A stretch of 64,000 nt of DNA from Stegostoma tigrinum (taxonomy: Eukaryota): contig NC_081391.1 in the NCBI RefSeq assembly GCF_030684315.1, positions 13,741,342 to 13,805,341 of the forward strand, in the 5' to 3' direction. Positions 1 to 64,000 of this stretch are shown here, piece after piece. The notes below the pieces were generated by a model. It was not told the DNA's origin. It searched no databases and saw nothing but the letters and a program-made list of their open reading frames with translations. The translations under genes were made by a program, and so were the position numbers. How positions within the stretch are numbered: the stretch's first letter is position 1; every line of letters starts with the position of its first letter.

Positions 1-1333
1 TAAGGGATAGGATTTATAATCATCTAGAAAAGAATAAATTGATTTTGGGATAGTCAGCACGGTTTTATGAGGGGAAAGTCATGCTCATGCCTCACAAACC
101 TTATTGAGTTATTTCAGAAGGTGACTAAACAGGTAGATGAGAGTAAACTGGTTGATGTGGTGTATATGGATTTGAGCAAGGCATTCGATAAGCTTCTAAG
201 GTTCCCCACAAGAGGCTATTGTACAAAATGTGGAGGAATGGGATTGTGGAAGATATAGCAGTTTGGATCAGAAATTGGCTTGCTGAAAGAAGACAGAGGG
301 CGGTAGTCGATGGGAAATGTTCATCCTGGAGACCAGTTACTAGTGGTGTACTGCAAGGGTCGGTGTTGGGTCCACTGCTGTTTCTCATTTTTAATAGGTG
401 ACCTGGATGAGGGCGTAGAAGGATGGGTTAGTAAATTTGCAGACAACACGAAGGTCGGTGGAGTTGTGGATAGTGACGAAGGATGCTGTAGGTCGCAGAG
501 AGACATAGATAAGCTGCGGAGCTGGGCTGAGAGGTGGCAAATGGAGTTTAATGCAGACGAGTGTGAGGTGATGCACTTTGGTAGGAGTAACCGGAAGGCA
601 AAGTACAGGGCTAATGGTAAGATTCTTGGTAGTTTAGATGAGCAGAGAGATGTCGGTGTCCATGTACACATATCCTTGAAAGTTGCCACCCAGGTTGACA
701 GGGCGGTTAAGAAGGCATACAATGTTTTAGCTTTTATTAATAGAGGGATCGAGTTCCGGAACCAAGAGGTTATGGCGAAGCTGTACAAAACTCTGGTGCG
801 GCCGCAATTGGAGTATTGTGTACAGTTCTGGTCACCCCATTATAAGAAGGATGTAGAAGCTTTGGAAAGGGTGCAGAGGAGATTTACTAGGATGTTGCCT
901 GGTATGGTGGGAAGGTCTTAGGAGGAAATGCTGAGGGACTTGAGGCTGTTTTCATTAGAGGGAAGAAGTTTGCGAGGTGACTTAATTGAAACATATAAAA
1001 TAATCAGAGGGTTAGATAGCGTGGATAGGGAGAGCCTTTTTCCTAGGATGGTGACAGCGAGCACGAGGGGGCATAGCTTCAAATGGACGGGTGAAAGATA
1101 TAGGACAGATGTCAGAGATAGTTTCTTTACTTGGAGAGTAGTGAGGGAATGGAACGCTTTGCCTGCAACAGTAGTAGATTCACCAACTTTAGGTACATTT
1201 AAGTCGTCATTGGACAAGCATATGGACGTACATGGAATAGTGTAGGTTAGATGGGCTTCATATCGGTATGACAGGTCGGCACAACATCGAGGGCCGAAGT
1301 GCCTGTACTGTGCTGTAATCTTCTATGTTCTAT
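1..1333 (+). mobile_element. CR1-clade LINE (HER1-like), 3' part of ORF2 reverse transcriptase, degenerate; continues off the window start
   Basis: ORF fragments with CR1 RT motifs: [71 protein letters not shown]. Frameshifts, an in-frame stop at 919-921 and a (TTCTATG)n 3' tail at 1321-1333. Confidence 0.93.
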
Positions 1334-1517
1334 GGCTCCAACAGCAACGTTCAAAAGTTATGACGAATAATCCTTCAGATTAACAATCCAACAGAATTCT
1401 GCAAATCTGTGATGACTGTGGCTTCACGCACAACCTCAGATAGAAAAGCGAAGGTTTAGAGTATATTTTATTGTCATTTTCTGGCAAATACATTTACAGA
1501 ATGTGCACTTGTAGAGG

Positions 1518-1705
1518 AGGTCAAAGATCATTCAGCAATTCCATCATCGACCAGTTGTCAACCGTGATTCGTTTCTGGATCCAGTTCCCATCCTGCACTG
1601 ATTGGACGTGGCAACTGATCAATTGATTAACAAGAGTGATTGGCCATCACTGATGATGTCATTTCCTGCTTCATAAAAAGAGGGGCTGCCCCTGGAGTAT
1701 AAATA
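1518..1705 (+). promoter_or_regulatory. Proximal promoter of ferritin copy A
   Basis: DR1-like AGGTCAAAGATCA 1518-1530, inverted CCAAT (ATTGG) at 1601 and 1639, TGATGTCA/TTTCCTG at 1654-1668, TATAAATA 1698-1705, about 90 nt upstream of the ATG. The module is conserved upstream of 7 of the 8 copies. Confidence 0.75.
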
Positions 1706-1790
1706 GAGTCCCACGGGAATGATGTTGATTGTTCTTCCTAATTTTGTTATTTTGGTGGTGAGGAGAATAAAAGAAATTTATTGTCACAAG

Positions 1791-4700
1791 ATGGCCTCCC
1801 AGATCAGTCAGAACTATCACCAGGATTGTGAAGCTGCTGTCAACAAGCAGATTAATGTGGAGCTCACTGCCTCCTATCTCTATCAGTCTTTGGTGAGTGC
1901 TGTCTCTCGGGGTTAAACATATAAATCTGTTCTGTTGAAGTAAATTCTTTGCCTGGCCTCTAGTGAAGCTGACAATCTAGTAGATTGAGGTTTTGTGGCT
2001 CCTACCTAAATATCAGTTCAGGATAGAGGTGGTGTTACTATCACGATGGTGTAGGATACTGATGTATGTTAACTCAGGTCCCAGTTGGCCTTCAGTGGTA
2101 TCTGGAGGGTAAAAGCCTCTTGCTTTTGTTTTCTTTCTGACACAAGTTTCCTGACTTCATTTGCCTGATCTCTGTGGTGGTCCTAAACAAACATGCTGAT
2201 TTTTTTTAACACTGACAATAACAATAACTTCCCTGTTGCAGTGGCCCTTGTTAGTCTGAACAAACCTGAAGCTAGTCTGTGACTAGCATCTGTTTTAAGT
2301 AGATCTCCTTCATTGAGGCTGACTTGGCTTTACTTGTATTTATTCAAGATGTGGGTGTGGCCTATCCCGTCCCTACTGAGAGTTGATCTGCTGTGTGTGA
2401 GAAATGTTGGATCCCCACTCTGCCCCTTCTCCACCCCACCCCATGCTGGGGCTGCTGGAATGTGCTGAGGCTATTAGCCCAGTGACAGTGAAGGAATGGA
2501 GGTTGTTCCCATATCATTTAGCTTGACCTAAAACAAAATGTCCCCTCTATCCCAGTGGTGATGTGCTTGTGCCCTTCCAAGGAGTAGACTGTGCTTGGAA
2601 GGTATGTGTTGAAGTAACCTTGGTGAGTGCTGCAGGGGACCTGGTAGGTAATGGACCCTGAAAGGAGGTGGTGAATGCAGTCCCCATGAAGTGGGCTGCT
2701 CTGTCCTGGATGGTGTCTGCTTCTTGCATGTTGCAGGTCCCCTTCTCCAGACACATGGAGAATATTCATCTCTCTCTGGGCTTGTGCCTGTTGTGAGGAA
2801 GTTGTCTTGTAATGAGGACTAAGTCCCTATAAGCCTCACTTGGGAGGTGGGACAGCTTTATTGGTGATCCAGTGGTTGGGGTTTAATCACTGTGTCCCAA
2901 CTCTGTTGGCACATGCTTCCCAAGGATAAAATCCCGACTATCTTCTGCCATGACGTGTAACTACCCACTTAAACCAGAGATTTTTGCTTGCCTGACTGTG
3001 GTTTTTGGATTTGTGGATTAAAGTAACTTTTCAGGAGTCCTTCCCCAGAATGTAACTCTTAGCTGATGCTTCCAATAGTGACGATTAGCTCTTAAACCCT
3101 TACATCGAATTGTGAACATGACAGTTTAGATATGAGTCACATGGGCTGAAAGCCGACAGGATTTTTTGCCTGTTTGGGTTAAGTCAGGGCAAATGCTTTT
3201 CCAGGTTACTGTTTTCACTAGTGACGTTATCTACAGGCCACTGATATTTGACATTTGATCATTTGTTTCAGTCATGTGACTTGGTGCAAGTTTCTGACAG
3301 CCTGAGTTTGCACTATTTTTAGGCAGAGCAATAACCCACTGCTGCAACGATCCAAAGGCTGTTACTGGGCAGGCTTTCCTTGGCATTATCTTAGTGCTAA
3401 ACATCATACTGAAGATAGCGTACCCGTGTAGAGTTAATGTGTACACTTATGTCCAAATCTCATTGATCCTGGGTTTGTAGAAAACATTCTCCCTACTATT
3501 CATTGACTAGAACAAGGTTCAACATCTTTTTTGAAAGTTTACCTGAAAGGCAAAACACAGTGCCTTGTGGCTCCTCCATCCTGTGTACATCCTGTACGCC
3601 AGCTCCTGGCACTTCCTGAAAGCCTGTTCAACCAGTAACTTCATCCAATTCTGTTGGAGATTAATGAATAGAAGCATGAATTCAGCTCTGTCTCTCCACA
3701 AAGGCTGTGCCAGGCACTCCTGAGCTAATCACCAGTAGATTCAAACCAAAATAAAACAGTATTTTTGGTTCCAGGAGGAAGCTGGACTGTTGTGATTTTG
3801 CCCAGTTGCTGGTGAATTGAACAACACTGGGTTCACAATCTGTTCAGTGTCTGACACATGAGCATGCCTTCTGTCAGTTTGGTTTGAGTGCTCAAGTAGT
3901 CTTGTAGTTGAGAACTGCAATGGGGAGTGAGCCAGTGATGTCGAATGTAACTTGAACTTGTTCTTCCAGATGTCCTACTTTGCCCAAGACGATGTTGCCC
4001 TCCCCCATTTCTCCCAGTTCTTCAAAGATCAGTTCCAGGAGAAGCGGGAACATGCAGAAAAGCTGCTGAAATTCCAGAATCAGCGTGGCGGCCGAGTCCT
4101 CCTCCAGGATGTGAAGGTTGGGGTTGGGTGGTGGGGGAGTGCAGGGTGGAATGGCTGCTCTTGCGGTGTCATCTCCAGTGACAAGATTTTCAGATCCTGA
4201 GCGAGTGTGGAAAGTTCTTTTGCTTGGCTTCCCTGTTTGCTCTCCTCCATCTCCAGTGTTTCAGCATTTATACAAGCCTGACTTCCATCAAACAACCACC
4301 TCAGCCTCACCTGCTCAAAGGACAAGGAAAACCCCAGCCTGTCCAATCTCTCTCCTCACAATGGATTTTCTGTCTCGGGGAAACAACCTGGGGACCCTCA
4401 CCAGCACCCCCTGCAGTGCTATCCTGTCCTTCTGACTAGCGAGGCCAAAGATAGAATGCAGCAGAGGCCGGAAGAACAATTTTCATAAAATGTGTTCAAA
4501 GGACTTGTCCCTGTGCTGTTCCTCACAACCCTGCCCCAAACTAACACATGTTACTTGGCCTATGTCCCCTTTCACACACAGTTTGCCTTGTGTGAGCATT
4601 GAGGGATCGATGATCCTGTGTTTATTGTAAGCACATTACTGCCCCCGACAATGAATTCAAGTAATGATGGTTCTGACCATGCCGCTCGGGCATGTATGAG

Positions 4701-5999
4701 GCCACAAGCACAAGTGAGACTTGAACATCAGCCTTGTCAACCGGAGCTTGGGACACTACCGCTACTTCCCCCACAGCCCTTGGGATTCACTCATGAATAT
4801 CCTTTTTAAGACTCCAGCAGATGGACACTGGTGCAAATGACTAATCTGGTACATATTTATTCCCTGTGGTACAAGGATATGTTCCTGAACTTCCGGCTTC
4901 AGGTCAAGGATAAATGGGGCAAGGTGAAAGGAGTCACCAAGTAGCTAATGTTTTCTTTATCTGGACTTCAGGGATGGCACAGTGGCTCAGTGGTTGGCAC
5001 TGTTGACTCAGTGCCAGGGGTACCAGTTTGGTTCTGGCCCGTGACGAGAGTTTAAACGTTATCCCAAAGCATAGCATCCCCACACAGTAGAAAAGAAGAT
5101 TGGCAACTTGAAATGCAGGTTACACGAACAGGGTGGGAATGGGACCAGATGGGATGCTCTTCAGCAGTTATGGTCTCAGTGGGGTGAATGGCCTGCTCCC
5201 ATGCTGCAGGGATTCTGTTTCTGAAGCTTACCTGTCCTTCTCTCCATCCATAGAAGCCAGAGAGGGATGACTGGGGTAACAGCCTGCAGGCAATTCAGGT
5301 TGCCCTGAATCTGGAAAAGAATGTGAACCAGAGTTTGCTGGATCTACACCAACTCGCCACAGCCCAGACTGACCCTCATGTCAGCTTCACCTCCTCATTC
5401 ACATCACTGCTAGACCCTCAAGGTAACGTTTCATTGGTTGGTCTGTGTGGATTGGAAATTCACTGAAGTAACACTTTCCATCCATTACTTTCCTGAACTA
5501 TTGTAACATTGATCACTTGGGATCATACTGATTACAATGAGGTATAAGGGGAATTTGATCTATAATCTAGTGGAACTGCTGAAATGACGTTGGCCACTGA
5601 GTTCTTCATTAGTATCATTGCAGTGGAATGATCATTGTCCATCACAATCCAACTCAGCTCCATTTCACAAACAGCAAGATGGAGCAGCTGACATGTTGTC
5701 CTCACTGGCACAAATTCTCCAGGTGTTAGCTCGCTTTTCAGGGCTGTCCAGAGCTAGTCATGGCTAAGTCTGTCTTGCAGTGGGAATTCTGAAATTGTCG
5801 TGGATAGTATAAATGTACCAAGTGTCATATTCCTCTGTTGCAGCTGTGTGACTTCCTGGAGACTCACTATTTGGATGAGGAGGTGGAGATCATCAAGCAA
5901 CTTGGGGACTACATCACCAACCTGAAGCGCCTGGGAGCCCCTGAGAATGGGATGGGAGAGTACCTGTTTGACAGGCTCTCCCTGGAGGACAGCAGTTAG
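1791..5999 (+). CDS. Ferritin subunit, copy A (4 exons, 176 aa; H/M backbone with L-type K62/E141/L173); apparently intact
   Basis: Exons 1791-1892, 3970-4116, 5254-5379, 5844-5999, all GT-AG and phase 0 at the canonical vertebrate ferritin positions. Protein [45 protein letters not shown]...[13 protein letters not shown]...[18 protein letters not shown]...DRLSLEDSS*. Confidence 0.92.
4971..5210 (+). mobile_element. Degenerate tRNA-derived SINE (HE1-like) in intron 2
   Basis: GGGATGGCACAGTGGCTCAGTGGTTGGCAC...AGTGCCAGGG A-box-like head. Homologous remnants lie in intron 2 of the other copies (e.g. ~14906, ~21335, ~28376, ~45625, ~55618, ~63536), so it inserted before the array expanded. The 3' boundary is approximate. 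Confidence 0.6.
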
Positions 6000-7680
6000 T
6001 GTGGCCTGGAGTACTGTCTGCTTGGTCTGAATGTATTCCCTACTTCACCCTGGACAACCTGTCTCCTTCCAAGGAGAAGGGGCTTGTAGCAAACAATGTA
6101 ATGGCTGAACCAGCTGAGTGGAAATGAATGAAATGTATTGATGTTGCTTATTGTCCATCATTGAGACCCTTGATATTAAAGAGCTTTTGAGAGCTTCAAG
6201 CCTGTAATTTTGGCTAATGAAATTATTAATTTGACAGAATATTTCCCTGGTCTTCCCTCCAACACCACCCCAGCATCAGTCTCGGAATTCCCGTGGAACT
6301 TCCTCTAAGTTATGAATCCAAGTTATTCCTCCAGCCAGAACTTGAGGTTGGGGCCTGCGGGGTGTCAAGTCACTTTGTACTATTATCCCACACCCAGGTA
6401 TGATGAATACAGGTGCAGCTAAAATTTTCATTGCTTTCGAAAGAGAAAACACCCCTGTTTGGCCGAAAGAAAGACTTGACACCCACTTTCACAGAAACAG
6501 GGCTGTAGGATGCTTTATGTTCATGTCTAGTTTGCTTAGCAATAGCTTCCCTGTCAACCTCTGTCAACCTCCACCAACCGAGACTGATTGCTAAAGTCCA
6601 CACAAATCACAAGTTGATGCCAATGTAAATTCTGTGCCAGCTGGCTCAGCTTGCCTCAACAAGAGCTTAAGGGAAGAGATCCAGCAGCGTCCCCTCTCTA
6701 GCCTTGTGGAGGAACCAGCAATGCTGGGAGCAATAAAATTAAACTTAGCAACTGGGATCTGACACACCTGGTCTATTCTGTTCAAATCAATGTTATTACT
6801 TTTTCCTGACAGTGCATCCTAGATTCACTCAGACCCAGTTGAGGTTCAAGCCAAGACCAGCCCTGTGGCCTCCTGATCCCCACCACCAACTGCCTGCCTC
6901 CGGACAGCCATCAGCAGTTACTCACAATGACCAGTTCATTTGTTCCTTCGCCTGAGGAACATGCGCTGCCCTCCCAGGCGATATGGATTAAATACCCATT
7001 GTAGCTCGACAAGAAAGCTCACACGGGGGGAACCATTTCCCAGGAGTAATCCAAAGCTGTCCTAATGTGGCTTTGCTCCGTTTACTTCCTTGCTCTCTGC
7101 CAAGTCTTGGTCAAAAACCCCACCACGCCTAGTAATAAACTTCAGGCCAGCCAGCCCAGAGATGGGAATATTCAGCACAAGTCTGCTTGAAAAAATTCAC
7201 CTGAACTGGATGCACTTAATGGCACCTACAGCAGGATAATAGTGACCTGGGAATAACACAGCAACGCTCCTGGTTAAATGCTGCCATTTGATTGGCTCTT
7301 GCTGCTCAAGCCAGCATTGAGCGCACTAAGCTGCTCCCTTGGTTCCTCTGAGCTTCCCCCACGGGGAGGGTTACTCCTGATGCAGGTTGATTTCACCCGA
7401 TCACATTGAAGGAGCAGTGTGACTCAGGGAGGAGAACTGGAGATGCTGACTTTCCTGAATGGCTGCTTCCTTTATCTTTCGAGGTGTCAGAGATCGTGGT
7501 TTAGGGAGGGGGCTGTCAGAGACATCCTGGGGAATGTTTCAGGGAGCTTTGTAGCGAGTGCACACTGCAGCCTTCACTGAGGTGTGGGTCTTTAAGGCAC
7601 TGAATGTATTTGTTCCACCACGTAGAGTTTTATTTTAAACCATCTTGAGTCTTGGGTGTAGAATCCCTGCAGTGCGGGAA

Positions 7681-7760
7681 GAGGTTGTTCAGCCCATTTA
7701 GTTTGCACTGATCCTCTGAAGAGGTTGTTCAGCCCATTTAGTCTGCACTGATCCTCTGAA
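7681..7760. repeat. Direct tandem duplication, 2 x 40 bp
   Basis: GAGGTTGTTCAGCCCATTTAGT(T/C)TGCACTGATCCTCTGAA occurs twice. The same duplication is at ~48318-48398. Confidence 0.9.
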
Positions 7761-7799
7761 CAGCATCTTGTTCAGACACACCCTGCCTTCTTACGCCAT

Positions 7800-7960
7800 C
7801 TTTCCCACGGCCAGTCCAAAATAAACTGCATGTCTTTGGACTGTGGGAAGAGGCCCACACAGGCACGGGGAGGATGTGCAGCCTCCACACGTGACTGAAA
7901 TTGACCCCAGGTCCCTGGCACTATGAGGCAGTAATGCTGACCATTAAAATACCCTGCCAT
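7800..7960 (-). mobile_element. Degenerate HE1-like SINE, reverse orientation
   Basis: CTTTGGACTGTGGGA...ATTGACCCCAGGTCCCTGGCACTATGAGGCAGTAATGCTGACCA is the reverse complement of a SINE tRNA head. Homologues at ~17340-17520, ~23745-23995, ~31170-31350, ~48440-48600 and ~58030-58282. Confidence 0.55.
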
Positions 7961-8089
7961 CCAAAAGTTACAAAAAACAGGAACACTCTGTTGCATAGAA
8001 TTAGAGTGAATGACTCGTTTCTCACGGAAACAGACCCTTCGGTCCTACCTGTCCATGCTGACCAGATTTCCCAACCTGACATAGTCCCA

Positions 8090-8281
8090 AGATAATAAAA
8101 TGTGAGGCTGGATGAACACAGCAGGCCAAGCAGCATCTCAGGAGCACAAAATCAGAGACGAAGGGTCTAGGCCCGAAACGTCAGCTTTTGTGCTCCTGAG
8201 ATGCTGCTTGACCTGCTGTGTTCATCCAGCCTCACATGTTATTATCTTGGAATTCTCCAGCATCTGCAGTTCCCATTATCA
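8090..8281. mobile_element. Short palindromic Penelope-derived non-autonomous element with ~14-bp TSD and a degenerate hammerhead core
   Basis: ~60-bp inverted arms (ATAATAAAATGTGAGGCTGGATGAACACAGCAGGCCAAGCAGCATCTCAGGAGCACAAAA and its reverse complement). TSD CTGACATAGTCCCA 8076-8089 / CTGACATTGTCCCA 8282-8295. Absent at the paralogous site ~48715. Confidence 0.85.
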
Positions 8282-8954
8282 CTGACATTGTCCCACTTGT
8301 CTGCCTTTGGCCCATATCCTTCTAAACCATTCCTTTCCATGCAAATCTCCAAATGTCATTTAAATGTTGTAATTCTAACTACCTCCACCACTGTCTCTGA
8401 CAGCTCGTTCTAACAATGCACACCACCTTCTGTATGAAAATGTTGCCCCTCATGTCCCCATCAAATCTTACCCCTCTCCCCTCAAACCGATGCCCTCTAA
8501 TTTTGGACCCCACCTGACCCTATCACAGCATGCTTTTTATATACAGTCAATCTTGAGTGTGCCAATGGCAAGGCTACATTTAGTGCTCAGCAACTGTTAC
8601 ACTTCAGGAGATGGTGATGAGCTGCTTATTGCAGTCCACCTGGTGTCGGAGAGACCGGAATGATGCTGCTGCTGTTGCTGAGGAGGGGCTTCTGGGATCT
8701 TCACTCACAAACACTGATATTATTCCAAGTCAGGATGGTGATGGATTTACTTGGAGCTGCTTCAGTGTCACTGGGGCGGCATTGAGCTGGAAAATTGCAA
8801 ACTACTCCAGCATTATTCCCAACTTCAGTCTTATCGATGGTGAACAGACTCTGGAAAGTCTGAAGTAGAGTTATTCACAACAGAATTCCCAGACTCTGAC
8901 TTGGTCTCAAAGCCATGAGCACATGAATTAGGATTGACCTCTGCCCATGGTTTC

Positions 8955-10350
8955 TTAGAAAATAGAACCTAGAACAGTGCAGCACAGTTCACGCCCTTCA
9001 GCCCACGATGTTGTTTCGAACTTTTATCCTAAACCCAAGGACGATCTCACCTCCACTACCTTATATCCATCTGCTTATCTAATAGCCGCTTAAAATCCCC
9101 TAACGAGGCCGACTCCACTGCACTCTCCGGCAATGCATTCCACGCCCCAGCCACTCTCTGAGTAAAGAACCTACCTCTGACATCCACCCTATATCTACCT
9201 CCACTCACTTCAAAACTATGCCCCCTCATAATAGCTAACTCCATCCTAGGAAAAAGTCTCTGGCTGTCATATCTGCCTATACTTATGATCATTTTGTACA
9301 CCTCTATCAAGTCACCTCTCATCCTTTGTTCTGAAGAGAAAAGCACTCGTTCTCTCAACCTTTCTTCGTAAGACCTTCCCTCCATTCCAAGCAACATCCT
9401 GGTAAATCTCCTCTGCACCTTTTCTAACACTTCCACATCTTTCCTGGAATGAGGTGACCAGAACTGGACACAATACTCCAGATGTGGCCGAACCAGGCTT
9501 TTGTATAGCTGGAGCATAACTTCACAGCTCTTGAAATCAATCCCTCTATGAATGAAAGCTAACACACCACATGCCTTCTTGACAACTCTATCCACCTGAC
9601 TGGCAGCTTTCAGGGAACTGTGGACATGAACCCCGAGATCCATCTGCTCCTCCACACTGCCAAGAATCTTTCCGTTAACCCTGTATTCTGCTTTAAAATT
9701 TGTCCTTCCAAAAGGAATCACTTCACGCTTTTCAGGGTTAAACTCTGTCTGCCACTTCTTAGCCCCGCTCGGCATCCTATCAATGTCCTTTTGTAACCTG
9801 GAACAGCCGTCCACACTATCCACAAGTCAAATCACCTTCGTATCTTCCAAAAACTTACTAATCCGCCATTCCACTCCTACATCCAAATCATTTACCAAAA
9901 TCGTAAATAGAAGAGGACCCTGAACAGACCCTTGAGGTACACCACTCGTAACTGAGCGCCATGTTGAATATTTTCAGTCAACTGTCACCCATGTCTTCTA
10001 TGGGTCAGCCAATTCTGAATCCAATCTGTCTCATTTCCCCCGTCACATGCCTCCTGACTTTCTGCATGAGCCTGCCATGGGGAACCTTATCAAACGCCTT
10101 ACTTCAATCCATGTATCCCACATTCACTGATCTACCTTCATCCACACGTTTGGTCATCCCTTCAAAGAATTCAATCAGATTTGTGAGGCATGATGTACGC
10201 CTCACAAATCCACACTGGCCATCACAAATCATACTGTGCCTATCCAAGTGATCATTAATTCTGTTTCTTACAGCCCTTCCCATTAATTTGCCAACCACTG
10301 ACATAAGACTAGCTGGCCTGTAATTTCCAGGGTTACCCCATTCCCTTTTT
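8955..10350 (-). mobile_element. CR1-clade LINE, 5'-truncated, reverse orientation
   Basis: Minus-strand ORFs 10104-10385 (NPGNYRPASL...SCLTNLIEFFE) and 9056-9823 (LVRPHLEYCVQFWSPH...). Boundaries approximate. Confidence 0.92.
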
Positions 10351-11138
10351 TGAACACATGAATAATATTCAAACTTGTCATTCAAAGCTAAAAGATAGCA
10401 CTAGACTGCATCCTGCTTTTTGAAGCAGATATTGAGTGAAAGTAACTTGCTTCCACCAGTCTGTACATCAGTGCTGTGATCATACTCGAACGTTCATTGG
10501 GGATCCTCAATTCCCAAAGCCTCACAGGCCACCAGTGCATGGGAGGCTGCTCCATTCAACATAGTTGCTGAGCCATACATTCTACAGAATGTAATGTAAA
10601 CAGGACCAGCCACTCTCCATTTGGAAACATGCTGGAGTTAAGCTCTCGATCTACTTCAAACAAATAAAAACCAAACTTTGCGATAGAAAGTTTGCATGTG
10701 CTATACATTTCCAGCAGCAATGTAGACAGGGAGGTGTGAGGTCTACTATGCAGGAGAGGCACTCAGCACATTTAGCACCTTGCTTTTCAAACTGCACTTC
10801 ATGAACCCAACGTCAAGGAGATCACAGCAGATTCAGAATGGATCCACAAAGGAATGAGCTTCCTGTATGAGGTAACCCAAAAGCACATTGTTTCTGTCGA
10901 TGCACAGCAATAAGAAAATGTTTACTGTTAACAAAATCTGGCCATTTTTCAATGGGCTCCAACGCTGTTATTCAACAAGTACAAAGACTAATCCCTCAGA
11001 GTAACAAACTGACAGAATTCTGCCAATCTGTGATGAGTGTGTCTTAAGATATAATCTCAGATACAATCGTGAACTTTTAGAGTATATTTTATTGTCATTT
11101 TCACAGAGAAATATTTCCAGGATTTGCACTTGTGCAGG

Positions 11139-11326
11139 AGGTCAAAGCTCATTCAGCAATTCCATCATCGACCAGTTGTCAATTCTGATCGTTTTCTGGA
11201 TCCAATTCCCATCCTGCACTGATTGGACGTGGCAGCTGATCAATTGATGAATGAGAGTGATCGGCCATCACTGATGATGTCATTTCCTGCTCAAGAAAAT
11301 AAAGGGCTGCTGCTCGAGTATAAAAA
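11139..11326 (+). promoter_or_regulatory. Proximal promoter of ferritin copy B
   Basis: AGGTCAAAGCTCA 11139-11151, ATTGG ~11222 (second box mutated to ATCGG), TGATGTCATTTCCTG, TATAAAAA ~11319. Confidence 0.7.
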
Positions 11327-11421
11327 TTGTCCCAAGAGAGCGATGTTTATGGTGTAGTTGATCATCTTTCTAAGTTTGTTATTTGATTTTGGAGGAAAAG
11401 GAAATCTATTTTCTTCATAAA

Positions 11422-14400
11422 ATGGCCTCCCAGATCAGTCAGAACTATCACCAGGATTGTGAAGCTGCTGTCAACAAGCAGGTTAATGTGGAGCTCACTG
11501 CCTCCTATCTCTATCAGTCTTTGGTGAGTTTTGTCTTGATGGAGTTGAAATTAAATCTATTCTGCAAAAATGAGCTGATCCTCTTGTTTCTAATTAACTT
11601 CATAGTCTTGTAGATTTGAGGAGTTTAAGTTTGCACCTTGAAAAATCATTTTGGGATAAATGTAATGCCCTTTGGTGACAATGGATTTTGATATTGATGT
11701 GCAGTATCTAATTCACCAGCTGGGATTGAGTGATAGATGGAGGGCAAATTGTTCTGTCAATTATTTTACAATTTACTGCCAGGTCTCTGCCTGGTGGTAA
11801 CTGTCGTTTTCCTCCCCAGAATTGACCAAACTTTACTAAAATTAGATGTAATGGTGTTGGGAGTTGTAGGCACCCCTTGGCTAGTCATCCTGTAACATTT
11901 TAATTTACCTTGATCACACTTAATTTGTGCTCTGATCCTAAATACACATGCCAGTTTCCATTCTGTGATGGAGAATGATGGCAGTGACTGGCTTCTCTGA
12001 GCATATGCAGTTGTAACTTGCATTGAGGAGGCCTCAGATGTGGACTAGTTGGCTTTCTGCATTCTCAGTTCATGAATGGACTGTTAGTGGCCAGGAAGTC
12101 ACTTGTTGTCCATTCCTCCAATAGATCAATACCCTCCTGTGAGTGCATGCACAGGGTGTCTGGAATAACCTGAGATCTTCACTTCACCAAAAAAGGTGAA
12201 GAATTGGAGTTTCAAATTCCCACGGTATGGGAAATAGTGCCTTTCTCCAGGGAGCACTGTGCCTATGGCCTCTCAAAATGGCAGGCTATAATGGTTTGTA
12301 AATGTTGAAGCAGCTTTTGAAGGCTGCTAGATACCTGGTAGATAGTGGACACTGGGAGTGCATTCACTCACTCCCTTCAATGAGGTGGGCTGCTCTGTCC
12401 TGCATAGTGTCTACTTTGTGCATGTTGCAGCTCCACTTCTTGGGAAAAAGGGAGAATATTCATCCCTCCATGGGGCTTATGTCTGAGAAGCATTCTCTTC
12501 CCACTCTGAGGATGAAATCCCTGTACCCTTCCCTTTAGCAGGTGGGAACAGCTATCACCAATAAGCCTGTTGGGTCTTAACTGTTAGTGGTGTCCCATAT
12601 CAATTGGGCAGCATGTGCCCAAACAACCTACTATTGTATATCTGTGAGATGCAGCTACCCGAGAAAAGCCAGAGAAATTTACATGACTGTTTTTTGACAA
12701 AAGAAACTTCTCAGCCTGATCAGTTGGAACTAGATAACCTGCTCTAACAAGGTGTAGAGCTGGATGAACACAGCAGGCCAAGCACCATCAGGGGGAGCAG
12801 GAAGGCTGATGTTTTGGGCCTGGACCCTTGAGAAATGGGGAGGGGAAGGGGTCCCTGAAATAGGAAGGGGTGGGGAGGTGAATGGATGAGGGATAAAGAA
12901 ACAGGTGGTGAGGAGACTCCAGTCTGAGGTAAGGATGGAGCCAATCAAGTCAAGTGAGTTGAGTAGGCCTGTCCGTGGGGATGGGATTTGAGGTGGCGGG
13001 GGTCGGCGGGAGGTGGGGTGGTGTGGGGAAGTAGGTGGGAGGAAGGACGGACCAGTCGGGGAGGTGGGAACTAGCTGAGCTGTGATTGGGGGAAGGGAGA
13101 TCTTTCAGCTTAAGTCCTCACTGATACCATTGGGCTGCAGGGTTCCCAAGCAGAATACAAGGTGCTGTTCCTGCAACCTTTGGGTGGCATTGGAGGCCCA
13201 GAATGAACATCAACTGTCCCCTCCTGCCCCTCTGAAGGGGAAGTAGTTTGTGACTGGGAGGTGCAGCTGCTGGTCACGAGCCCAGCATAGGCACTCCACA
13301 AAGTGGTGTCAAGCCTCTGCTCGGATTTCCTGATGTAGAGGAGGCCACATTAGGAGCAGTGGATACAGCATACCTAACTGCAGGTGTGTAGGTCCACTTC
13401 ATCTTGATGTGGAAGGTCTTGGGGCCTGGGATGAGGGGAGGTGTAGCACAATCTGTGTGGCAGGAAAAAAGCCCTGGCTAGTGGAATGTACAAGGGAATC
13501 AGTGGTCTCTCCAGAAGGCAGCTAAGGTTGGAGAGGTAAAACATGTCTTTGTCAGATTGTAGATTGTATAAGTGCCAGAGGATGATGCACTGGGTCCTGG
13601 CATTGAGGTGGTACTGAAGGATGAGAGGATTCTGTTTTGGTTGTGTGAGGGATAAGATGCAAGACCGGTTGTGTTTTTCTTCCACTAAAGGGAAGTTACG
13701 CTCCCTCGGAAAACGAGGACATCTGGGATGCCCAGGAGTAGAATGCCTCCCCTCGGGGCTGGAGGTGAAGGAATTGGATTAGGGGATGGCGTTTTCCTTC
13801 CACAGGAAGGTGGGTAAGGTGTATTCTAGGTAGCTGTAGGAGTCAGTAGGTTTGAAATATATCAAAGATTGATAGACAAACTTAAGGTTGAGGTAGAAGG
13901 CTCTAATGAATTAGAGGAACCGTTCAAGCTCCTTTGTGGGATGTAATGGAGGAAGATGTGGAGTTTATGGCCCATCTCCCTGTAGAAGGATTGTTCCACA
14001 AATCCTAACAGAAGCAGGCACAGCCTGGGCCCATGCACGTGCCTATGGCCACCCCCTTCCTCTGTAGGAGGTGGGAGGAATTGAAGGAGAAGTTAGGGGT
14101 GAGGATGAGTTGGCTAGTGGACAAGGTTGTTGGTGAATGGGGACCAGTCAGACCTGCAGGATGAGAGAAGCAGAGGGCCTTCGGCTATCTCCATGGGGAA
14201 TGGATGAGGTTGGAGGCTGTGGGTGGGAGGTCATCTCCAGTGAAGTTGTAAATGGACTAGGAGATGGTTTGGTGGTCAGGGGTGGAGTCATGATGAAGGG
14301 CGGGGTGGTAGGAGGTATCGGCTGCTCTTCCACACAAGTATATGTGGCACTCCAGCTCCTGGCATTTCCTTAAACCCTGTTCAGTCACGAACTTCATCCA

Positions 14401-15994
14401 ATTCTGATGGTGCTTAGAGTGGAAATGCTCTTCTCTCTACAGACAAGAACAGGCATGGTCAATTCACAGGTTTTGGTCAAGGAATTTCAAGTTTGCCTGG
14501 TTACCAGGAGGAGGCGAGGGTTGTTTTTGATGATCCTTGAACTGGAGCTACTGGCTAATTGGACAATGGTTCTCATCCACCTTGATGTATTTAAAAAAAC
14601 ATGTCATGTTTATTGACTTCTCAATTTGATTGAAGGCTAAACCAGTCATGTCTGGCACCAATTGCATAATGTTTAATGGTTGTAACTTGTTTTCTCCCAG
14701 ATGTCCTACTTTGACCGGGATGATGTTGCCCTCCCCCATGTCTCCCAGTTCTTCCAAGATCAGTCCCAGGAGAAGCAGGAACATGCAGAGAAGCTGCTGA
14801 AATTCCAGAATCGGCGTGGAGGCAGAGTCCTCCTCCAGGATGTGAAGGCTGGTGTTGGGTTTTTGGGGTGGGGGGAGTTGGGTGGTAGAGAGTGGCTGCT
14901 CCTCAGGGATGGCACAGTGACTCGGTGTTTACCATGCCTGCCTCAGTGCCAGGGATCCAAGTTTGGTTCTTGGTTCTAGGCTCCAGTGAACGACTGGAGT
15001 TTACTTGTTCTTGCCATGTCCACATTGGCTTCACGGTTCAATGACGTGTGGGTTAGAAGGATTGCCATTGAAAATGCAGGGTTACAGGAATAAGGTGGGA
15101 TTGTTCACAGAAGGGACTTGTAGCGACGAACGCAGTGGCCGTACCTGCTGATCGGGGATGAATAAAACGATGTAGTGACCTTTGTTATTGTCACCATGTG
15201 TCAAATAGCCTGTTCCCATGCTGCAGAGATTCTGAAGCTTACCTGTCCTTCTCTCCATCCCCAGAAGCCAGAGAGGGCTGAGTGGGGTAACAGCCTGCAG
15301 GCAATGCAGGTTGCCCTGGATCTGGAGAAGAATGTGAACCAGAGTTTGCTGGATCTCCACCAACTCGCCACAGCCCAGACTGACCCTCATGTGAGCTTTC
15401 CCACCTCCTCGTTCTGATCACTGCTAGGCCCTCAGGGCAACACCTCATTGGTCTTTTGTAGATTAAAATTCACTGGGATACTTTGATCACAATATCATAT
15501 CTGAACAGTATGTTCATTTAATCAACATTAAAACAGCTCAGCAATGAGCTGAAATGGGAATTTGGATTCAGTACCACGAGTGATGTTGGCCACTGAATTC
15601 ACTTTCAGGTCCACTTGCAGTAGAATGATCATTGTCTGTCACAGTTCAGCTCGGCTCCACTTCACAAACAACAAGGTGCATCTGGAATGTTACTGTCCTC
15701 CCTGGCGCAACATCTAGATGTCAGTGGCTTTTCCAGCTGTCGAGAGCCAGTTATGGTGGGGTCTGTTTCGCAGTGGGAATTCTGAAAATTTCCTGGATCA
15801 TGCAAATGTACCAAGTTGCCATAATTCCTCTGTTGCAGCTGTGTGACTTCTTGGAGACCCACTATTTGGATGAGGAGGTGGAGATCATCAAGCAACTTGG
15901 GGACTACATCACCAACCTGAAGCGCCTGGGAGCCCCTGAGAATGGGATGGGAGAGTACCTGTTTGACAGGCTCTCCCTGGAGGACAGCAGTTAG
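11422..15994 (+). CDS. Ferritin subunit, copy B; open frame but exon-2 donor is GC (functional status uncertain)
   Basis: Exons 11422-11523, 14701-14847, 15265-15390, 15839-15994. The exon-2 donor reads AAG|GCTGGT; the other splice sites are canonical. No stops or frameshifts. Confidence 0.82.
12745..14320 (-). mobile_element. Degenerate Penelope-like element (RT + GIY-YIG endonuclease remnants, terminal repeat) in intron 1 of copy B
   Basis: Minus-strand remnants [10 protein letters not shown] (~14030-14055, RT motif like GVAMGTRMGP), VCCIHCS*CGLLYI (~13330-13373, GIY-YIG) and [19 protein letters not shown] (~13125-13180, PLE C-terminus). The terminal repeat at 12745-12830 is related to the short palindromic elements. 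Confidence 0.8.
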
Positions 15995-17583
15995 TGTGGC
16001 CTGGAGTACTGTCTGCTTGGTCTGAATGCATTCCCCACTTCACCCTGGGCAATCTGTCTCCTTCCAGGGAGAAGGGACTTGTAGCAAAGAATGTAATGGC
16101 TGTACCAGCTGAATGCAAATGAGTAAAATGATGTGTTTATCTTGGTTCTTGTCCATCATTCAGACAGCTGGACGCTGCAGGTTCTCACCAATAGGCCTAT
16201 GGGAAGAGATATCAGGCTCTGCTTTCTGCCCAGGTGCAGGAAACAGCTCAGCTGGGACTGAGATGAGTTCAACCTGACTCGTATCCTCCCAATGGGCCCT
16301 GACATGACCAGCATATTCTGTTTTACATTTGCTACCTTTATCTCATGTGGACACAGCCTAAAGTTACTGGGAGCCGGTGAAGGTTCAAACCAAGGCCAGT
16401 ACTGGTGGGCTGAGACCTACCCTGCCTTGTTACAGCCTACTGTAGTTGACAGCACTGAACAGTTCATTCCTCTTGTTGTGGGAGTTAAATATGCTGCTAC
16501 CCTGAAGGGATCTTGGTGTAATTACCCTTAGCCTCGAGTCAATTCTCCTAGGAGCATTCTGAAGCTGGCCTAATGTGGCTTTTGTCAGTTTACTTTCTCT
16601 GACCTGTTCCAACACCTTCATTGCTTTTCTCACCCCTCCCACCACCCCACTCCTAGCAATAAACTTCCACCCTGCCAGTCTACAGCTGGGAAAATTCAGC
16701 CCCAACATTGACAGCACCCATATTCCATGGAGTTAGCTCAGGAAATTATCTTGAACTGTTACATGCTCATGTATGAGCTCAATACCACTTCGAGCACCAT
16801 CACTGTGTCTTTTGGAGTAACACAGCAACACTCGTGGTTCAATGCTGCCATTTGATTGGCTCTTGCTGCTAAAGCCAGCATTGAGCACACTAAGCTGCTC
16901 CCTTGGTTCCTCTGTGCTTCACACACGCTGAGGGTTACTCCTGATGAAGGTAGATTTCACCCAATCACATTGAAGCATCAGTGCGACTTGGAGAGGAGAC
17001 CGTGAGATGCTGACTTTCCTGTACGACTGCTTCTTCTATCTTTTTGAGGTGTCAGAGAGATGATGGGTTGAGGAGGGGGTGATCAGAGCCAGCCTGGGGA
17101 TTGTTCCAGGGAGTTGTGTAGCGAGTGCACACTGCAGCCTTCACTGAAGGTGTGGGTCGTTCAGGCACTGAATGTATTTGTTCCACTACATAAAGTGTTT
17201 TATTTCAAATAATCTTGAGTCTTGGCTGTAGAATCTGTGAATCCGTGCAGTGCAGGAAGAGATTGTTCAGCCCATTTAGTCTGCACTGATCCTCTGTCCT
17301 CTGAACAGCATCTTGTTCAGACACACCCTGTCTTCTTGCCCCCATCTTTCTATCCCACAGCCATTGCAAAGTAAACTGCATGTCTCTGGACTGTGGGAGG
17401 AAAGGAACCCACACAGACACGGGGACGATGTACAGCCTCGTCAGAGTCGCCCATGACTGGAATTACATGTGGGTCCCGGGCACTATGCAGCAGCAGTGCT
17501 CATCAGTAAGATACCATGCCCCCTAAAGTAACAAAAACAGGAGAAGGTGGTGAGGAAAGTAAAGCAAGCTTTTCCTTTATAAG

Positions 17584-20500
17584 ATGAGTTCCCAGATCAG
17601 TCAGAACTATCACCGGGATTGTGAAGCTGCTGTCAAAAGGCAGATTAATGTGGAGCTCACTGCCTCCGATCTCAATCACTCTTTGGTGAGTGCTGTCCCT
17701 GTGGGGTTAAAACTTGATCTATGTAGTTGAAGTAAATGTTTTCTCTTGAATTTAATTAACTGGACCCTCTCTCTTTGTAGATTGAGTTTTGTAGTCCTTT
17801 CCTAAATATTAATTCAGGATAAGGGCAATGTTACTGTACCAATGGGGTTTGATAATGATGTACTCTGAAGCTGGGTCCCAGTTGGCCTTCAGAGATATGT
17901 GGAGGATGAAGTGTCCCTGGAGAAATTTGCCAGTTTGGTGTTTGAATTGGCAGTAGATGTCATTCCCTCTAAGATTACCAAATGTTGGTAGGGTTACTTC
18001 AGAAAGGTATTATATTGATCATACTGTGGGACTAGAATCACCCACTGGCTAGTTACCCTCTTTCTGACAGGTTTAAGTATCTGATTTTATATTTGCTTGC
18101 TTTTGTGGTGATACTTAAATATCAATTCTGATATTGACAATGATAATTCCCTATTGCAGTCTGCTGTGGCTAATCTGAGCAAACCTACTTGAGGTTAGGC
18201 TGAGTGTGACTGGTATCTGACTTTTTAAAGTAGATCTCAGCTGAGGCCTGCTTGGCATTTTGCACTCCCATCATGAGATGGGTGTGGCCTATCCCTGAAC
18301 CTGTAGAAAGTTGATCTGCTTTAGTGTGTGGCGTGTTGAAGCTTCTGCAAACCATGTTTGCCTCCTGCCCCCTCACCCACACCCTGCATCCCCTCTAGCT
18401 GCTGGAGTCTGAGATTCATGGTCCAGTCTCTATGCCATCCTGATAGGGAACAAACTGTCCCCTTTAGCCAGGTGGCAGTGAACCTGTAACTTTCCAATGG
18501 GTAGAATGTTTCAGACAGTAGGAACAGCAGATGCTGGAGAATCTGAGATAACAAGGTGTAGAGCTGAATGAACACAGCAGGCCAAGCAGCATCAGAGGAG
18601 CAGGAAGGCTGATGTCTTGGGGCATGACCCTTCTGAAGGTGGGCCTAGGCCCAAAACAGCAGCCTTCCTGCTCCTCTGCTTGGCCTGATGTTTTCATCCA
18701 GCTCTACATCATCGTATCTCAAGGGGTAGAATGTGTTTGGAAGGTGTGTGTTGAAGTAACCTTGGTGAGTGCTGCAGGGGACCTGGTAGATAATGGACCC
18801 TGAAAGGAGGTGGTGAATGCAGTCCCCATGAAGTGGGCTGCTCTGTCCTGGATGGTGTCTGCATCTTGAATGTTGCAGCTCCACTTCCACAGACACATGG
18901 AGAATCTTCTTCACTCTCAGCTTTTGTCTGTTAGAAAGAAGATGTCTCATGACAGATGGATGAAGCCCGTATAAACTCCATTTGGGAGGTGGGTACAGCT
19001 TTCATTGGTGAGCCAGTTGACGGGTTTTAATTACTGACCAGGGTCCCATTTCCCTTGGGGAACACGTGTGCCAATTATAAAATCCTTCCTATTCTCTCCT
19101 GCCACAGCTTGTCCCTACCCCGTTAAACAGACAAGAAATTTTGTTTGACTGCTTCTACATGAAGACAATAACTTCCCACCAGGCTTCCTCGACAACAAAA
19201 CTCTTAGCTCCTGTTTCAAATATCAGAAGAATAGCCCTTCATAAACCTCAAGGCATTGGATTGTGAATATCTCGGTTCGGAAGTGAGTCACATATGGGTG
19301 GACAAACAACAGAACGGTGCCAGCTGGGATAAGCCAAACTTTGTTGTCCAGCTTTGTGTTAACTAGTGACGTTAGATCAGCCATTATCTGTAGATACAGG
19401 TCACATTGGTTCTTTCTCTCCAATATTTGACCTTCCCTCAGTTTGATTCAATTTGTTTTGTTCATGTGACCCTTGTTCTCCCCCTTCTGGATGTGAGTGC
19501 ACTAATTTTAGTGTGCTATAAACTATAACTGCAACAATCCAGAGGCAGTTACTGGGTAGGTTTTCCTTTGCACTATCTTGTTGTCGCTTTCTCTCATTCG
19601 CCTCTATTATATCTTGTAGTCATAAAATATACCGTACATTCAATCTCCCTGGTTTTGAGGCCACAGAAACCTTGCTTCCTCCTGGTTATATTGTTACAGC
19701 AGTGTCTAACATGTATTTCCATGCCAGCCCCAAAGGAGCAATAGTGTTACAGCTCCCCTACTCAAGTATAGCCTGCACTCCAGCTCCTGGTGCTTGTTTC
19801 AGCTGTTTGTTTGGCACTAATATTGTCCAATTCGAATGAAGGTTAGTGAGTGCAAACATGGCTGGATACAAGAAGAGCTATAATGCTGTGCCAGGCAGCC
19901 TGAGCAATTTACTGTTTGTTTTAAGCCAAACTTTTGCCAGTTTCCAACAGGAAATTGGGATTGTTCTGTTTGATCCCAGTTGAAGGATCTGCTGGACAGC
20001 TGGACATCATTGGGTTCTCAAACATGTTCACATACCAGGCAGTTAGTTTGCTGCAGAAGGCTGAACTAGAATTTGGAGTCAGTGCTGTGTTTAATGGGCT
20101 TTAACATGTTATCTCCCTTCCAGATGTCCTACTTTGACCGGGATGATGTGGCCCTCCCCCACTTCTCCAGGTTCTTCAAAGATCAGTCCCGGGAGAAGCA
20201 GGAACATGCAGAGAAGCTGCTGAAATTCCAGAATCAGCGTGGAGGCCGAGTCCTCCTCCAGGATGTGAAGGTTGGAGTTGGGTGGGAGGGTTGCAGCTGT
20301 GGAGGAGAGAATGGCAGCTCTTGTGGTGCTGCGTCCTGTTGGGATGTGAAAATCCTCTTTTGGCATGGCTTCCCTGTTTGATTTCTTTTGAAGGCAGTTT
20401 CTAAACAAGCCCTATTGTCCACCATGTCTATGCTGCCCACAAACATCAAACTAGATTAACACAATTTCCTGCACTTAGTCCACAGCCGACTATCTTCTGG

Positions 20501-22316
20501 CATGAAGAAGTTGTTGAGATTAGCCTTCAATGTTGCTGGAGTAACTGCCTCCACTGACCCCACAGGTAATGCATCCCATACCTCTCCCACCCTCGACTGG
20601 GTGGGTGGGTCCTCCAATCTCCTCAAACCTGTGCCATCTGGTCTTCATGTCTGCCATGGGGACTGTGTATTGTCCATCCTCCCTGATCTTCCACACTTCC
20701 ATCAGATCACCATCCCAGGCTATCCAACCTCCCTCTCATCATTGTATTTTTGTTGTCTTTTTTTGCTTCCATCTTGGGCCAACATCCTGATGACCCTCAC
20801 CTGTACCCCCTGCAGTGCCACCTTGTCCCTCTGATGGTGGTTCTGGTCACCACACTACATTCCATCTTTGGTCTGGCCAATGCTGCCATGTTTGTGGCAA
20901 GACTCATCCTTTCTACTGAGCCCCAAATCATGGAGACCAGCATCATGTCAGCCCCTTGCCCACTCTGTCTACCTTTGCTGAACCTTGAGGGATGGACTTG
21001 GGCATTTGTTGCTTGTCCCTTTTACTGTAAGCACATTGCTCCCTTCAATGAATTAAATAGTAGTGATGTCTGATCATCCTGCTCAGACATGGATGAAGCC
21101 ACCAGCACAGGTGAGACATAGATGCCTGGCCTGCAAGGTGCAGATTGGTACTCTACCTCAAGAGCCCTTGAGACTAAGGTGTCAATGTCCTCATCTAAAT
21201 GCCAAATGGGCACTGGTGCAAACAGTTGAACTTTGTGTGAAATAAATCCCTAGCCCACAATGACTTCATGCTTCAGATCAAGGATAAATGGAGCAAAGTG
21301 AAGTCACTTCACAAGTAATGAATGTGGGTTTTAGGGGTGGCACAGTTGCTCAGTGCCAGGGACACAGGTTTAGCTCTGGCCTCTGATGACTGGTGATTAC
21401 ATGTTCAGGTTTCTTCCTACAGTCCAAATATGGGCAGGCTGGGTGAAGTAGCCATGGGGGAATTGCAGTGCAAATGGCTCAGGTAAATCTGAGATCTTCT
21501 TCAGAAGGTTGATTGCAGACTCAATGGGCTGAATGGCCTGCTCCCATGCTGCGGCGAGTCTCTGATTCTGAAGCTTAACTGTTCCTGTTTCCATCCTCAG
21601 AAGCCTGAGAGGGATGAGTTGGGTAACAGTCTGCAGGCAATGCAGGTTGCCCTGGATGTGGAGAAGAATGTGAACCAGAGTTTGCTGGATCTACACCAAC
21701 TCGCCACAGCCCAGACTGACCCTCATGCAAGCTTCACCTCTTCATTCTCATCACTGCCAGGCCTCCTCAACTTCATTGGTTGGTCTTTGTGGAGTGGAAA
21801 TTCACAGACGTAACTTTGTCCAGATGCTACATTGTACCTTTGTCATCATAATTATGATGACAATGTTAAACTGCTCAACACCGAACTGAAATAGGAATTT
21901 GGATTACAGTCTGGTGGGAATGCTGATGTGACTTTTTTGACTGCTGAATTGGGGATTGTTGCACTATACAATACAACTTGGAGCTCTTTAAGAAGGTGAG
22001 ATGAAGCAGCTGAAATGTGCTCACTGGCACAAATTCTCCACCTGTTAGCTAGATTTTCAGGGCTGTCTAGAGCTCGTTATGGCTCAGTCTTTTTCAGTAG
22101 GAATTGTGAAGTTGTCTTGGATAGTATAAATGTACCAAGTGTCATATTCCTCTGTTGCAGCTGTGTGACTTCCTGGAGACTCACTATTTGGATGAGGAGG
22201 TGGAGATCATCAAGCAACTCGGGGACTACATCACCAACCTGAAGCGCCTGGGAGCCCCTGAGAATGGGATGGGAGAGTACCTGTTTGACAGGCTCTCCCT
22301 GGAGGACAGCAGTTAG
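17584..22316 (+). pseudogene. Ferritin copy C; promoterless, probable pseudogene with open frame
   Basis: Exons 17584-17685, 20124-20270, 21601-21726, 22161-22316. The promoter module is deleted (junction ~17545). Exon 1 reads ASDLNHSL (Y32D, Y34N), the conserved W of DEWG is L, and the exon-3 donor is GC (CAT|GCAAGC). Confidence 0.78.
18511..18719. mobile_element. Older palindromic Penelope-derived short element in intron 1 of copy C
   Basis: GGAACAGCAGATGCTGGAGAATCTGAGATAACAAGGTGTAGAGCTGAATGAACACAGCAGGCCAAGC plus an inverted arm. Flanks CAATGGGTAGAATGT / CAAGGGGTAGAATGT resemble a ~15-bp TSD. Confidence 0.72.
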
Positions 22317-24245
22317 TGTGGCCTGGAGTACTGTCTGCTTGTTCTGAATGCATTCCCCACTTCACCCTGGGCAACCCGTCTCCTTCCAGGGAGAAGAGGC
22401 TTGTAGCAAAGAATAATGGCTGTACCAGCTGAATGCAAATGAATAAAATCATTTATGATCTTGCTTATTGTCCATCATTCAGAGCACTGGATATTTTGGG
22501 AAATGTCTTATTGAGCTTGAAGGCAGTTCTCTTTCTGTAATTTGGCTGACCCAATTACTAATTGGACATGAAAACAACCTTTCAATGGATGTATTTACTC
22601 ACTCTCGATCATTGCACAGTAACTAGACGGACTTCCTTTTTCTCATGACACAGGAGACTCGAGACTTTCCCCTCTAAGTAGGATGAGGTTGGTGTTTCCC
22701 CAATTGTGGGGTGGAAAATCTTCCAGAGGTCAATTAGTACACTTCTGGATACTCTAGGTTCAATTGTCGATCAGAACTTGTCTTCCTTTTTGAGACAGGA
22801 AGTTCCCGTACCTGCTCGAAGGGATAAACCAGACGCCCATTCCATAGGATGTGGGATATCTACGTTCAATGCCAGGTTTCCCTTCCTACAGGCTCCCCTC
22901 AGTCACCACGAGCAATGAGATTTGTCACTCGGACGATAATCTAATGGGAAGACAAGTCTGTGATTTGGAGGCTGGATCAGTTGACAAAATGCTGGCGGAA
23001 GTAGATATATCAAGTTCTGCTCTAAATCCAGTTGCAGGAACCAGCTAAGTTAGGAAAGACACAGGCTTGACTCATCTGGTGTAACCTCCCCAGTGAGGCC
23101 CTACCATGACCAGTATTTTCTATTCTCAGCGTTGTTGTTTTTGGTCTCCTGTGGATGTAGCCTAGGGATCTTGGAGCCGGTTATGGATCAAAGCAGGACC
23201 AGCACTGGAGGCCTGTGACCTTCTCTTTCTCCCCATCTCTTGTTCCAGCCAACTGCAGTTGCACCCCCTACCCGGTTAAATCCCTCTTGACATTTCTGAG
23301 GGAGGGTGGCTGGACTCACTGTAGGTTGGCTTTTTCATTCCTCCATCTGAGTAACATCGACCGCTCCATCTTTGCTCAAGAAGGAGTCAGTTCACACTGG
23401 GGCTGAGCTTTTCCCAAGAGCAATCCAAAATTGTCTTTCATGTGCCATCCTCCCCTTCTTCCTCCTCCTTTCTCCACCACACCCCACTTCTCTCCCAGCA
23501 TTCACTCCAACAAGCTACCCAGCCCAGATCTGGGAAAACTCAGCCCAAACGTTCACAGAAGCCATTTACCAAGAGGTCAGCTGGAATTCCCCTGATCTGT
23601 ATGGGATTACAATGTCTGCTCTCGATGCTAACAACAGGAAGTTGTAGTTTTTGCTGTAGAATCCCTCAATGCGGGCAGATGCCATTCAGCTGATTAAATT
23701 TGTAATGACCTACTGAGCAACCTCCTGCTCAGGGACACCCTGTTCCCTTAATCCCACATTTCCCATGGCTAATCTAACAAATCCGAATGCCCCTTGTCAC
23801 TGTCAGCAATTATCTTTGCCAATCGACCTAATCTGCAGGCCATTGGACGAGGGGAGGGAGTCGGAGCAGATGGTGGAAACCCATGCAGACACAGGGAGAA
23901 TGTGCAAACTCCACTCATGTTGCCAAAGGCTCGAATTGAACCAGAGTCCCTGTGGCTGTGACGTAACAGTGTTAACCACTGAGCCCCCATCACGCCCAAA
24001 AGTACCAAACAAAAGGGGGAGGCTGTTGCACAGTCATCAAGTCGTACATCATGGAAATAGACTCTTCTGCCCACACAGTCCCTACAGACCAGGTTTCCAA
24101 AACTCTGTAGTGCCATTTGGCCCATCTTCCTCTTAGCCATTCCTTCCCACATAAGTGTCCAAATGTCTTATCAAAGTGGTAATTATACGTCTATTTTATT
24201 CTCATTTTCAGCTTGATAAACTTATACAATTTGTTCTTGCACAGG

Positions 24246-24428
24246 AGGTCAAAGGTCATTCAGCAATTCCATCATCCACCAGTTGTCAATTCTGGTTTCT
24301 GGATCCAATTCCCATCCTGCACTGATTGGACGTGGCAACTGATCAATTGATTAACAAGAGTGATTGGCCATCACTGATGATGTCATTTCCTGCTCAAAAA
24401 ATGAGGGTCTTCTCCTGGAGTATAAATA
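24246..24428 (+). promoter_or_regulatory. Proximal promoter of ferritin copy D
   Basis: Perfect DR1 AGGTCAAAGGTCA 24246-24258, two ATTGG boxes, TGATGTCATTTCCTG, TATAAATA 24421-24428. Confidence 0.72.
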
Positions 24429-24523
24429 GAGCCCAATGGCATTGCTATTTTAGGTGTAGCTGGTTTTCTTTCTATATTTATAATTTGGTTTTGTTGGATA
24501 AGGAAAGCTGTTTCTATCACAAA

Positions 24524-27500
24524 ATGGCCTCCCAGATCAGTCAGAACTATCACCAGGATTGTGAAGCTGCTGTCAACAAGCAGATTAATGTGGAGCTCAC
24601 TGCCTCCTATCTCTATCAGTCTTTGGTGAGTGCTGTCCCTGTGGGGTTGGAGTTACTTCTGTTATGAAGTGAACTGTTTTTTTTTAAAACAAACTAGATT
24701 AATACTCTTGTATAATAAAATGTGAGGCTGGATGAACACAGCAGGCCAAGCAGCATCTCAGGAGCACACGTTTAGCTTTTGTGCTCCTGAGATGCTGCTT
24801 GGCCTGCTGTGTTCATCCAGCCTCACATTTTATTATCTTGGAATTCTCCAGCATCTGCAGTTCCCATTATCTTTAACACTCTTGTAGACTTGTTTGTTTT
24901 TTTTTTTGTATCTCTCTTAGCTATTTCTTGATTCAGCGTAAATGTGGTGACAATGGGATATGATACTGATATGCAGCAACTGAGGCCCCAGTTGTCTCAA
25001 TGATATATGGAGGGTGAAGCATCTTGTGATTTATCTTAAAATTCCTTTTTGGGCTGTGATTGCCTATAACTGGCTGTGGCTCTCCATAATTTTCTAAACT
25101 ACTGTCAAGCTTTGATCCAGATAACCATTGGCTAACTACCTTTTTAAATCTGCCTTGATGTATCTGCTTTAGTTTTGTGCATGTAAATAAACAAACATAC
25201 TGGTTTTGGTATTTACAATAAGGTGTTGTAGTAATTTGACAAATCAGATTTTTTTAAGCTGAACTGAAGTCCTTGAGGTAAGACAAGCTGCTCCCTGCTT
25301 AAGTAGGTCTCCGATATTATTTTGGCTTTCTGTGCTCTATATCATGAAGTGGGTTTGATCCATCACTTCACAACCTATAGAAAGTTGACTTGTTATAGGT
25401 GCCTGCCCCCCCCGACCCCCCCGCCCCCAAAAGGGGGCTGCTGGAACATGCTGAGGCTATTGACCCAGAGGTGAAGAAATAAATGTTCTTCCTTTACCAT
25501 TTAACCAGATAAAGAAACAAACTGGCTCCTCCCACCATGTGGTGGTGCCCCTGTGCCCTTCCAAGGAGTAGAATGTGTTCAGAAGGTGTTGAGGTCCCCT
25601 TGGTGAGTGCTGCAGGGGACCTGGTAGATAATGGACCCTGAAAGGAGGTGGTGAATGCAGTCCCCACGAAGTGGGCTGCTCTGTCCTGGATGGTGTCTGC
25701 TTCTTGCACGTTGCAGCTCCACTTTTCTCCAGACACATGGAGAATATTCATCACTCTCTGGGCTTGTGCCTATTGGAAGGAAGTCCTATCTAGGGACATG
25801 AGGATAAAGTCCCTATAACTACCTTTTTGGGAGGTGGGAATAGCTTTAACTAGTGAACCAATTGTTGGGTTTTAGTCACTGACCACTGTCCCAACTCAAT
25901 AGGGAATCTTGTGTGCTGATAATAAAATCCCCACTATTCTTCACCTTCTACAACTTAACTACCCAATTAAACCACTTTTTTAAACTTTTAGTTTGTATTT
26001 GAGGATTAAACTAACTTCTCACCAGGATTCTACCAAAGAACAACTTCTTCTTTTGATGTCAATAGACTGTTCCTAATCAGCAGTAACTTGTTGGATTGTG
26101 AATCTCAGTTGAAAAGTGAGTGAAATGAGTGGGGAAAACAATAGTTTAGCCTCTTGGAATAAGCTAAATTGAGCTCTCCAGCTTTGAACAAGTCAATAAT
26201 CTATAGGTCACACAGTCCTGCAGATACCATTAGGTCTCCTGAACATTTGATCTTGTTTCAGTTGTGAATTTTAATGCTTTGCTTTGCAAGCTTCTGGCAA
26301 CCTGAGTGCATGGCATAAACAAATGTGATAAACTATTGCTGCAACAAGCCAAAGGCTGTCACTGGGCAGGCTCTCCTTTAGCACCAAGATTCTCCTAATC
26401 GCCCTCATTCTCCTGCATACTGCAAACAGCATCTCTTGTAGAGCTGCTTTATGTAAAAAAAAATACAGTACATCTGATCCAATTGGTTGCAGAAGACCTG
26501 TACCTACCAGCTATATTAATGTCCAGCATCTGCATGTTACTCTAGCACCAGGGGAGACATGTAATGACTGGAAGTTGCCTGACCCTGTGCACATCCTGCA
26601 TTCCAGCTCCTGGCACTTGTTTAAACCCTATTCAGTTACCACTTCCATCCATTTCTGGAGGCTAGATGGTAGAAATGTGCTTTCAGCTTTTCTCTCCAGG
26701 CTGTGCCAGACACCCCCCCCCCCCAAACAATTCAGCAGGGTTTACAAACCAAAACACTGAATTTGCATCTTACGTGGAAGAAGCTGGGGTTGTTTGGTTT
26801 CCTCCAATTAAAGGAGCTGCTGGCTAATTTTGCAACACCATTAGTGAACATTGTAAGGTGTCAACAATTTTCAGCTGATTGAATCATTAGTTTGCTTTAG
26901 ACTAAACCAGTCCTCCAGTTCTGAGCATGAGAAATGGGGTCAATGATGTGTTTAATGGGCTTTAACATGTTATCTCCCTTCTAGATGTCCTACTTTGACC
27001 GGGATGATGTTGCCCTCACCCATGTCTCCCGGTTCTTCAAAGATCAGTCCCAGGAGAAGCAGGAACATGCAGAGAAGCTGCTGAAATTCCAGAATCAGCG
27101 TGGAGGCAGAGTCCTCCTCCAGGATGTGAAGGTTGGAGTTTGGGAGGGGGGCATGGTGTGGTGTGCAGGAATGGTAGCTCATGGTGTTTTCTGTTAGTAG
27201 TGACAAGATTTTAATGTGGTAAAGGATGTGAAGGTTGGAGTTGGAGAAGGCAGGCAGTGGGGAGGAGATGTGAGAAATGGCTGCTTATGGTGTGGTTTCA
27301 TGTCCTGAAAGAAAGTGAAAACTGTTTTGTTTGGCTCCCCTCCTTTTGATGAAAAGGAAAGAAATCCTAGAAACACGCCTCTTGGCTCCCCTCCACCTGC
27401 TGCTTCTCCACCCCCCCCACCCCCGCCCCCCCACACCACCCCACCCCATGCTGACCCGATAAACACCAAACCACATTAATCCCATTTACTGCACTTGGTC

Positions 27501-29387
27501 TACAGCCCCCATGGCATTGGTAGTTGTCTAGAAGCTGCTTAAATATTGCAGCAGGAGATGCCTCCCCCACTGCCCCACCCCCCCCATATTATTTTTCCAC
27601 TACCCTCTGGGCAAAGGATTCCTCTAACCTGCTGACTCCTCACATCAGTGCCCTCTGGTCTTAATGTCTCTTTCTCCCCACCCCCTCATAGCAGACACTC
27701 CCCATCTACTATCAAGACTCCACACTAATCAAATGCCATCACATAAACATCTCAACTGACTTCACTCTGAGGATTGGAGTGAGAAATCTAATCTCTCCTT
27801 TTAATGGATTTTTCAGTCTTGGGGCAACATCCTGGTGACCCTTCCAGTGCCATTGTGGCTCTGGTCACCACACAGTATTCCACCTTTGCATGGCCAATGC
27901 TGCAAAGTTTGTGACAAGACTGGAGTCCCTGTACTGCGCCCCAAGAAATGGGGAAGGGCATTGTGGAAGCCAACTTCCCCACCCTGTCTACACTTATGGA
28001 TCCTTGAAATATCTCTAGTCTTGTTCTCTTGGTTCCTTTTATTGTCAACATATTGCTGTCCCTTCAATGAATTAAATAGTAGTGATGCTTTTGATCATTC
28101 AGGTCAGTCCGAGATGAAGCCATAAGCACAAGTGGGACTTCAACCTGGGCCTATGCTCCAAACCTAGGGACAGTACCACTGCTTAACGAGCCCTGGGATT
28201 AAGTTGTGAATATCTTCCTTGGGATGCCATCAGATGGGCACTGACAATTCTGTGCAAACATAACTCTTATCCCCACTATGACCTGGTTGTGAATTGACTC
28301 TCCTTTCGGAAGAAGCAAATAGGGCTAGGTGAAAGCAATTCCTTAAATAACTGATCTGTTCTTCCTAAGGACTTCAGGGATGGCGGTGGTTAGCACAACT
28401 GCATCAGTGCTTGGGGCACAAGCTTAATTCTGGAGTTGACATGTTCACCACATCTCTACATAGGCTTCCTCCCACAGTCCAAAGATGTGCAGGGTAGGAT
28501 AGGGCATGAAAAATGCAGGATTACATGGCTGGGGCTAGGACCAGGTTGGATGCTCTTCAGATGGTCATGAGTGGGCAGAATGGCCTGATGCATGCTGCAG
28601 GGATGTTGTTTCTGAGGCTTACCTGTCCTTCTTTCCATCCTCAGAAGCCAGAGAGGGATGAGTGGGCAACAGTCTGCAGGCGCTGCAGGTTGCCCTGGAT
28701 CTGGAGAAGAATGTGAACCAGAGTTTGCTGGATCTACACCAACTCTCCACGGCCCAGACTGACCCTCATGTAAGCTTCACCACTTCATTCTCATCACTGC
28801 GAGACCCTCAGGGTAACACTTCATTGGTTGGTCTGTGTGGATTGGAAATTCACAGGTGTGCACTGATCACTTTGGGTCCATGCTGCTGAGCAGTTGTTAC
28901 ATGGTGATCAGTAATGAAGTGAAATGGGAGTTTGGAAGGCAATCCATTGGGAGTGATGAAGTGATATTGGCCATTGAATTCCCATTCTCACTTGGGAGCA
29001 TTACAGTGGAATGATCATTGTCCATCACCATCCAACTCAGCTCCACTTCACAAGCAGCAAGATGGAGCAGCTGAAATCCTATTGTCATCACCGACACAGA
29101 TTTTCCAGGTGTTAGCTAAATTTTCAGGGCTGTCTGGAACTAGTATGGTAAAGCCTGTTTTTTTCAGTGGGAATTCTGAAATTGTCTTGGATAGTGTTAA
29201 TGCACCCAGTTGTCATATTCCTCTGTTGCAGCTGTGTGACTTCCTGGAGAATCACTATTTGGATGAGGAGGTGGAGATCATCAAGCAACTCGGGGACTAC
29301 ATCACCAACCTGAAGCGCCTGGGAGCCCCTGAGAATGGGATGGGAGAATACCTGTTTGACAGGCTCTCCCTGGAGGACAGCAGTTAG
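24524..29387 (+). pseudogene. Ferritin copy D; 1-bp deletion frameshift in exon 3
   Basis: Exons 24524-24625, 26985-27131, 28645-28769 (125 nt instead of 126), 29232-29387. GAGTGGGCAAC replaces GAGTGGGGTAAC, giving [23 protein letters not shown] (stop 28714-28716). Confidence 0.85.
24713..24872. mobile_element. Short palindromic Penelope-derived element with 14-bp TSD in intron 1 of copy D (central ribozyme region deleted)
   Basis: Near-perfect inverted arms. TSD TTAATACTCTTGTA 24699-24712 / TTAACACTCTTGTA 24873-24886. The site is empty in D' at ~60057-60070. Confidence 0.87.
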
Positions 29388-30153
29388 TGTGGCCTGGAGT
29401 ACTGTCTGCTTGGTCTGAATGCATTCCCCACTTCACCCTGGACAACCTGTCTCCTTCCAAGGAGAAGGGACTTTTGTAGCAAAGAATGTAATGGCTGTAC
29501 CAGCTAAATGGAAATGAATAAAATGATGTGTTGATCTTGCTTATTGTCCATCATTCAGAGCTCTGAATACTTTGGGTGATAGCTCTTGCTTGAAGCCAAT
29601 TCGTTTTCTGTCATTTGATTGGTCCAATTTCTAATTGGATTAGGCAACCCTTCACAGAATAGCTCACTATCCCCACATTAGAATGTAACTCGATGGAGTG
29701 TTTTTTTTGGTTAGTCCTGTGGAAATTGAAGGTGTTTCTCCTCCAAATAGGATAAGGTTGGAATTTGTCAATTGTGGCATTGGCTTTCTTCTAGAGGACA
29801 ATTAGTGCACTTCTGGAGATGGTGGGTTCAACTGTAGCTCAAAGCAATTGTCTTCCTCTGGTGACAGGAAGTTCCCACACCTTCTAAATAGACTTCTCTA
29901 CCCAGCCTGATAGAATTTGGGATAGTGGTGTTCAATTGCACATTTCCCTTAATCTCTTCCCCGCCTCAGCCATCCTGCGTACTCAATTATTGCCTGAATG
30001 ATGACAGCAACACAAAGTGAAGACAGCCCTTTATCTACTGACCCAGCTGCCTGATCACCAAGGTCTAAAGGAAGAGGCCCAGCAGGCTCTGATTTCAATC
30101 CAGCTGGCGGAAGCAGCAGAGGTGTGAAACAATCTCAACTGCCTGGTATATCT

Positions 30154-30338
30154 GAGATAATGGGAACTGCAGATGCTGGAGATTCCAAGATAATAAAATG
30201 TGAGGCTGGATGAACACAGCAGGCCAAGCAGCATCTCAGGAGCACAGGCTCTGATGAAGGGTCTAGGCCCGAAACGTCAGCTTTTGTGCTCCTGAGATGC
30301 TGCTTGGCCTGCTGTGTTCATCCAGCCTCACATTTTAT
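30154..30338. mobile_element. Short palindromic Penelope-derived element with perfect 14-bp TSD
   Basis: TSD TGCCTGGTATATCT at 30140-30153 and 30339-30352. Inverted arms flank CTGATGAAGGGTCTAGGCCCGAAACGTC. Confidence 0.88.
30241..30290 (+). ncRNA. Putative minimal type I hammerhead ribozyme (Penelope type)
   Basis: Stem I GGCU, CUGAUGA (30251-30257), extra A, stem II GGGU(CUAG)GCCC, GAAA, C GUC (predicted cleavage after 30278), then AGCU. Helix III is reduced to the palindrome ACGU, as in PLE hammerheads. Confidence 0.65.
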
Positions 30339-32645
30339 TGCCTGGTATATCTCTTCTTTTTTTTTTTCCCCCCATTGGGCCCTACCCTGACCAATAAACA
30401 CTATATTCTCAGTATTGTTACTTTTGGTTTCACCATCCCAAACTGTGGCTGGAGCTCTTTCTCTTCCGCTTCTCCCCACTTCGCTCACCCCGCCCTCCCC
30501 CCACCCGACCTTTTCTATCCACGTGCCCCACCAGCCTAAACATTCACCACAGCCCCTTTCCCTGGGAGTCAGCTCAAGACGTTCACCTGAACTGTACTGG
30601 ATTATAATGTAGGGCCTCATTGCTGCTTACAGCAGGATAACAGGGACCTGGGAAGAACACAGCAATGCACTTGGTTAAATGCTGCTGTTTGATTGGCTCT
30701 TGTTGCTAATGCCAGCATTGAGCACACTAAGCTGCTCCCTTGGTTCCTCTGAGCTTTCCCCCATGGTGAACATTACTCCTGATGCAGGTTGATTGGGTGA
30801 AATCACATTGAAGGAGCAAAGTGGCTCGGAGAGGAGACATGGAGATGCTGACTTTCCTTTACGGCTGCTTCTTTTATCTTTCAAGGTGTCAGAGATCATG
30901 GGTTCGTGAGGGTGCGATCTGAGACATCCTGAGGATTGTTCCAGGGAGTTTTGTAGCGGGTGTACACTGCAGCCTTCATCGAGGTTGGCGGGGGGGGTGC
31001 TGCAGAGTCAAAAGGCACTCAACATATTTGTTCCAACCTCATAAAGCAATTTATTTTTGGTGAAAATAAGTCTAGGCTACAGTAACCCTCAAGTGCAGGA
31101 AGGGACCATTAGGCCCATTAAATCTGCATAGACCTTCTGAACAGCATCCTCCTTAGACCCAACCCCTTTGCCTTAACTCCACATTCCCCATGGTTATTCG
31201 ACCAAGCCTGCATGCCCCTGCTCACTATCGACAATCTGCAAATCGTCGGGCTGTGTGAGGAAACTCAAGCACCTGGAGGAAATCCACGCAGTCCATCGCC
31301 CAGGGGTAGAATCGAACCTGGGTCCCTGGCACTGAGCCGCCAAAACATTCTAAAGTACCAAAGGAAAGGAATACACTGCGGCAAACTACGCCATGGGAAT
31401 AGACTCTGCAGCGCAGCCCGAACTTGCAGACCAGGTTTTCATAAACTGTGTAGTGCCATTTGCCTACGTTTGGCCCATCTTTCTCTAAACCGTTCCTTTC
31501 CATGTAAATCTCCAAATGTCACTTAAATGTTGTAATTCTATCCACCTCTACCACTTCCTCTGGCAGCTCATTCCATACACGCAACACCCTCTGTGTGACA
31601 ATGTTGTCACTCACGCCCCTTTTAAATCTTGCCCCTCTCCCCTCAAACCGGTGCCCTCTAGTTTTGGAACCCCCCTACCCTGTCCCAGCATGCTTTTTAT
31701 ATACAGTCAATCTTGAGTGTGCCAATGGCAAGGCTACATTTAGTGCTCAGCAACTGTTACACTCCAGGAGGTGGTGATGAGCTGCTTATTACAGTCCACC
31801 TGGTGTCGGAGAGACCGGAATGATGCTGCTGCTGCTGCTGTTGCTGAGGAGGGGCTCCTGGGATTTTCATTCACAAACAGGGATAGTGTTCCAAGTCAGG
31901 ATGGTGACAGAGTTACATGGAGCTGCTTGAGTGTCGTTGGTGCTGCCTCCAGCGAGAACATTGTAAACTAATTCCAGCACTACTCCCAACTTCAGCCTTA
32001 TTGAGGGTGGGCAGGTTTTGGAAACTCAGGAGTTGAGTACTTCCTGACAGAATTCCCAGCATCTGAATTCCCAGTTTCTGAGCTGTACCATCGAGAGAAC
32101 GCAATGTAAACTGAACCAGAAATTCTTCACTTGGAAACATGCTGGGGTGAATCACTAGTTCTACTTCAAACAACGAAAACGAAACTGGGAGACAGAAATG
32201 TTCAACGTGCGATACATTTCTAGCAGCAACTGAGGCATAGAGGCCTGAGGCCTACTGTGTAGAAGAGGCACTCAGCACATTTAGCGTTTTGCTTTTCAAA
32301 CTGGGCTTCAAGGTCAAGGTCAGGGAGATCACATCAGATGCAGAATGGATCCACAAAGTACATCAGTTGCCTGTTTTAGATGATCCAAAAGCACATTATT
32401 TCTGTTGCTGCACAGAAATAGGAAAATGTTCAGATCAACCAAATCGAGCCATTTTTCAAAGAGCTCCAACACCAACGTTCAAAAATTATTACGACTAATC
32501 CCTCAGAATAGCAATCCGACAGAATTCTGCAAATCTGTGATGAATGTGTCTTAACGCACAACCTCAGATAGAAAAGTGAAGTTTTAGAGTATATTTTATT
32601 CTCATTTTCAGGGAGATGTCCTTCCAGAATTTGCACTTGTGCGGG

Positions 32646-32834
32646 AGGTCAAAGGTCATTTCAGCAATTTCATCATCAACCAGTTGTCAATTCTGATTGG
32701 GTTTTTGACCCAATTCCCATCCTGCGCTGATTGGATGTGGCAGCTGATCAATTGATTAACAAGAGTGTTTGGCCATCACTGATGATCTCATTTCCTGCTT
32801 CAGAAAATGAGTGTTGGCTCCTGGAGTATAAATA
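32646..32834 (+). promoter_or_regulatory. Proximal promoter of ferritin copy E
   Basis: Perfect DR1 32646-32658, ATTGG ~32730, TTTCCTG, TATAAATA 32827-32834. Confidence 0.72.
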
Positions 32835-32920
32835 GAGTCCCACAGGAGGCATGTTTACTGTTGCTCTTAACTTTGTCATTTTTCTGGGGAGGAAAATAAA
32901 GCAAGTGTTTCCTTTATAAG

Positions 32921-35900
32921 ATGGCCTCTCAGATTAGTCAGAACTATCACCAGGATTGTGAAGCTGCTGTCAACAAGCAGATTAATGTGGAGCTCACTGC
33001 CTCCTATCTCTATCAGTCTTTGGTGAGTGGAGTCTCTGTTGGGTGAAACATACTTCTGTTCTGTTGAAGTAAACTCTTCCCCTTGGATGTAATTAAGTTG
33101 TCTATCTTATAGACTGAGTTTTGTGGCTCCTACCCCTTTCTCAATGCAGGATGAGTGTGATGTTATTATAACAATAGTTTGGTGCCTAATGTTACTGTAA
33201 CTTGGGTCCCAGTTGGTTGTCAGTGAGATGTGGAGTGTTCTTGTAGTTACTTGCCTGTCCCATGATGGTGCTGTGACTGGTGGTAATTATCGCTTCCTGT
33301 GACTGTTTGAAACTTGAGGGAACTAATTTAAAAATGAATTGGGACTCACCATTGTGGGAATGGAAGCACCATCAGCTAGTCATTGCTTTTCTTTTCCCTC
33401 TTGTATCCTTGTTTCTATTTGAATCTTGTGGGGATCTGAAGTAAACCTGCCAATTGATACTGAGAATCTTGGTTTCCTATTGCAATCAGCTTAGAATAGG
33501 CTTGTTCTTGCCCTGCAGAGCGGGGCTGAGAGGTGGCAAATGGAGTTTAATGCAGACAAGTGTGAGCTGATGCACTGTGTTAGGAGTAACCGGAAGGCAA
33601 AGTACAGGGCTAATGGTAAGATTCTTGGTCGTGTAGATGAGCATAGAGATCTGTGTCGATAGGTAGACACGGATTGTTGAAAGTTGCCACCCAGGTTGAC
33701 AGGGCAATTAAGGCAGTGTTTTGTCTTTTATTAAGAGGATTGAGTTCTGGAACCAAGAGGTTATGGTGAAGCTATCCAAAAACTCTGGTGCATACAGTTC
33801 TGGTCACTGCATTATAAGGATGTGAAGCTTTGGAAAGGGTGTAGAGGAGATCTGCTAGGATGTTTCCTGGTATGGAAGGAACATCTTATGAGGAAAGGCT
33901 GAGGGACTTGAGGCTCTCTTCATTAGAGAGAAGAAGGTTGAGAGGTGACTTAATTGAAACATATAAAATAATCAGAGAGGGCTAGTTCGGGTGGATAGGG
34001 AGAGCCTTTTTCCTAGATGGTGATGGTGAGCATGAGGTGGGGTAGCTTTAAATTGAGGGCTGATAAATATAGGACAGATGTCAGGGGTAGTTTCTTTACT
34101 CAGTAAGGGAATGCAATGCTTTGCCTGTGACAATAGTAGATTTGCCCACTTTAGGTACACTTAAGTCATCATTGGATAAGCAAATGGGCGTACATGGAAT
34201 AGTGTAGGTTAGATGGGCTTGAGATCAGTATGACAAGTCGGCACAACATCAAGGGCTGAAGGGCCTGCACTTGGCTGTTATGTTCTATGCTCAGATTAAA
34301 CTGGGTGAGGTTGTGACTCTTATCTGATTCAGCAGATCTCCATTTGAGATCTACCTTGCTTTTCTTCATACTCATGAGGTGGGTGTGGGCTGTCTGTATG
34401 TCAAGTGTTGGAGCTTTTCAAAGGCACAGCACTGCCATGGGGCTGAGAATGTACTGACCCAGTGACTCTGGTAAAAAGTTTGTGCCCGTTGTATTTGGCC
34501 TGATTCTAAACTAACTGGACCCTCTTTCCCCAGGTGGGGTGCTTGTGCCCTTCCAAGGGGTAGAAGGTGTTTACGTAACCTTGGTGTTTGTTGCAGGGTG
34601 CTCTCTGGGCTTGTCCCTGTCAGCAGGAAGTCCCCCTCCTGATGAGGATCAAGCCCCTGTCAGCCCCAGTTTGGGAGGGGGAACAGCTTTCATTGAGCCA
34701 GCAGTTGGGTTTTAATCACTGACCCATTGTCCCAACACACCTTGTAAGCATGTGCCAGGAATGAAATCCTTACTATTCTACATCTTCTAACTGCACATTT
34801 AAATCGCAAAGATAAATTGTGCTTGTGTTTGCATTTGAGAATTGAAGCAACTTTTTTCAGCAGGATTTGTAAGAATGTGCTTGTTACTGGCTGCTTCCAA
34901 TAGCAGACCTGCTAAACCTCAATACATTGAATTGTGAACATCCTGGTTTAGAAATCTACAGGACTTTGCCTGTTGGATTAAGTCAACAGTGGTTTTTCCA
35001 GGTTAATGAGGGATCTTGTCTGGAGAGTAGTTGATCTGCAGATCACTGTCATATTTGTCATGTGATCAGTTTGTTTTGTCAGTCTTTGTTTCATGTGTAA
35101 TGGTACAAGTTGCTAGCAGTCTGAGTCAGTGCAGCTGTTTTAGATGCAACAATAAACTGTTGCAGTAACAACCCAAAGGCTGTCCTTAGGCAGGCTTTCC
35201 TTGGCAGATTCTTGGAGCTAACATCCTTCATTCATCTCCTCCTCCCCCCCCCCCCCAGCCACCCCAATACTGCAGTTCTTGTCAAACTAATAGATACAGT
35301 GCATCCAATTGCATTGATCCTGACTCAGCAGAAAATGTGCTTCTTCCAAGCTGTTAATTGCAGTGTCTAGGATCTGTTTTCTGGTCTTTGCCAAAGCAGC
35401 AATACAGTGCCCTGCAGCTGTTCTATTGGTGTACATCCTGCACTCCAGCCCCTGGCATTTCTTGAAACCCTATTCAATCAAAGATTTATCCCATTTCTGG
35501 TGGAGGTTAATCAGTAAAAACATCAATTCACACTTATTCTCACCAAATGCTGTGCCAGACCCTGGAGTTTCAAACCAAAATAAAACACATGGTATTTACA
35601 GCTTACTGGAGGAAGCTGGGATTGTTTTGATTTTTCCAATTCAACAGCAACTGTTCAAAACTGGGTTCTGAATTGTTAATGCATCAGGTACTTAACAGCT
35701 TATTGTCAGTTTGATTTTGAGAATGCTCAACTAGCCCTGTAGTTCTGAACTGAAATTGGCCCATGACTTGTTAATGGACTTTACCTTGTTCTCCCTTCCA
35801 GATGTCCTACTTTGACCGGGACGATGTTGCCCTTCCCCATTTTTCCCAGTTCTTCAAACATCAGTCTCAGGAGAAGCGGGAACATGCAGAGAAGCTGCTG

Positions 35901-38073
35901 AAATTCCAGAATCAGCGTGGAGGCCGAGTCTTCCTCCAGGATGTGAAGGTTGGAGTTGGGTGGGGTGGGGAATGGGATGGTAATGGCTGCTCTTGTGGTG
36001 TGGTTTCAAGTCAGTGACAAGGTTTTCATTTGAGTCAAAACTTTGTTCAGCCTGTTTGATCTCCTTTTTGAAGCCAGTGTGGAAAGAAGCCCTTTGGCCC
36101 ACCATGTCTATGCTGACCCCACAAACACTAACAACATTAATCCCACTTACCTGCCCTTGGTCCACAGGCCACTGTCCTGGCACTAAGTATTTGTCCAGCT
36201 GGACCCTAAACTGATCTGGAGTAGCTGTCTCCACCACCATCCAACCCTTTATGTGGTTCATCTCATATTTCAAACAGCCCCTCAGAGGGGTGGGGGTGGG
36301 GTGAAGTTTCCTCCAATCCCCTCTAACCTGCTTACTCCTCAAACCTGGTTTCTCTCCTGTCTTGGTGTCTGCCATGGGAAGACATTCCATCAACTGGCCA
36401 CTCTCTATTCTTCAATTACATCAGGTCACTCCCTCAGCTGTTCCTGCTCCACAGAAAATCCCAGCCTATCTAACCTCCAATCAATGGATCTTGGGCAACA
36501 GCCTGGGGAACCTCACCAGCTTCCCCCTGCAGTGCCATCCTGTCCAGGTGACTGGTGAGGCCAAAGAGGAATAATGTGGTGACCAGAAAAACAAACTGAG
36601 AAGACTGGTCCCCTTCCTGTTCCACCCCCACCAAACTAATAGAGGTTGCTTGCCCTCTGTCACTGTTACACCCTGTTGACCTTGTCTGAACTTTGAGGGA
36701 TCTATGGTTGTGGGCCTTTCTTAACTGTTAGCAGCACAACACACTTTGCAAACACCTCGCTGTCCCTTTGATGAATTAAATAGCTGTGATGTTTCTGATC
36801 ATCCTGCTCAGGCATGTATGAAGCCACCAGCACAAGTGGTACTTGAACCTTGGCCTTGTCAGCCAGAGACAGGGGCACTACCACTGTACCATGACAGCAT
36901 TTAGGATTCACTCGTGAATATCCTCGCAATTCCATCAGATGGACCCTGATGCAAATCTTGTCATTATCCCCCACAATGACCTGTTATTCACCTTCCTCCT
37001 TCAGATCAAGGACCGACAGGCAAGGTGAAAGCAATTCTGAAGGAACTGTTCTTCAGCTGTGCTCCAGGGCTCCCTCAGGGGCTAGCAGTGTTCTCAGTGC
37101 TAGGGACACAGGTCTGGATCTGGCCTCTGGTGAGGGACTGGTGTTGACATGTCCTCCCCATGTCTGCGTTGGTGTCCTCAGAGTATAAGAGGATTGGCCA
37201 TCTGAAATGCAGGGTTACAGGAATAGGGTGGGAGAAGGACGAGTTGGGATCCTCTTCAGAGCAGTTACAGACTGATCCACGTTGTAGAGATTCTGAAGCT
37301 TAACTGTCCTTCTTTTCCCTCCTCCAGAAGCCAGAGAGGGATGAGTGGGGTAACAGCCTGCAGGCAATGCAGGTTGCCCTGGATCTGGAGAAGAATGTGA
37401 ACCAGAGTTTGTTGGATCTACACCAAGTCGCCACAGCCCAGACTGACCCTCATGTAAGCTTCACCTCCTCATTGACTTCACTGCTAGGCCCTCAGGGCAA
37501 CACGTTCATTGGTTGGTCTTTTGTGGATTAGAAATTCAGTTAGACTTTGTTTTTGTGCAGATGACATGGATCACTTCAGATCCATAGTGATTACAAAATC
37601 ATTGCTGAGCAGTTGACTCCAAGTCTGTATTTTAACTTGTAAACCTGTGGGGAGGACTGAGGCGATATTGGTGACTGAATTCTCATTCAGGGCCACTGCA
37701 GTGGAATGACTTTTATCCATCACAAGTCAACTCTGCTCCAGTAAATAAACAGCAAGATGAAGCAGCTAAAAAGCAGTTGTCCTCTTTGCACAATTTCTCC
37801 AGGCGTTGGCTCTAGTCATCCCTGACAATCTCCCTCCATATGCATGTTTTTCAGTGGGGATTCTGACGTTTTCTTGGATAGTGTTAATGTACCAAGTGTC
37901 ATATTCCTCTGTTGCAGCTGTGTGACTTCCTGGAGACCCACTATTTGGATGAGGAGGTGAGGATCATCAAGCAACTTGGGGACTACATCACCAACCTGAA
38001 GCGCCTGGGAGCCCCTGAGAATGGGATGGGAGAGTACCTGTTTGACAGGCTCTCCCTGGAGGACAGCAGTTAG
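32921..38073 (+). CDS. Ferritin subunit, copy E (4 exons, 176 aa); apparently intact
   Basis: Exons 32921-33022, 35802-35948, 37328-37453, 37918-38073, all [17 protein letters not shown] and [16 protein letters not shown] at 38200-38205. Confidence 0.92.
33518..34290 (+). mobile_element. 5'-truncated degenerate CR1 LINE in intron 1 of copy E
   Basis: Highly similar to 514-1333 (GGCTGAGAGGTGGCAAATGGAGTTTAATGCAGAC...GTGTAGGTTAGATGGGCTT...TGTTCTATG tail), with many indels. Confidence 0.88.
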
Positions 38074-40599
38074 TGTGGCCTGGAGTACTGTCTGCTTGTC
38101 TGAATGCATTCCCCACTTCACCCTGGCCAATCTGTCTCTCTCCAGGGAGAAAGGACTTTGAGCAAAGAATGTAATGGCTGTACCAGCCGAATGGAAATGA
38201 ATAAAATGATCTCTTGTTCTCAGTTACTGTGCATCATTTTGAGACCACTGATACCTCTTTGGTCAAGCAAGCTTTCTTGCCTCACTTCACCACTGCTTTT
38301 CCCCAAACCCCTGTGGACAGACTCCAGGCCTATGGGAGCCAGTTGGGGTTCAAATGGGGCCTGTGACCGACCCTGATGACAACCATCAACTAGTGGCCCT
38401 GCTGACCAGTTCACTTTGTCACTGAAGTCTGCTGCTCCTCCCAGGGGACCTTGGGTTTTCTAAACTTTCTTGGTTCACTGCATAGATTTGTTTTTCCCCC
38501 AGAAGGAATCCAAAATTCCTTCAAGTGGCTTCCTCAGTTTGTTGCTTTCTTTCCTCCGCCCAGGGCTCAAGCCCTCCCCATAACTGGAAGTCCACCAGCC
38601 CTGAGCTGGGGGAAATTCAGCCCAAACATTCTGAACAGTCACATTCCAGAGAATCATCTCCAGATTCTCTGGGGCTACTTGATTGATAGTGGATGCTCTT
38701 TATACCATAAATACAAGGATTGGTGACCTGGGGCTTGGATGATTGCCCATGGTTCAAAATACTCACATTTGGTTTATGCTTGCAGCTACAACTGGCCTCT
38801 GACTGTTGAAGGGTTTGTACAAAAAGCTTCTACCTTGGTTCTTGGAACCTTTCCATGGGCTGATGAAATTTTTTTTGACCCAGTGAGGGAGCAGGGATTT
38901 CTGGGGAAGATGGGGGCTGTCTCCTTCAGTCAAGATGCCTGGACATGCTGATTTTCCTGTACAGCTGTTTCCTTGATCATTCAAGGTGTCTGATCATGGG
39001 TTAGGGAGGGGGTGATCAGAGACAGCCCGGAGATTATCTTGAGTTTTGGCACAAGTGCACACTGTAGCCTTAGGAAGAGTGTGGGTCATTAAGGTACTGA
39101 ATAGATTTGTTCCATCACAAAAATCCTTGTTGTTTGGCCCAGTCTCTATCCTTGGTGATAGAATCCCTGCTCTCTGGCAAGAGGCCATTTGACCCAGGTA
39201 GCATCAACCTTCTGACCAGAATCCTGCTCAGTCCCACCCCAGTCCTTTAACCCTGTGTCTTCCCCATGGCTAATCCAGCTTGCCCCTTGTCAATATCACC
39301 AACTTAGCATTCCCTATCCACTTGACCAGCAAATAGTTCAGATGGTGGGTGGGAAACCAAACAGACACTGTAAATGTACAAACTCCCCAGGGTGCCCTAA
39401 GGCTGTAATAAATCCCATGTCGCTGTGAGGTAAGTGTTCGCTACTGAGACACTGTCTGACCCGAAAGTACCGAACAAAGGAATATGCTGTTGCATACTGT
39501 CAGAGTCCTACAGCAGAGATACAGGTTGTTTGGCTCAAACCGTCCAGGTCGAGCAGTGTTCCAAATCTGAACTAGTTGTGTTTGCCCCATATCCCTCAAC
39601 CAGTCCTTTCCCTGGAAATCACCAAATGTCTTTTAACAACTGCAATTGCACCTACTTCTCGTGCTTTATGTAGCCACTCATTCTTGACATAAACCATTTT
39701 CTGTGGGGCAAAGCTGTTCTTCAGCTTCCCTCCCTCTCCACCCCCCTTCCCCCCCCCCCCCAAACACCACATGCCTGTGTGTGAAAACATTACCCCTACC
39801 ACCCCTAGTTTTGGACTCCACGACCCTGTCCCAGCATGCTTACTGTATGCAGTCAATCGTGAGTCTGCCAAGGGCAAGGCCACATTTAGTGCTCAGCAAG
39901 TGTTACACTTCAGGAGGTGGTGATGAGCTGGTCATTACAGTCCCCCTGGTGTAGGAGAGACCGGAATGATAATGCTGCCGAGGAAGGGCTTCTGGGATTT
40001 TCATTCGCAAACAGGAATATTTTCCCAAGTCAGGATGGTGACAGACTTAAATGGAGCTCCATTGCGTGTTGTTGGTGCTGCCTCCAGCCAGAACATTGAA
40101 AACTGTTCCAGCATTACTCACTCCGAACTTCAGTCTTATTGATGGTGGACCGGCTTTGGAAAGTTAGAAGTTGTGTAATCACAACAGAATTCCCTGCCTC
40201 TGACTTCCCAATTTTTGAGTTGTTCACTCTACAGAATGCAATGAAAACTGTAACAGATACTGTCACCTTGGAAACATGCTGGCGTTAAGCGCTGATTCAA
40301 CTTCAACAATGAAAAACCAAACATGGAGACAGAAATGTTCAACGTGCGATACGTTTCTAGCAGCACCTGAGACACAGAACCCTGCGGCCTACTGTGTATA
40401 AGAGGCACTCAGCACATTTAGCATCTTGCTTTTCAAACTGGGCTTCATGCGACCCTAAGTCACGCTGATCACAGCAGATTCAGAATGGATCTACAAAGGA
40501 CATCGGTTGCCTGTATCAGACGATCCAAAAGCACGTTATTCTGTTGCTGCACAGAAATAGGAAAATGTTCATATCAACCAAATCAGGGCATTTTACAAA

Positions 40600-42032
40600 G
40601 ATGAGGATTGCAAATGTGGTTCCCCTGTGCAAGAAGGGGAGTAGAGACAACCCTGGTAATTGTAGACCAGTCAGCCTTACCTCAGTTGTTGGGAAAGTGT
40701 TGAAAAAGGTTATAAGGGATAGGATTTATAATTATCTAGAAAAGAATAAATTGGTTAGGGATAGTCAGCACGGTTTTGTGAAGGGAAGGTCGTGCCTCAC
40801 AAACCTTATTGAGTTCTTTCAGAAGGTGAGCAAACAGGTATTTGAGAGTAAACCGGTTGATGTGGTGCATATGGATTTCAGCAAGTCGTTCGATTAGGTT
40901 CGCCACAGTAGGCTATTGTACAAAATGCGGAGGAATGGAATTGTGGGAGATATAGCAGTTTGGATCGGAAATTGGCTTGCTGAAAGAAGACAGAGGGTGG
41001 TAGTTGATGGGAAATGTTCATCCTGGAGACCAGTTACTAGTGGTGTACTGCAAGGGTCGGTGTTGGGTCCACTGCTGTTTGTCATTTTTATAAATGACCT
41101 GGATGAGTTTGTAGAAGGATGGGTTAGTAAATTTGCAGACGACACTAAGGTCAGTGGAGTTGTGGACAGTGACGAAGGATGCTGTAGGTCGCAGAGAGAC
41201 ATAGATAAGCTGCAGAGCTGGGCTGAGAAGTGGCAAATGGAGTTTAATGCAGACAGGTGTGAGGTGATGCACTTTTGTAGGAGTAACTGGAAGGCAAAGT
41301 ACAGGGCTAATGGTAAGATTCTTGGTGGTGTAGATGAGCAGAGAGATCTCGGTGTCCATGTACACAGATCCTTGAAAGTTGCCACCCAGGTTGACAGGGT
41401 GGTTGAGAAGGCATACAATGTTTTGGCTTTTATTAATAGAGGGATTGAGTTCCAGAACCAAGAGGTTATGGCGAAGCTGTACAAAACTCTGGTTAGGCCG
41501 CACTTGGAGTATTGTGTACAGTTCTGGTCACCCCATTATAAGAAGGATGTAGAAGCTTTGGAAAGGGTGCAGAGGAGATTTACTAGGATGTTGCCTGGTA
41601 TGGAGGGAAGGTCTTAAGAGGAAATGCTGAGGGACTTGAGGCTGTTTTCATTCGAGAGAAGAAGGCTGAGAGGTGACTTAATTGAAACATATGAAATAAT
41701 TAGAGGGTTGGATAAGGAGAGCCTTTTTCCTAGGATGGTGACAGCGAGCACGAGGGGGCATTGCTTTAAATTGAGGTGTGAACGATATAGGACAGATTTC
41801 AGAGGTAGTTTCTCTACTCAGAGTAGTGAGGGAATGGAACGCTTTGCCTGCAACGGTCGTAGATTCGCCAACTTTAGGTACATTTGAGTCGTCATTGGAC
41901 GAGCATCTGGACGTACATGGAATAGTGTAGGTTAGATGGGCTTCATATCGGTATGACTGGTCGGCACAACATCGAGGGCCGAAGGGCCTGTACTGTGCTG
42001 TAATGTTCTATGTTTTATGTTCTATATTCTAT
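40600..42032 (+). mobile_element. CR1-clade LINE, 5'-truncated (paralogue of 1-1333)
   Basis: ORFs 40544-40897, 40916-41617 and 41624-41887 with RT motifs ([25 protein letters not shown]). TTCTATG-type tail. Inserted in the conserved upstream motif CATTTTTCAAA|GAGCTCCAAC that is uninterrupted at ~32450-32470. Confidence 0.93.
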
Positions 42033-42216
42033 GGCTCCAACACCAATGTTCAAAAGTTATGACGACTATTCCCTCAGATTAACAATCCGACGAAATTGTG
42101 CAAATCTGTGATGACTGAGTCTTAACGCACAACCTCAGATACACAAGTGAAGGTTTAGAGTATATTTTATTGTCATTTTCTGGCAAATACATTTACAGAA
42201 TGTGCACTTGTACAGG

Positions 42217-42404
42217 AGGTCAAAGCTCATTCAGCAATTCCATCATCGACCAGTTGTCAACTGTGTTTCGTTTCTGGATCCAGTTCCCATCCTGCACTGA
42301 TTGGACGTGGCAGCTGATCAACTGATCATCAAGAGTGATTGGCCATCACTGATGATGTCATTTCCTGCTTCATAAAAAGAGGGTCTGCCCCTGGGGTATA
42401 AATA
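42217..42404 (+). promoter_or_regulatory. Proximal promoter of ferritin copy A'
   Basis: AGGTCAAAGCTCA 42217-42229, two ATTGG, TGATGTCATTTCCTG, TATAAATA 42397-42404. Confidence 0.72.
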
Positions 42405-42489
42405 GAGTCCCACGGGAATGATGTTGATTGTTCTTCCTAATTTTGTTATTTTGGTGGTGAGGAAAATAAAAGAAATTTATTGTCACAAG

Positions 42490-45400
42490 ATGGCCTCCCA
42501 GATCAGTCAGAACTATCACCAGGATTGTGAAGCTGCTGTCAACAAGCAGATTAATGTGGAGCTCACTGCCTCCTATCTCTATCAGTCTTTGGTGAGTGCT
42601 GTCTCTCGGGGTTAAACATATAAATCTGTTCTGTTGAAGTAAATTCTTTGCCTGGCCTCTAGTGAAGCTGACAATCTAGTAGATTGAGGTTTTGTGGCTC
42701 CTACCTAAATATCAGTTCAGGATAGAGGTGGTGTTACTATCACGATGGTGTAGGATACTGATGTATGTTAACTCAGGTCCCAGTTGGCCTTCAGTGGTAT
42801 CTGGAGGGTAAAAGCCTCTTGCTTTTGTTTTCTTTCTGACACAAGTTTCCTGACTTCATTTGCCTGATCTCTGTGGTGGTCCTAAACAAACATGCTGATT
42901 TTTTTTAACACTGACAATAACAATAGCTTCCCTGTTGCAGTGGCCCTTGTTAGTCTGAAAAAACCTGAGGCTAGTCTGTGACTGGTATCTATTTTATGTA
43001 GATCTCCTTCATTGAGGCTGACTTGGCTTTACTTGTATTTATTGAAGATGTGGGTGTGGCCTATCCCGTCCCTACTGAGAGTTGATCTGCCGTGTGTGAG
43101 AAATGTTGGATCCCCTCTCTGCCCCCTCTCCTCCCCACCCCACCCCACACTGGGGCTGCGGGAATGTGCTGAGGCTATTAGCCCAGTGACATTGAAGAAA
43201 TGGAGGTTGTTCCCATATCACTTAGCTTGACCTAAAACAAAATGTCCCCTCTATCCCGGTGGTGATGTGACTGTGCCCTTCCAAGGAGTAGAATGTGCTT
43301 GGAAGGTATGTGTTGAAGTAACCTTGGTGAGTGCTGCAGGGGACCTGGTAGGTAATGGACCCTGAAAGGAGGTGGTGAATGCAGTCCCCATGAAGTGGGC
43401 TGCCCTGTCCTGGATGGTGTCTGCTTCTTGCATGTTGTAGTTCCCCTTCTACAGACACATGGGGAATATTCATCTCTCTCTGGGCTTGTGCCTATTGGAA
43501 GGAAGTTGTCTTGTAATGAGGACTAAGTCCCTATAAGCCTCACTTGGGAGGTGGGACTGCTTTATTGGTGAGCCAGTTGGTGGGGTTTTATCACTGTGTC
43601 CCAACTCTATTGGCACATGCTTCCCAAGGATAAAATCCCGACTATCTTCTGCCACAACTTGTAACTACCCACTGAAACCACAGATATTTGCTTGCCTGAC
43701 TGTGGTTTTTGGATTTGAGGATTAAAGTAACTTTTCAGGAGTCCTTCCCCAGAATGTAATTCTTAGCTGATGCTTCCAATAGCGAGCATTAGCTCTTAAA
43801 CCCTTACATCGAATTGTGAACATGACAGTTTAGATATGAGTCACATGGGCTGAAAACCTACAGGATTTTTTGCCTGTTTGGGCAAAGTCAGGGCAAGTGT
43901 TTTTCCAGGTTACTGTTTTCACTAGTGACGTTATGTACAGGCCACTAATATTTGACATTTGATCATTTGTTTTGCAATTTGTTTCAGTCATGTGACTTAG
44001 TGCAAGTTTTTGACAGCCTGAGTTTGCACTATTTAGGCAGAGCAATAACCCACTGCTGCAACGATCCAAAGGCTGTTACTGGGCAGGCTTTCCTCGGCAT
44101 TATCTTAGTGCCAAACTCCATACTGGAGACAGCACACCTTTGTAGAGTTCATGTGTACACTTACATCACAATCTCATTGATCCTGGATTTGCAGAAAACA
44201 TGCTCCCTACCAGTCGTTGACTACAGCAGGGTTTCAACATCTTTTTTTCCAGTTTTCCCCAAAGGCAAAACATAGTACCTTGCGTCTTGTAGTTGAGGAC
44301 TGGAATGGGGAGTGAGCCAGTGATGTCTGATGTAATTTTAACTTGATCTTCCAGATGTCCTACTTTGACCAGGACGATGTTGCCCTCGCCCATTTCTCCC
44401 GGTTCTTCAAAGATCAGTCCCAGGAGAAGCAGGAACATGCAGAAAAGCTGCTGAAATTCCAGAATCAGCGTGGAGGCCGAGTCCTCCTCCAGGATGTGAA
44501 GGTTGGGGTTGGGTGGTGGGGGAGTGCAGGGGGGAATGGCTGCTCTTGCGGTGTCATCTCCAGTGACAAGATTTTCAGATCCTGAGCGAGTGTGAGAAGT
44601 TCTTTTACTTGGCTTCCCTGTTTGCTCTCCTCCATCTCCAGTGTTTCAGCATTTATGCAAGCCCTCTGGTCCACCAGGCCTATGCTGACCCAGCAAAGAC
44701 CGAACTGTACTCACCCTGTTCTTGGTCCAGGCCCTACTATACCCTAGTGTTTAGCACTCGCCCAGCTAGTCCTTTAAACAGTGCTGCAGTAGCCATTTCC
44801 AGCACTTCGTTCCTCCGTTCCCCAACACACCCACCAAATTTCCTCCAATCCCCTCTATCCTGCTTCCTCAAACCTGTGCCCTCTGGTCTTCGTGTCTGCC
44901 ATGGGGAAGACATTTTCCCCATCTACTGTCCAGACTTCCTTGTCTTCCATCAAACAACCACCTCAGCCTCACCTGCTCAAAGGAAAACCCCCAGCCCATC
45001 CAATCTCTCTCCTCAATGGATTTTCTGTCTTGGGGAAACAACCTGGGGACCCTCACCAGCACCCCCTGCAGTAGCATCCTGTCCTTCTGACCAGTGAGGC
45101 CAACGATAGAATGCAGCAGAGACAGGAAGAACAATTTTCATAAAATGTGTTCAAAGGACTTGTCCCTGTGCTGTTCCTCACAACCCTGCCCCAAACTAAC
45201 ACATGTTACTTGGCCTATGTTCCCTTTCACACACAGTTTGCCTTGTGTGAGCATTGAGGGATCGATGATCCTGTGTTTATTGTAAGCACATTACTGCCCC
45301 CGACAATGAATTCAAGTAATGATGGTTCTGACCATGCTGCTCGGGCATGTATGAGGCCACAAGCACAAGTGAGACTTGAACCTCAGCCTTGTCAACTGGA

Positions 45401-46654
45401 GCTTGGGACATGACCGCTACTTCCCCCACAGCCCGTGGGATTCACTCCTGAATATCCTTTTTAAGACTCCAGCTGATGGACACTGGTGCAAATGACTAAT
45501 CTGGTACATATTTATTCCCTGTGGTACAAGGATACGTTCCTGAGCTTCCGGCTTCAGGTCAAGGATAAATGGGGCAAGGTGAAAGGAGTCACCAAGTAGC
45601 TAATGCTTTCTTTATCTGGACTTCAGGGATGGCACAGTGGCTCAGTGGTTGGCACTGTTGACACAGTGCCAGGGGCACCAGTTTGGTTCTGGCCTGTGAC
45701 GAGAATATAAACGTTATCCCAAAGCATGGCTTCCCCACACAGTAGAAAAGAGGATTGGCAACTTGAAATGCAGGTTACACGAACAGGGTGGGAATGGGAC
45801 CAGATGGGATGCTCTTCAGCAGTTATGGTCTCAATGGGGTGAATGGCCAGCTCCCATGCTGCAGGGATTCTGTTTCTGAAGCTTACCTGTCCTTCTCTCC
45901 ATCCCCAGAAGCCAGAGAGGGACGAGTGGGGTAACAGCCTGCAGGCAATGCAGGTTGCCCTGGATCTGGAGAAGAATGTGAACCAGAGTTTGCTGGATCT
46001 ACACCAACTCGCCACAGCCCAGACTGACCCTCATGTAAGCTTCACCTCCTCATTCACATCACTGCTAGACTCTCAGGGTCATGTTTCATTGGTTGGTCTG
46101 TGTGGATTGGAAATTCACTGATGTAACACTTTCCATCCATTACTTTCCTGAACTATTGTAACATTGATCACTTGGGATCATACTGATTACAATGAGTTAA
46201 AAGGGGAATTTGATCTCTAATCTAGTGGAAGTGCTGAAATGACGTTGGCCATTGAGTTCTTCATTCGTATCATTGCAGTGGAATGATCATTGTCCATCAC
46301 AATCCAACTCAGCTCCATTTCACAAACAGCAAGATGGAGCAGCTGACATGTTGTCCTCACTGGCACAAATTCTCCAGGTGTTAGCTCGCTTTTCAGGGCT
46401 GTCCAGAGCTAGTCATGGCTAAGTCTGTCTTGCAGTGGGAATTCTGAAATTGTCTTGGATAGTATAAATGTACCAAGTGTCATATTCCTCTGTTGCAGCT
46501 GTGTGACTTCCTGGAGACTCACTATTTGGATGAGGAGGTGGAGATCATCAAGCAACTCGGGGACTACATCACCAACCTGAAGCGCCTGGGAGCCCCTGAG
46601 AATGGGATGGGAGAGTACCTGTTTGACAGGCTCTCCCTGGAGGACAGCAGTTAG
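42490..46654 (+). CDS. Ferritin subunit, copy A' (4 exons, 176 aa); apparently intact
   Basis: Exons 42490-42591, 44355-44501, 45909-46034, 46499-46654, all GT-AG, no stops. Confidence 0.92.
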
Positions 46655-49387
46655 TGTGGCCTGGAGTACGGTCTGAATGCATTCCCTACTTCACCCTGGG
46701 CAATCTGTCTCCTTCCAGGGAGAAGGGGCTTGGAGCAAACCATGTAATGGCTGTACCAGCTGAATGGAAATGAATACAATGTATTGATGTTGCTTATTGT
46801 CCATCATTGAGACCCTTGATATTAAAGAGCTTTTGAGAGCTTCAAGCCTGTAATTTTGGCTAATGAAATTATTAATTTGACAAAATATTTCCCTGGTCTT
46901 CCCTCCAGCACCACCCCAGCATCAGTCTCGGAATTCCCGTGGAACTTCCTCTAAGTTAGGAACCCAAGTTATTCCTCCACCCAGAACTTGAGGTTGGGGC
47001 CTGTGGGGTATAAAATCAGTTTGTACTATTATCTCACACCCAGGTATGATGAATACAGGTGCAGTTAAAATTTTCATTGCTCTCAAAAGAGAAAACACCC
47101 TTGCTTGGCTGAAAGAAAGACTTGACACCCACTTTCATTGAAACAGGGCTGTTGGATGCTTTATGTTCATGTCTAGTTTGCTTAGCAATAGCTTCCCTGT
47201 CAATCTCCACCAACCGAGACTTATTGCTAAAATCCACACAAATCACAAGTTGATGCCAACGTAAATTCTGTGCGAGCTGGCTCAGCTTGCCTCAAAACGA
47301 GCTTAAGGGAAGAGATCCAGCAGCGTCCCCCCTCTAGCCTTGTGGAGGAACCAGCAATGCTGGGAGCAATAATATTAAACGTAGCAACTGGGATCTGACT
47401 CACCTGGTCTATTCTATTCAAATCAATGTTATTACTTTTTCCTGACAGTGCATCCTAGATTCACTGAGACCCAGTTGAGGTTCAAGCCAAGACCAGCCCT
47501 GTGGCCTCCTGACCCCCACCACCAACTGCCTGCCTCAGGACAGCCATCAGCAGTTGCTCACAATGACCAGTTCATTTGTTCCTTCGCCTGAGGAACGTGC
47601 GCTGCTCTCCCAGGCGATATGGATTAAATACCCATTGTAGCTCGACAAGAAAGCTCACACTGGGGGAACCATTTCCCAGGAGTAATCCAAAGCTGTCCTA
47701 ATGTGGCTTTGCTCCATTTACTTCCTTGCTCTCTGCCAAGTCTTGGTCAAAAACCCCACCACGCCTAGTAATAAACTTTAGGCCTGCCAGCCAAGAGATG
47801 GGAATATTCAGCACAAGTCTGCTTGAAAAAATTCACCTGAACTGGATGCGCTTAATGGCACCGACAGCAGGATAACAGTGACCTGGGAATGACACAGCAA
47901 CGCTCCTGGTTAAATGCTGCCATTTGATTGGCTCTTGCTGCTGAAGCCTGCTTTGAGCGCACTCAGCTGCTCCCTTGGTCCCTCTGAGCTTCCCCCACGG
48001 GGAGGGTTACTCCTGATGCAGGTTGATTTCACCCGATCACATTGAAGGAGCAGTGTGACTCAGGGAGGAGACCTGCAGATGCTGACCTTCCTGAATGGCT
48101 GCTTCCTTTATCTTTCGAGGTGTCAGAGATCGTGGTTTAGGGAGGGGGCTGTCAGAGACATCCTGGGGAATGTTTCAGGGAGTTTTGTAGCGAGTGCACA
48201 CTGCAGCCTTCACTGAGGGTGTGGGTCTTTAAGGCACTGAATGTATTTGTTCCACCACGTAGAGTTTTATTTTAAACCATCTTGAGTCTTGGGTGTAGAA
48301 TCCCTGCAGTGCGGGAAGAGGTTGTTCAGCCCATTTAGTCTGCACTGATCCTCTGAAGAAGTTGTTCAGCCCATTTAGTCTGCACTGATCCTCTGAACAG
48401 CATCTTGTTCAGACACACCCTGCCTTCTTACGCCATCTTTCCCACGGCCAGTCCAAAATAAACTGCATGTCTTTGGACTGTGGGAGGAGGCCCACACGGG
48501 CACGGGGAGGATGTGCAGCCTCCACACGTGACTGGAATTGACCCCAGGTCCCTGGCACTATGAGGCAGTAATGCTGACCATTAAAATACCCTGCCATCCA
48601 AAAGTTACAAAAAACAGGAACACTCTGTTGCATAGAATTAGAGTGAATGACTCATTTCTTACGGAAACAGACCCTTCGGTCCTACCGGTCCATGCTGACG
48701 AGGTTTCCCAACCTGACATAGTCCCACTTGCCTGCCTTTGGCCCATATCCTTCTAAACCATGCCTTTCCATGTAAATCTCCAAATGTCACTTAAAATGTT
48801 GTAATTCTAACTACTTCCACCACTGTCTCTGACAGCTCGTTCTAAACATACACACCACCTTCTGTATGAAAATGTTGCCCCTCATGTCCCCATCAAATCT
48901 TACCCCTCTCCCCTCAAACCGATGCTCTCTAATTTTGGACCCCCCCCCGACCCTGTCCCAGCATGCTTTTTATATACAGTCAATCTGGAGTGTGCCAATG
49001 GCAAGGCTACATTTAGTGCTCAGCAACTGTTACACTTCAGGAGGTGGTGATGAGCTGCTTATTACAGTCCACCTGGTGTAGGAGAGACCGGAATGATGCT
49101 GCTGCTGTTGCTGAGGAGGGACTTCTGGGATCTCCACTCACAAACACTGATATTATTCCAAGTGAGGATGGTGACGGATTTACTTGGAGCTGCATCAGTG
49201 TCACTGGGGCGGCATTGAGCTGGAAAATTGCAAACTACTCCAGCATTATTCCCAACTTCAGTCTTATCGATGGTGGACAGACTCTGGAAAGTCTGAAGTA
49301 GAGTTATTCACAACAGAATTCCCAGACTCTGACTTGGTCTCAAAGCCATGAGCACATGAATTAGGACTGACCTCTGCCCATGGTTTC

Positions 49388-50792
49388 TTAGAAAATAGAA
49401 CCTAGAACAGTGCAGCACAGTTCAGGCCCTTCAGCCCACGATGTTGTTTCGAACTTTTATCCTAAACCCAAGGCCTATCTCACCTCCACTACCTTATACT
49501 TATCATCCATATGTTTATCTAATAGCCGCTTAATTGCCCCTAACGAGGCCGACTCCACGACACTCTCTGGCAATGCATTCCACGCCCCAGCCACTCTCTG
49601 AGTAAAGAATCTACCTCTGACATCCACCCTATATCTACCTCCACTCACTTCAAAACTATGCCCCCTCATAATAGCTAACTCCATCCTAGGAAAAAGTCCC
49701 TGGCTGTCTAATCTGCCTATACTTATGATCATTTTGTACACCTCTATCAAGTCACCTCTCATCCTTTGTTCTGAAGAGAAAAGCCCTCGTTCTCTCAACC
49801 TTTCCTCCAAAGACCTTCCCTCCATTCCAAGCAACATTCTGGTAAATCTCCTCTGCACCTTTTCTAACACTTCCACATCTTTCCTGGAATGAGGTGACCA
49901 GAACTGGACACAATACTCCAGATGTGGCCGAACCAGGCTTTTGTATAGCTGGAGCATAACTTCACAGCTCTTGAAATCAATCCCTCTATTAATGAAAGCT
50001 AACACACCACATGCCTTCTTAACAACTCTATCCACCTGACTGGCAGCTTTCAGGGAACTGTGGACATGAACCCCGAGATCCATCTGCTCCTCCACACTGC
50101 CAAGAATCTTTCCGTTAACCCTGTATTCTGCTTTCAAATTTGTCCTTCCAAAATGAATCACTTCACGCTTTTCAGGGTTAAACTCCGTCTGCCACTTCTC
50201 AGCCCCACTCAGTACCCTATCAATGTCCTTTTGTAACCTAGAACAGCACTCCACACTATCCACAAGTCAAATCACCTTCGTATCTTCCAAAAACTTACTA
50301 ATCCGCCATTCCACTCCTGCATCCAAATCATTTACCAATATCATAAATAAAAGAGGACCCCGAACAGACCCTTGAGGTACACCACTCGTAACTGAGCGCC
50401 ATGTTGAATATTTTCAGTCAACTGTCACCCATGTCTTCTATGGGTCAGCCAATTCTGAATCCAATCTGCCACGTTTCCCCTGTCGCATGCCTCCTGACTT
50501 TCTGCCCGAGCCTGCCATGGGGAACCTTATCAAACGCCTTACTTCAATCCATGTATCCCACATTCACTGATCTACCTTCATCCACACGTTTGGTCATCCC
50601 TTCAAAGAATTCAATCAGATTTGTGAGGCATGATGTACGCCTCACAAATCCGCACTGGCCATCACAAATCATACTGTGCCCATCCAAGTGATCATTAATT
50701 CTGTTTCTTACAGCCCTTCCCATTAATTTGCCCACCACTGGCATAAGACTAGCTGGCCTGTAATTTCCAGGGTTACCCCATTCCCTTTTTTG
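49388..50792 (-). mobile_element. CR1-clade LINE, reverse orientation (paralogue of 8955-10350)
   Basis: Minus-strand ORFs 49475-50263 and 50544-50825 with CR1 RT motifs. Confidence 0.92.
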
Positions 50793-51578
50793 AACACATG
50801 AATAATATTCACATTTGTCATTCAAAGCTAAAAGATAGCACTAGACTGCATCCTGCTTTTTGAAGCAGATATTGAGTGAAAGTAACTTGCTTCCACCAAT
50901 CTGTACATCAGTGCTGTGATCATACTCGAACGTTCATTGGGGATCCTCAATTCCCAAAGCCTCACAGGCCACCAGTCCATGGGAGGCTGCTCCATTCAAT
51001 GCAGTTGCTGAGCCATACATTCTACAGAATGTAATGTAAACAGGACCAGCAACTCTCCACTTGGAAACATGCTGGAGTTTAGCGCTCGATCTACTTCAAA
51101 CAATTTAAAAGCAAACTTTGCGAAAGAAAGTTTGCATGTGCTATACATTTCCAGCAGCAATGTAGACAGGGAGGTGTGAGGTTTACTATGCAGGAGAGGC
51201 ACTCAGCACATTTAGCACCTTGCTTTTCAAACTGCACTTTATGAACCCAACATCAAGGAGATCACAGCAGATTCAGAATGGATCCACAAAGGAATGAGCT
51301 TCCTGTATGAGGTAACCCAAAAGCACATTGTTTCTGTCGCTGCACAGCAATAAGAAAATGTTTACTGTTAACAAAATCTGGCCATTTTTCAATGGGCTCC
51401 AACGCTGTTATTCAACAAGTACAAAGACTAATCCCTCAGAGTAACAAACTGACAGAATTCTGCCAATCTGTGATGAGTGTGTCTTAAGATATAATCTCAG
51501 ATACAATCGTGAACTTTTAGAGTATATTTTATTGTCATTTTCACAGAGAAATATTTCCAGAATTTGCACTTGTGCAGG

Positions 51579-51768
51579 AGGTCAAAGGTCATTCAGCAAT
51601 TCCGTCATCGACCAGTTGTCAATTCTGATCGTTTTCTGGATCCAATTCCCATCCTGCACTGATTGGACGTGGCAGCTGATCAATTGATGAATGAGAGTGA
51701 TTGGCCATCACTGATGATGTCATTTCCTGCTCAAGAAAACGAGGGGGCTGCTGCTCGAGTATAAAAAA
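51579..51768 (+). promoter_or_regulatory. Proximal promoter of ferritin copy B'
   Basis: Perfect DR1 51579-51591, two ATTGG, TGATGTCATTTCCTG, TATAAAAA ~51760. Confidence 0.68.
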
Positions 51769-51872
51769 TGTCCCAAGAGTGTGATGTATGTGGTGTTGTT
51801 GATCATCTTTCCAAGTTTGTTCTTTGATTGTAGAGGAAAAGGAAGGGTTTCCCCCCCCCCACCCCACCCCCA

Positions 51873-52106
51873 NNNNNNNNNNNNNNNNNNNNNNNNNNNN
51901 NNNNNNNNNNNNNNNNNNNNNNNNNNNNNNNNNNNNNNNNNNNNNNNNNNNNNNNNNNNNNNNNNNNNNNNNNNNNNNNNNNNNNNNNNNNNNNNNNNNN
52001 NNNNNNNNNNNNNNNNNNNNNNNNNNNNNNNNNNNNNNNNNNNNNNNNNNNNNNNNNNNNNNNNNNNNNNNNNNNNNNNNNNNNNNNNNNNNNNNNNNNN
52101 NNNNNN
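51873..52106. other. Assembly gap flanked by (CCCCA)n-like C-rich sequence
   Basis: Run of N at 51873-52106, with C-rich flanks at 51851-51872 and 52107-52172. Confidence 0.98.
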
Positions 52107-52175
52107 CCCCCCACCCCACCACCCCCCCCCCCACCCCACCCCACCCCCCACCCCACCCCCCACCCCACACACAAA

Positions 52176-55100
52176 CTGGCCTCCCAGATCAGTCAGAACT
52201 ATCACCAGGATTGTGAAGCTGCTGTCAACAAGCAGATTAATGTGGAGCTCACTGCCTCCTATCTCTATCAGTCTTTGGTGAGTGCTGTCTTGATGGAGTT
52301 GAAATTAAATCTATTCTGCAAATATGAGCTGATCCTCTTGTTTCTAATTAACTTCATAGTCTTGTAGATTTGAGGTGTTCAAGTTCTTAGCTTAAAAATC
52401 ATTTTGGGATAAATGTGATGCCCTTTGGTAACAATGGATTTTGATATTGATGTAGAATAACTAATTCACCAGCTGGGATTGAGTGATAGATGGAGGGCAA
52501 ATTGTTCTGTCAATTATTTTACAATTTACTGCCAGGCCTTTGCCTGGTGGTAACTGTCTATTTTCTCCCCAGAATTGACCAACCTTTACTAAAAATAGAT
52601 GTAATGGTTTTGGGAGTTGTAGGCACCCCTTGGCTAGTCATCCTGAAACATTTTAATATACCTTGATCACACTTTATTTGTCCTCTGATCCTAAATAAAC
52701 ATCATGCCAGTTTCCATTCTGTGATGGAGAATGATGGTGGTGACTGGCTTCTGAGCGTATTCACTTGTAATTTGCATTGAGGAGGCCTCAGATGTGGACT
52801 AGTTGGCTTTCTGCCTTCTCCATTCACGAATGGACTGTTAGTGGTCAGGAAGTCACTTGTTGTCCATTCCTCCAACAGATCAATGCTCTCCTGTGAGTGC
52901 ATGCACAGGGTGTCTAGAATAACCTGAGGTTTTTATTTCAATAAATATGAAGAAATGGGAAATGGCCCCTTTCTCCACGTAGTACTGTGCCCATGCCCTT
53001 CCAAAATGGAAGGATGTAATGGTTTGGAAATGTTGAAGCAGATTTTGAAGGCTGCTGGGTACCTAGTAGGTAGTGGACACCAGGAGTGCATTCACTCACT
53101 CCCTTCAATGAGGTGGGCTGCTCTATCCTGCACAGTGTCTACTTTGTGCATGTTGCAGCTCCACTTCTTGGGACAAGGGGACAATATTTATCCCTTGTGG
53201 GGCTTATCACTGAGAAGCCATCTCTTCCCACTCTTTCAGGATGAAATCCCTGTACCCTTCCCTTTAGCAGGTGGGAACAGCTATCACCAATAAGCCTTTT
53301 GGGTCTTAACTGTCAGTGGTGTCCCTCATCAATTGGGCAGCATGTGCCCAAACAACCCACTATCCTCCATCTGTAAGATGCAGCTACCCAAGTTAAGCCA
53401 GAGAAATTTACACAACTGTTTTTTGACAAAAGAAGCTTCTTAGCCTGATCAGTAGGAACTAGATAACCTGCTTTAACAAGGTGTCAAGCTGGATGAACAC
53501 AGCAGGCCAAGCAGCATCAGGGAAGCTGATGTTTTGGGCCTGGACCCTTCAGAAATGGGGAGGGGAATGGGTCCCTGACATAGGAAGGGGTGGGGAGGTG
53601 GATGGATGAGGGATAAAGAAACAGATGGTGAGGAGACAGAGGTCTGAGGTGAGGATAGGGCCAAAAAGGCCAAATGAGTTGGGTAGGCTTGTCCAGGGAG
53701 GTGGGGATGGGTTTTGAGGTAGGGGTGGTGTGGGGAAGTAGGTGGGAGGAAGGATGGACAAGCTAGGGAGGTGGGGACCAGCTGGGCTGTGATTGGGGGC
53801 AGGGAGATCTTTCAGCTTAAGTCCTCACTGATACCATTGGGCTGCAGGGTTCCCAAGCAGAATACAAGGTGCTGTTCCTGCAACCTTTGGGTGGCATTGG
53901 AGGCCCAGAATGGACATCAACTGTCCCCTCCTGCTCCTCTGAAGGGGAAGTAGTTTGTGACTGGGAGGTGCAGCTGCCAGTCATGAGCCAAGCATGGGTG
54001 CTCCACAAAGTGGAGTCAAGCCTCTGCTCGGCTTTCCTGATGTAGAGAAGGCCACATTAGGAACAGTGGATACAGTATACATCACTGCAGATGTGTAGGT
54101 GAACATCTGCTTGATGTGGAAGGTCTTGGGCCCTGGGATGGGGGGGGAGGTGTAGCACTATCTGTGTGGCAGTTAAAGCCCTGGCTGGAGGGGCTAGTGG
54201 AATGGACAAGGAATCAGTGGTCTCTCCAGAAGGCAGCTAAGGTTGGGGAGGTAAAAAATGTCTTGGCCAGATCGCAGATGGTCGAAGTGCCAGAGGATGA
54301 TGCATTGGATCCAGGCATTGAGGCGGTACTGAAGGATGAGAGGATTCTGTTTTGGTTGTGTGCGGGATAAGTTGCAAGACGCTGTTGTGTTTTTCTTCAA
54401 CTGAAGGTAAGTTACACTTCATTGGAAAATGAGGACATCTGGGATGCCCAGGAGTAGAATGCCTCCCCTCAGGGCTGGAGGTGAAGGAATTGGATTAGGA
54501 GATGGCACTTTCCTTCCACAGGAAGGTGGGTGAGGTGTATTCTAGGTAGCTGTAGGAGTCAGTAGGTTAGAAATATATCCAAGGATATATCGAAGATTGA
54601 TAGATCAACTTAAGGTTGAGGTAGAAGGTTCTAATGAATTAGAGGAACTGTTCAAGCTCTTTGTGGGATGTAATAGAGGAAGATGTGGAGTTTATGGCCC
54701 ATCTCGCTGTAGAAGGATTGTTCCACATATCCTACCAAGAAGCAGGCACAGCTTGTACCTATGGCCACCCCCTTCCTCTGTAGGAGTTGGGAGGAATTGA
54801 AGGAGAAGTTGGGGGTGAGGATGAGTTTGCTAGGTGGACAAGGTTGTTGGTGAACAGGGACCAGTCAGGCCTGCAGGACGAGAGAAGCAGAGGGAATTAG
54901 GCCATCTCCATGGGGAATGGATGAGGTTGGAGGCTGTGGGTGGGAGGTAACCTCCAGTGAGGTTGTGGATGGACTAGGAGATGGTTTGGTGGTCAGCGGT
55001 GGAGTCATGATCAAGGTGGGTAGGTGGTAGGAGGCATCGGCTGCTCTTCCACACAACTACATGTGGCACTCCAGCTCCTGGCATTTCCTTTAAACCCTGT

Positions 55101-56690
55101 TCAGTCACGAACTTCATCCAATTCTGATGGTGCTTAGAGTGGATATGTTCTTCTCTCTACAGACAAGAACAGGCCTGGTCAATTCACAGGTTTTTGTAAA
55201 GGAATTTTAAAAAATAGGGTATTTGCCTGGTTACCAGGAGGAGGCGAGGGTTGTTTTTGATGATTCTTGAACTGGAGCCACTGGCTAACTGGACAATGGT
55301 TCTCCTCCAACTTGATGTATCTAATATTTATTGACTTCTCAATTTGAAGGTGAAACCAGTCATGTCTGGCACCAATTGTATGATGTTTAATGGATGTAAC
55401 TTGTTTTCTCCCAGGTGTCGTACTTTGACCAGGATGATGTTGCTCTCCCCCATGTCTCCCGGTTCTTCAAAGATCAGTCCCAGGTGAAGCAGGAACGTGC
55501 AGAGAAGCTGCTGAAATTCCAGAATCAGCGTGGAGGCCAAGTCTTCCTCCAGGATGTGAAGTTTGGAGTTGGGTTTTTGGGGTGGGGGGAGTTGGGTGGT
55601 AGAGTGGCTGCTCCTCAGGGATGGCACAGTGACTCAGTGTTTACCATGCCTGCCTCAGTGCCAGGGATCCAAGTTGGTTCTTGGTTCTAGGCTCCAGTGA
55701 ATGAGTGATGTTTACTTGCTCTTGCCATGTCCACATTGGCTTCACAGTTCAATGATGTGTGTGTTAGAAGGATTGCCATTTAAAATGCAGGGTGACAAGA
55801 ATAAGGTGGGATTCTTCACGGAGAAGGGCCTTGTCGCAACAAACGTAGTGGCTGTACCTGCTGATCGGGGATGAATGAAATGATGCAGTGACCTTGGTTA
55901 TTGTCACCATGAGTCAAATAGCCTGTTCCCATGCTGCAGAGATTGTGAAGCTTACCTGTCCTCTCTCCATCCGCAGAAGCCAGAGAGGGATGAGTGGGGT
56001 AACAGCCTGCAGGCAATGCAGGTTGCCCTGGATTTGGAGAAGAATGTGAACCAGAGTTTGCTGGATCTACACCAACTCGCCACAGCCCAGACTGACCCTC
56101 ATGTAAGCTTCACCTCTTCATTCTCATCACTGCCATGCCTCTTCAACTTCATTGGTTGGTCTTTGTGGAGTGGAAATTCGCAGACGTAACTTTGTCCAGA
56201 TGCTACATTGTACCTTTGTCATCATAATTATGATGACAATGTTAAACTGCTCAACACCGAACTGAAATAGGAATTTGGATTACAGTCTAGTGGGAATGCT
56301 GATGTGACTTTTTTGACTGCTGAATTGGGGATTGTTGCACTATACAAGACAACTTGGAGCTCTTTGAGAAGGTGAGATGGAGCAGCTGAAATGTCCTCAC
56401 TGGCACAAATTCTCCACCTGTTAGCTAGATTTTCAGGGCTGTCTAGAGCTAGTTATGGCTCAGTCTTTTTCAGGAGGAATTGTGAAGTTGTCTTGGATAG
56501 TATAAATGTACCAAGTGTCATATTCCTCTGTTGCAGCTGTGACTTCCTGGAGACTCACTATTTGGATGAGGAGGTGGAGATCATCAAGCAACTTGGGGAC
56601 TACATCACCAACCTGAAGCGCCTGGGAGCCCCTGAGAATGGGATGGGAGAGTACCTGTTTGACAGGCTCTCCCTGGAGGACAGCAGTTAG
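52176..56690 (+). pseudogene. Ferritin copy B'/C' chimera; pseudogene
   Basis: Exons 52176-52277 (start reads CTG, next to the gap), 55415-55561 (E61V, H65R; donor AAG|TTTGGA), 55977-56102, 56537-56690 (2-bp deletion gives CTG TGA, an immediate stop). Introns 1-2 match B; intron 3 and the 3' flank match C. Confidence 0.87.
53473..55040 (-). mobile_element. Degenerate Penelope-like element in intron 1 of B' (paralogue of 12745-14320)
   Basis: Collinear with the B-intron element, including the [19 protein letters not shown] remnant and the terminal repeat. Confidence 0.8.
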
Positions 56691-59606
56691 TGTGGCCTGG
56701 AGTACTGTCTGCTTGGTCTGAATGCATTCCCCACTTCACCCTGGACAACCTGTCTCCTTCCAGGGAGAAGGGACTTGGAGCAAAGAATGTGATGGCTGTA
56801 CCAGCTGAATGGGAATGAATAAAATCATGTATTGATCTTGTTTATTGTCCATCATTCAGAGCACTGGATATTTTGGGAAATGTCTTATTGAGCGTGAAGG
56901 CAGTCCTCTTTCTGTAGTTTGGCTGACCCAATTACTAATTGGACATGAAAACAACTTTTCAATGGATGTATTTACTAACTCTCGATCATTGCACAGTAAC
57001 TAGTTGGACTTGCTTTTTCTCATGACACAGACTCAAGACTTTCCCCTCTTAATAGGATGAGGTTGGTGTTTCCACAATTGTGGGATGGAAAATCTTCCAG
57101 AGGTCAATTAGTACACTTCTGGATACTGTAGGTTCAATTGTAGTTCAGAACTTGTCTTCCTTTTTGAAACAGGAAGTTCCCGTACCTTCTCTAAGGGATA
57201 AACCAGACGCCCATTCCATAGAATCTGGGATATCTACGTTCAATGCCAGGTTTCCCTTCCTACAGCCTCCCCTCAGTCACCACTCAGTCACCACGAGCAA
57301 TGAGATTTGTCACTCGGACACTAATCTAATGGGAAGACAAGTCTGTGATCTGGAGGCTGGATCAGTTGACAAAATGCTGGCGGGAGTAGATATATCAAGT
57401 TCTGCTCTCAATCCAGTTGCAGGAACCAGCTAAGTTAGGAAAGACACAGGCTTGATTCATCTGGTGTAACCTCCCCAGCGAGGCCCTACCATGACCAGTA
57501 TTTTCTATTCTCAGCGTTGTTGTTTTTGGCCTCCTGTGGATGTAGCCTAGGGATCTTGGAGCCGGTTATGGATCAAAGCAGGACCAGCACTGGAGGCCTG
57601 TGACCTTCTCTTTCTCCCCATCTCTTGTTCCAGCTAACTGCAGTTGCACCCCCTGCCTGGTTCAATCCCTCTTGACAGTTCTGAGGAAGGGTGGCTGGAC
57701 TCACTGTGGGTTGGCTTTTTCATTCCTCCATCTGAGTAACATAGCCCGCTCCATCTTTGCTCACGAAGGAGTCAGTCCACACTGGCGCTGAGCTTTTCCC
57801 AATAGCAATCCAAAATTGTCTTTAATGTGGCATCCTCCCCTTCTTCCTCCACCACACCCCCCTTCTCTTCCCAGCGTTCACTCCAACAAGCTACCCAGCC
57901 CAGATCTGGGAAAATTCAGCACAAACGTTTGCAGAAGCCACTTACCAACAGGTCAGCTGGAATTCCCCTGATCTGTATGAGATTACAATGTCTGCTCTTG
58001 ATGCTAACCTCCTGCTCAGGGACACCCTGTTCCCTTAATCCCACATTTCCCATGGCTAATCTAACAAATCCGAATGCCCCTTGTCACTGTCAGCAATTAT
58101 CTTTGCCAATCGACCTAATCTGCAACCCATTGGACTAGGGGAGGGAGTCGGAGCAGATGGTGGAAATCCATGCAGACACAGGGAGAATGTGCAAACTCCA
58201 CTCATGTTGCCAAAGGCTCGAATTGAACCAGAGTCCCTGTGGCTGTGACGTATCAGTGCTCACCACTGAGCCCCCATCACGTCCAAAAGTACCAAACAAA
58301 AGGGGGAGGCTGTTGCACAGTCATCAAGTCGTACATCATGGAAATAGACTCTTCTGCCCACACAGTCCCTACACACCAGGTTTCCAAAACTCTGTAGTGC
58401 CATTTGGCCCATCTTCCTCGAAGCCATTCCTTCCCCCATAAGTGTCCAAATGTCTCATCAAAGTGGTAATTATACGCACCTCGACCGCTTCTTCTGGCAG
58501 CTCGTTCCATACACACACACACCACCCTCTGTGTGAAAACATGGTCCCTCATGTCCCTTTTAAATTTTTGCCCCTCTCCCCTCAAACCGATGCCCTCCAG
58601 TTTTGGACTCCCCTACCCTGTCCCAGCATGCTTTTTATATACAGTCAATCTCGAGTGTGCCAAGGGCAAGGCTACATTTAGTGCTCAGCAACAGTTACAC
58701 TTCAGGAGGTGGTGTTGAGCTGCTTATTACAGTCCACCTGGTGTAGGAGAGACCGGAATGATGCTGCTGCTGCTGCTGAGGAGGGGCTTCTGGGATGTTC
58801 ATTCACAAACAGGGATATTGTTCCAGGTCAGGATGGTGATAGATTTACATGGAGCTGCTTCAGTGTTGCTGGGCCTGCACTGAGCTATAATTGTGAACAA
58901 TCCCAGCACTATTAATTAATACTTCCTCACTCCGGTCTTAAAGATCGCAGACAGGTTTTGGACAGTCAGGAAGGAGTTGAGAAGTTCACAGCAGAATTCC
59001 TAGCCTGTGACTTCCCAGTTTCTGAGCTGTTCGTTCTACAGAATGCAATGTAAATAGCTGCAGAAACTCTCTGCTTCAAAACATGCTGGAGTTAAGTACC
59101 AGTTGTCCTTGAAATTGTTAAGAACTGAATACAGAGATAAAAATGTTGAACATACAATACATTTCCAACAGCTGACAACTGGGCCATTTAAATATAGAGG
59201 CCTGAGGCCGACTGTGCGCCTGAGGCACTCAGAATATTTAAAGTTTTAATTTTCGAACTCGGTTTCGTGAGATCTAAAGTCACTGACAATCTGGCAGATT
59301 CAAAATGGATCCTTTAAGGACATCAGTTTCCTGTATTAAATGGTCCGGAAGCACATGAATTTTGTTGCTGCACAGCGATAGGAAAATGTTTACTGTCAAC
59401 AAAATCTGGCCATTTCTCATTGGGCTCCAACACTGTCGTTCAAAAGGTACAAAGAGTAATCCCTCAGAGTAACAAACTGACAGAATTCAGCAAATCTGTG
59501 ATGAGCGAGTCTTCATACATAAACGCAGATACAAAAGTGAAGTTCTCGAGTCTATTTTATTCTCATTTTCAGGTTAATAAACTTATACAATTTGTTCTTG
59601 CACAGG

Positions 59607-59794
59607 AGGTCAAAGGTCAGTCAGCAATTCCATCATCGACCAGTTGTCAATTCTGATCGGTTTCTGGATCCAATTCCCATCCTGCACTGATTGGACGTGG
59701 CAACTGATCAATTGAGTAACAAGAGTAATTGGCCATCACTGATGATGCCATTTCCTGCTTCACAAAGTGAGGGTCTGCTCCTGGAGCATAAATA
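59607..59794 (+). promoter_or_regulatory. Proximal promoter of ferritin copy D' (TATA mutated to CATAAATA)
   Basis: Perfect DR1 59607-59619, ATTGG boxes, CATAAATA 59787-59794. Confidence 0.65.
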
Positions 59795-59889
59795 ACGTCC
59801 TAAGAGAATGCTGTTTTAGGTGTAGTTGGTTTTCTTTTTCTAGTTATAATTTGATTGTGAAGGAAAAGGAAAGTTGTTTCTATCACAAG

Positions 59890-62800
59890 ATGGCCTCCCA
59901 GATCAGTCAGAACTATCACCAGGATTGTGAAGCTGCTGTCAACAAGCAGATTAATGTGGAGCTCACTGCCTCCTATCTCTATCAGTCTTTGGTGAGTGTC
60001 CCTGTAGTGTTGGATTTAAATCTGTTATGAAGTGAACTTTTTCTTAAAAAACTAGATTAACACTCTTGTAGACTTTTCTTTGTATCTCTTGCCTATTTCT
60101 TGAGTCAGGGTAAATGTGATGACAATGGGATATGATACTGATATGCAGCAACTGAGGCCCCAGTTGTCTCAATGATATAGGGAGGGTGAAGCATCTTGTG
60201 ATTTATCTTAAAATTCCTTTTAGGGCTGTGATTGCCTATAACTGACCGTGGTTCTCCATAATTTTCTAAACGACTGTCAAGTTTTGATGATCAAGATAAC
60301 ATTTGGCTAATTACCTTTTTTAAATCTGCCTTGATGTATCTATTTTAATTTTCAGCATGTAAATAAACAAACAAACATACTGATTTTGGTATTTACAATG
60401 AAGTGTTGTAGTAATTTGACCAATCAGATTTGGTTAAGCTGAACTCTAGTCCTCCAGGTAAAACAGGCTGCTACCTACTTAAGTAGGTCTCCTATATTTT
60501 GGCTTCTTGTACTCTATCATGAGGTGGGTTTGATCCATCACTTCACAACCTATAGATAGTTGACTTGTGGGTGCCCTGCACCCACCCCCGCCCCACCAGG
60601 GCTGCTGGAACATGCTGAGGCTATTGACTTCAGGGGTGAAGAAATAAATGTTCCTTTACCATTTAACCAGATAAAAAAAACAAACTGGCCCCTCCCACCA
60701 TGTGGTGGTGCCCCTGTGCCCTTCCAAGGGGTAGAATATGTTCAGAAGGTGTTGCAGTCCCCTTGGTGAGTGCTGCAGGGGACCTGGTAGATAATGGACC
60801 CTGAAAGGAGGTGGTGAATGCAGTCCCCATGAAGTGGGCTGCTCTGTCCTGGATGGTGTCTGCTTCTTGCATGTGGCAGCTCCACTTCTTCAGACACATG
60901 GAGAATATTCATCACTCTCTGGGCTTGTGCTTGTTGGAGCGAAGCGGCCTCTAAATGACATGAGGATCAAGCCCCTATAACCTACCTTTTTGGGAGGTGG
61001 AACAGCTTTAACTAGTGAACCAATTGTTGGGTTTTAGTCACTGACCACTGTCCCAACTCAATAGGGAATCTTGTGTGCTGATAATAAAATCCCCACTATT
61101 CTACACCTTCTATGACTTAACTACCCCATTAAACCACTTTTTTTTAACTTTTTTTGTTTTTATTTGAGGATTAAACTAACTTTTCACCAGGATTCCACCC
61201 AAGAACGAAATCTTCTTTTGAAGAAGTCAATAGACTACTCCTAATCAACAATAACTTGTTGGATTGTGAATCTCAGTTGAAAAGTGAGTGAAATGAGTGG
61301 GGAAACAATAGTTTAGATCTTGGAATAAGCTAAATTGAGCTCTCCAGCTTTGCAATCTATAGATCATGTGACTTGTTCATAGTCCTGCAGATACTATTAG
61401 GTCTCCTGAACATTCGATCTTGTTTCAGTTGTGAATTTTTTTAATGCTTTGCTTTGCAAGCTTCTGGCAACCTGAGTGCACTGCATAAACAAATGTGATA
61501 AACTATTGCTGCAACAAGCCAAAGGCTATCACTGGGCAGGCTCTCCTTTAGCACCAAGATTCTCCAAATTGCCCTCATTCTCCTGCATACTGCAAACAGC
61601 ATCTCTTGTAGAGCTGCTTTATGTAAAGAAAAAATACAGTACATCTGATCCAACTGGTTGCAGAAGACCTGTACCTACTCGCTACATTCATGTCCAGCAT
61701 CTGCATGCTACTCTAGCACCAGGGGAGACATGTAATGACTTGAAGTTGCCTGACCCTGTGCACATCCTGCATTCCAGCTCCTGGCACTTGGTTAAACCCT
61801 ATTCAGTTACCACTTCCATCCAATTCTGGAGGCTAGATGGCAGAAATGTGCATTCAGCTTTTCTATCTAGGCTGTGCCAGACCCACACCCCCAAACAATT
61901 CAGCAGGGTTTATAAACCCAAACACTGAAATTGTATCTTACATGGAAGAAGCTGGGGTTGTTTGGTTTCCTCCAATTAAAGGAGCTGCTGGCTAACTTTG
62001 CAACACCATTAGTGAACATTGTAAGGTGTCAACAATTTTCAGCTGATTGAATCATTAGTTTGCTTTAGACTAAACCAGTCCTCCAGTTCTGAGCATGAGA
62101 AATGGGGTCAATGATGTGTTTAATGGGCTTTAACTTTTGTTCTCCCTTCCAGATGTCCTACTTTGACCGGGATGATGTTGCCCTCGCCCATGTCTCCCGG
62201 TTCTTCAAAGATCAGTCCCAAGAGAAGCAGGAACATGCAGAGAAGCTGCTGAAATTCCAGAATCAGCGTGGAGGCAGAGTCCTCCTCCAGGATGTGAAGG
62301 TTGGAGTTTTTGGTGGGGGGTTGTGTGGCAGTGTGCAGGAATGGCAGCTCATGGTGTTTTCTGTCATTAGTGACAGGATTTTCACGTGGTAAAGGGTGTG
62401 TAGGTTAGAGTTGGAGAACTTAGGCAGTGGGGAGGAGATGTGAGAAATGGCTGCTTGTGGTGAGGTTTCATGTCCTGAAAGAAAGTGAAAACTGTTCTTG
62501 TTTGGCTCCCCTCCTTTTGACTAAAAGGGAAGATCCTCGAAACAAGCCTCTTGGCTCCCCTCCACCTGCTGCTTCTCCACACCGCGCCCCCCCCCCCCCC
62601 ACCCCACCCCACCCCACCCCATGCTGACCCAACAAACACCAAACCACATTCATCCCATTTACTGCACTTGGTCTCCAGCCCCCATGGCATTGGTAGTTGT
62701 CTAGAAGCTGCTTCAATATTGCAGCAGTAGATGCCTCCCCCACTGCCCCACCCACCCATATTATTTTTCCACTACCCTCTCGGCAAAGGATTCCTCTAAC

Positions 62801-63948
62801 CTGCTTACTCCTCACATCAGTGCCCTCTGGTCTTAATGTCTCTTTCTCCCCACCCCCTCATAGCAGACACTCCCCATCTACTATCAAGACTCCACACTAA
62901 TCAAATGCCATCACAGAAACATCTCAACTGACTTCACTCTGGGGATTGGAGTGAGAAATCTAATCTCTCCTTTTAATGGATTTTTCAGTCTTGGGGCAAC
63001 ATCCTAGTGACCCCTTCCAGTGCCATTGTGGCTCTGGTCACCACACTGTATTCCACGTTTGCATGGCCAATGCTGCAAAGTTTGTGACAAGACTGGAGTC
63101 CCTGGACTGCACCCCAGGAAATGGGGACAGGCATTGTGGAAGCCAACTTCCCCATCCTGTCTACACTTATGGATCCTTGAAATATCTTTAGTCTTGTGCT
63201 CTTGGTTCCTTTATTGTCAACATATTGCTGTCCCTTCAATGAATTAAATAGTAGTGCTGATTTTCATCATTCAGGTCAGTCCTATATGAAGCAATAGGCC
63301 CAGGTTGAAGTCCCACTTGTGCTTATGCTCCAAGCCTAGGGACAGTACCACTGCATAACAAGCCCCGGGCTCAAGTTGTGAATATCCTCCTTGGGATGCC
63401 ATCAGATGGGCACTGACAATTCTGTGCAAGCATAACTCTTATCCCCACTATGACCTGGTCATGAATTGACTCTCCTTTCGGAAGAAGCAAATAGGGCTAG
63501 GTGAAAGGAATTCTTAAATAACTAATCTGGGCTTCAGGGATGGCAGTGGTTAGCACAACTGCATCAGTGCTTGGGGCACAAGCTTAATTCTGGCCTCTGG
63601 TGACTGACTGGAATTTACATGTTCACCACATCTCTACATAGGTTTCCTCCCACAGTCCAATGATGTGCAGGTTAGGATAGGCCATGAAAAATGCAGGATT
63701 ACATGGCTAGGTCTAGGACCAGGTTGGATGCTCTTCAGACGGTCATGAGTGGGCAGAATGGCCTGTTGCATGCTGCAGGGATTTTTGTTTCTGAGGCTTA
63801 ACTGTCCTTCTGTCCATCCTTAGAAGCCAGAGAGGGATGAGTGGGTAACAGTCTGCAGACAATGCAGGTTGCCCTGGATCTGGAGAAGAATGTGAACCAG
63901 AGTTTGCTGGATCTACACCAACTCTCCACAGCCCAGACTGACCCTCAT
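59890..63948 (+). pseudogene. Ferritin copy D' (exons 1-3; exon 4 beyond window); same exon-3 frameshift as D
   Basis: Exons 59890-59991, 62153-62299, 63824-63948 (125 nt; GAGTGGGTAAC lacks one G). Confidence 0.85.
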
Positions 63949-64000
63949 GTAAGCTTCACCACTTCATTCTCATCACTGCGAGACCCTCAGGGTAACACTT

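Follow-up and report, generated by a model that had tools for sequence, protein, structure and literature searches.

A tandem array of K62 ferritin genes in the zebra shark, part of a shark ferritin cluster with a probably inactive, L-like subfamily

Teleost M ferritin has been presented as orthologous to mammalian L, and the non-catalytic L chain would therefore be a tetrapod invention. The question raised by the locus described here, in the zebra shark Stegostoma tigrinum, is to which subunit type, H, M or L, its ferritin genes belong and whether their products can still oxidize iron. The window (the whole stretch of DNA analysed, 64,000 nucleotides of contig NC_081391.1) had been given a preliminary description as a probable shark sequence with amplified ferritin genes, whose hybrid H/L metal site suggested a probable ferroxidase deficiency. 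The shark origin is borne out, and the closest named proteins among the matches listed are zebra-shark ferritins. On balance, the window is probably part of a shark ferritin cluster in the M/L branch that holds a K62 subfamily, which would provide a dead, L-like partner subunit in oocytes.

Between positions 1791 and 63948 the + strand carries eight tandem ferritin units, each with four exons (102/147/126/156 nt) in order. Exons 1, 2 and 3 are each matched eight times and exon 4 seven times, at 93-100% identity to copy 6 (E <= 1e-37, far above chance). The coding plan of four exons and three introns is shared with salmon ferritin genes, and the presence of introns rejects an origin as retrogenes. 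The features are the following:

1598..1706, + strand: copy 1 promoter; conserved block, then a TATA-like box at about 1698
1791..5999, + strand: copy 1, intact; exons 1791-1892, 3970-4116, 5254-5379 and 5844-5999; K62, F59, E141, L173
11219..15994, + strand: copy 2 with promoter (11219); exons 11422-11523, 14701-14847, 15265-15390 and 15839-15994; frame open, intron-2 donor GC
17584..22316, + strand: copy 3; exons 17584-17685, 20124-20270, 21601-21726 and 22161-22316; intron-3 donor GC
24322..29387, + strand: copy 4 with promoter, pseudogene; exons 24524-24625, 26985-27131, 28645-28769 (1-nt deletion, frameshift) and 29232-29387
32727..38073, + strand: copy 5 with promoter, intact; exons 32921-33022, 35802-35948, 37328-37453 and 37918-38073
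42297..46654, + strand: copy 6 with promoter, intact; exons 42490-42591, 44355-44501, 45909-46034 and 46499-46654
51659..56690, + strand: copy 7 with promoter, pseudogene; exons 52176-52277, 55415-55561, 55977-56102 and 56537-56690
59687..63948, + strand: copy 8 with promoter; exons 59890-59991, 62153-62299 and 63824-63948 (1-nt deletion as in copy 4); exon 4 beyond the window

No gene other than ferritin was found in the window, and LINE fragments lie between the units. These are eight units, not eight working genes. An open frame with GT-AG introns throughout is found in copies 1, 5 and 6 only; three of the eight (copies 4, 7 and 8) are broken and the two with GC donors are doubtful, so that three to five of the eight are damaged. 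Copy 3, which also carries D32, N34 and L93 and lacks the promoter motif, is probably decaying. The defects of copy 7 are a CTG start beside an assembly gap (51873-52106, in its 5' leader), a TT donor and a 2-nt deletion opening exon 4. The exon-3 deletion is identical in copies 4 and 8, which are block-duplicated, and a sequencing error is thereby rejected.

Copy 6 is likewise a block duplicate of copy 1, and copy 7 is a mosaic with a 5' half like copy 2 and a 3' half like copy 3. Divergence between copies is 1.5-5.8% in exons versus 31-42% in introns. The introns of non-sister copies differ by 16-31%, which rejects an assembly duplication. In all ten pairs of in-frame copies pN/pS is 0.24-0.45. 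Copies are gained and lost through unequal crossing-over, with homogenisation confined to the exons, and a low pN/pS can be obtained from such homogenisation without selection on each copy. The proposed gene amplification is therefore upheld. Its massive extent holds too, with the reservations that many copies are damaged and that the pile-up of shark ferritins had already been reported by Sahm et al. (bioRxiv 10.1101/2024.09.09.611499). The ferritin-cluster section of that preprint describes hundreds of tandem copies conserved in Greenland and white sharks, split into 155 'FTL' and 179 'FTH1', the largest cluster being ovary-specific in the Greenland shark; the section deals with neither residues (K62 included) nor activity, promoter or phylogeny.

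With the numbering checked on human H (PDB alignment), codon 62 is AAG (Lys) in all eight copies, and the seven exon 4s in the window all have GAG (Glu) at codon 141 and Leu at residue 173, just as first described; the reported replacement of the usual R of QxRQNY by Ser is also confirmed (Ser9, 8/8). The claimed retention of E27, Y34, H65 and E107 is complete for E27 (8/8) and for E107 (6/6 in-frame exon 3s), but Y34 and H65 are each kept in seven of eight copies (N34 in copy 3, R65 in copy 7). Two of the quoted motifs vary more than was stated: QS(Q/R)EK(Q/R)EHAE reads as quoted in six of eight copies, copy 1 having F59 and copy 7 having V61 and R65, and KPERDEWGN is exact in three (copies 5, 6 and 7). 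The intact H ligand set (E27, E62, H65, E107, Q141) is absent, given K62 (8/8) and E141 (7/7); the intact ferroxidase centre plus nucleation carboxylates of M is not found, given K62 and D/H57; and the L-type loss of E27 and H65 is not seen. In the L chain K62 forms a salt bridge with E107, and E57/E60/E61/E64 of human L (residues seen in the PDB alignment) make up the acidic nucleation patch. Here that patch consists of E61 (7/8) and E64 only, with D or H at position 57 and Q or R at 60.

The protein itself is an ordinary ferritin. Copy 5 equals Stegostoma XP_059496544.1 (P0200) at 175 of 176 residues, and P0200 has the Pfam PF00210 ferritin domain, a four-helix bundle plus a short E helix; its AlphaFold model (pLDDT 89, five helices) superposes on H and M ferritins with TM 0.93-0.95. 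An Atlas search confirmed the ferritin identity and nothing further. Shark K62 proteins are 64-69% identical to H and M (68-69% to frog M); identities from searches with P0008, a faulty gene model with intron 2 read through, are understated. Subunit type cannot be read from the similarity rank: a crocodile L matches human H above human L.

The K62 proteins are not confined to the window. Named proteins selected by two other residues (S52 and Q119) form a clade in which, among the matches listed, all 52 members from 9 genera have K62, with E27 in 51, Y34 in 52, H65 in 47 and E107 in 52; the three-fold channel residues D131/E134 are kept as well. Because K62 is universal and the ligands nearly so, the state is old and conserved rather than a product of decay, and the subfamily appears to go back at least to the split between sevengill and galeomorph sharks. 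Beside it stands a second shark array with E62. The Stegostoma K62 copies, E62 copies and separate single-copy M gene (which sharks have) are all listed on one 26.87-Mb sequence, and its H gene on a 64.4-Mb sequence.

Within the K62 clade E141 is found only in carpet sharks (29/29 versus 0/23 of the other members), and it would therefore be a later convergence with L. It is an added carboxylate, present in L-type proteins too and here placed beside intact E27 and H65. L173 also occurs in 37 of 56 E62-array proteins. The residues of the hybrid site are real, but as evidence of an L identity the triad K62/E141/L173 loses much of its force, its members not having been inherited together. The change at R9 is common to the E62 array, and L keeps R, so that its loss is rejected as an L trait. 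EAAVN and NLKRLG...GEYLF, taken at first as L-like, both occur in frog M, as do most such motifs.

As to activity, both iron sites are liganded by E62, and E62K combined with H65G abolishes catalysis, according to passages of PMC6929972; a passage of PMC7760355 states that E62K alone suffices for the activity loss of FTHL17, in which the other ligands are kept. Since K62 alone is reported to have this effect, ferroxidase deficiency of the shark subunits is likely by analogy, in line with the first proposal. Lysine replaces the bridging ligand, the ferritin fold and E27/Y34/H65/E107 being retained, and the K62 subunit would be unable to form the di-iron site, with little or no ferroxidase activity. 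A remodelled rather than dead site, in which iron would still be bound by E27, H65, E61, E107 and the new E141 and be oxidised fast enough to matter, is quite unlikely. It would explain why the ligands are conserved across the clade beyond what a dead site needs, when reptile and human L have lost E27 and H65; however, E62 bridges both sites, and FTHL17 is inactive with the same ligands kept (PMC7760355, in part). An inactive K62 subunit would work like the L chain, co-assembling into 24-mer cages with the catalytic E62 subunits, whose genes lie on that chromosome too. The parallel is weakened because the nucleation carboxylates of L are only partly present.

The expression of the array can be approached from its upstream regions. 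A conserved TATA promoter motif precedes seven of the eight copies, all but copy 3 (7 matches to the 25-nt motif versus 0 expected by shuffles), and its block contains what we take to be an inverted CCAAT and an E-box-like hexamer. In the 5' leaders, with the transcription start inferred from the TATA box only, no IRE was found: Rfam gave 0 matches at gathering, the hairpin pattern 0, and none of 14 weak Rfam matches, which are below thresholds and were taken as chance or repeat hairpins, was an IRE. An upstream non-coding exon may still carry one. Salmon H and M mRNAs all have an IRE, and mammalian FTL is a single copy with IRE. Transcription of the shark array would be set by development and not by iron, with oocytes as the most likely site, and the many copies would supply the dose for stocking or buffering iron for the embryo. 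The Greenland shark ovary signal concerns another species and a whole cluster and may reflect E62 copies; no Somniosus protein is among the matches listed. The notion that the array is mostly neutral, repeat-driven duplication debris with few or no copies expressed is very unlikely: broken copies, a frameshift spread by block duplication and LINE fragments would suit it, but the exons have diverged far less than the introns, the promoter is conserved, the K62 clade is kept in 9 genera and the ferritin cluster is expressed in Greenland shark ovary (bioRxiv 10.1101/2024.09.09.611499, cluster section).

Eutherian FTHL17 is intronless. As described in part of PMC7760355, it is also X-linked and H-like, differing in this from the shark genes, and resembles them in having E62K with the other ligands kept and in being inactive, germ-line and, in mouse, multi-copy. 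The shark protein might then act like FTHL17, as a germ-line, non-storing form, partly nuclear, that keeps iron available or is regulatory. The weak nucleation patch and the lack of a detected IRE fit this picture, as do the site pattern, germ-cell expression and multi-copy families of FTHL17. Nevertheless it is unlikely, as FTHL17 is described as unstable and the shark clade is slow-evolving and close to H and M, D131/E134 are kept, the K62 copies adjoin catalytic copies, and the marsupial FTHL17-named proteins do not group with the shark clade. The most likely role is that of a partner subunit in oocyte ferritin, catalytically dead and free of regulation by iron. A tandem fish amplification of another kind is hadal snailfish fthl27 (14 copies), which differs in being recent, broadly expressed and linked to ROS tolerance (PMC10746142, in part).

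Where this subunit comes from was addressed by phylogeny against H, M and L, the L chains in the trees being reptile only (human L was compared through PDB alignments) and FTHL17 being represented by three marsupial FTHL17-cluster proteins, with no eutherian FTHL17 among the rows. Left out were partial, fused and unnamed proteins, the chimeric-looking P0172, the very divergent P0353 and P0492, and the apparent mislabels P0162 and P0177 (ferritins of shark or salamander entered under Salmonella or E. coli). The window copies fall within a shark K62 clade of 20 rows (100/99), itself nested on the M/L side of the ferritin tree (99/98). They lie outside the H clade, which is separate (99/98 and 98/94); the shark H gene is a different one. 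The M likeness extends to 176 residues; M differs in being catalytic, with E62, Q141 and H173. Reptile and human L share K62, E141, L173, S52 and L37 with the window copies, and reptile L ('light chain, oocyte isoform-like'), which adjoins an M gene by accession order, also shares H57 and Q119. On the other hand, L no longer has E27 (F/L in reptiles, Y in human) or H65 (Q, G), while it carries E60 (plus E57 in human) and retains R9; within the shark clade, E141 is not ancestral.

Most trees join the K62 clade to reptile L, with bootstrap of 11-100% by model and taxa. Under the best-fit JTT+G4 the K62+L tree is the ML tree, 8.5 lnL better, with support of 93/100 when marsupials are added and 97/100 when metal-site columns are removed; a mixture model on 56 rows gives K62+L 584/1000 versus 395/1000 for K62 with the E62 array (the 53- and 56-row sets being hand-picked subsets of the 87 rows). 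The free 87-row mixture-model tree joins the K62 clade to the E62 array instead (88/89; 877/1000 bootstrap trees versus 108 for K62+L) and L to tetrapod M (873/1000), but the K62+L-constrained tree is 1.7 lnL better than it. LG+C10 without five metal-site columns prefers K62 with the E62 array by 2.7 lnL, and exons 1+4 alone favour that grouping or L with M. AU tests reject neither history, the later ones resting on short constrained searches (30 iterations) and the C10 test on trees optimised under JTT. The preliminary description had named the right pair, an L lineage predating the shark/bony-fish split or convergence; the grouping of the K62 clade with L is best in most analyses and significant in none.

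The lean is slight, towards true orthology with tetrapod L over its opposite, with a small remainder given to neither. Tentatively, at somewhat under even chances, the K62 clade would be the true FTL ortholog. The dead subunit would then date to the jawed-vertebrate ancestor, K62 being the first inactivating step and E27/H65 being lost later in tetrapods; M would be a sister paralog, not the fish form of L; L would have disappeared from ray-finned fishes; and the ancestral L may have been an oocyte ferritin outside iron regulation, amplified in sharks to dozens of copies. It is possible too, if a shade less so, that the clade is an offshoot of the E62 array confined to sharks, with all its L-like residues convergent, tetrapod L having come separately from a bony-vertebrate M gene. 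Homoplasy is evident in a sponge ferritin with E62K, in one Heptranchias E62-array protein with K62, and in the three marsupial proteins (K62, L173), which fall inside tetrapod M (93/89, 94/98, 95/94) and in which K62/L173 appear to have arisen independently. The matches listed include none with K62 from chimaera, ray, coelacanth, lungfish or ray-finned fish, so that orthology with L needs several losses; as an absence among the matches listed, this is a weak point. Against the offshoot, residues 165 and 172 follow the genus in both of the shark arrays, which suggests conversion that would bias trees towards K62 with the E62 array.

A full-text search of the literature outside subscription journals listed no paper describing a shark ferritin with K62 or with ferroxidase deficiency; what is added here is the shark-wide K62 clade beside the E62 array, the conserved TATA promoter and the lack of a detected IRE. 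If the K62 clade is L, the view of L as a tetrapod invention is wrong, light-type ferritin may be far older than thought, and these proteins offer a natural intermediate in which a single substitution can be seen acting by itself. If the clade is convergent, E62K arose repeatedly (in L, FTHL17-named marsupial proteins, sharks and a sponge), often in germ-line ferritins, which would suggest that eggs and germ cells have time and again required a dead subunit. Under either history, many shark copies that RefSeq names 'heavy' or 'middle subunit-like' are probably inactive enzymes, and this bears on claims that tie shark ferritin copy number to antioxidant capacity.

Eight ferritin units, numbered in order as copies 1-8, lie in tandem on the + strand of the window, as located by a six-frame motif search and exon mapping. 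Spaced at 6.2-9.7 kb, they have exons of 102, 147, 126 and 156 nt; copy 8 has its exon 4 outside the window. No gene other than ferritin was seen within the 64 kb. The array of at least eight genes proposed in the preliminary description therefore stands as mapped units, but three to five of the eight are damaged.

Condition of the ferritin copies
Copies 1, 5, 6: clean
Copies 2, 3: open frame, with a single GC donor apiece
Copy 3: without promoter; D32, N34, L93
Copies 4, 8: common one-base deletion in exon 3
Copy 7: bad start, TT donor, two-base deletion

A 234-base assembly gap (51873-52106) with G- and C-rich low-complexity flanks is placed within the 5' leader of copy 7, and the CTG found at the start of this copy may be an artefact of the edge. 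Two long inverted-repeat hairpins (30216-30315 and 18593-18678) give sub-threshold Rfam microRNA matches and are probably repeat-derived. Reverse-transcriptase-like LINE fragments, which we take to be CR1-like, account for the long frames between units and are possible substrates for unequal crossing-over.

Reverse-transcriptase-like LINE fragments between or inside units
44-1333, 33513-34292, 40626-42024
8956-10356 (- strand), 49389-50796 (- strand)

Self-comparison of the window reveals a block duplication with a period of about 40.7 kb, in which copies 1, 2/3 and 4 match copies 6, 7 and 8 at 87-96% identity. Copy 7 combines the copy-2 and copy-3 types in one hybrid, and the exon-3 frameshift of copies 4 and 8 was duplicated along with the block.

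Duplicated blocks of the higher-order repeat (about 40.7 kb)
1-11403 and 40713-51844
11416-16172 and 52170-56868
21532-23632 and 55917-58008
24873-28821 and 60057-64000

Among copies 2, 4, 5 and 6 the exons diverge by 1.5-5.8%, whereas the introns diverge by 31-42%. Divergence is 37% in the 5' leader and 6.7% over the first 130 bases 3' of the stop, with a sharp boundary at the ATG between the similar exons and 3' UTR and the dissimilar leader. Synonymous differences in the window copies are well under intron divergence, and pN/pS is 0.24-0.45 in all ten pairs among the five in-frame copies. The array is evolving by birth and death, with homogenisation confined to the exons.

A 25-base promoter motif, with 0 occurrences expected by chance, precedes seven of the eight copies.

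Conserved promoter (two inverted CCAAT boxes and E-box-like hexamers)
1598, 11219, 24322, 32727, 42297, 51659, 59687

Such boxes and hexamers are found in oocyte promoters and are also generic. Downstream of the 25-base motif, a TATA-like box is located 93-103 bases upstream of the ATG in six copies, from which a leader of roughly 65-75 bases is reckoned. No iron-responsive element (IRE) was matched by Rfam at either threshold or by a hairpin-pattern scan of the window; in salmon, the available text of PMC4117605 reports an IRE in all H and M mRNAs.

Residues are numbered as in human H, verified by alignment. The K62 described for every copy is confirmed (codon AAG, 8/8), as are E141 (codon GAG) and L173, each in 7/7 exon 4s of the window. 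E27 is retained in 8/8 copies, and Y34 and H65 in 7/8 each. The age of these residues was assessed in 108 named array proteins from sharks and rays, drawn from the matches listed and not representing full gene counts, which were sorted by S52 and Q119, outside the metal site. Among these matches, the S52/Q119 class has K62 and L173 in 52/52 proteins from nine shark genera, including Heptranchias, with E27 in 51/52, Y34 in 52/52, H65 in 47/52 and E107 in 52/52; E141 occurs in 29/29 carpet-shark proteins vs 0/23 others. The second class listed has E62 in 52/56, Q141 in 54/56 and L173 in 37/56. By these counts K62 is an ancient, fixed state, E141 a late change of the carpet sharks, and L173 is untied to K62, so that the triad E62K, Q141E and H173L of the preliminary description was not passed down as one set. 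The motifs EAAVN and NLKRLG...GEYLF, also taken as L-like, occur in frog M. At position 9 both shark families are variable, and L retains Arg. What is left of the L-like traits is thus K62, L173 and some further residues (S52, H57, Q119, L37).

Reptile L chains, which served as the stand-ins for tetrapod L in the trees since the matches listed included no named L of mammals or amphibians, have K62, Q65, E141, L173 and a hydrophobic residue 27, and their gene adjoins M as judged by accession order. The window copies always fall within the shark K62 clade (100/99), on the M/L side of the tree. A mixture-model search of 87 rows joined this clade to the shark E62 array in 877/1000 bootstrap trees and to L in 108/1000, yet the tree constrained to the L grouping was 1.7 lnL better than the free-search tree (p-AU 0.585). 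With 53 rows under JTT+G4 the ML tree groups K62 with L, ahead by 8.5 lnL (E62 grouping p-AU 0.19); 7.8 of these come from sites 62 and 173, and the lead drops to 1.8 lnL without five metal-site columns. Adding three marsupial proteins gave the L grouping 93/100 support, and 97/100 without those columns; AU tests on this set rejected none of three topologies, and its best tree differs under LG+C10. A C20 tree keeps the L grouping, at 584/1000 bootstraps vs 395/1000 for the E62 grouping. Exons 2+3 carry signal for the L grouping; exons 1+4 do not. The marsupial proteins, named FTHL17, have K62 and L173 yet are placed inside tetrapod M; the two residues have therefore arisen on two occasions.

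An observation that pulls the other way is that residues 165 and 172 track genus in both shark families. This suggests that exon 4 has undergone gene conversion between the K62 and E62 families, which would mask a K62-L signal. Orthology of the K62 clade to tetrapod L is given an even chance at best, or slightly under.

Residues 165/172, both families
L/R: bamboo and epaulette sharks
M/R: zebra and whale sharks
M/K: lamniform, horn and sevengill sharks

Several database entries deserve comment. The marsupial entries P0343 and P0482-P0491 (176 residues, K62 and L173, annotated FTHL17) group with amphibian and reptile M and may be a misnamed mammalian M ortholog. Mislabelling or contamination of the databases is likely for P0263, P0266, P0282, P0328, P0329, P0162 and P0177, a set in which ferritins of shark or salamander are entered as Salmonella or E. 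coli and L chains of lizard type are assigned to giant panda and to a nematode. The pair P0172/P0492 covers an Alligator sinensis isoform in which E27 accompanies K62/Q65/E141 and which may be a chimeric M/L model, and a very divergent Callorhinchus 'lower subunit-like' ferritin without E62 and E107. Among public gene models of the shark ferritin arrays, many are fusions or run on through introns (P0001-P0006, P0008, P0009, P0194, P0334), and P0008 looks like a frameshifted copy patched in annotation.

Among the matches listed, the closest named proteins belong to carpet sharks, Stegostoma tigrinum included, copy 5 being XP_059496544.1 at 175/176 residues. A structural model of this protein, at pLDDT 89, shows the usual ferritin bundle, with TM 0.93-0.95 to H and M. 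According to the available text of PMC6929972 and PMC4029007, both iron sites have E62 among their ligands and activity is lost in E62K + H65G; that of PMC7760355 describes FTHL17 as a ferritin of germ cells in which the other ligands are retained, with E62K stated to suffice for the loss. Because of these two precedents the shark K62 subunit is probably ferroxidase-deficient, as had been proposed. With D/H57 and Q60 where human L has E57 and E60, this subunit has the poorer nucleation patch of the two.

The database listing puts the Stegostoma K62 proteins, a second large family with E62 and a single conserved M-type gene on one sequence of 26.87 Mb, and the H gene on another of 64.4 Mb. RefSeq names the K62 proteins heavy- or middle-like; the feature is genuine and goes beyond what this annotation shows. 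Ferritin expansion in sharks is already known, since the available part of a preprint (bioRxiv 10.1101/2024.09.09.611499) reports 155 'FTL' and 179 'FTH1' copies in the Greenland shark, conserved with white shark, the largest cluster being expressed in ovary. That part does not discuss the residue content of the copies, and full-text searches of openly available papers found none on this subject. By the tested criteria the window genes match none of the H, M and L subunits in full, and they are best filed as a shark-wide K62, IRE-less ferritin subfamily within the known ovary-expressed cluster. The K62 subunit would most likely be a non-catalytic partner of E62 subunits in mixed cages, produced in bulk in oocytes without iron control if the subfamily shares the ovary expression of the cluster.

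Follow-up and report, generated by a model that had tools for sequence, protein, structure and literature searches.

Results

The window, by which we mean the whole stretch of 64,000 nucleotides analysed here (1-64000), consists of a tandem array of about eight units of 6-10 kb, and seven near-identical ferritin last exons, middle-subunit-like, are distributed within this array. The ferritin last exon that forms the context of the present locus lies on the forward strand at 29265..29522; it was named as ferritin by a PDB search, and Pfam, run on two ferritin-containing frames, gave no matches. Frames of non-LTR reverse transcriptases, which we take to be CR1-like, are found in both orientations at 307-959, 9056-9990, 40469-41649 and 49475-50430. 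The region of the window recurs at least four times on contig C50 as near-identical segmental duplicates. On the same strand as ferritin and about 0.7 kb beyond its poly(A) signal, for which the AATAAA at 29517 was confirmed, a minimal type I hammerhead motif (30251..30280, forward strand) is located within a short insertion at 30154-30339, a placement already given by the initial annotation.

Inspection of the sequence showed that every letter claimed for the hammerhead core is present. The core CUGAUGA occupies 30251-30257 and is followed by an extra A at 30258, stem II (GGGU/GCCC, 4 bp) is formed by 30259-30262 and 30267-30270, GAAA by 30271-30274 and the GUC triplet by 30276-30278, the predicted cut falling between 30278 and 30279. 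The palindrome ACGU of helix III and the extra base after A9 also bear out the motif's assignment to the minimal type I hammerheads of Penelope-like elements (PLEs). As the exact 31-mer core is present in 89,060 copies in the 3.2-Gb genome by exact count and its reversed control in none, the motif is not a matter of chance; a search with Rfam over the 64-kb window returned no match reaching the gathering score.

We numbered element positions from C3 of the core, taken as 0, so that the scissile bond precedes +28. Of 30 loci selected solely by their core, 20 have CCCCUCU as the native bases ahead of it, as do 39 of 95 motif contexts, the remainder of which are varied junctions; the native stem I therefore comprises just 2 bp (CU/AG). 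Accordingly, only the CU/AG half of the stem I first described as GGCU/AGCU belongs to the element, and the GG at 30247-30248, which gives two of its four pairs, is a junction where the native bases are CT/CC. In the predicted fold CUGAUG pairs with CGUCAG, so that the hammerhead core is buried, and the hammerhead fold is predicted to be costlier than this rival pairing by 6.3 kcal/mol in the 30154-30339 copy and by 8.4 kcal/mol in the native RNA. Cofolding two monomers yielded the rival duplex rather than a double hammerhead, a result that says little on catalysis.

Preferential conservation of the core among genomic copies had been put forward as a check, and it is observed. In 88 copies found via their flanks (98 were found, 10 of which were omitted as core-selected), 5 of 880 core positions are changed versus 57 of 3,520 positions elsewhere (p=0.016); in a smaller set the changes are 2 of 520 versus 32 of 2,132 (p=0.048). 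The core is thus kept mildly better than neighbouring positions, which fits selection on the parent elements and carries no information about selection on the 30154-30339 copy itself.

The insertion is a mirror image flanked by a target-site duplication of 14 bp, the left copy of which (30140..30153) is identical to the right one (30339..30352), both on the forward strand. Its inverted arm (30154..30246, reverse strand) covers element positions +34 to +126, including a tail of about 38 nt at 30154-30191, and is separated by the non-native GG (30247..30248) from the sense arm (30249..30339, forward strand), which covers -2 to +88 and begins near the putative capped start of the transcript. The arms of about 55 bp are, as claimed, fully complementary; they had been regarded as an extension of stem I and are instead a by-product of inverted integration. 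Judging from the identity of the arms (55/55) and of the target duplication (14/14), the insertion is young, in line with the recent mobility first suggested for it.

Two sibling insertions on the forward strand, at 8076..8295 and 24699..24886, are each flanked by a 14-bp duplication of their own with one mismatch. The first has lost the start of the core at its junction, and the sense arm of the second starts from the scissile bond (24774). The cores of these copies, annotated at 8090 and 24713, are indeed incomplete, yet they were removed at the junctions of separate insertions rather than decayed. The window also contains, at 18513-18702, 12759-12829 and 53474-53551, inverted insertions of this PLE lineage that are older and diverged and whose cores have decayed.

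Contig C50 carries four near-identical copies of the 30154-30339 insertion, and their flanks match at 3,176-3,186 bases over about 3.19 kb; as these flanks are common to all four, the copies are segmental duplicates. No empty paralogous insertion site was found in the other ferritin units of the window, since the insertion flanks do not align there. Elsewhere, 25 of 26 dispersed related loci have target duplications of 12-17 bp, and junctions and centres vary among the 26, one junction being met four times, in copies whose subfamily backgrounds differ. A short arm faces a tailed one in 52 of 55 head-to-head pairs.

Among the loci picked by the core, 20 of 30 have the same pyrimidine-rich upstream DNA, and the rest are short copies, seven inverted and three solo. 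In long copies an upstream frame ends about 230 nt ahead of the core, and the frames of two of them (L040 and L059) contain YIDD, CX4CxxC and YIG motifs, the order of a reverse transcriptase followed by a C-terminal GIY-YIG endonuclease that is typical of endonuclease-bearing (EN+) PLEs. The Pfam match to GIY-YIG (E=1.6e-4, 22.3 bits) falls just under the cut-off of 22.6. The layout of the EN+ PLEs is also found, i.e., an inverted 5'-truncated copy, a one-sided tail and a target-site duplication (TSD), and the hammerhead is located in the pseudo-LTR (pLTR), as in other PLEs. The CX4CxxC motif agrees with the CX2-5CxxC linker that precedes GIY-YIG in the Neptune clade and is common to Nematis; going by this motif, on which the clade call is based, the parent is an endonuclease-bearing PLE with a Neptune/Nematis-type linker. 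A full-length parent was not found: the longest sequence read extends about 1.6 kb upstream of the core, and the N-terminal half is missing; all base-level samples are from contig C1.

The initial reading of the locus was that of a small hairpin element of the retrozyme kind, which propagates itself and carries a ribozyme able to cut the read-through RNA of ferritin. The intact core, its sense orientation about 0.7 kb past the AATAAA, a junction that by chance yields a stem I of 5 bp with a long helix to close it, and the four near-identical copies on C50 would all suit such an element, and still we consider it very unlikely. The junctions and centres vary between insertions, the PLE reading frame lies upstream in long copies, the promoter-like region is missing here, no tandem array of monomers is seen, and the C50 copies are segmental duplicates. 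A retrozyme master element was rejected. Nor does the cutting of ferritin RNA find any support: the six other ferritin 3' regions of the window fail to align at the site, and the hairpin is predicted to favour the inactive fold by the 6.3 kcal/mol given above.

Two edges stand out among the 5' ends of the copies. In 161 arms identified by a downstream anchor, 68 ends lie upstream of -49, one at -49..-6, 50 at -5..+6, four at +7..+27, 34 at +28..+48 and four beyond. The pattern for an end at -4 is passed by 4,280 ends genome-wide, and by hand count 81 of the 100 matches listed first have a G ahead of the end, the pattern excluding C; the same G is found in 9 of 13 solo loci, in two of which nine the target duplication may supply it. 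Reverse transcriptases copy the RNA cap as an extra base, and a TATTTAT sequence begins 30 nt upstream of -4. Read from these DNA ends, a capped transcript probably starts at -4. On this reading internal priming gave rise to the short copies, which would represent just the RNA's 5' stub without the promoter, and the 30154-30339 copy is likely a dead product without a promoter.

The second edge lies at the scissile bond. Counting matches with three non-native bases ahead of the position, we found genome-wide 449 ends at +27, 3,043 at +28, 394 at +29 and 472 at +30. Perfect palindromes centred on AGCT, the tetranucleotide directly behind the cut, number 709, compared with 116 for CTAG, 38 for ACGT and 23 for GGCC, the patterns differing in length and CpG content (that for CTAG being a CpG-tolerant 22-mer). 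Counted per insertion, four ends fall at +7..+27 versus 27 at +28..+48 (p=3e-5).

It is conceivable, at somewhat below an even chance, that the pile-up at +28 reflects real hammerhead cleavage of germ-line template RNA. If so, cDNAs running to the end of cleaved RNA would finish in the self-complementary AGCT, and two of them would anneal into a perfect palindrome. In favour are the 709 AGCT palindromes against 23-116 at control sites, the excess at +28 over the 394-472 ends at neighbouring positions, and the per-insertion counts. The sense arm of the 24713 copy likewise begins at the scissile bond. Tandem junctions starting at +28 were found in about 5 of 51 arms, versus 2 of 22, 0 of 20 and 0 of 21 at neighbouring positions; the +28 arms covered all but one of the 37 non-AAA matches and 15 of the 63 AAA matches among the first 100 listed, classified by eye. 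Head-to-tail junctions in which one unit starts from the exact scissile bond, as template jumping off a cut RNA end would produce, were noted at five loci (L168, L173, L175, L176 and L227).

Several observations argue against cleavage. Of the first 100 +28 matches listed, 63 read AAA|AGC and about 12 more show AGC microhomology, so that the true ends are ambiguous over +28..+32, and when ambiguous matches and four internal deletions are subtracted the excess falls to about 1.7-2 fold. Among solo copies +28 does not clearly stand out: 6 of 51 at +28 (about 180 genome-wide), 7 of 20 at +29 (about 140) and 6 of 21 at +30 (about 135), small samples classified by hand. The native stem I has no more than 2 bp, and folding predictions disfavour the active form. 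In addition, the portion of the Anolis study available to us (PMC11167929) reports that no reads ended at the cut site and that cleavage was not needed in vitro.

Alternatively, reverse transcriptase may stall at the base of the CUGAUG/CGUCAG hairpin, giving ends at G29, or just past the run of four U, and so create the +28 edge without cleavage, AGCT microhomology at the joining step funnelling the stalled ends into one palindrome. As the predicted hairpin ends at G29 and is followed by a U run, stalling is a live rival, and we regard it as possible, though with more doubt than confidence. The native RNA is predicted to form this hairpin, solo ends occur in similar numbers at +28, +29 and +30, and few ends lie inside the hairpin. 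On the other hand, ends at +30 (472, of which 7 of 21 examined are internal deletions) are not commoner than the non-palindromic ends at +28 (about 1,000). Microhomology of 4 bp as the sole cause of the AGCT palindromes was rejected, three equal 4-bp palindromes being used 6-30 times less.

Discussion

Based on our data we propose that the mirror-image insertion stems from the hammerhead-bearing end of a PLE, two short copies of which stand head to head, probably because each strand of the cut target was extended on element RNA before the cDNAs were joined. We hold this origin with considerable confidence. Transcription would start 4 nt ahead of the core, 30 nt past the TATTTAT box, and the RNA would be capped. 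The element's endonuclease would make staggered nicks 12-17 bp apart, and the RNA would be primed at about +90 for one strand and about +126 for the other. Priming so near the 5' end of the RNA would allow only some 90-130 nt to be copied, as in the 30154-30339 insertion, and the cDNA ends would be joined via microhomology or added bases. The ribozyme would be that of the parent element, cutting weakly, as a dimer or with the help of protein, and in a minority of the RNAs. Dimer cleavage was reportedly described by Lunse et al. in 2017.

Fold-back copying of one cDNA, or self-priming as in PMC3846280, also fits as the source of inverted pairs. Subfamily marks are common to both arms in 64 of 78 pairs, which suits fold-back or self-priming, and in several long pairs (L127, L054/L090, L037 and L150) the 5' ends lie 0-25 nt apart, at 100-600 nt ahead of the core, which points to a single template or a fold-back in these cases. 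Seven of the 78 pairs differ at 2-3 linked subfamily sites, three of these being tightly joined, which indicates that two templates are sometimes used. Some copies (L123, L129, L141, L175 and L176) extend up to about 180 nt beyond the tail into native sequence, and priming is therefore sometimes located further downstream.

That the genome keeps a fossil record of in vivo cleavage, in which a capped start, a nearly stemless hammerhead, a dimeric RNP and about 700 AGCT palindromes come together, is a tentative conclusion that we rate at close to, though under, an even prospect. If true, some inverted insertions would join RNAs of two subfamilies, as a double hammerhead made of two RNAs would allow. 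Our literature search, in which subscription papers and supplements were poorly covered, turned up no description of PLE copies with cap-like ends or with ends at the cut site. While the 30154-30339 locus is by itself ordinary, the value of the system resides in the end maps: some 90,000 young copies allow the 5' ends of templates, the priming sites and the junctions to be mapped at base level, and make the origin of the mirror arms testable by counting.

As far as the accessible text of PMC4209133 goes, the motif agrees with the minimal hammerheads of PLE pLTRs in most of the features tested, its short helix I being the exception. It conforms to the consensus CUGANGA / GAAA / UH and has in common with them an intact core, an extra base between 9 and 10.1, the pair G10.1-C11.1 (here G30259-C30270), a palindromic 15.2-16.2, a location in the pLTR and a prevalence of truncated copies. 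Helix I is 4-5 bp in that class and 2 bp in the native form here, and a 2-bp helix I variant is described there for Penelope of D. virilis; helix II is 4 bp here and 7-8 bp in Schistosoma. For coelacanth and Xenopus about 4,000-9,000 motifs have been reported, as against 89,060 exact copies here; the part of that literature at hand does not name sharks.

The insertions of EN+ PLEs with inverted pLTRs, as described in the available parts of PMC8557442 and PMC3846280, have in common with ours a head-to-head 5'-truncated copy, a TSD, a junction palindrome, a one-sided tail of 30-40 bp and pLTR motifs resembling a TATA box and an initiator, and the Neptune/Nematis-type linker of PMC8557442 matches the one found here. 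Our insertion differs from them in its minimal size (186 bp, no ORF) and in its TSD, 12-17 bp in this family compared with 8-10 bp in Adineta; a cap-like G and an edge at the scissile bond are not described in those parts of the two papers.

Going by the portion of Frangieh 2024 (PMC11167929) at our disposal, Poseidon of Anolis (PAc) resembles the present system in that its tail is delimited by two internal priming sites, to which the two arm ends of our insertions correspond, and in having a hammerhead just upstream of them; its predicted protein dimer and its ribozyme, active only with protein, may have counterparts here. In PAc no reads were seen to end at the cut site, at which DNA ends accumulate in our data, and its linker motif is that of another clade. 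Metazoan non-LTR retrozymes, in the text available of PMC7229834 and bioRxiv 10.64898/2026.07.22.740005, are similar in that they are non-coding, linked to PLEs and carry a type I hammerhead. They are, however, head-to-tail tandem repeats of 150-450 bp with canonical hammerheads and circular RNAs, whereas the insertions here are head-to-head, carry a minimal hammerhead and are apparently made anew from parent RNA. Neither head-to-tail tandem monomers (there is one core here) nor a fixed non-coding unit (the junctions differ) was found.

In two further hammerhead families of the fetched DNA the core is retained while stems I and II have other sequences and can still pair. Their cut sites are followed by no AGCT palindrome, and the second PLE family in particular would be well suited as a control for the edge at the scissile bond. 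One is a second PLE family (L062, L087 and L108) with a GTTACC stem II of 6 bp and a stem I of 3 bp, in which a YIG motif lies upstream in three of five near-identical loci. The other, older family (L065, L101, L107 and L136) has a GGGUC/GACCC stem II, a GUU cut triplet and a stem I of at most 4 bp.
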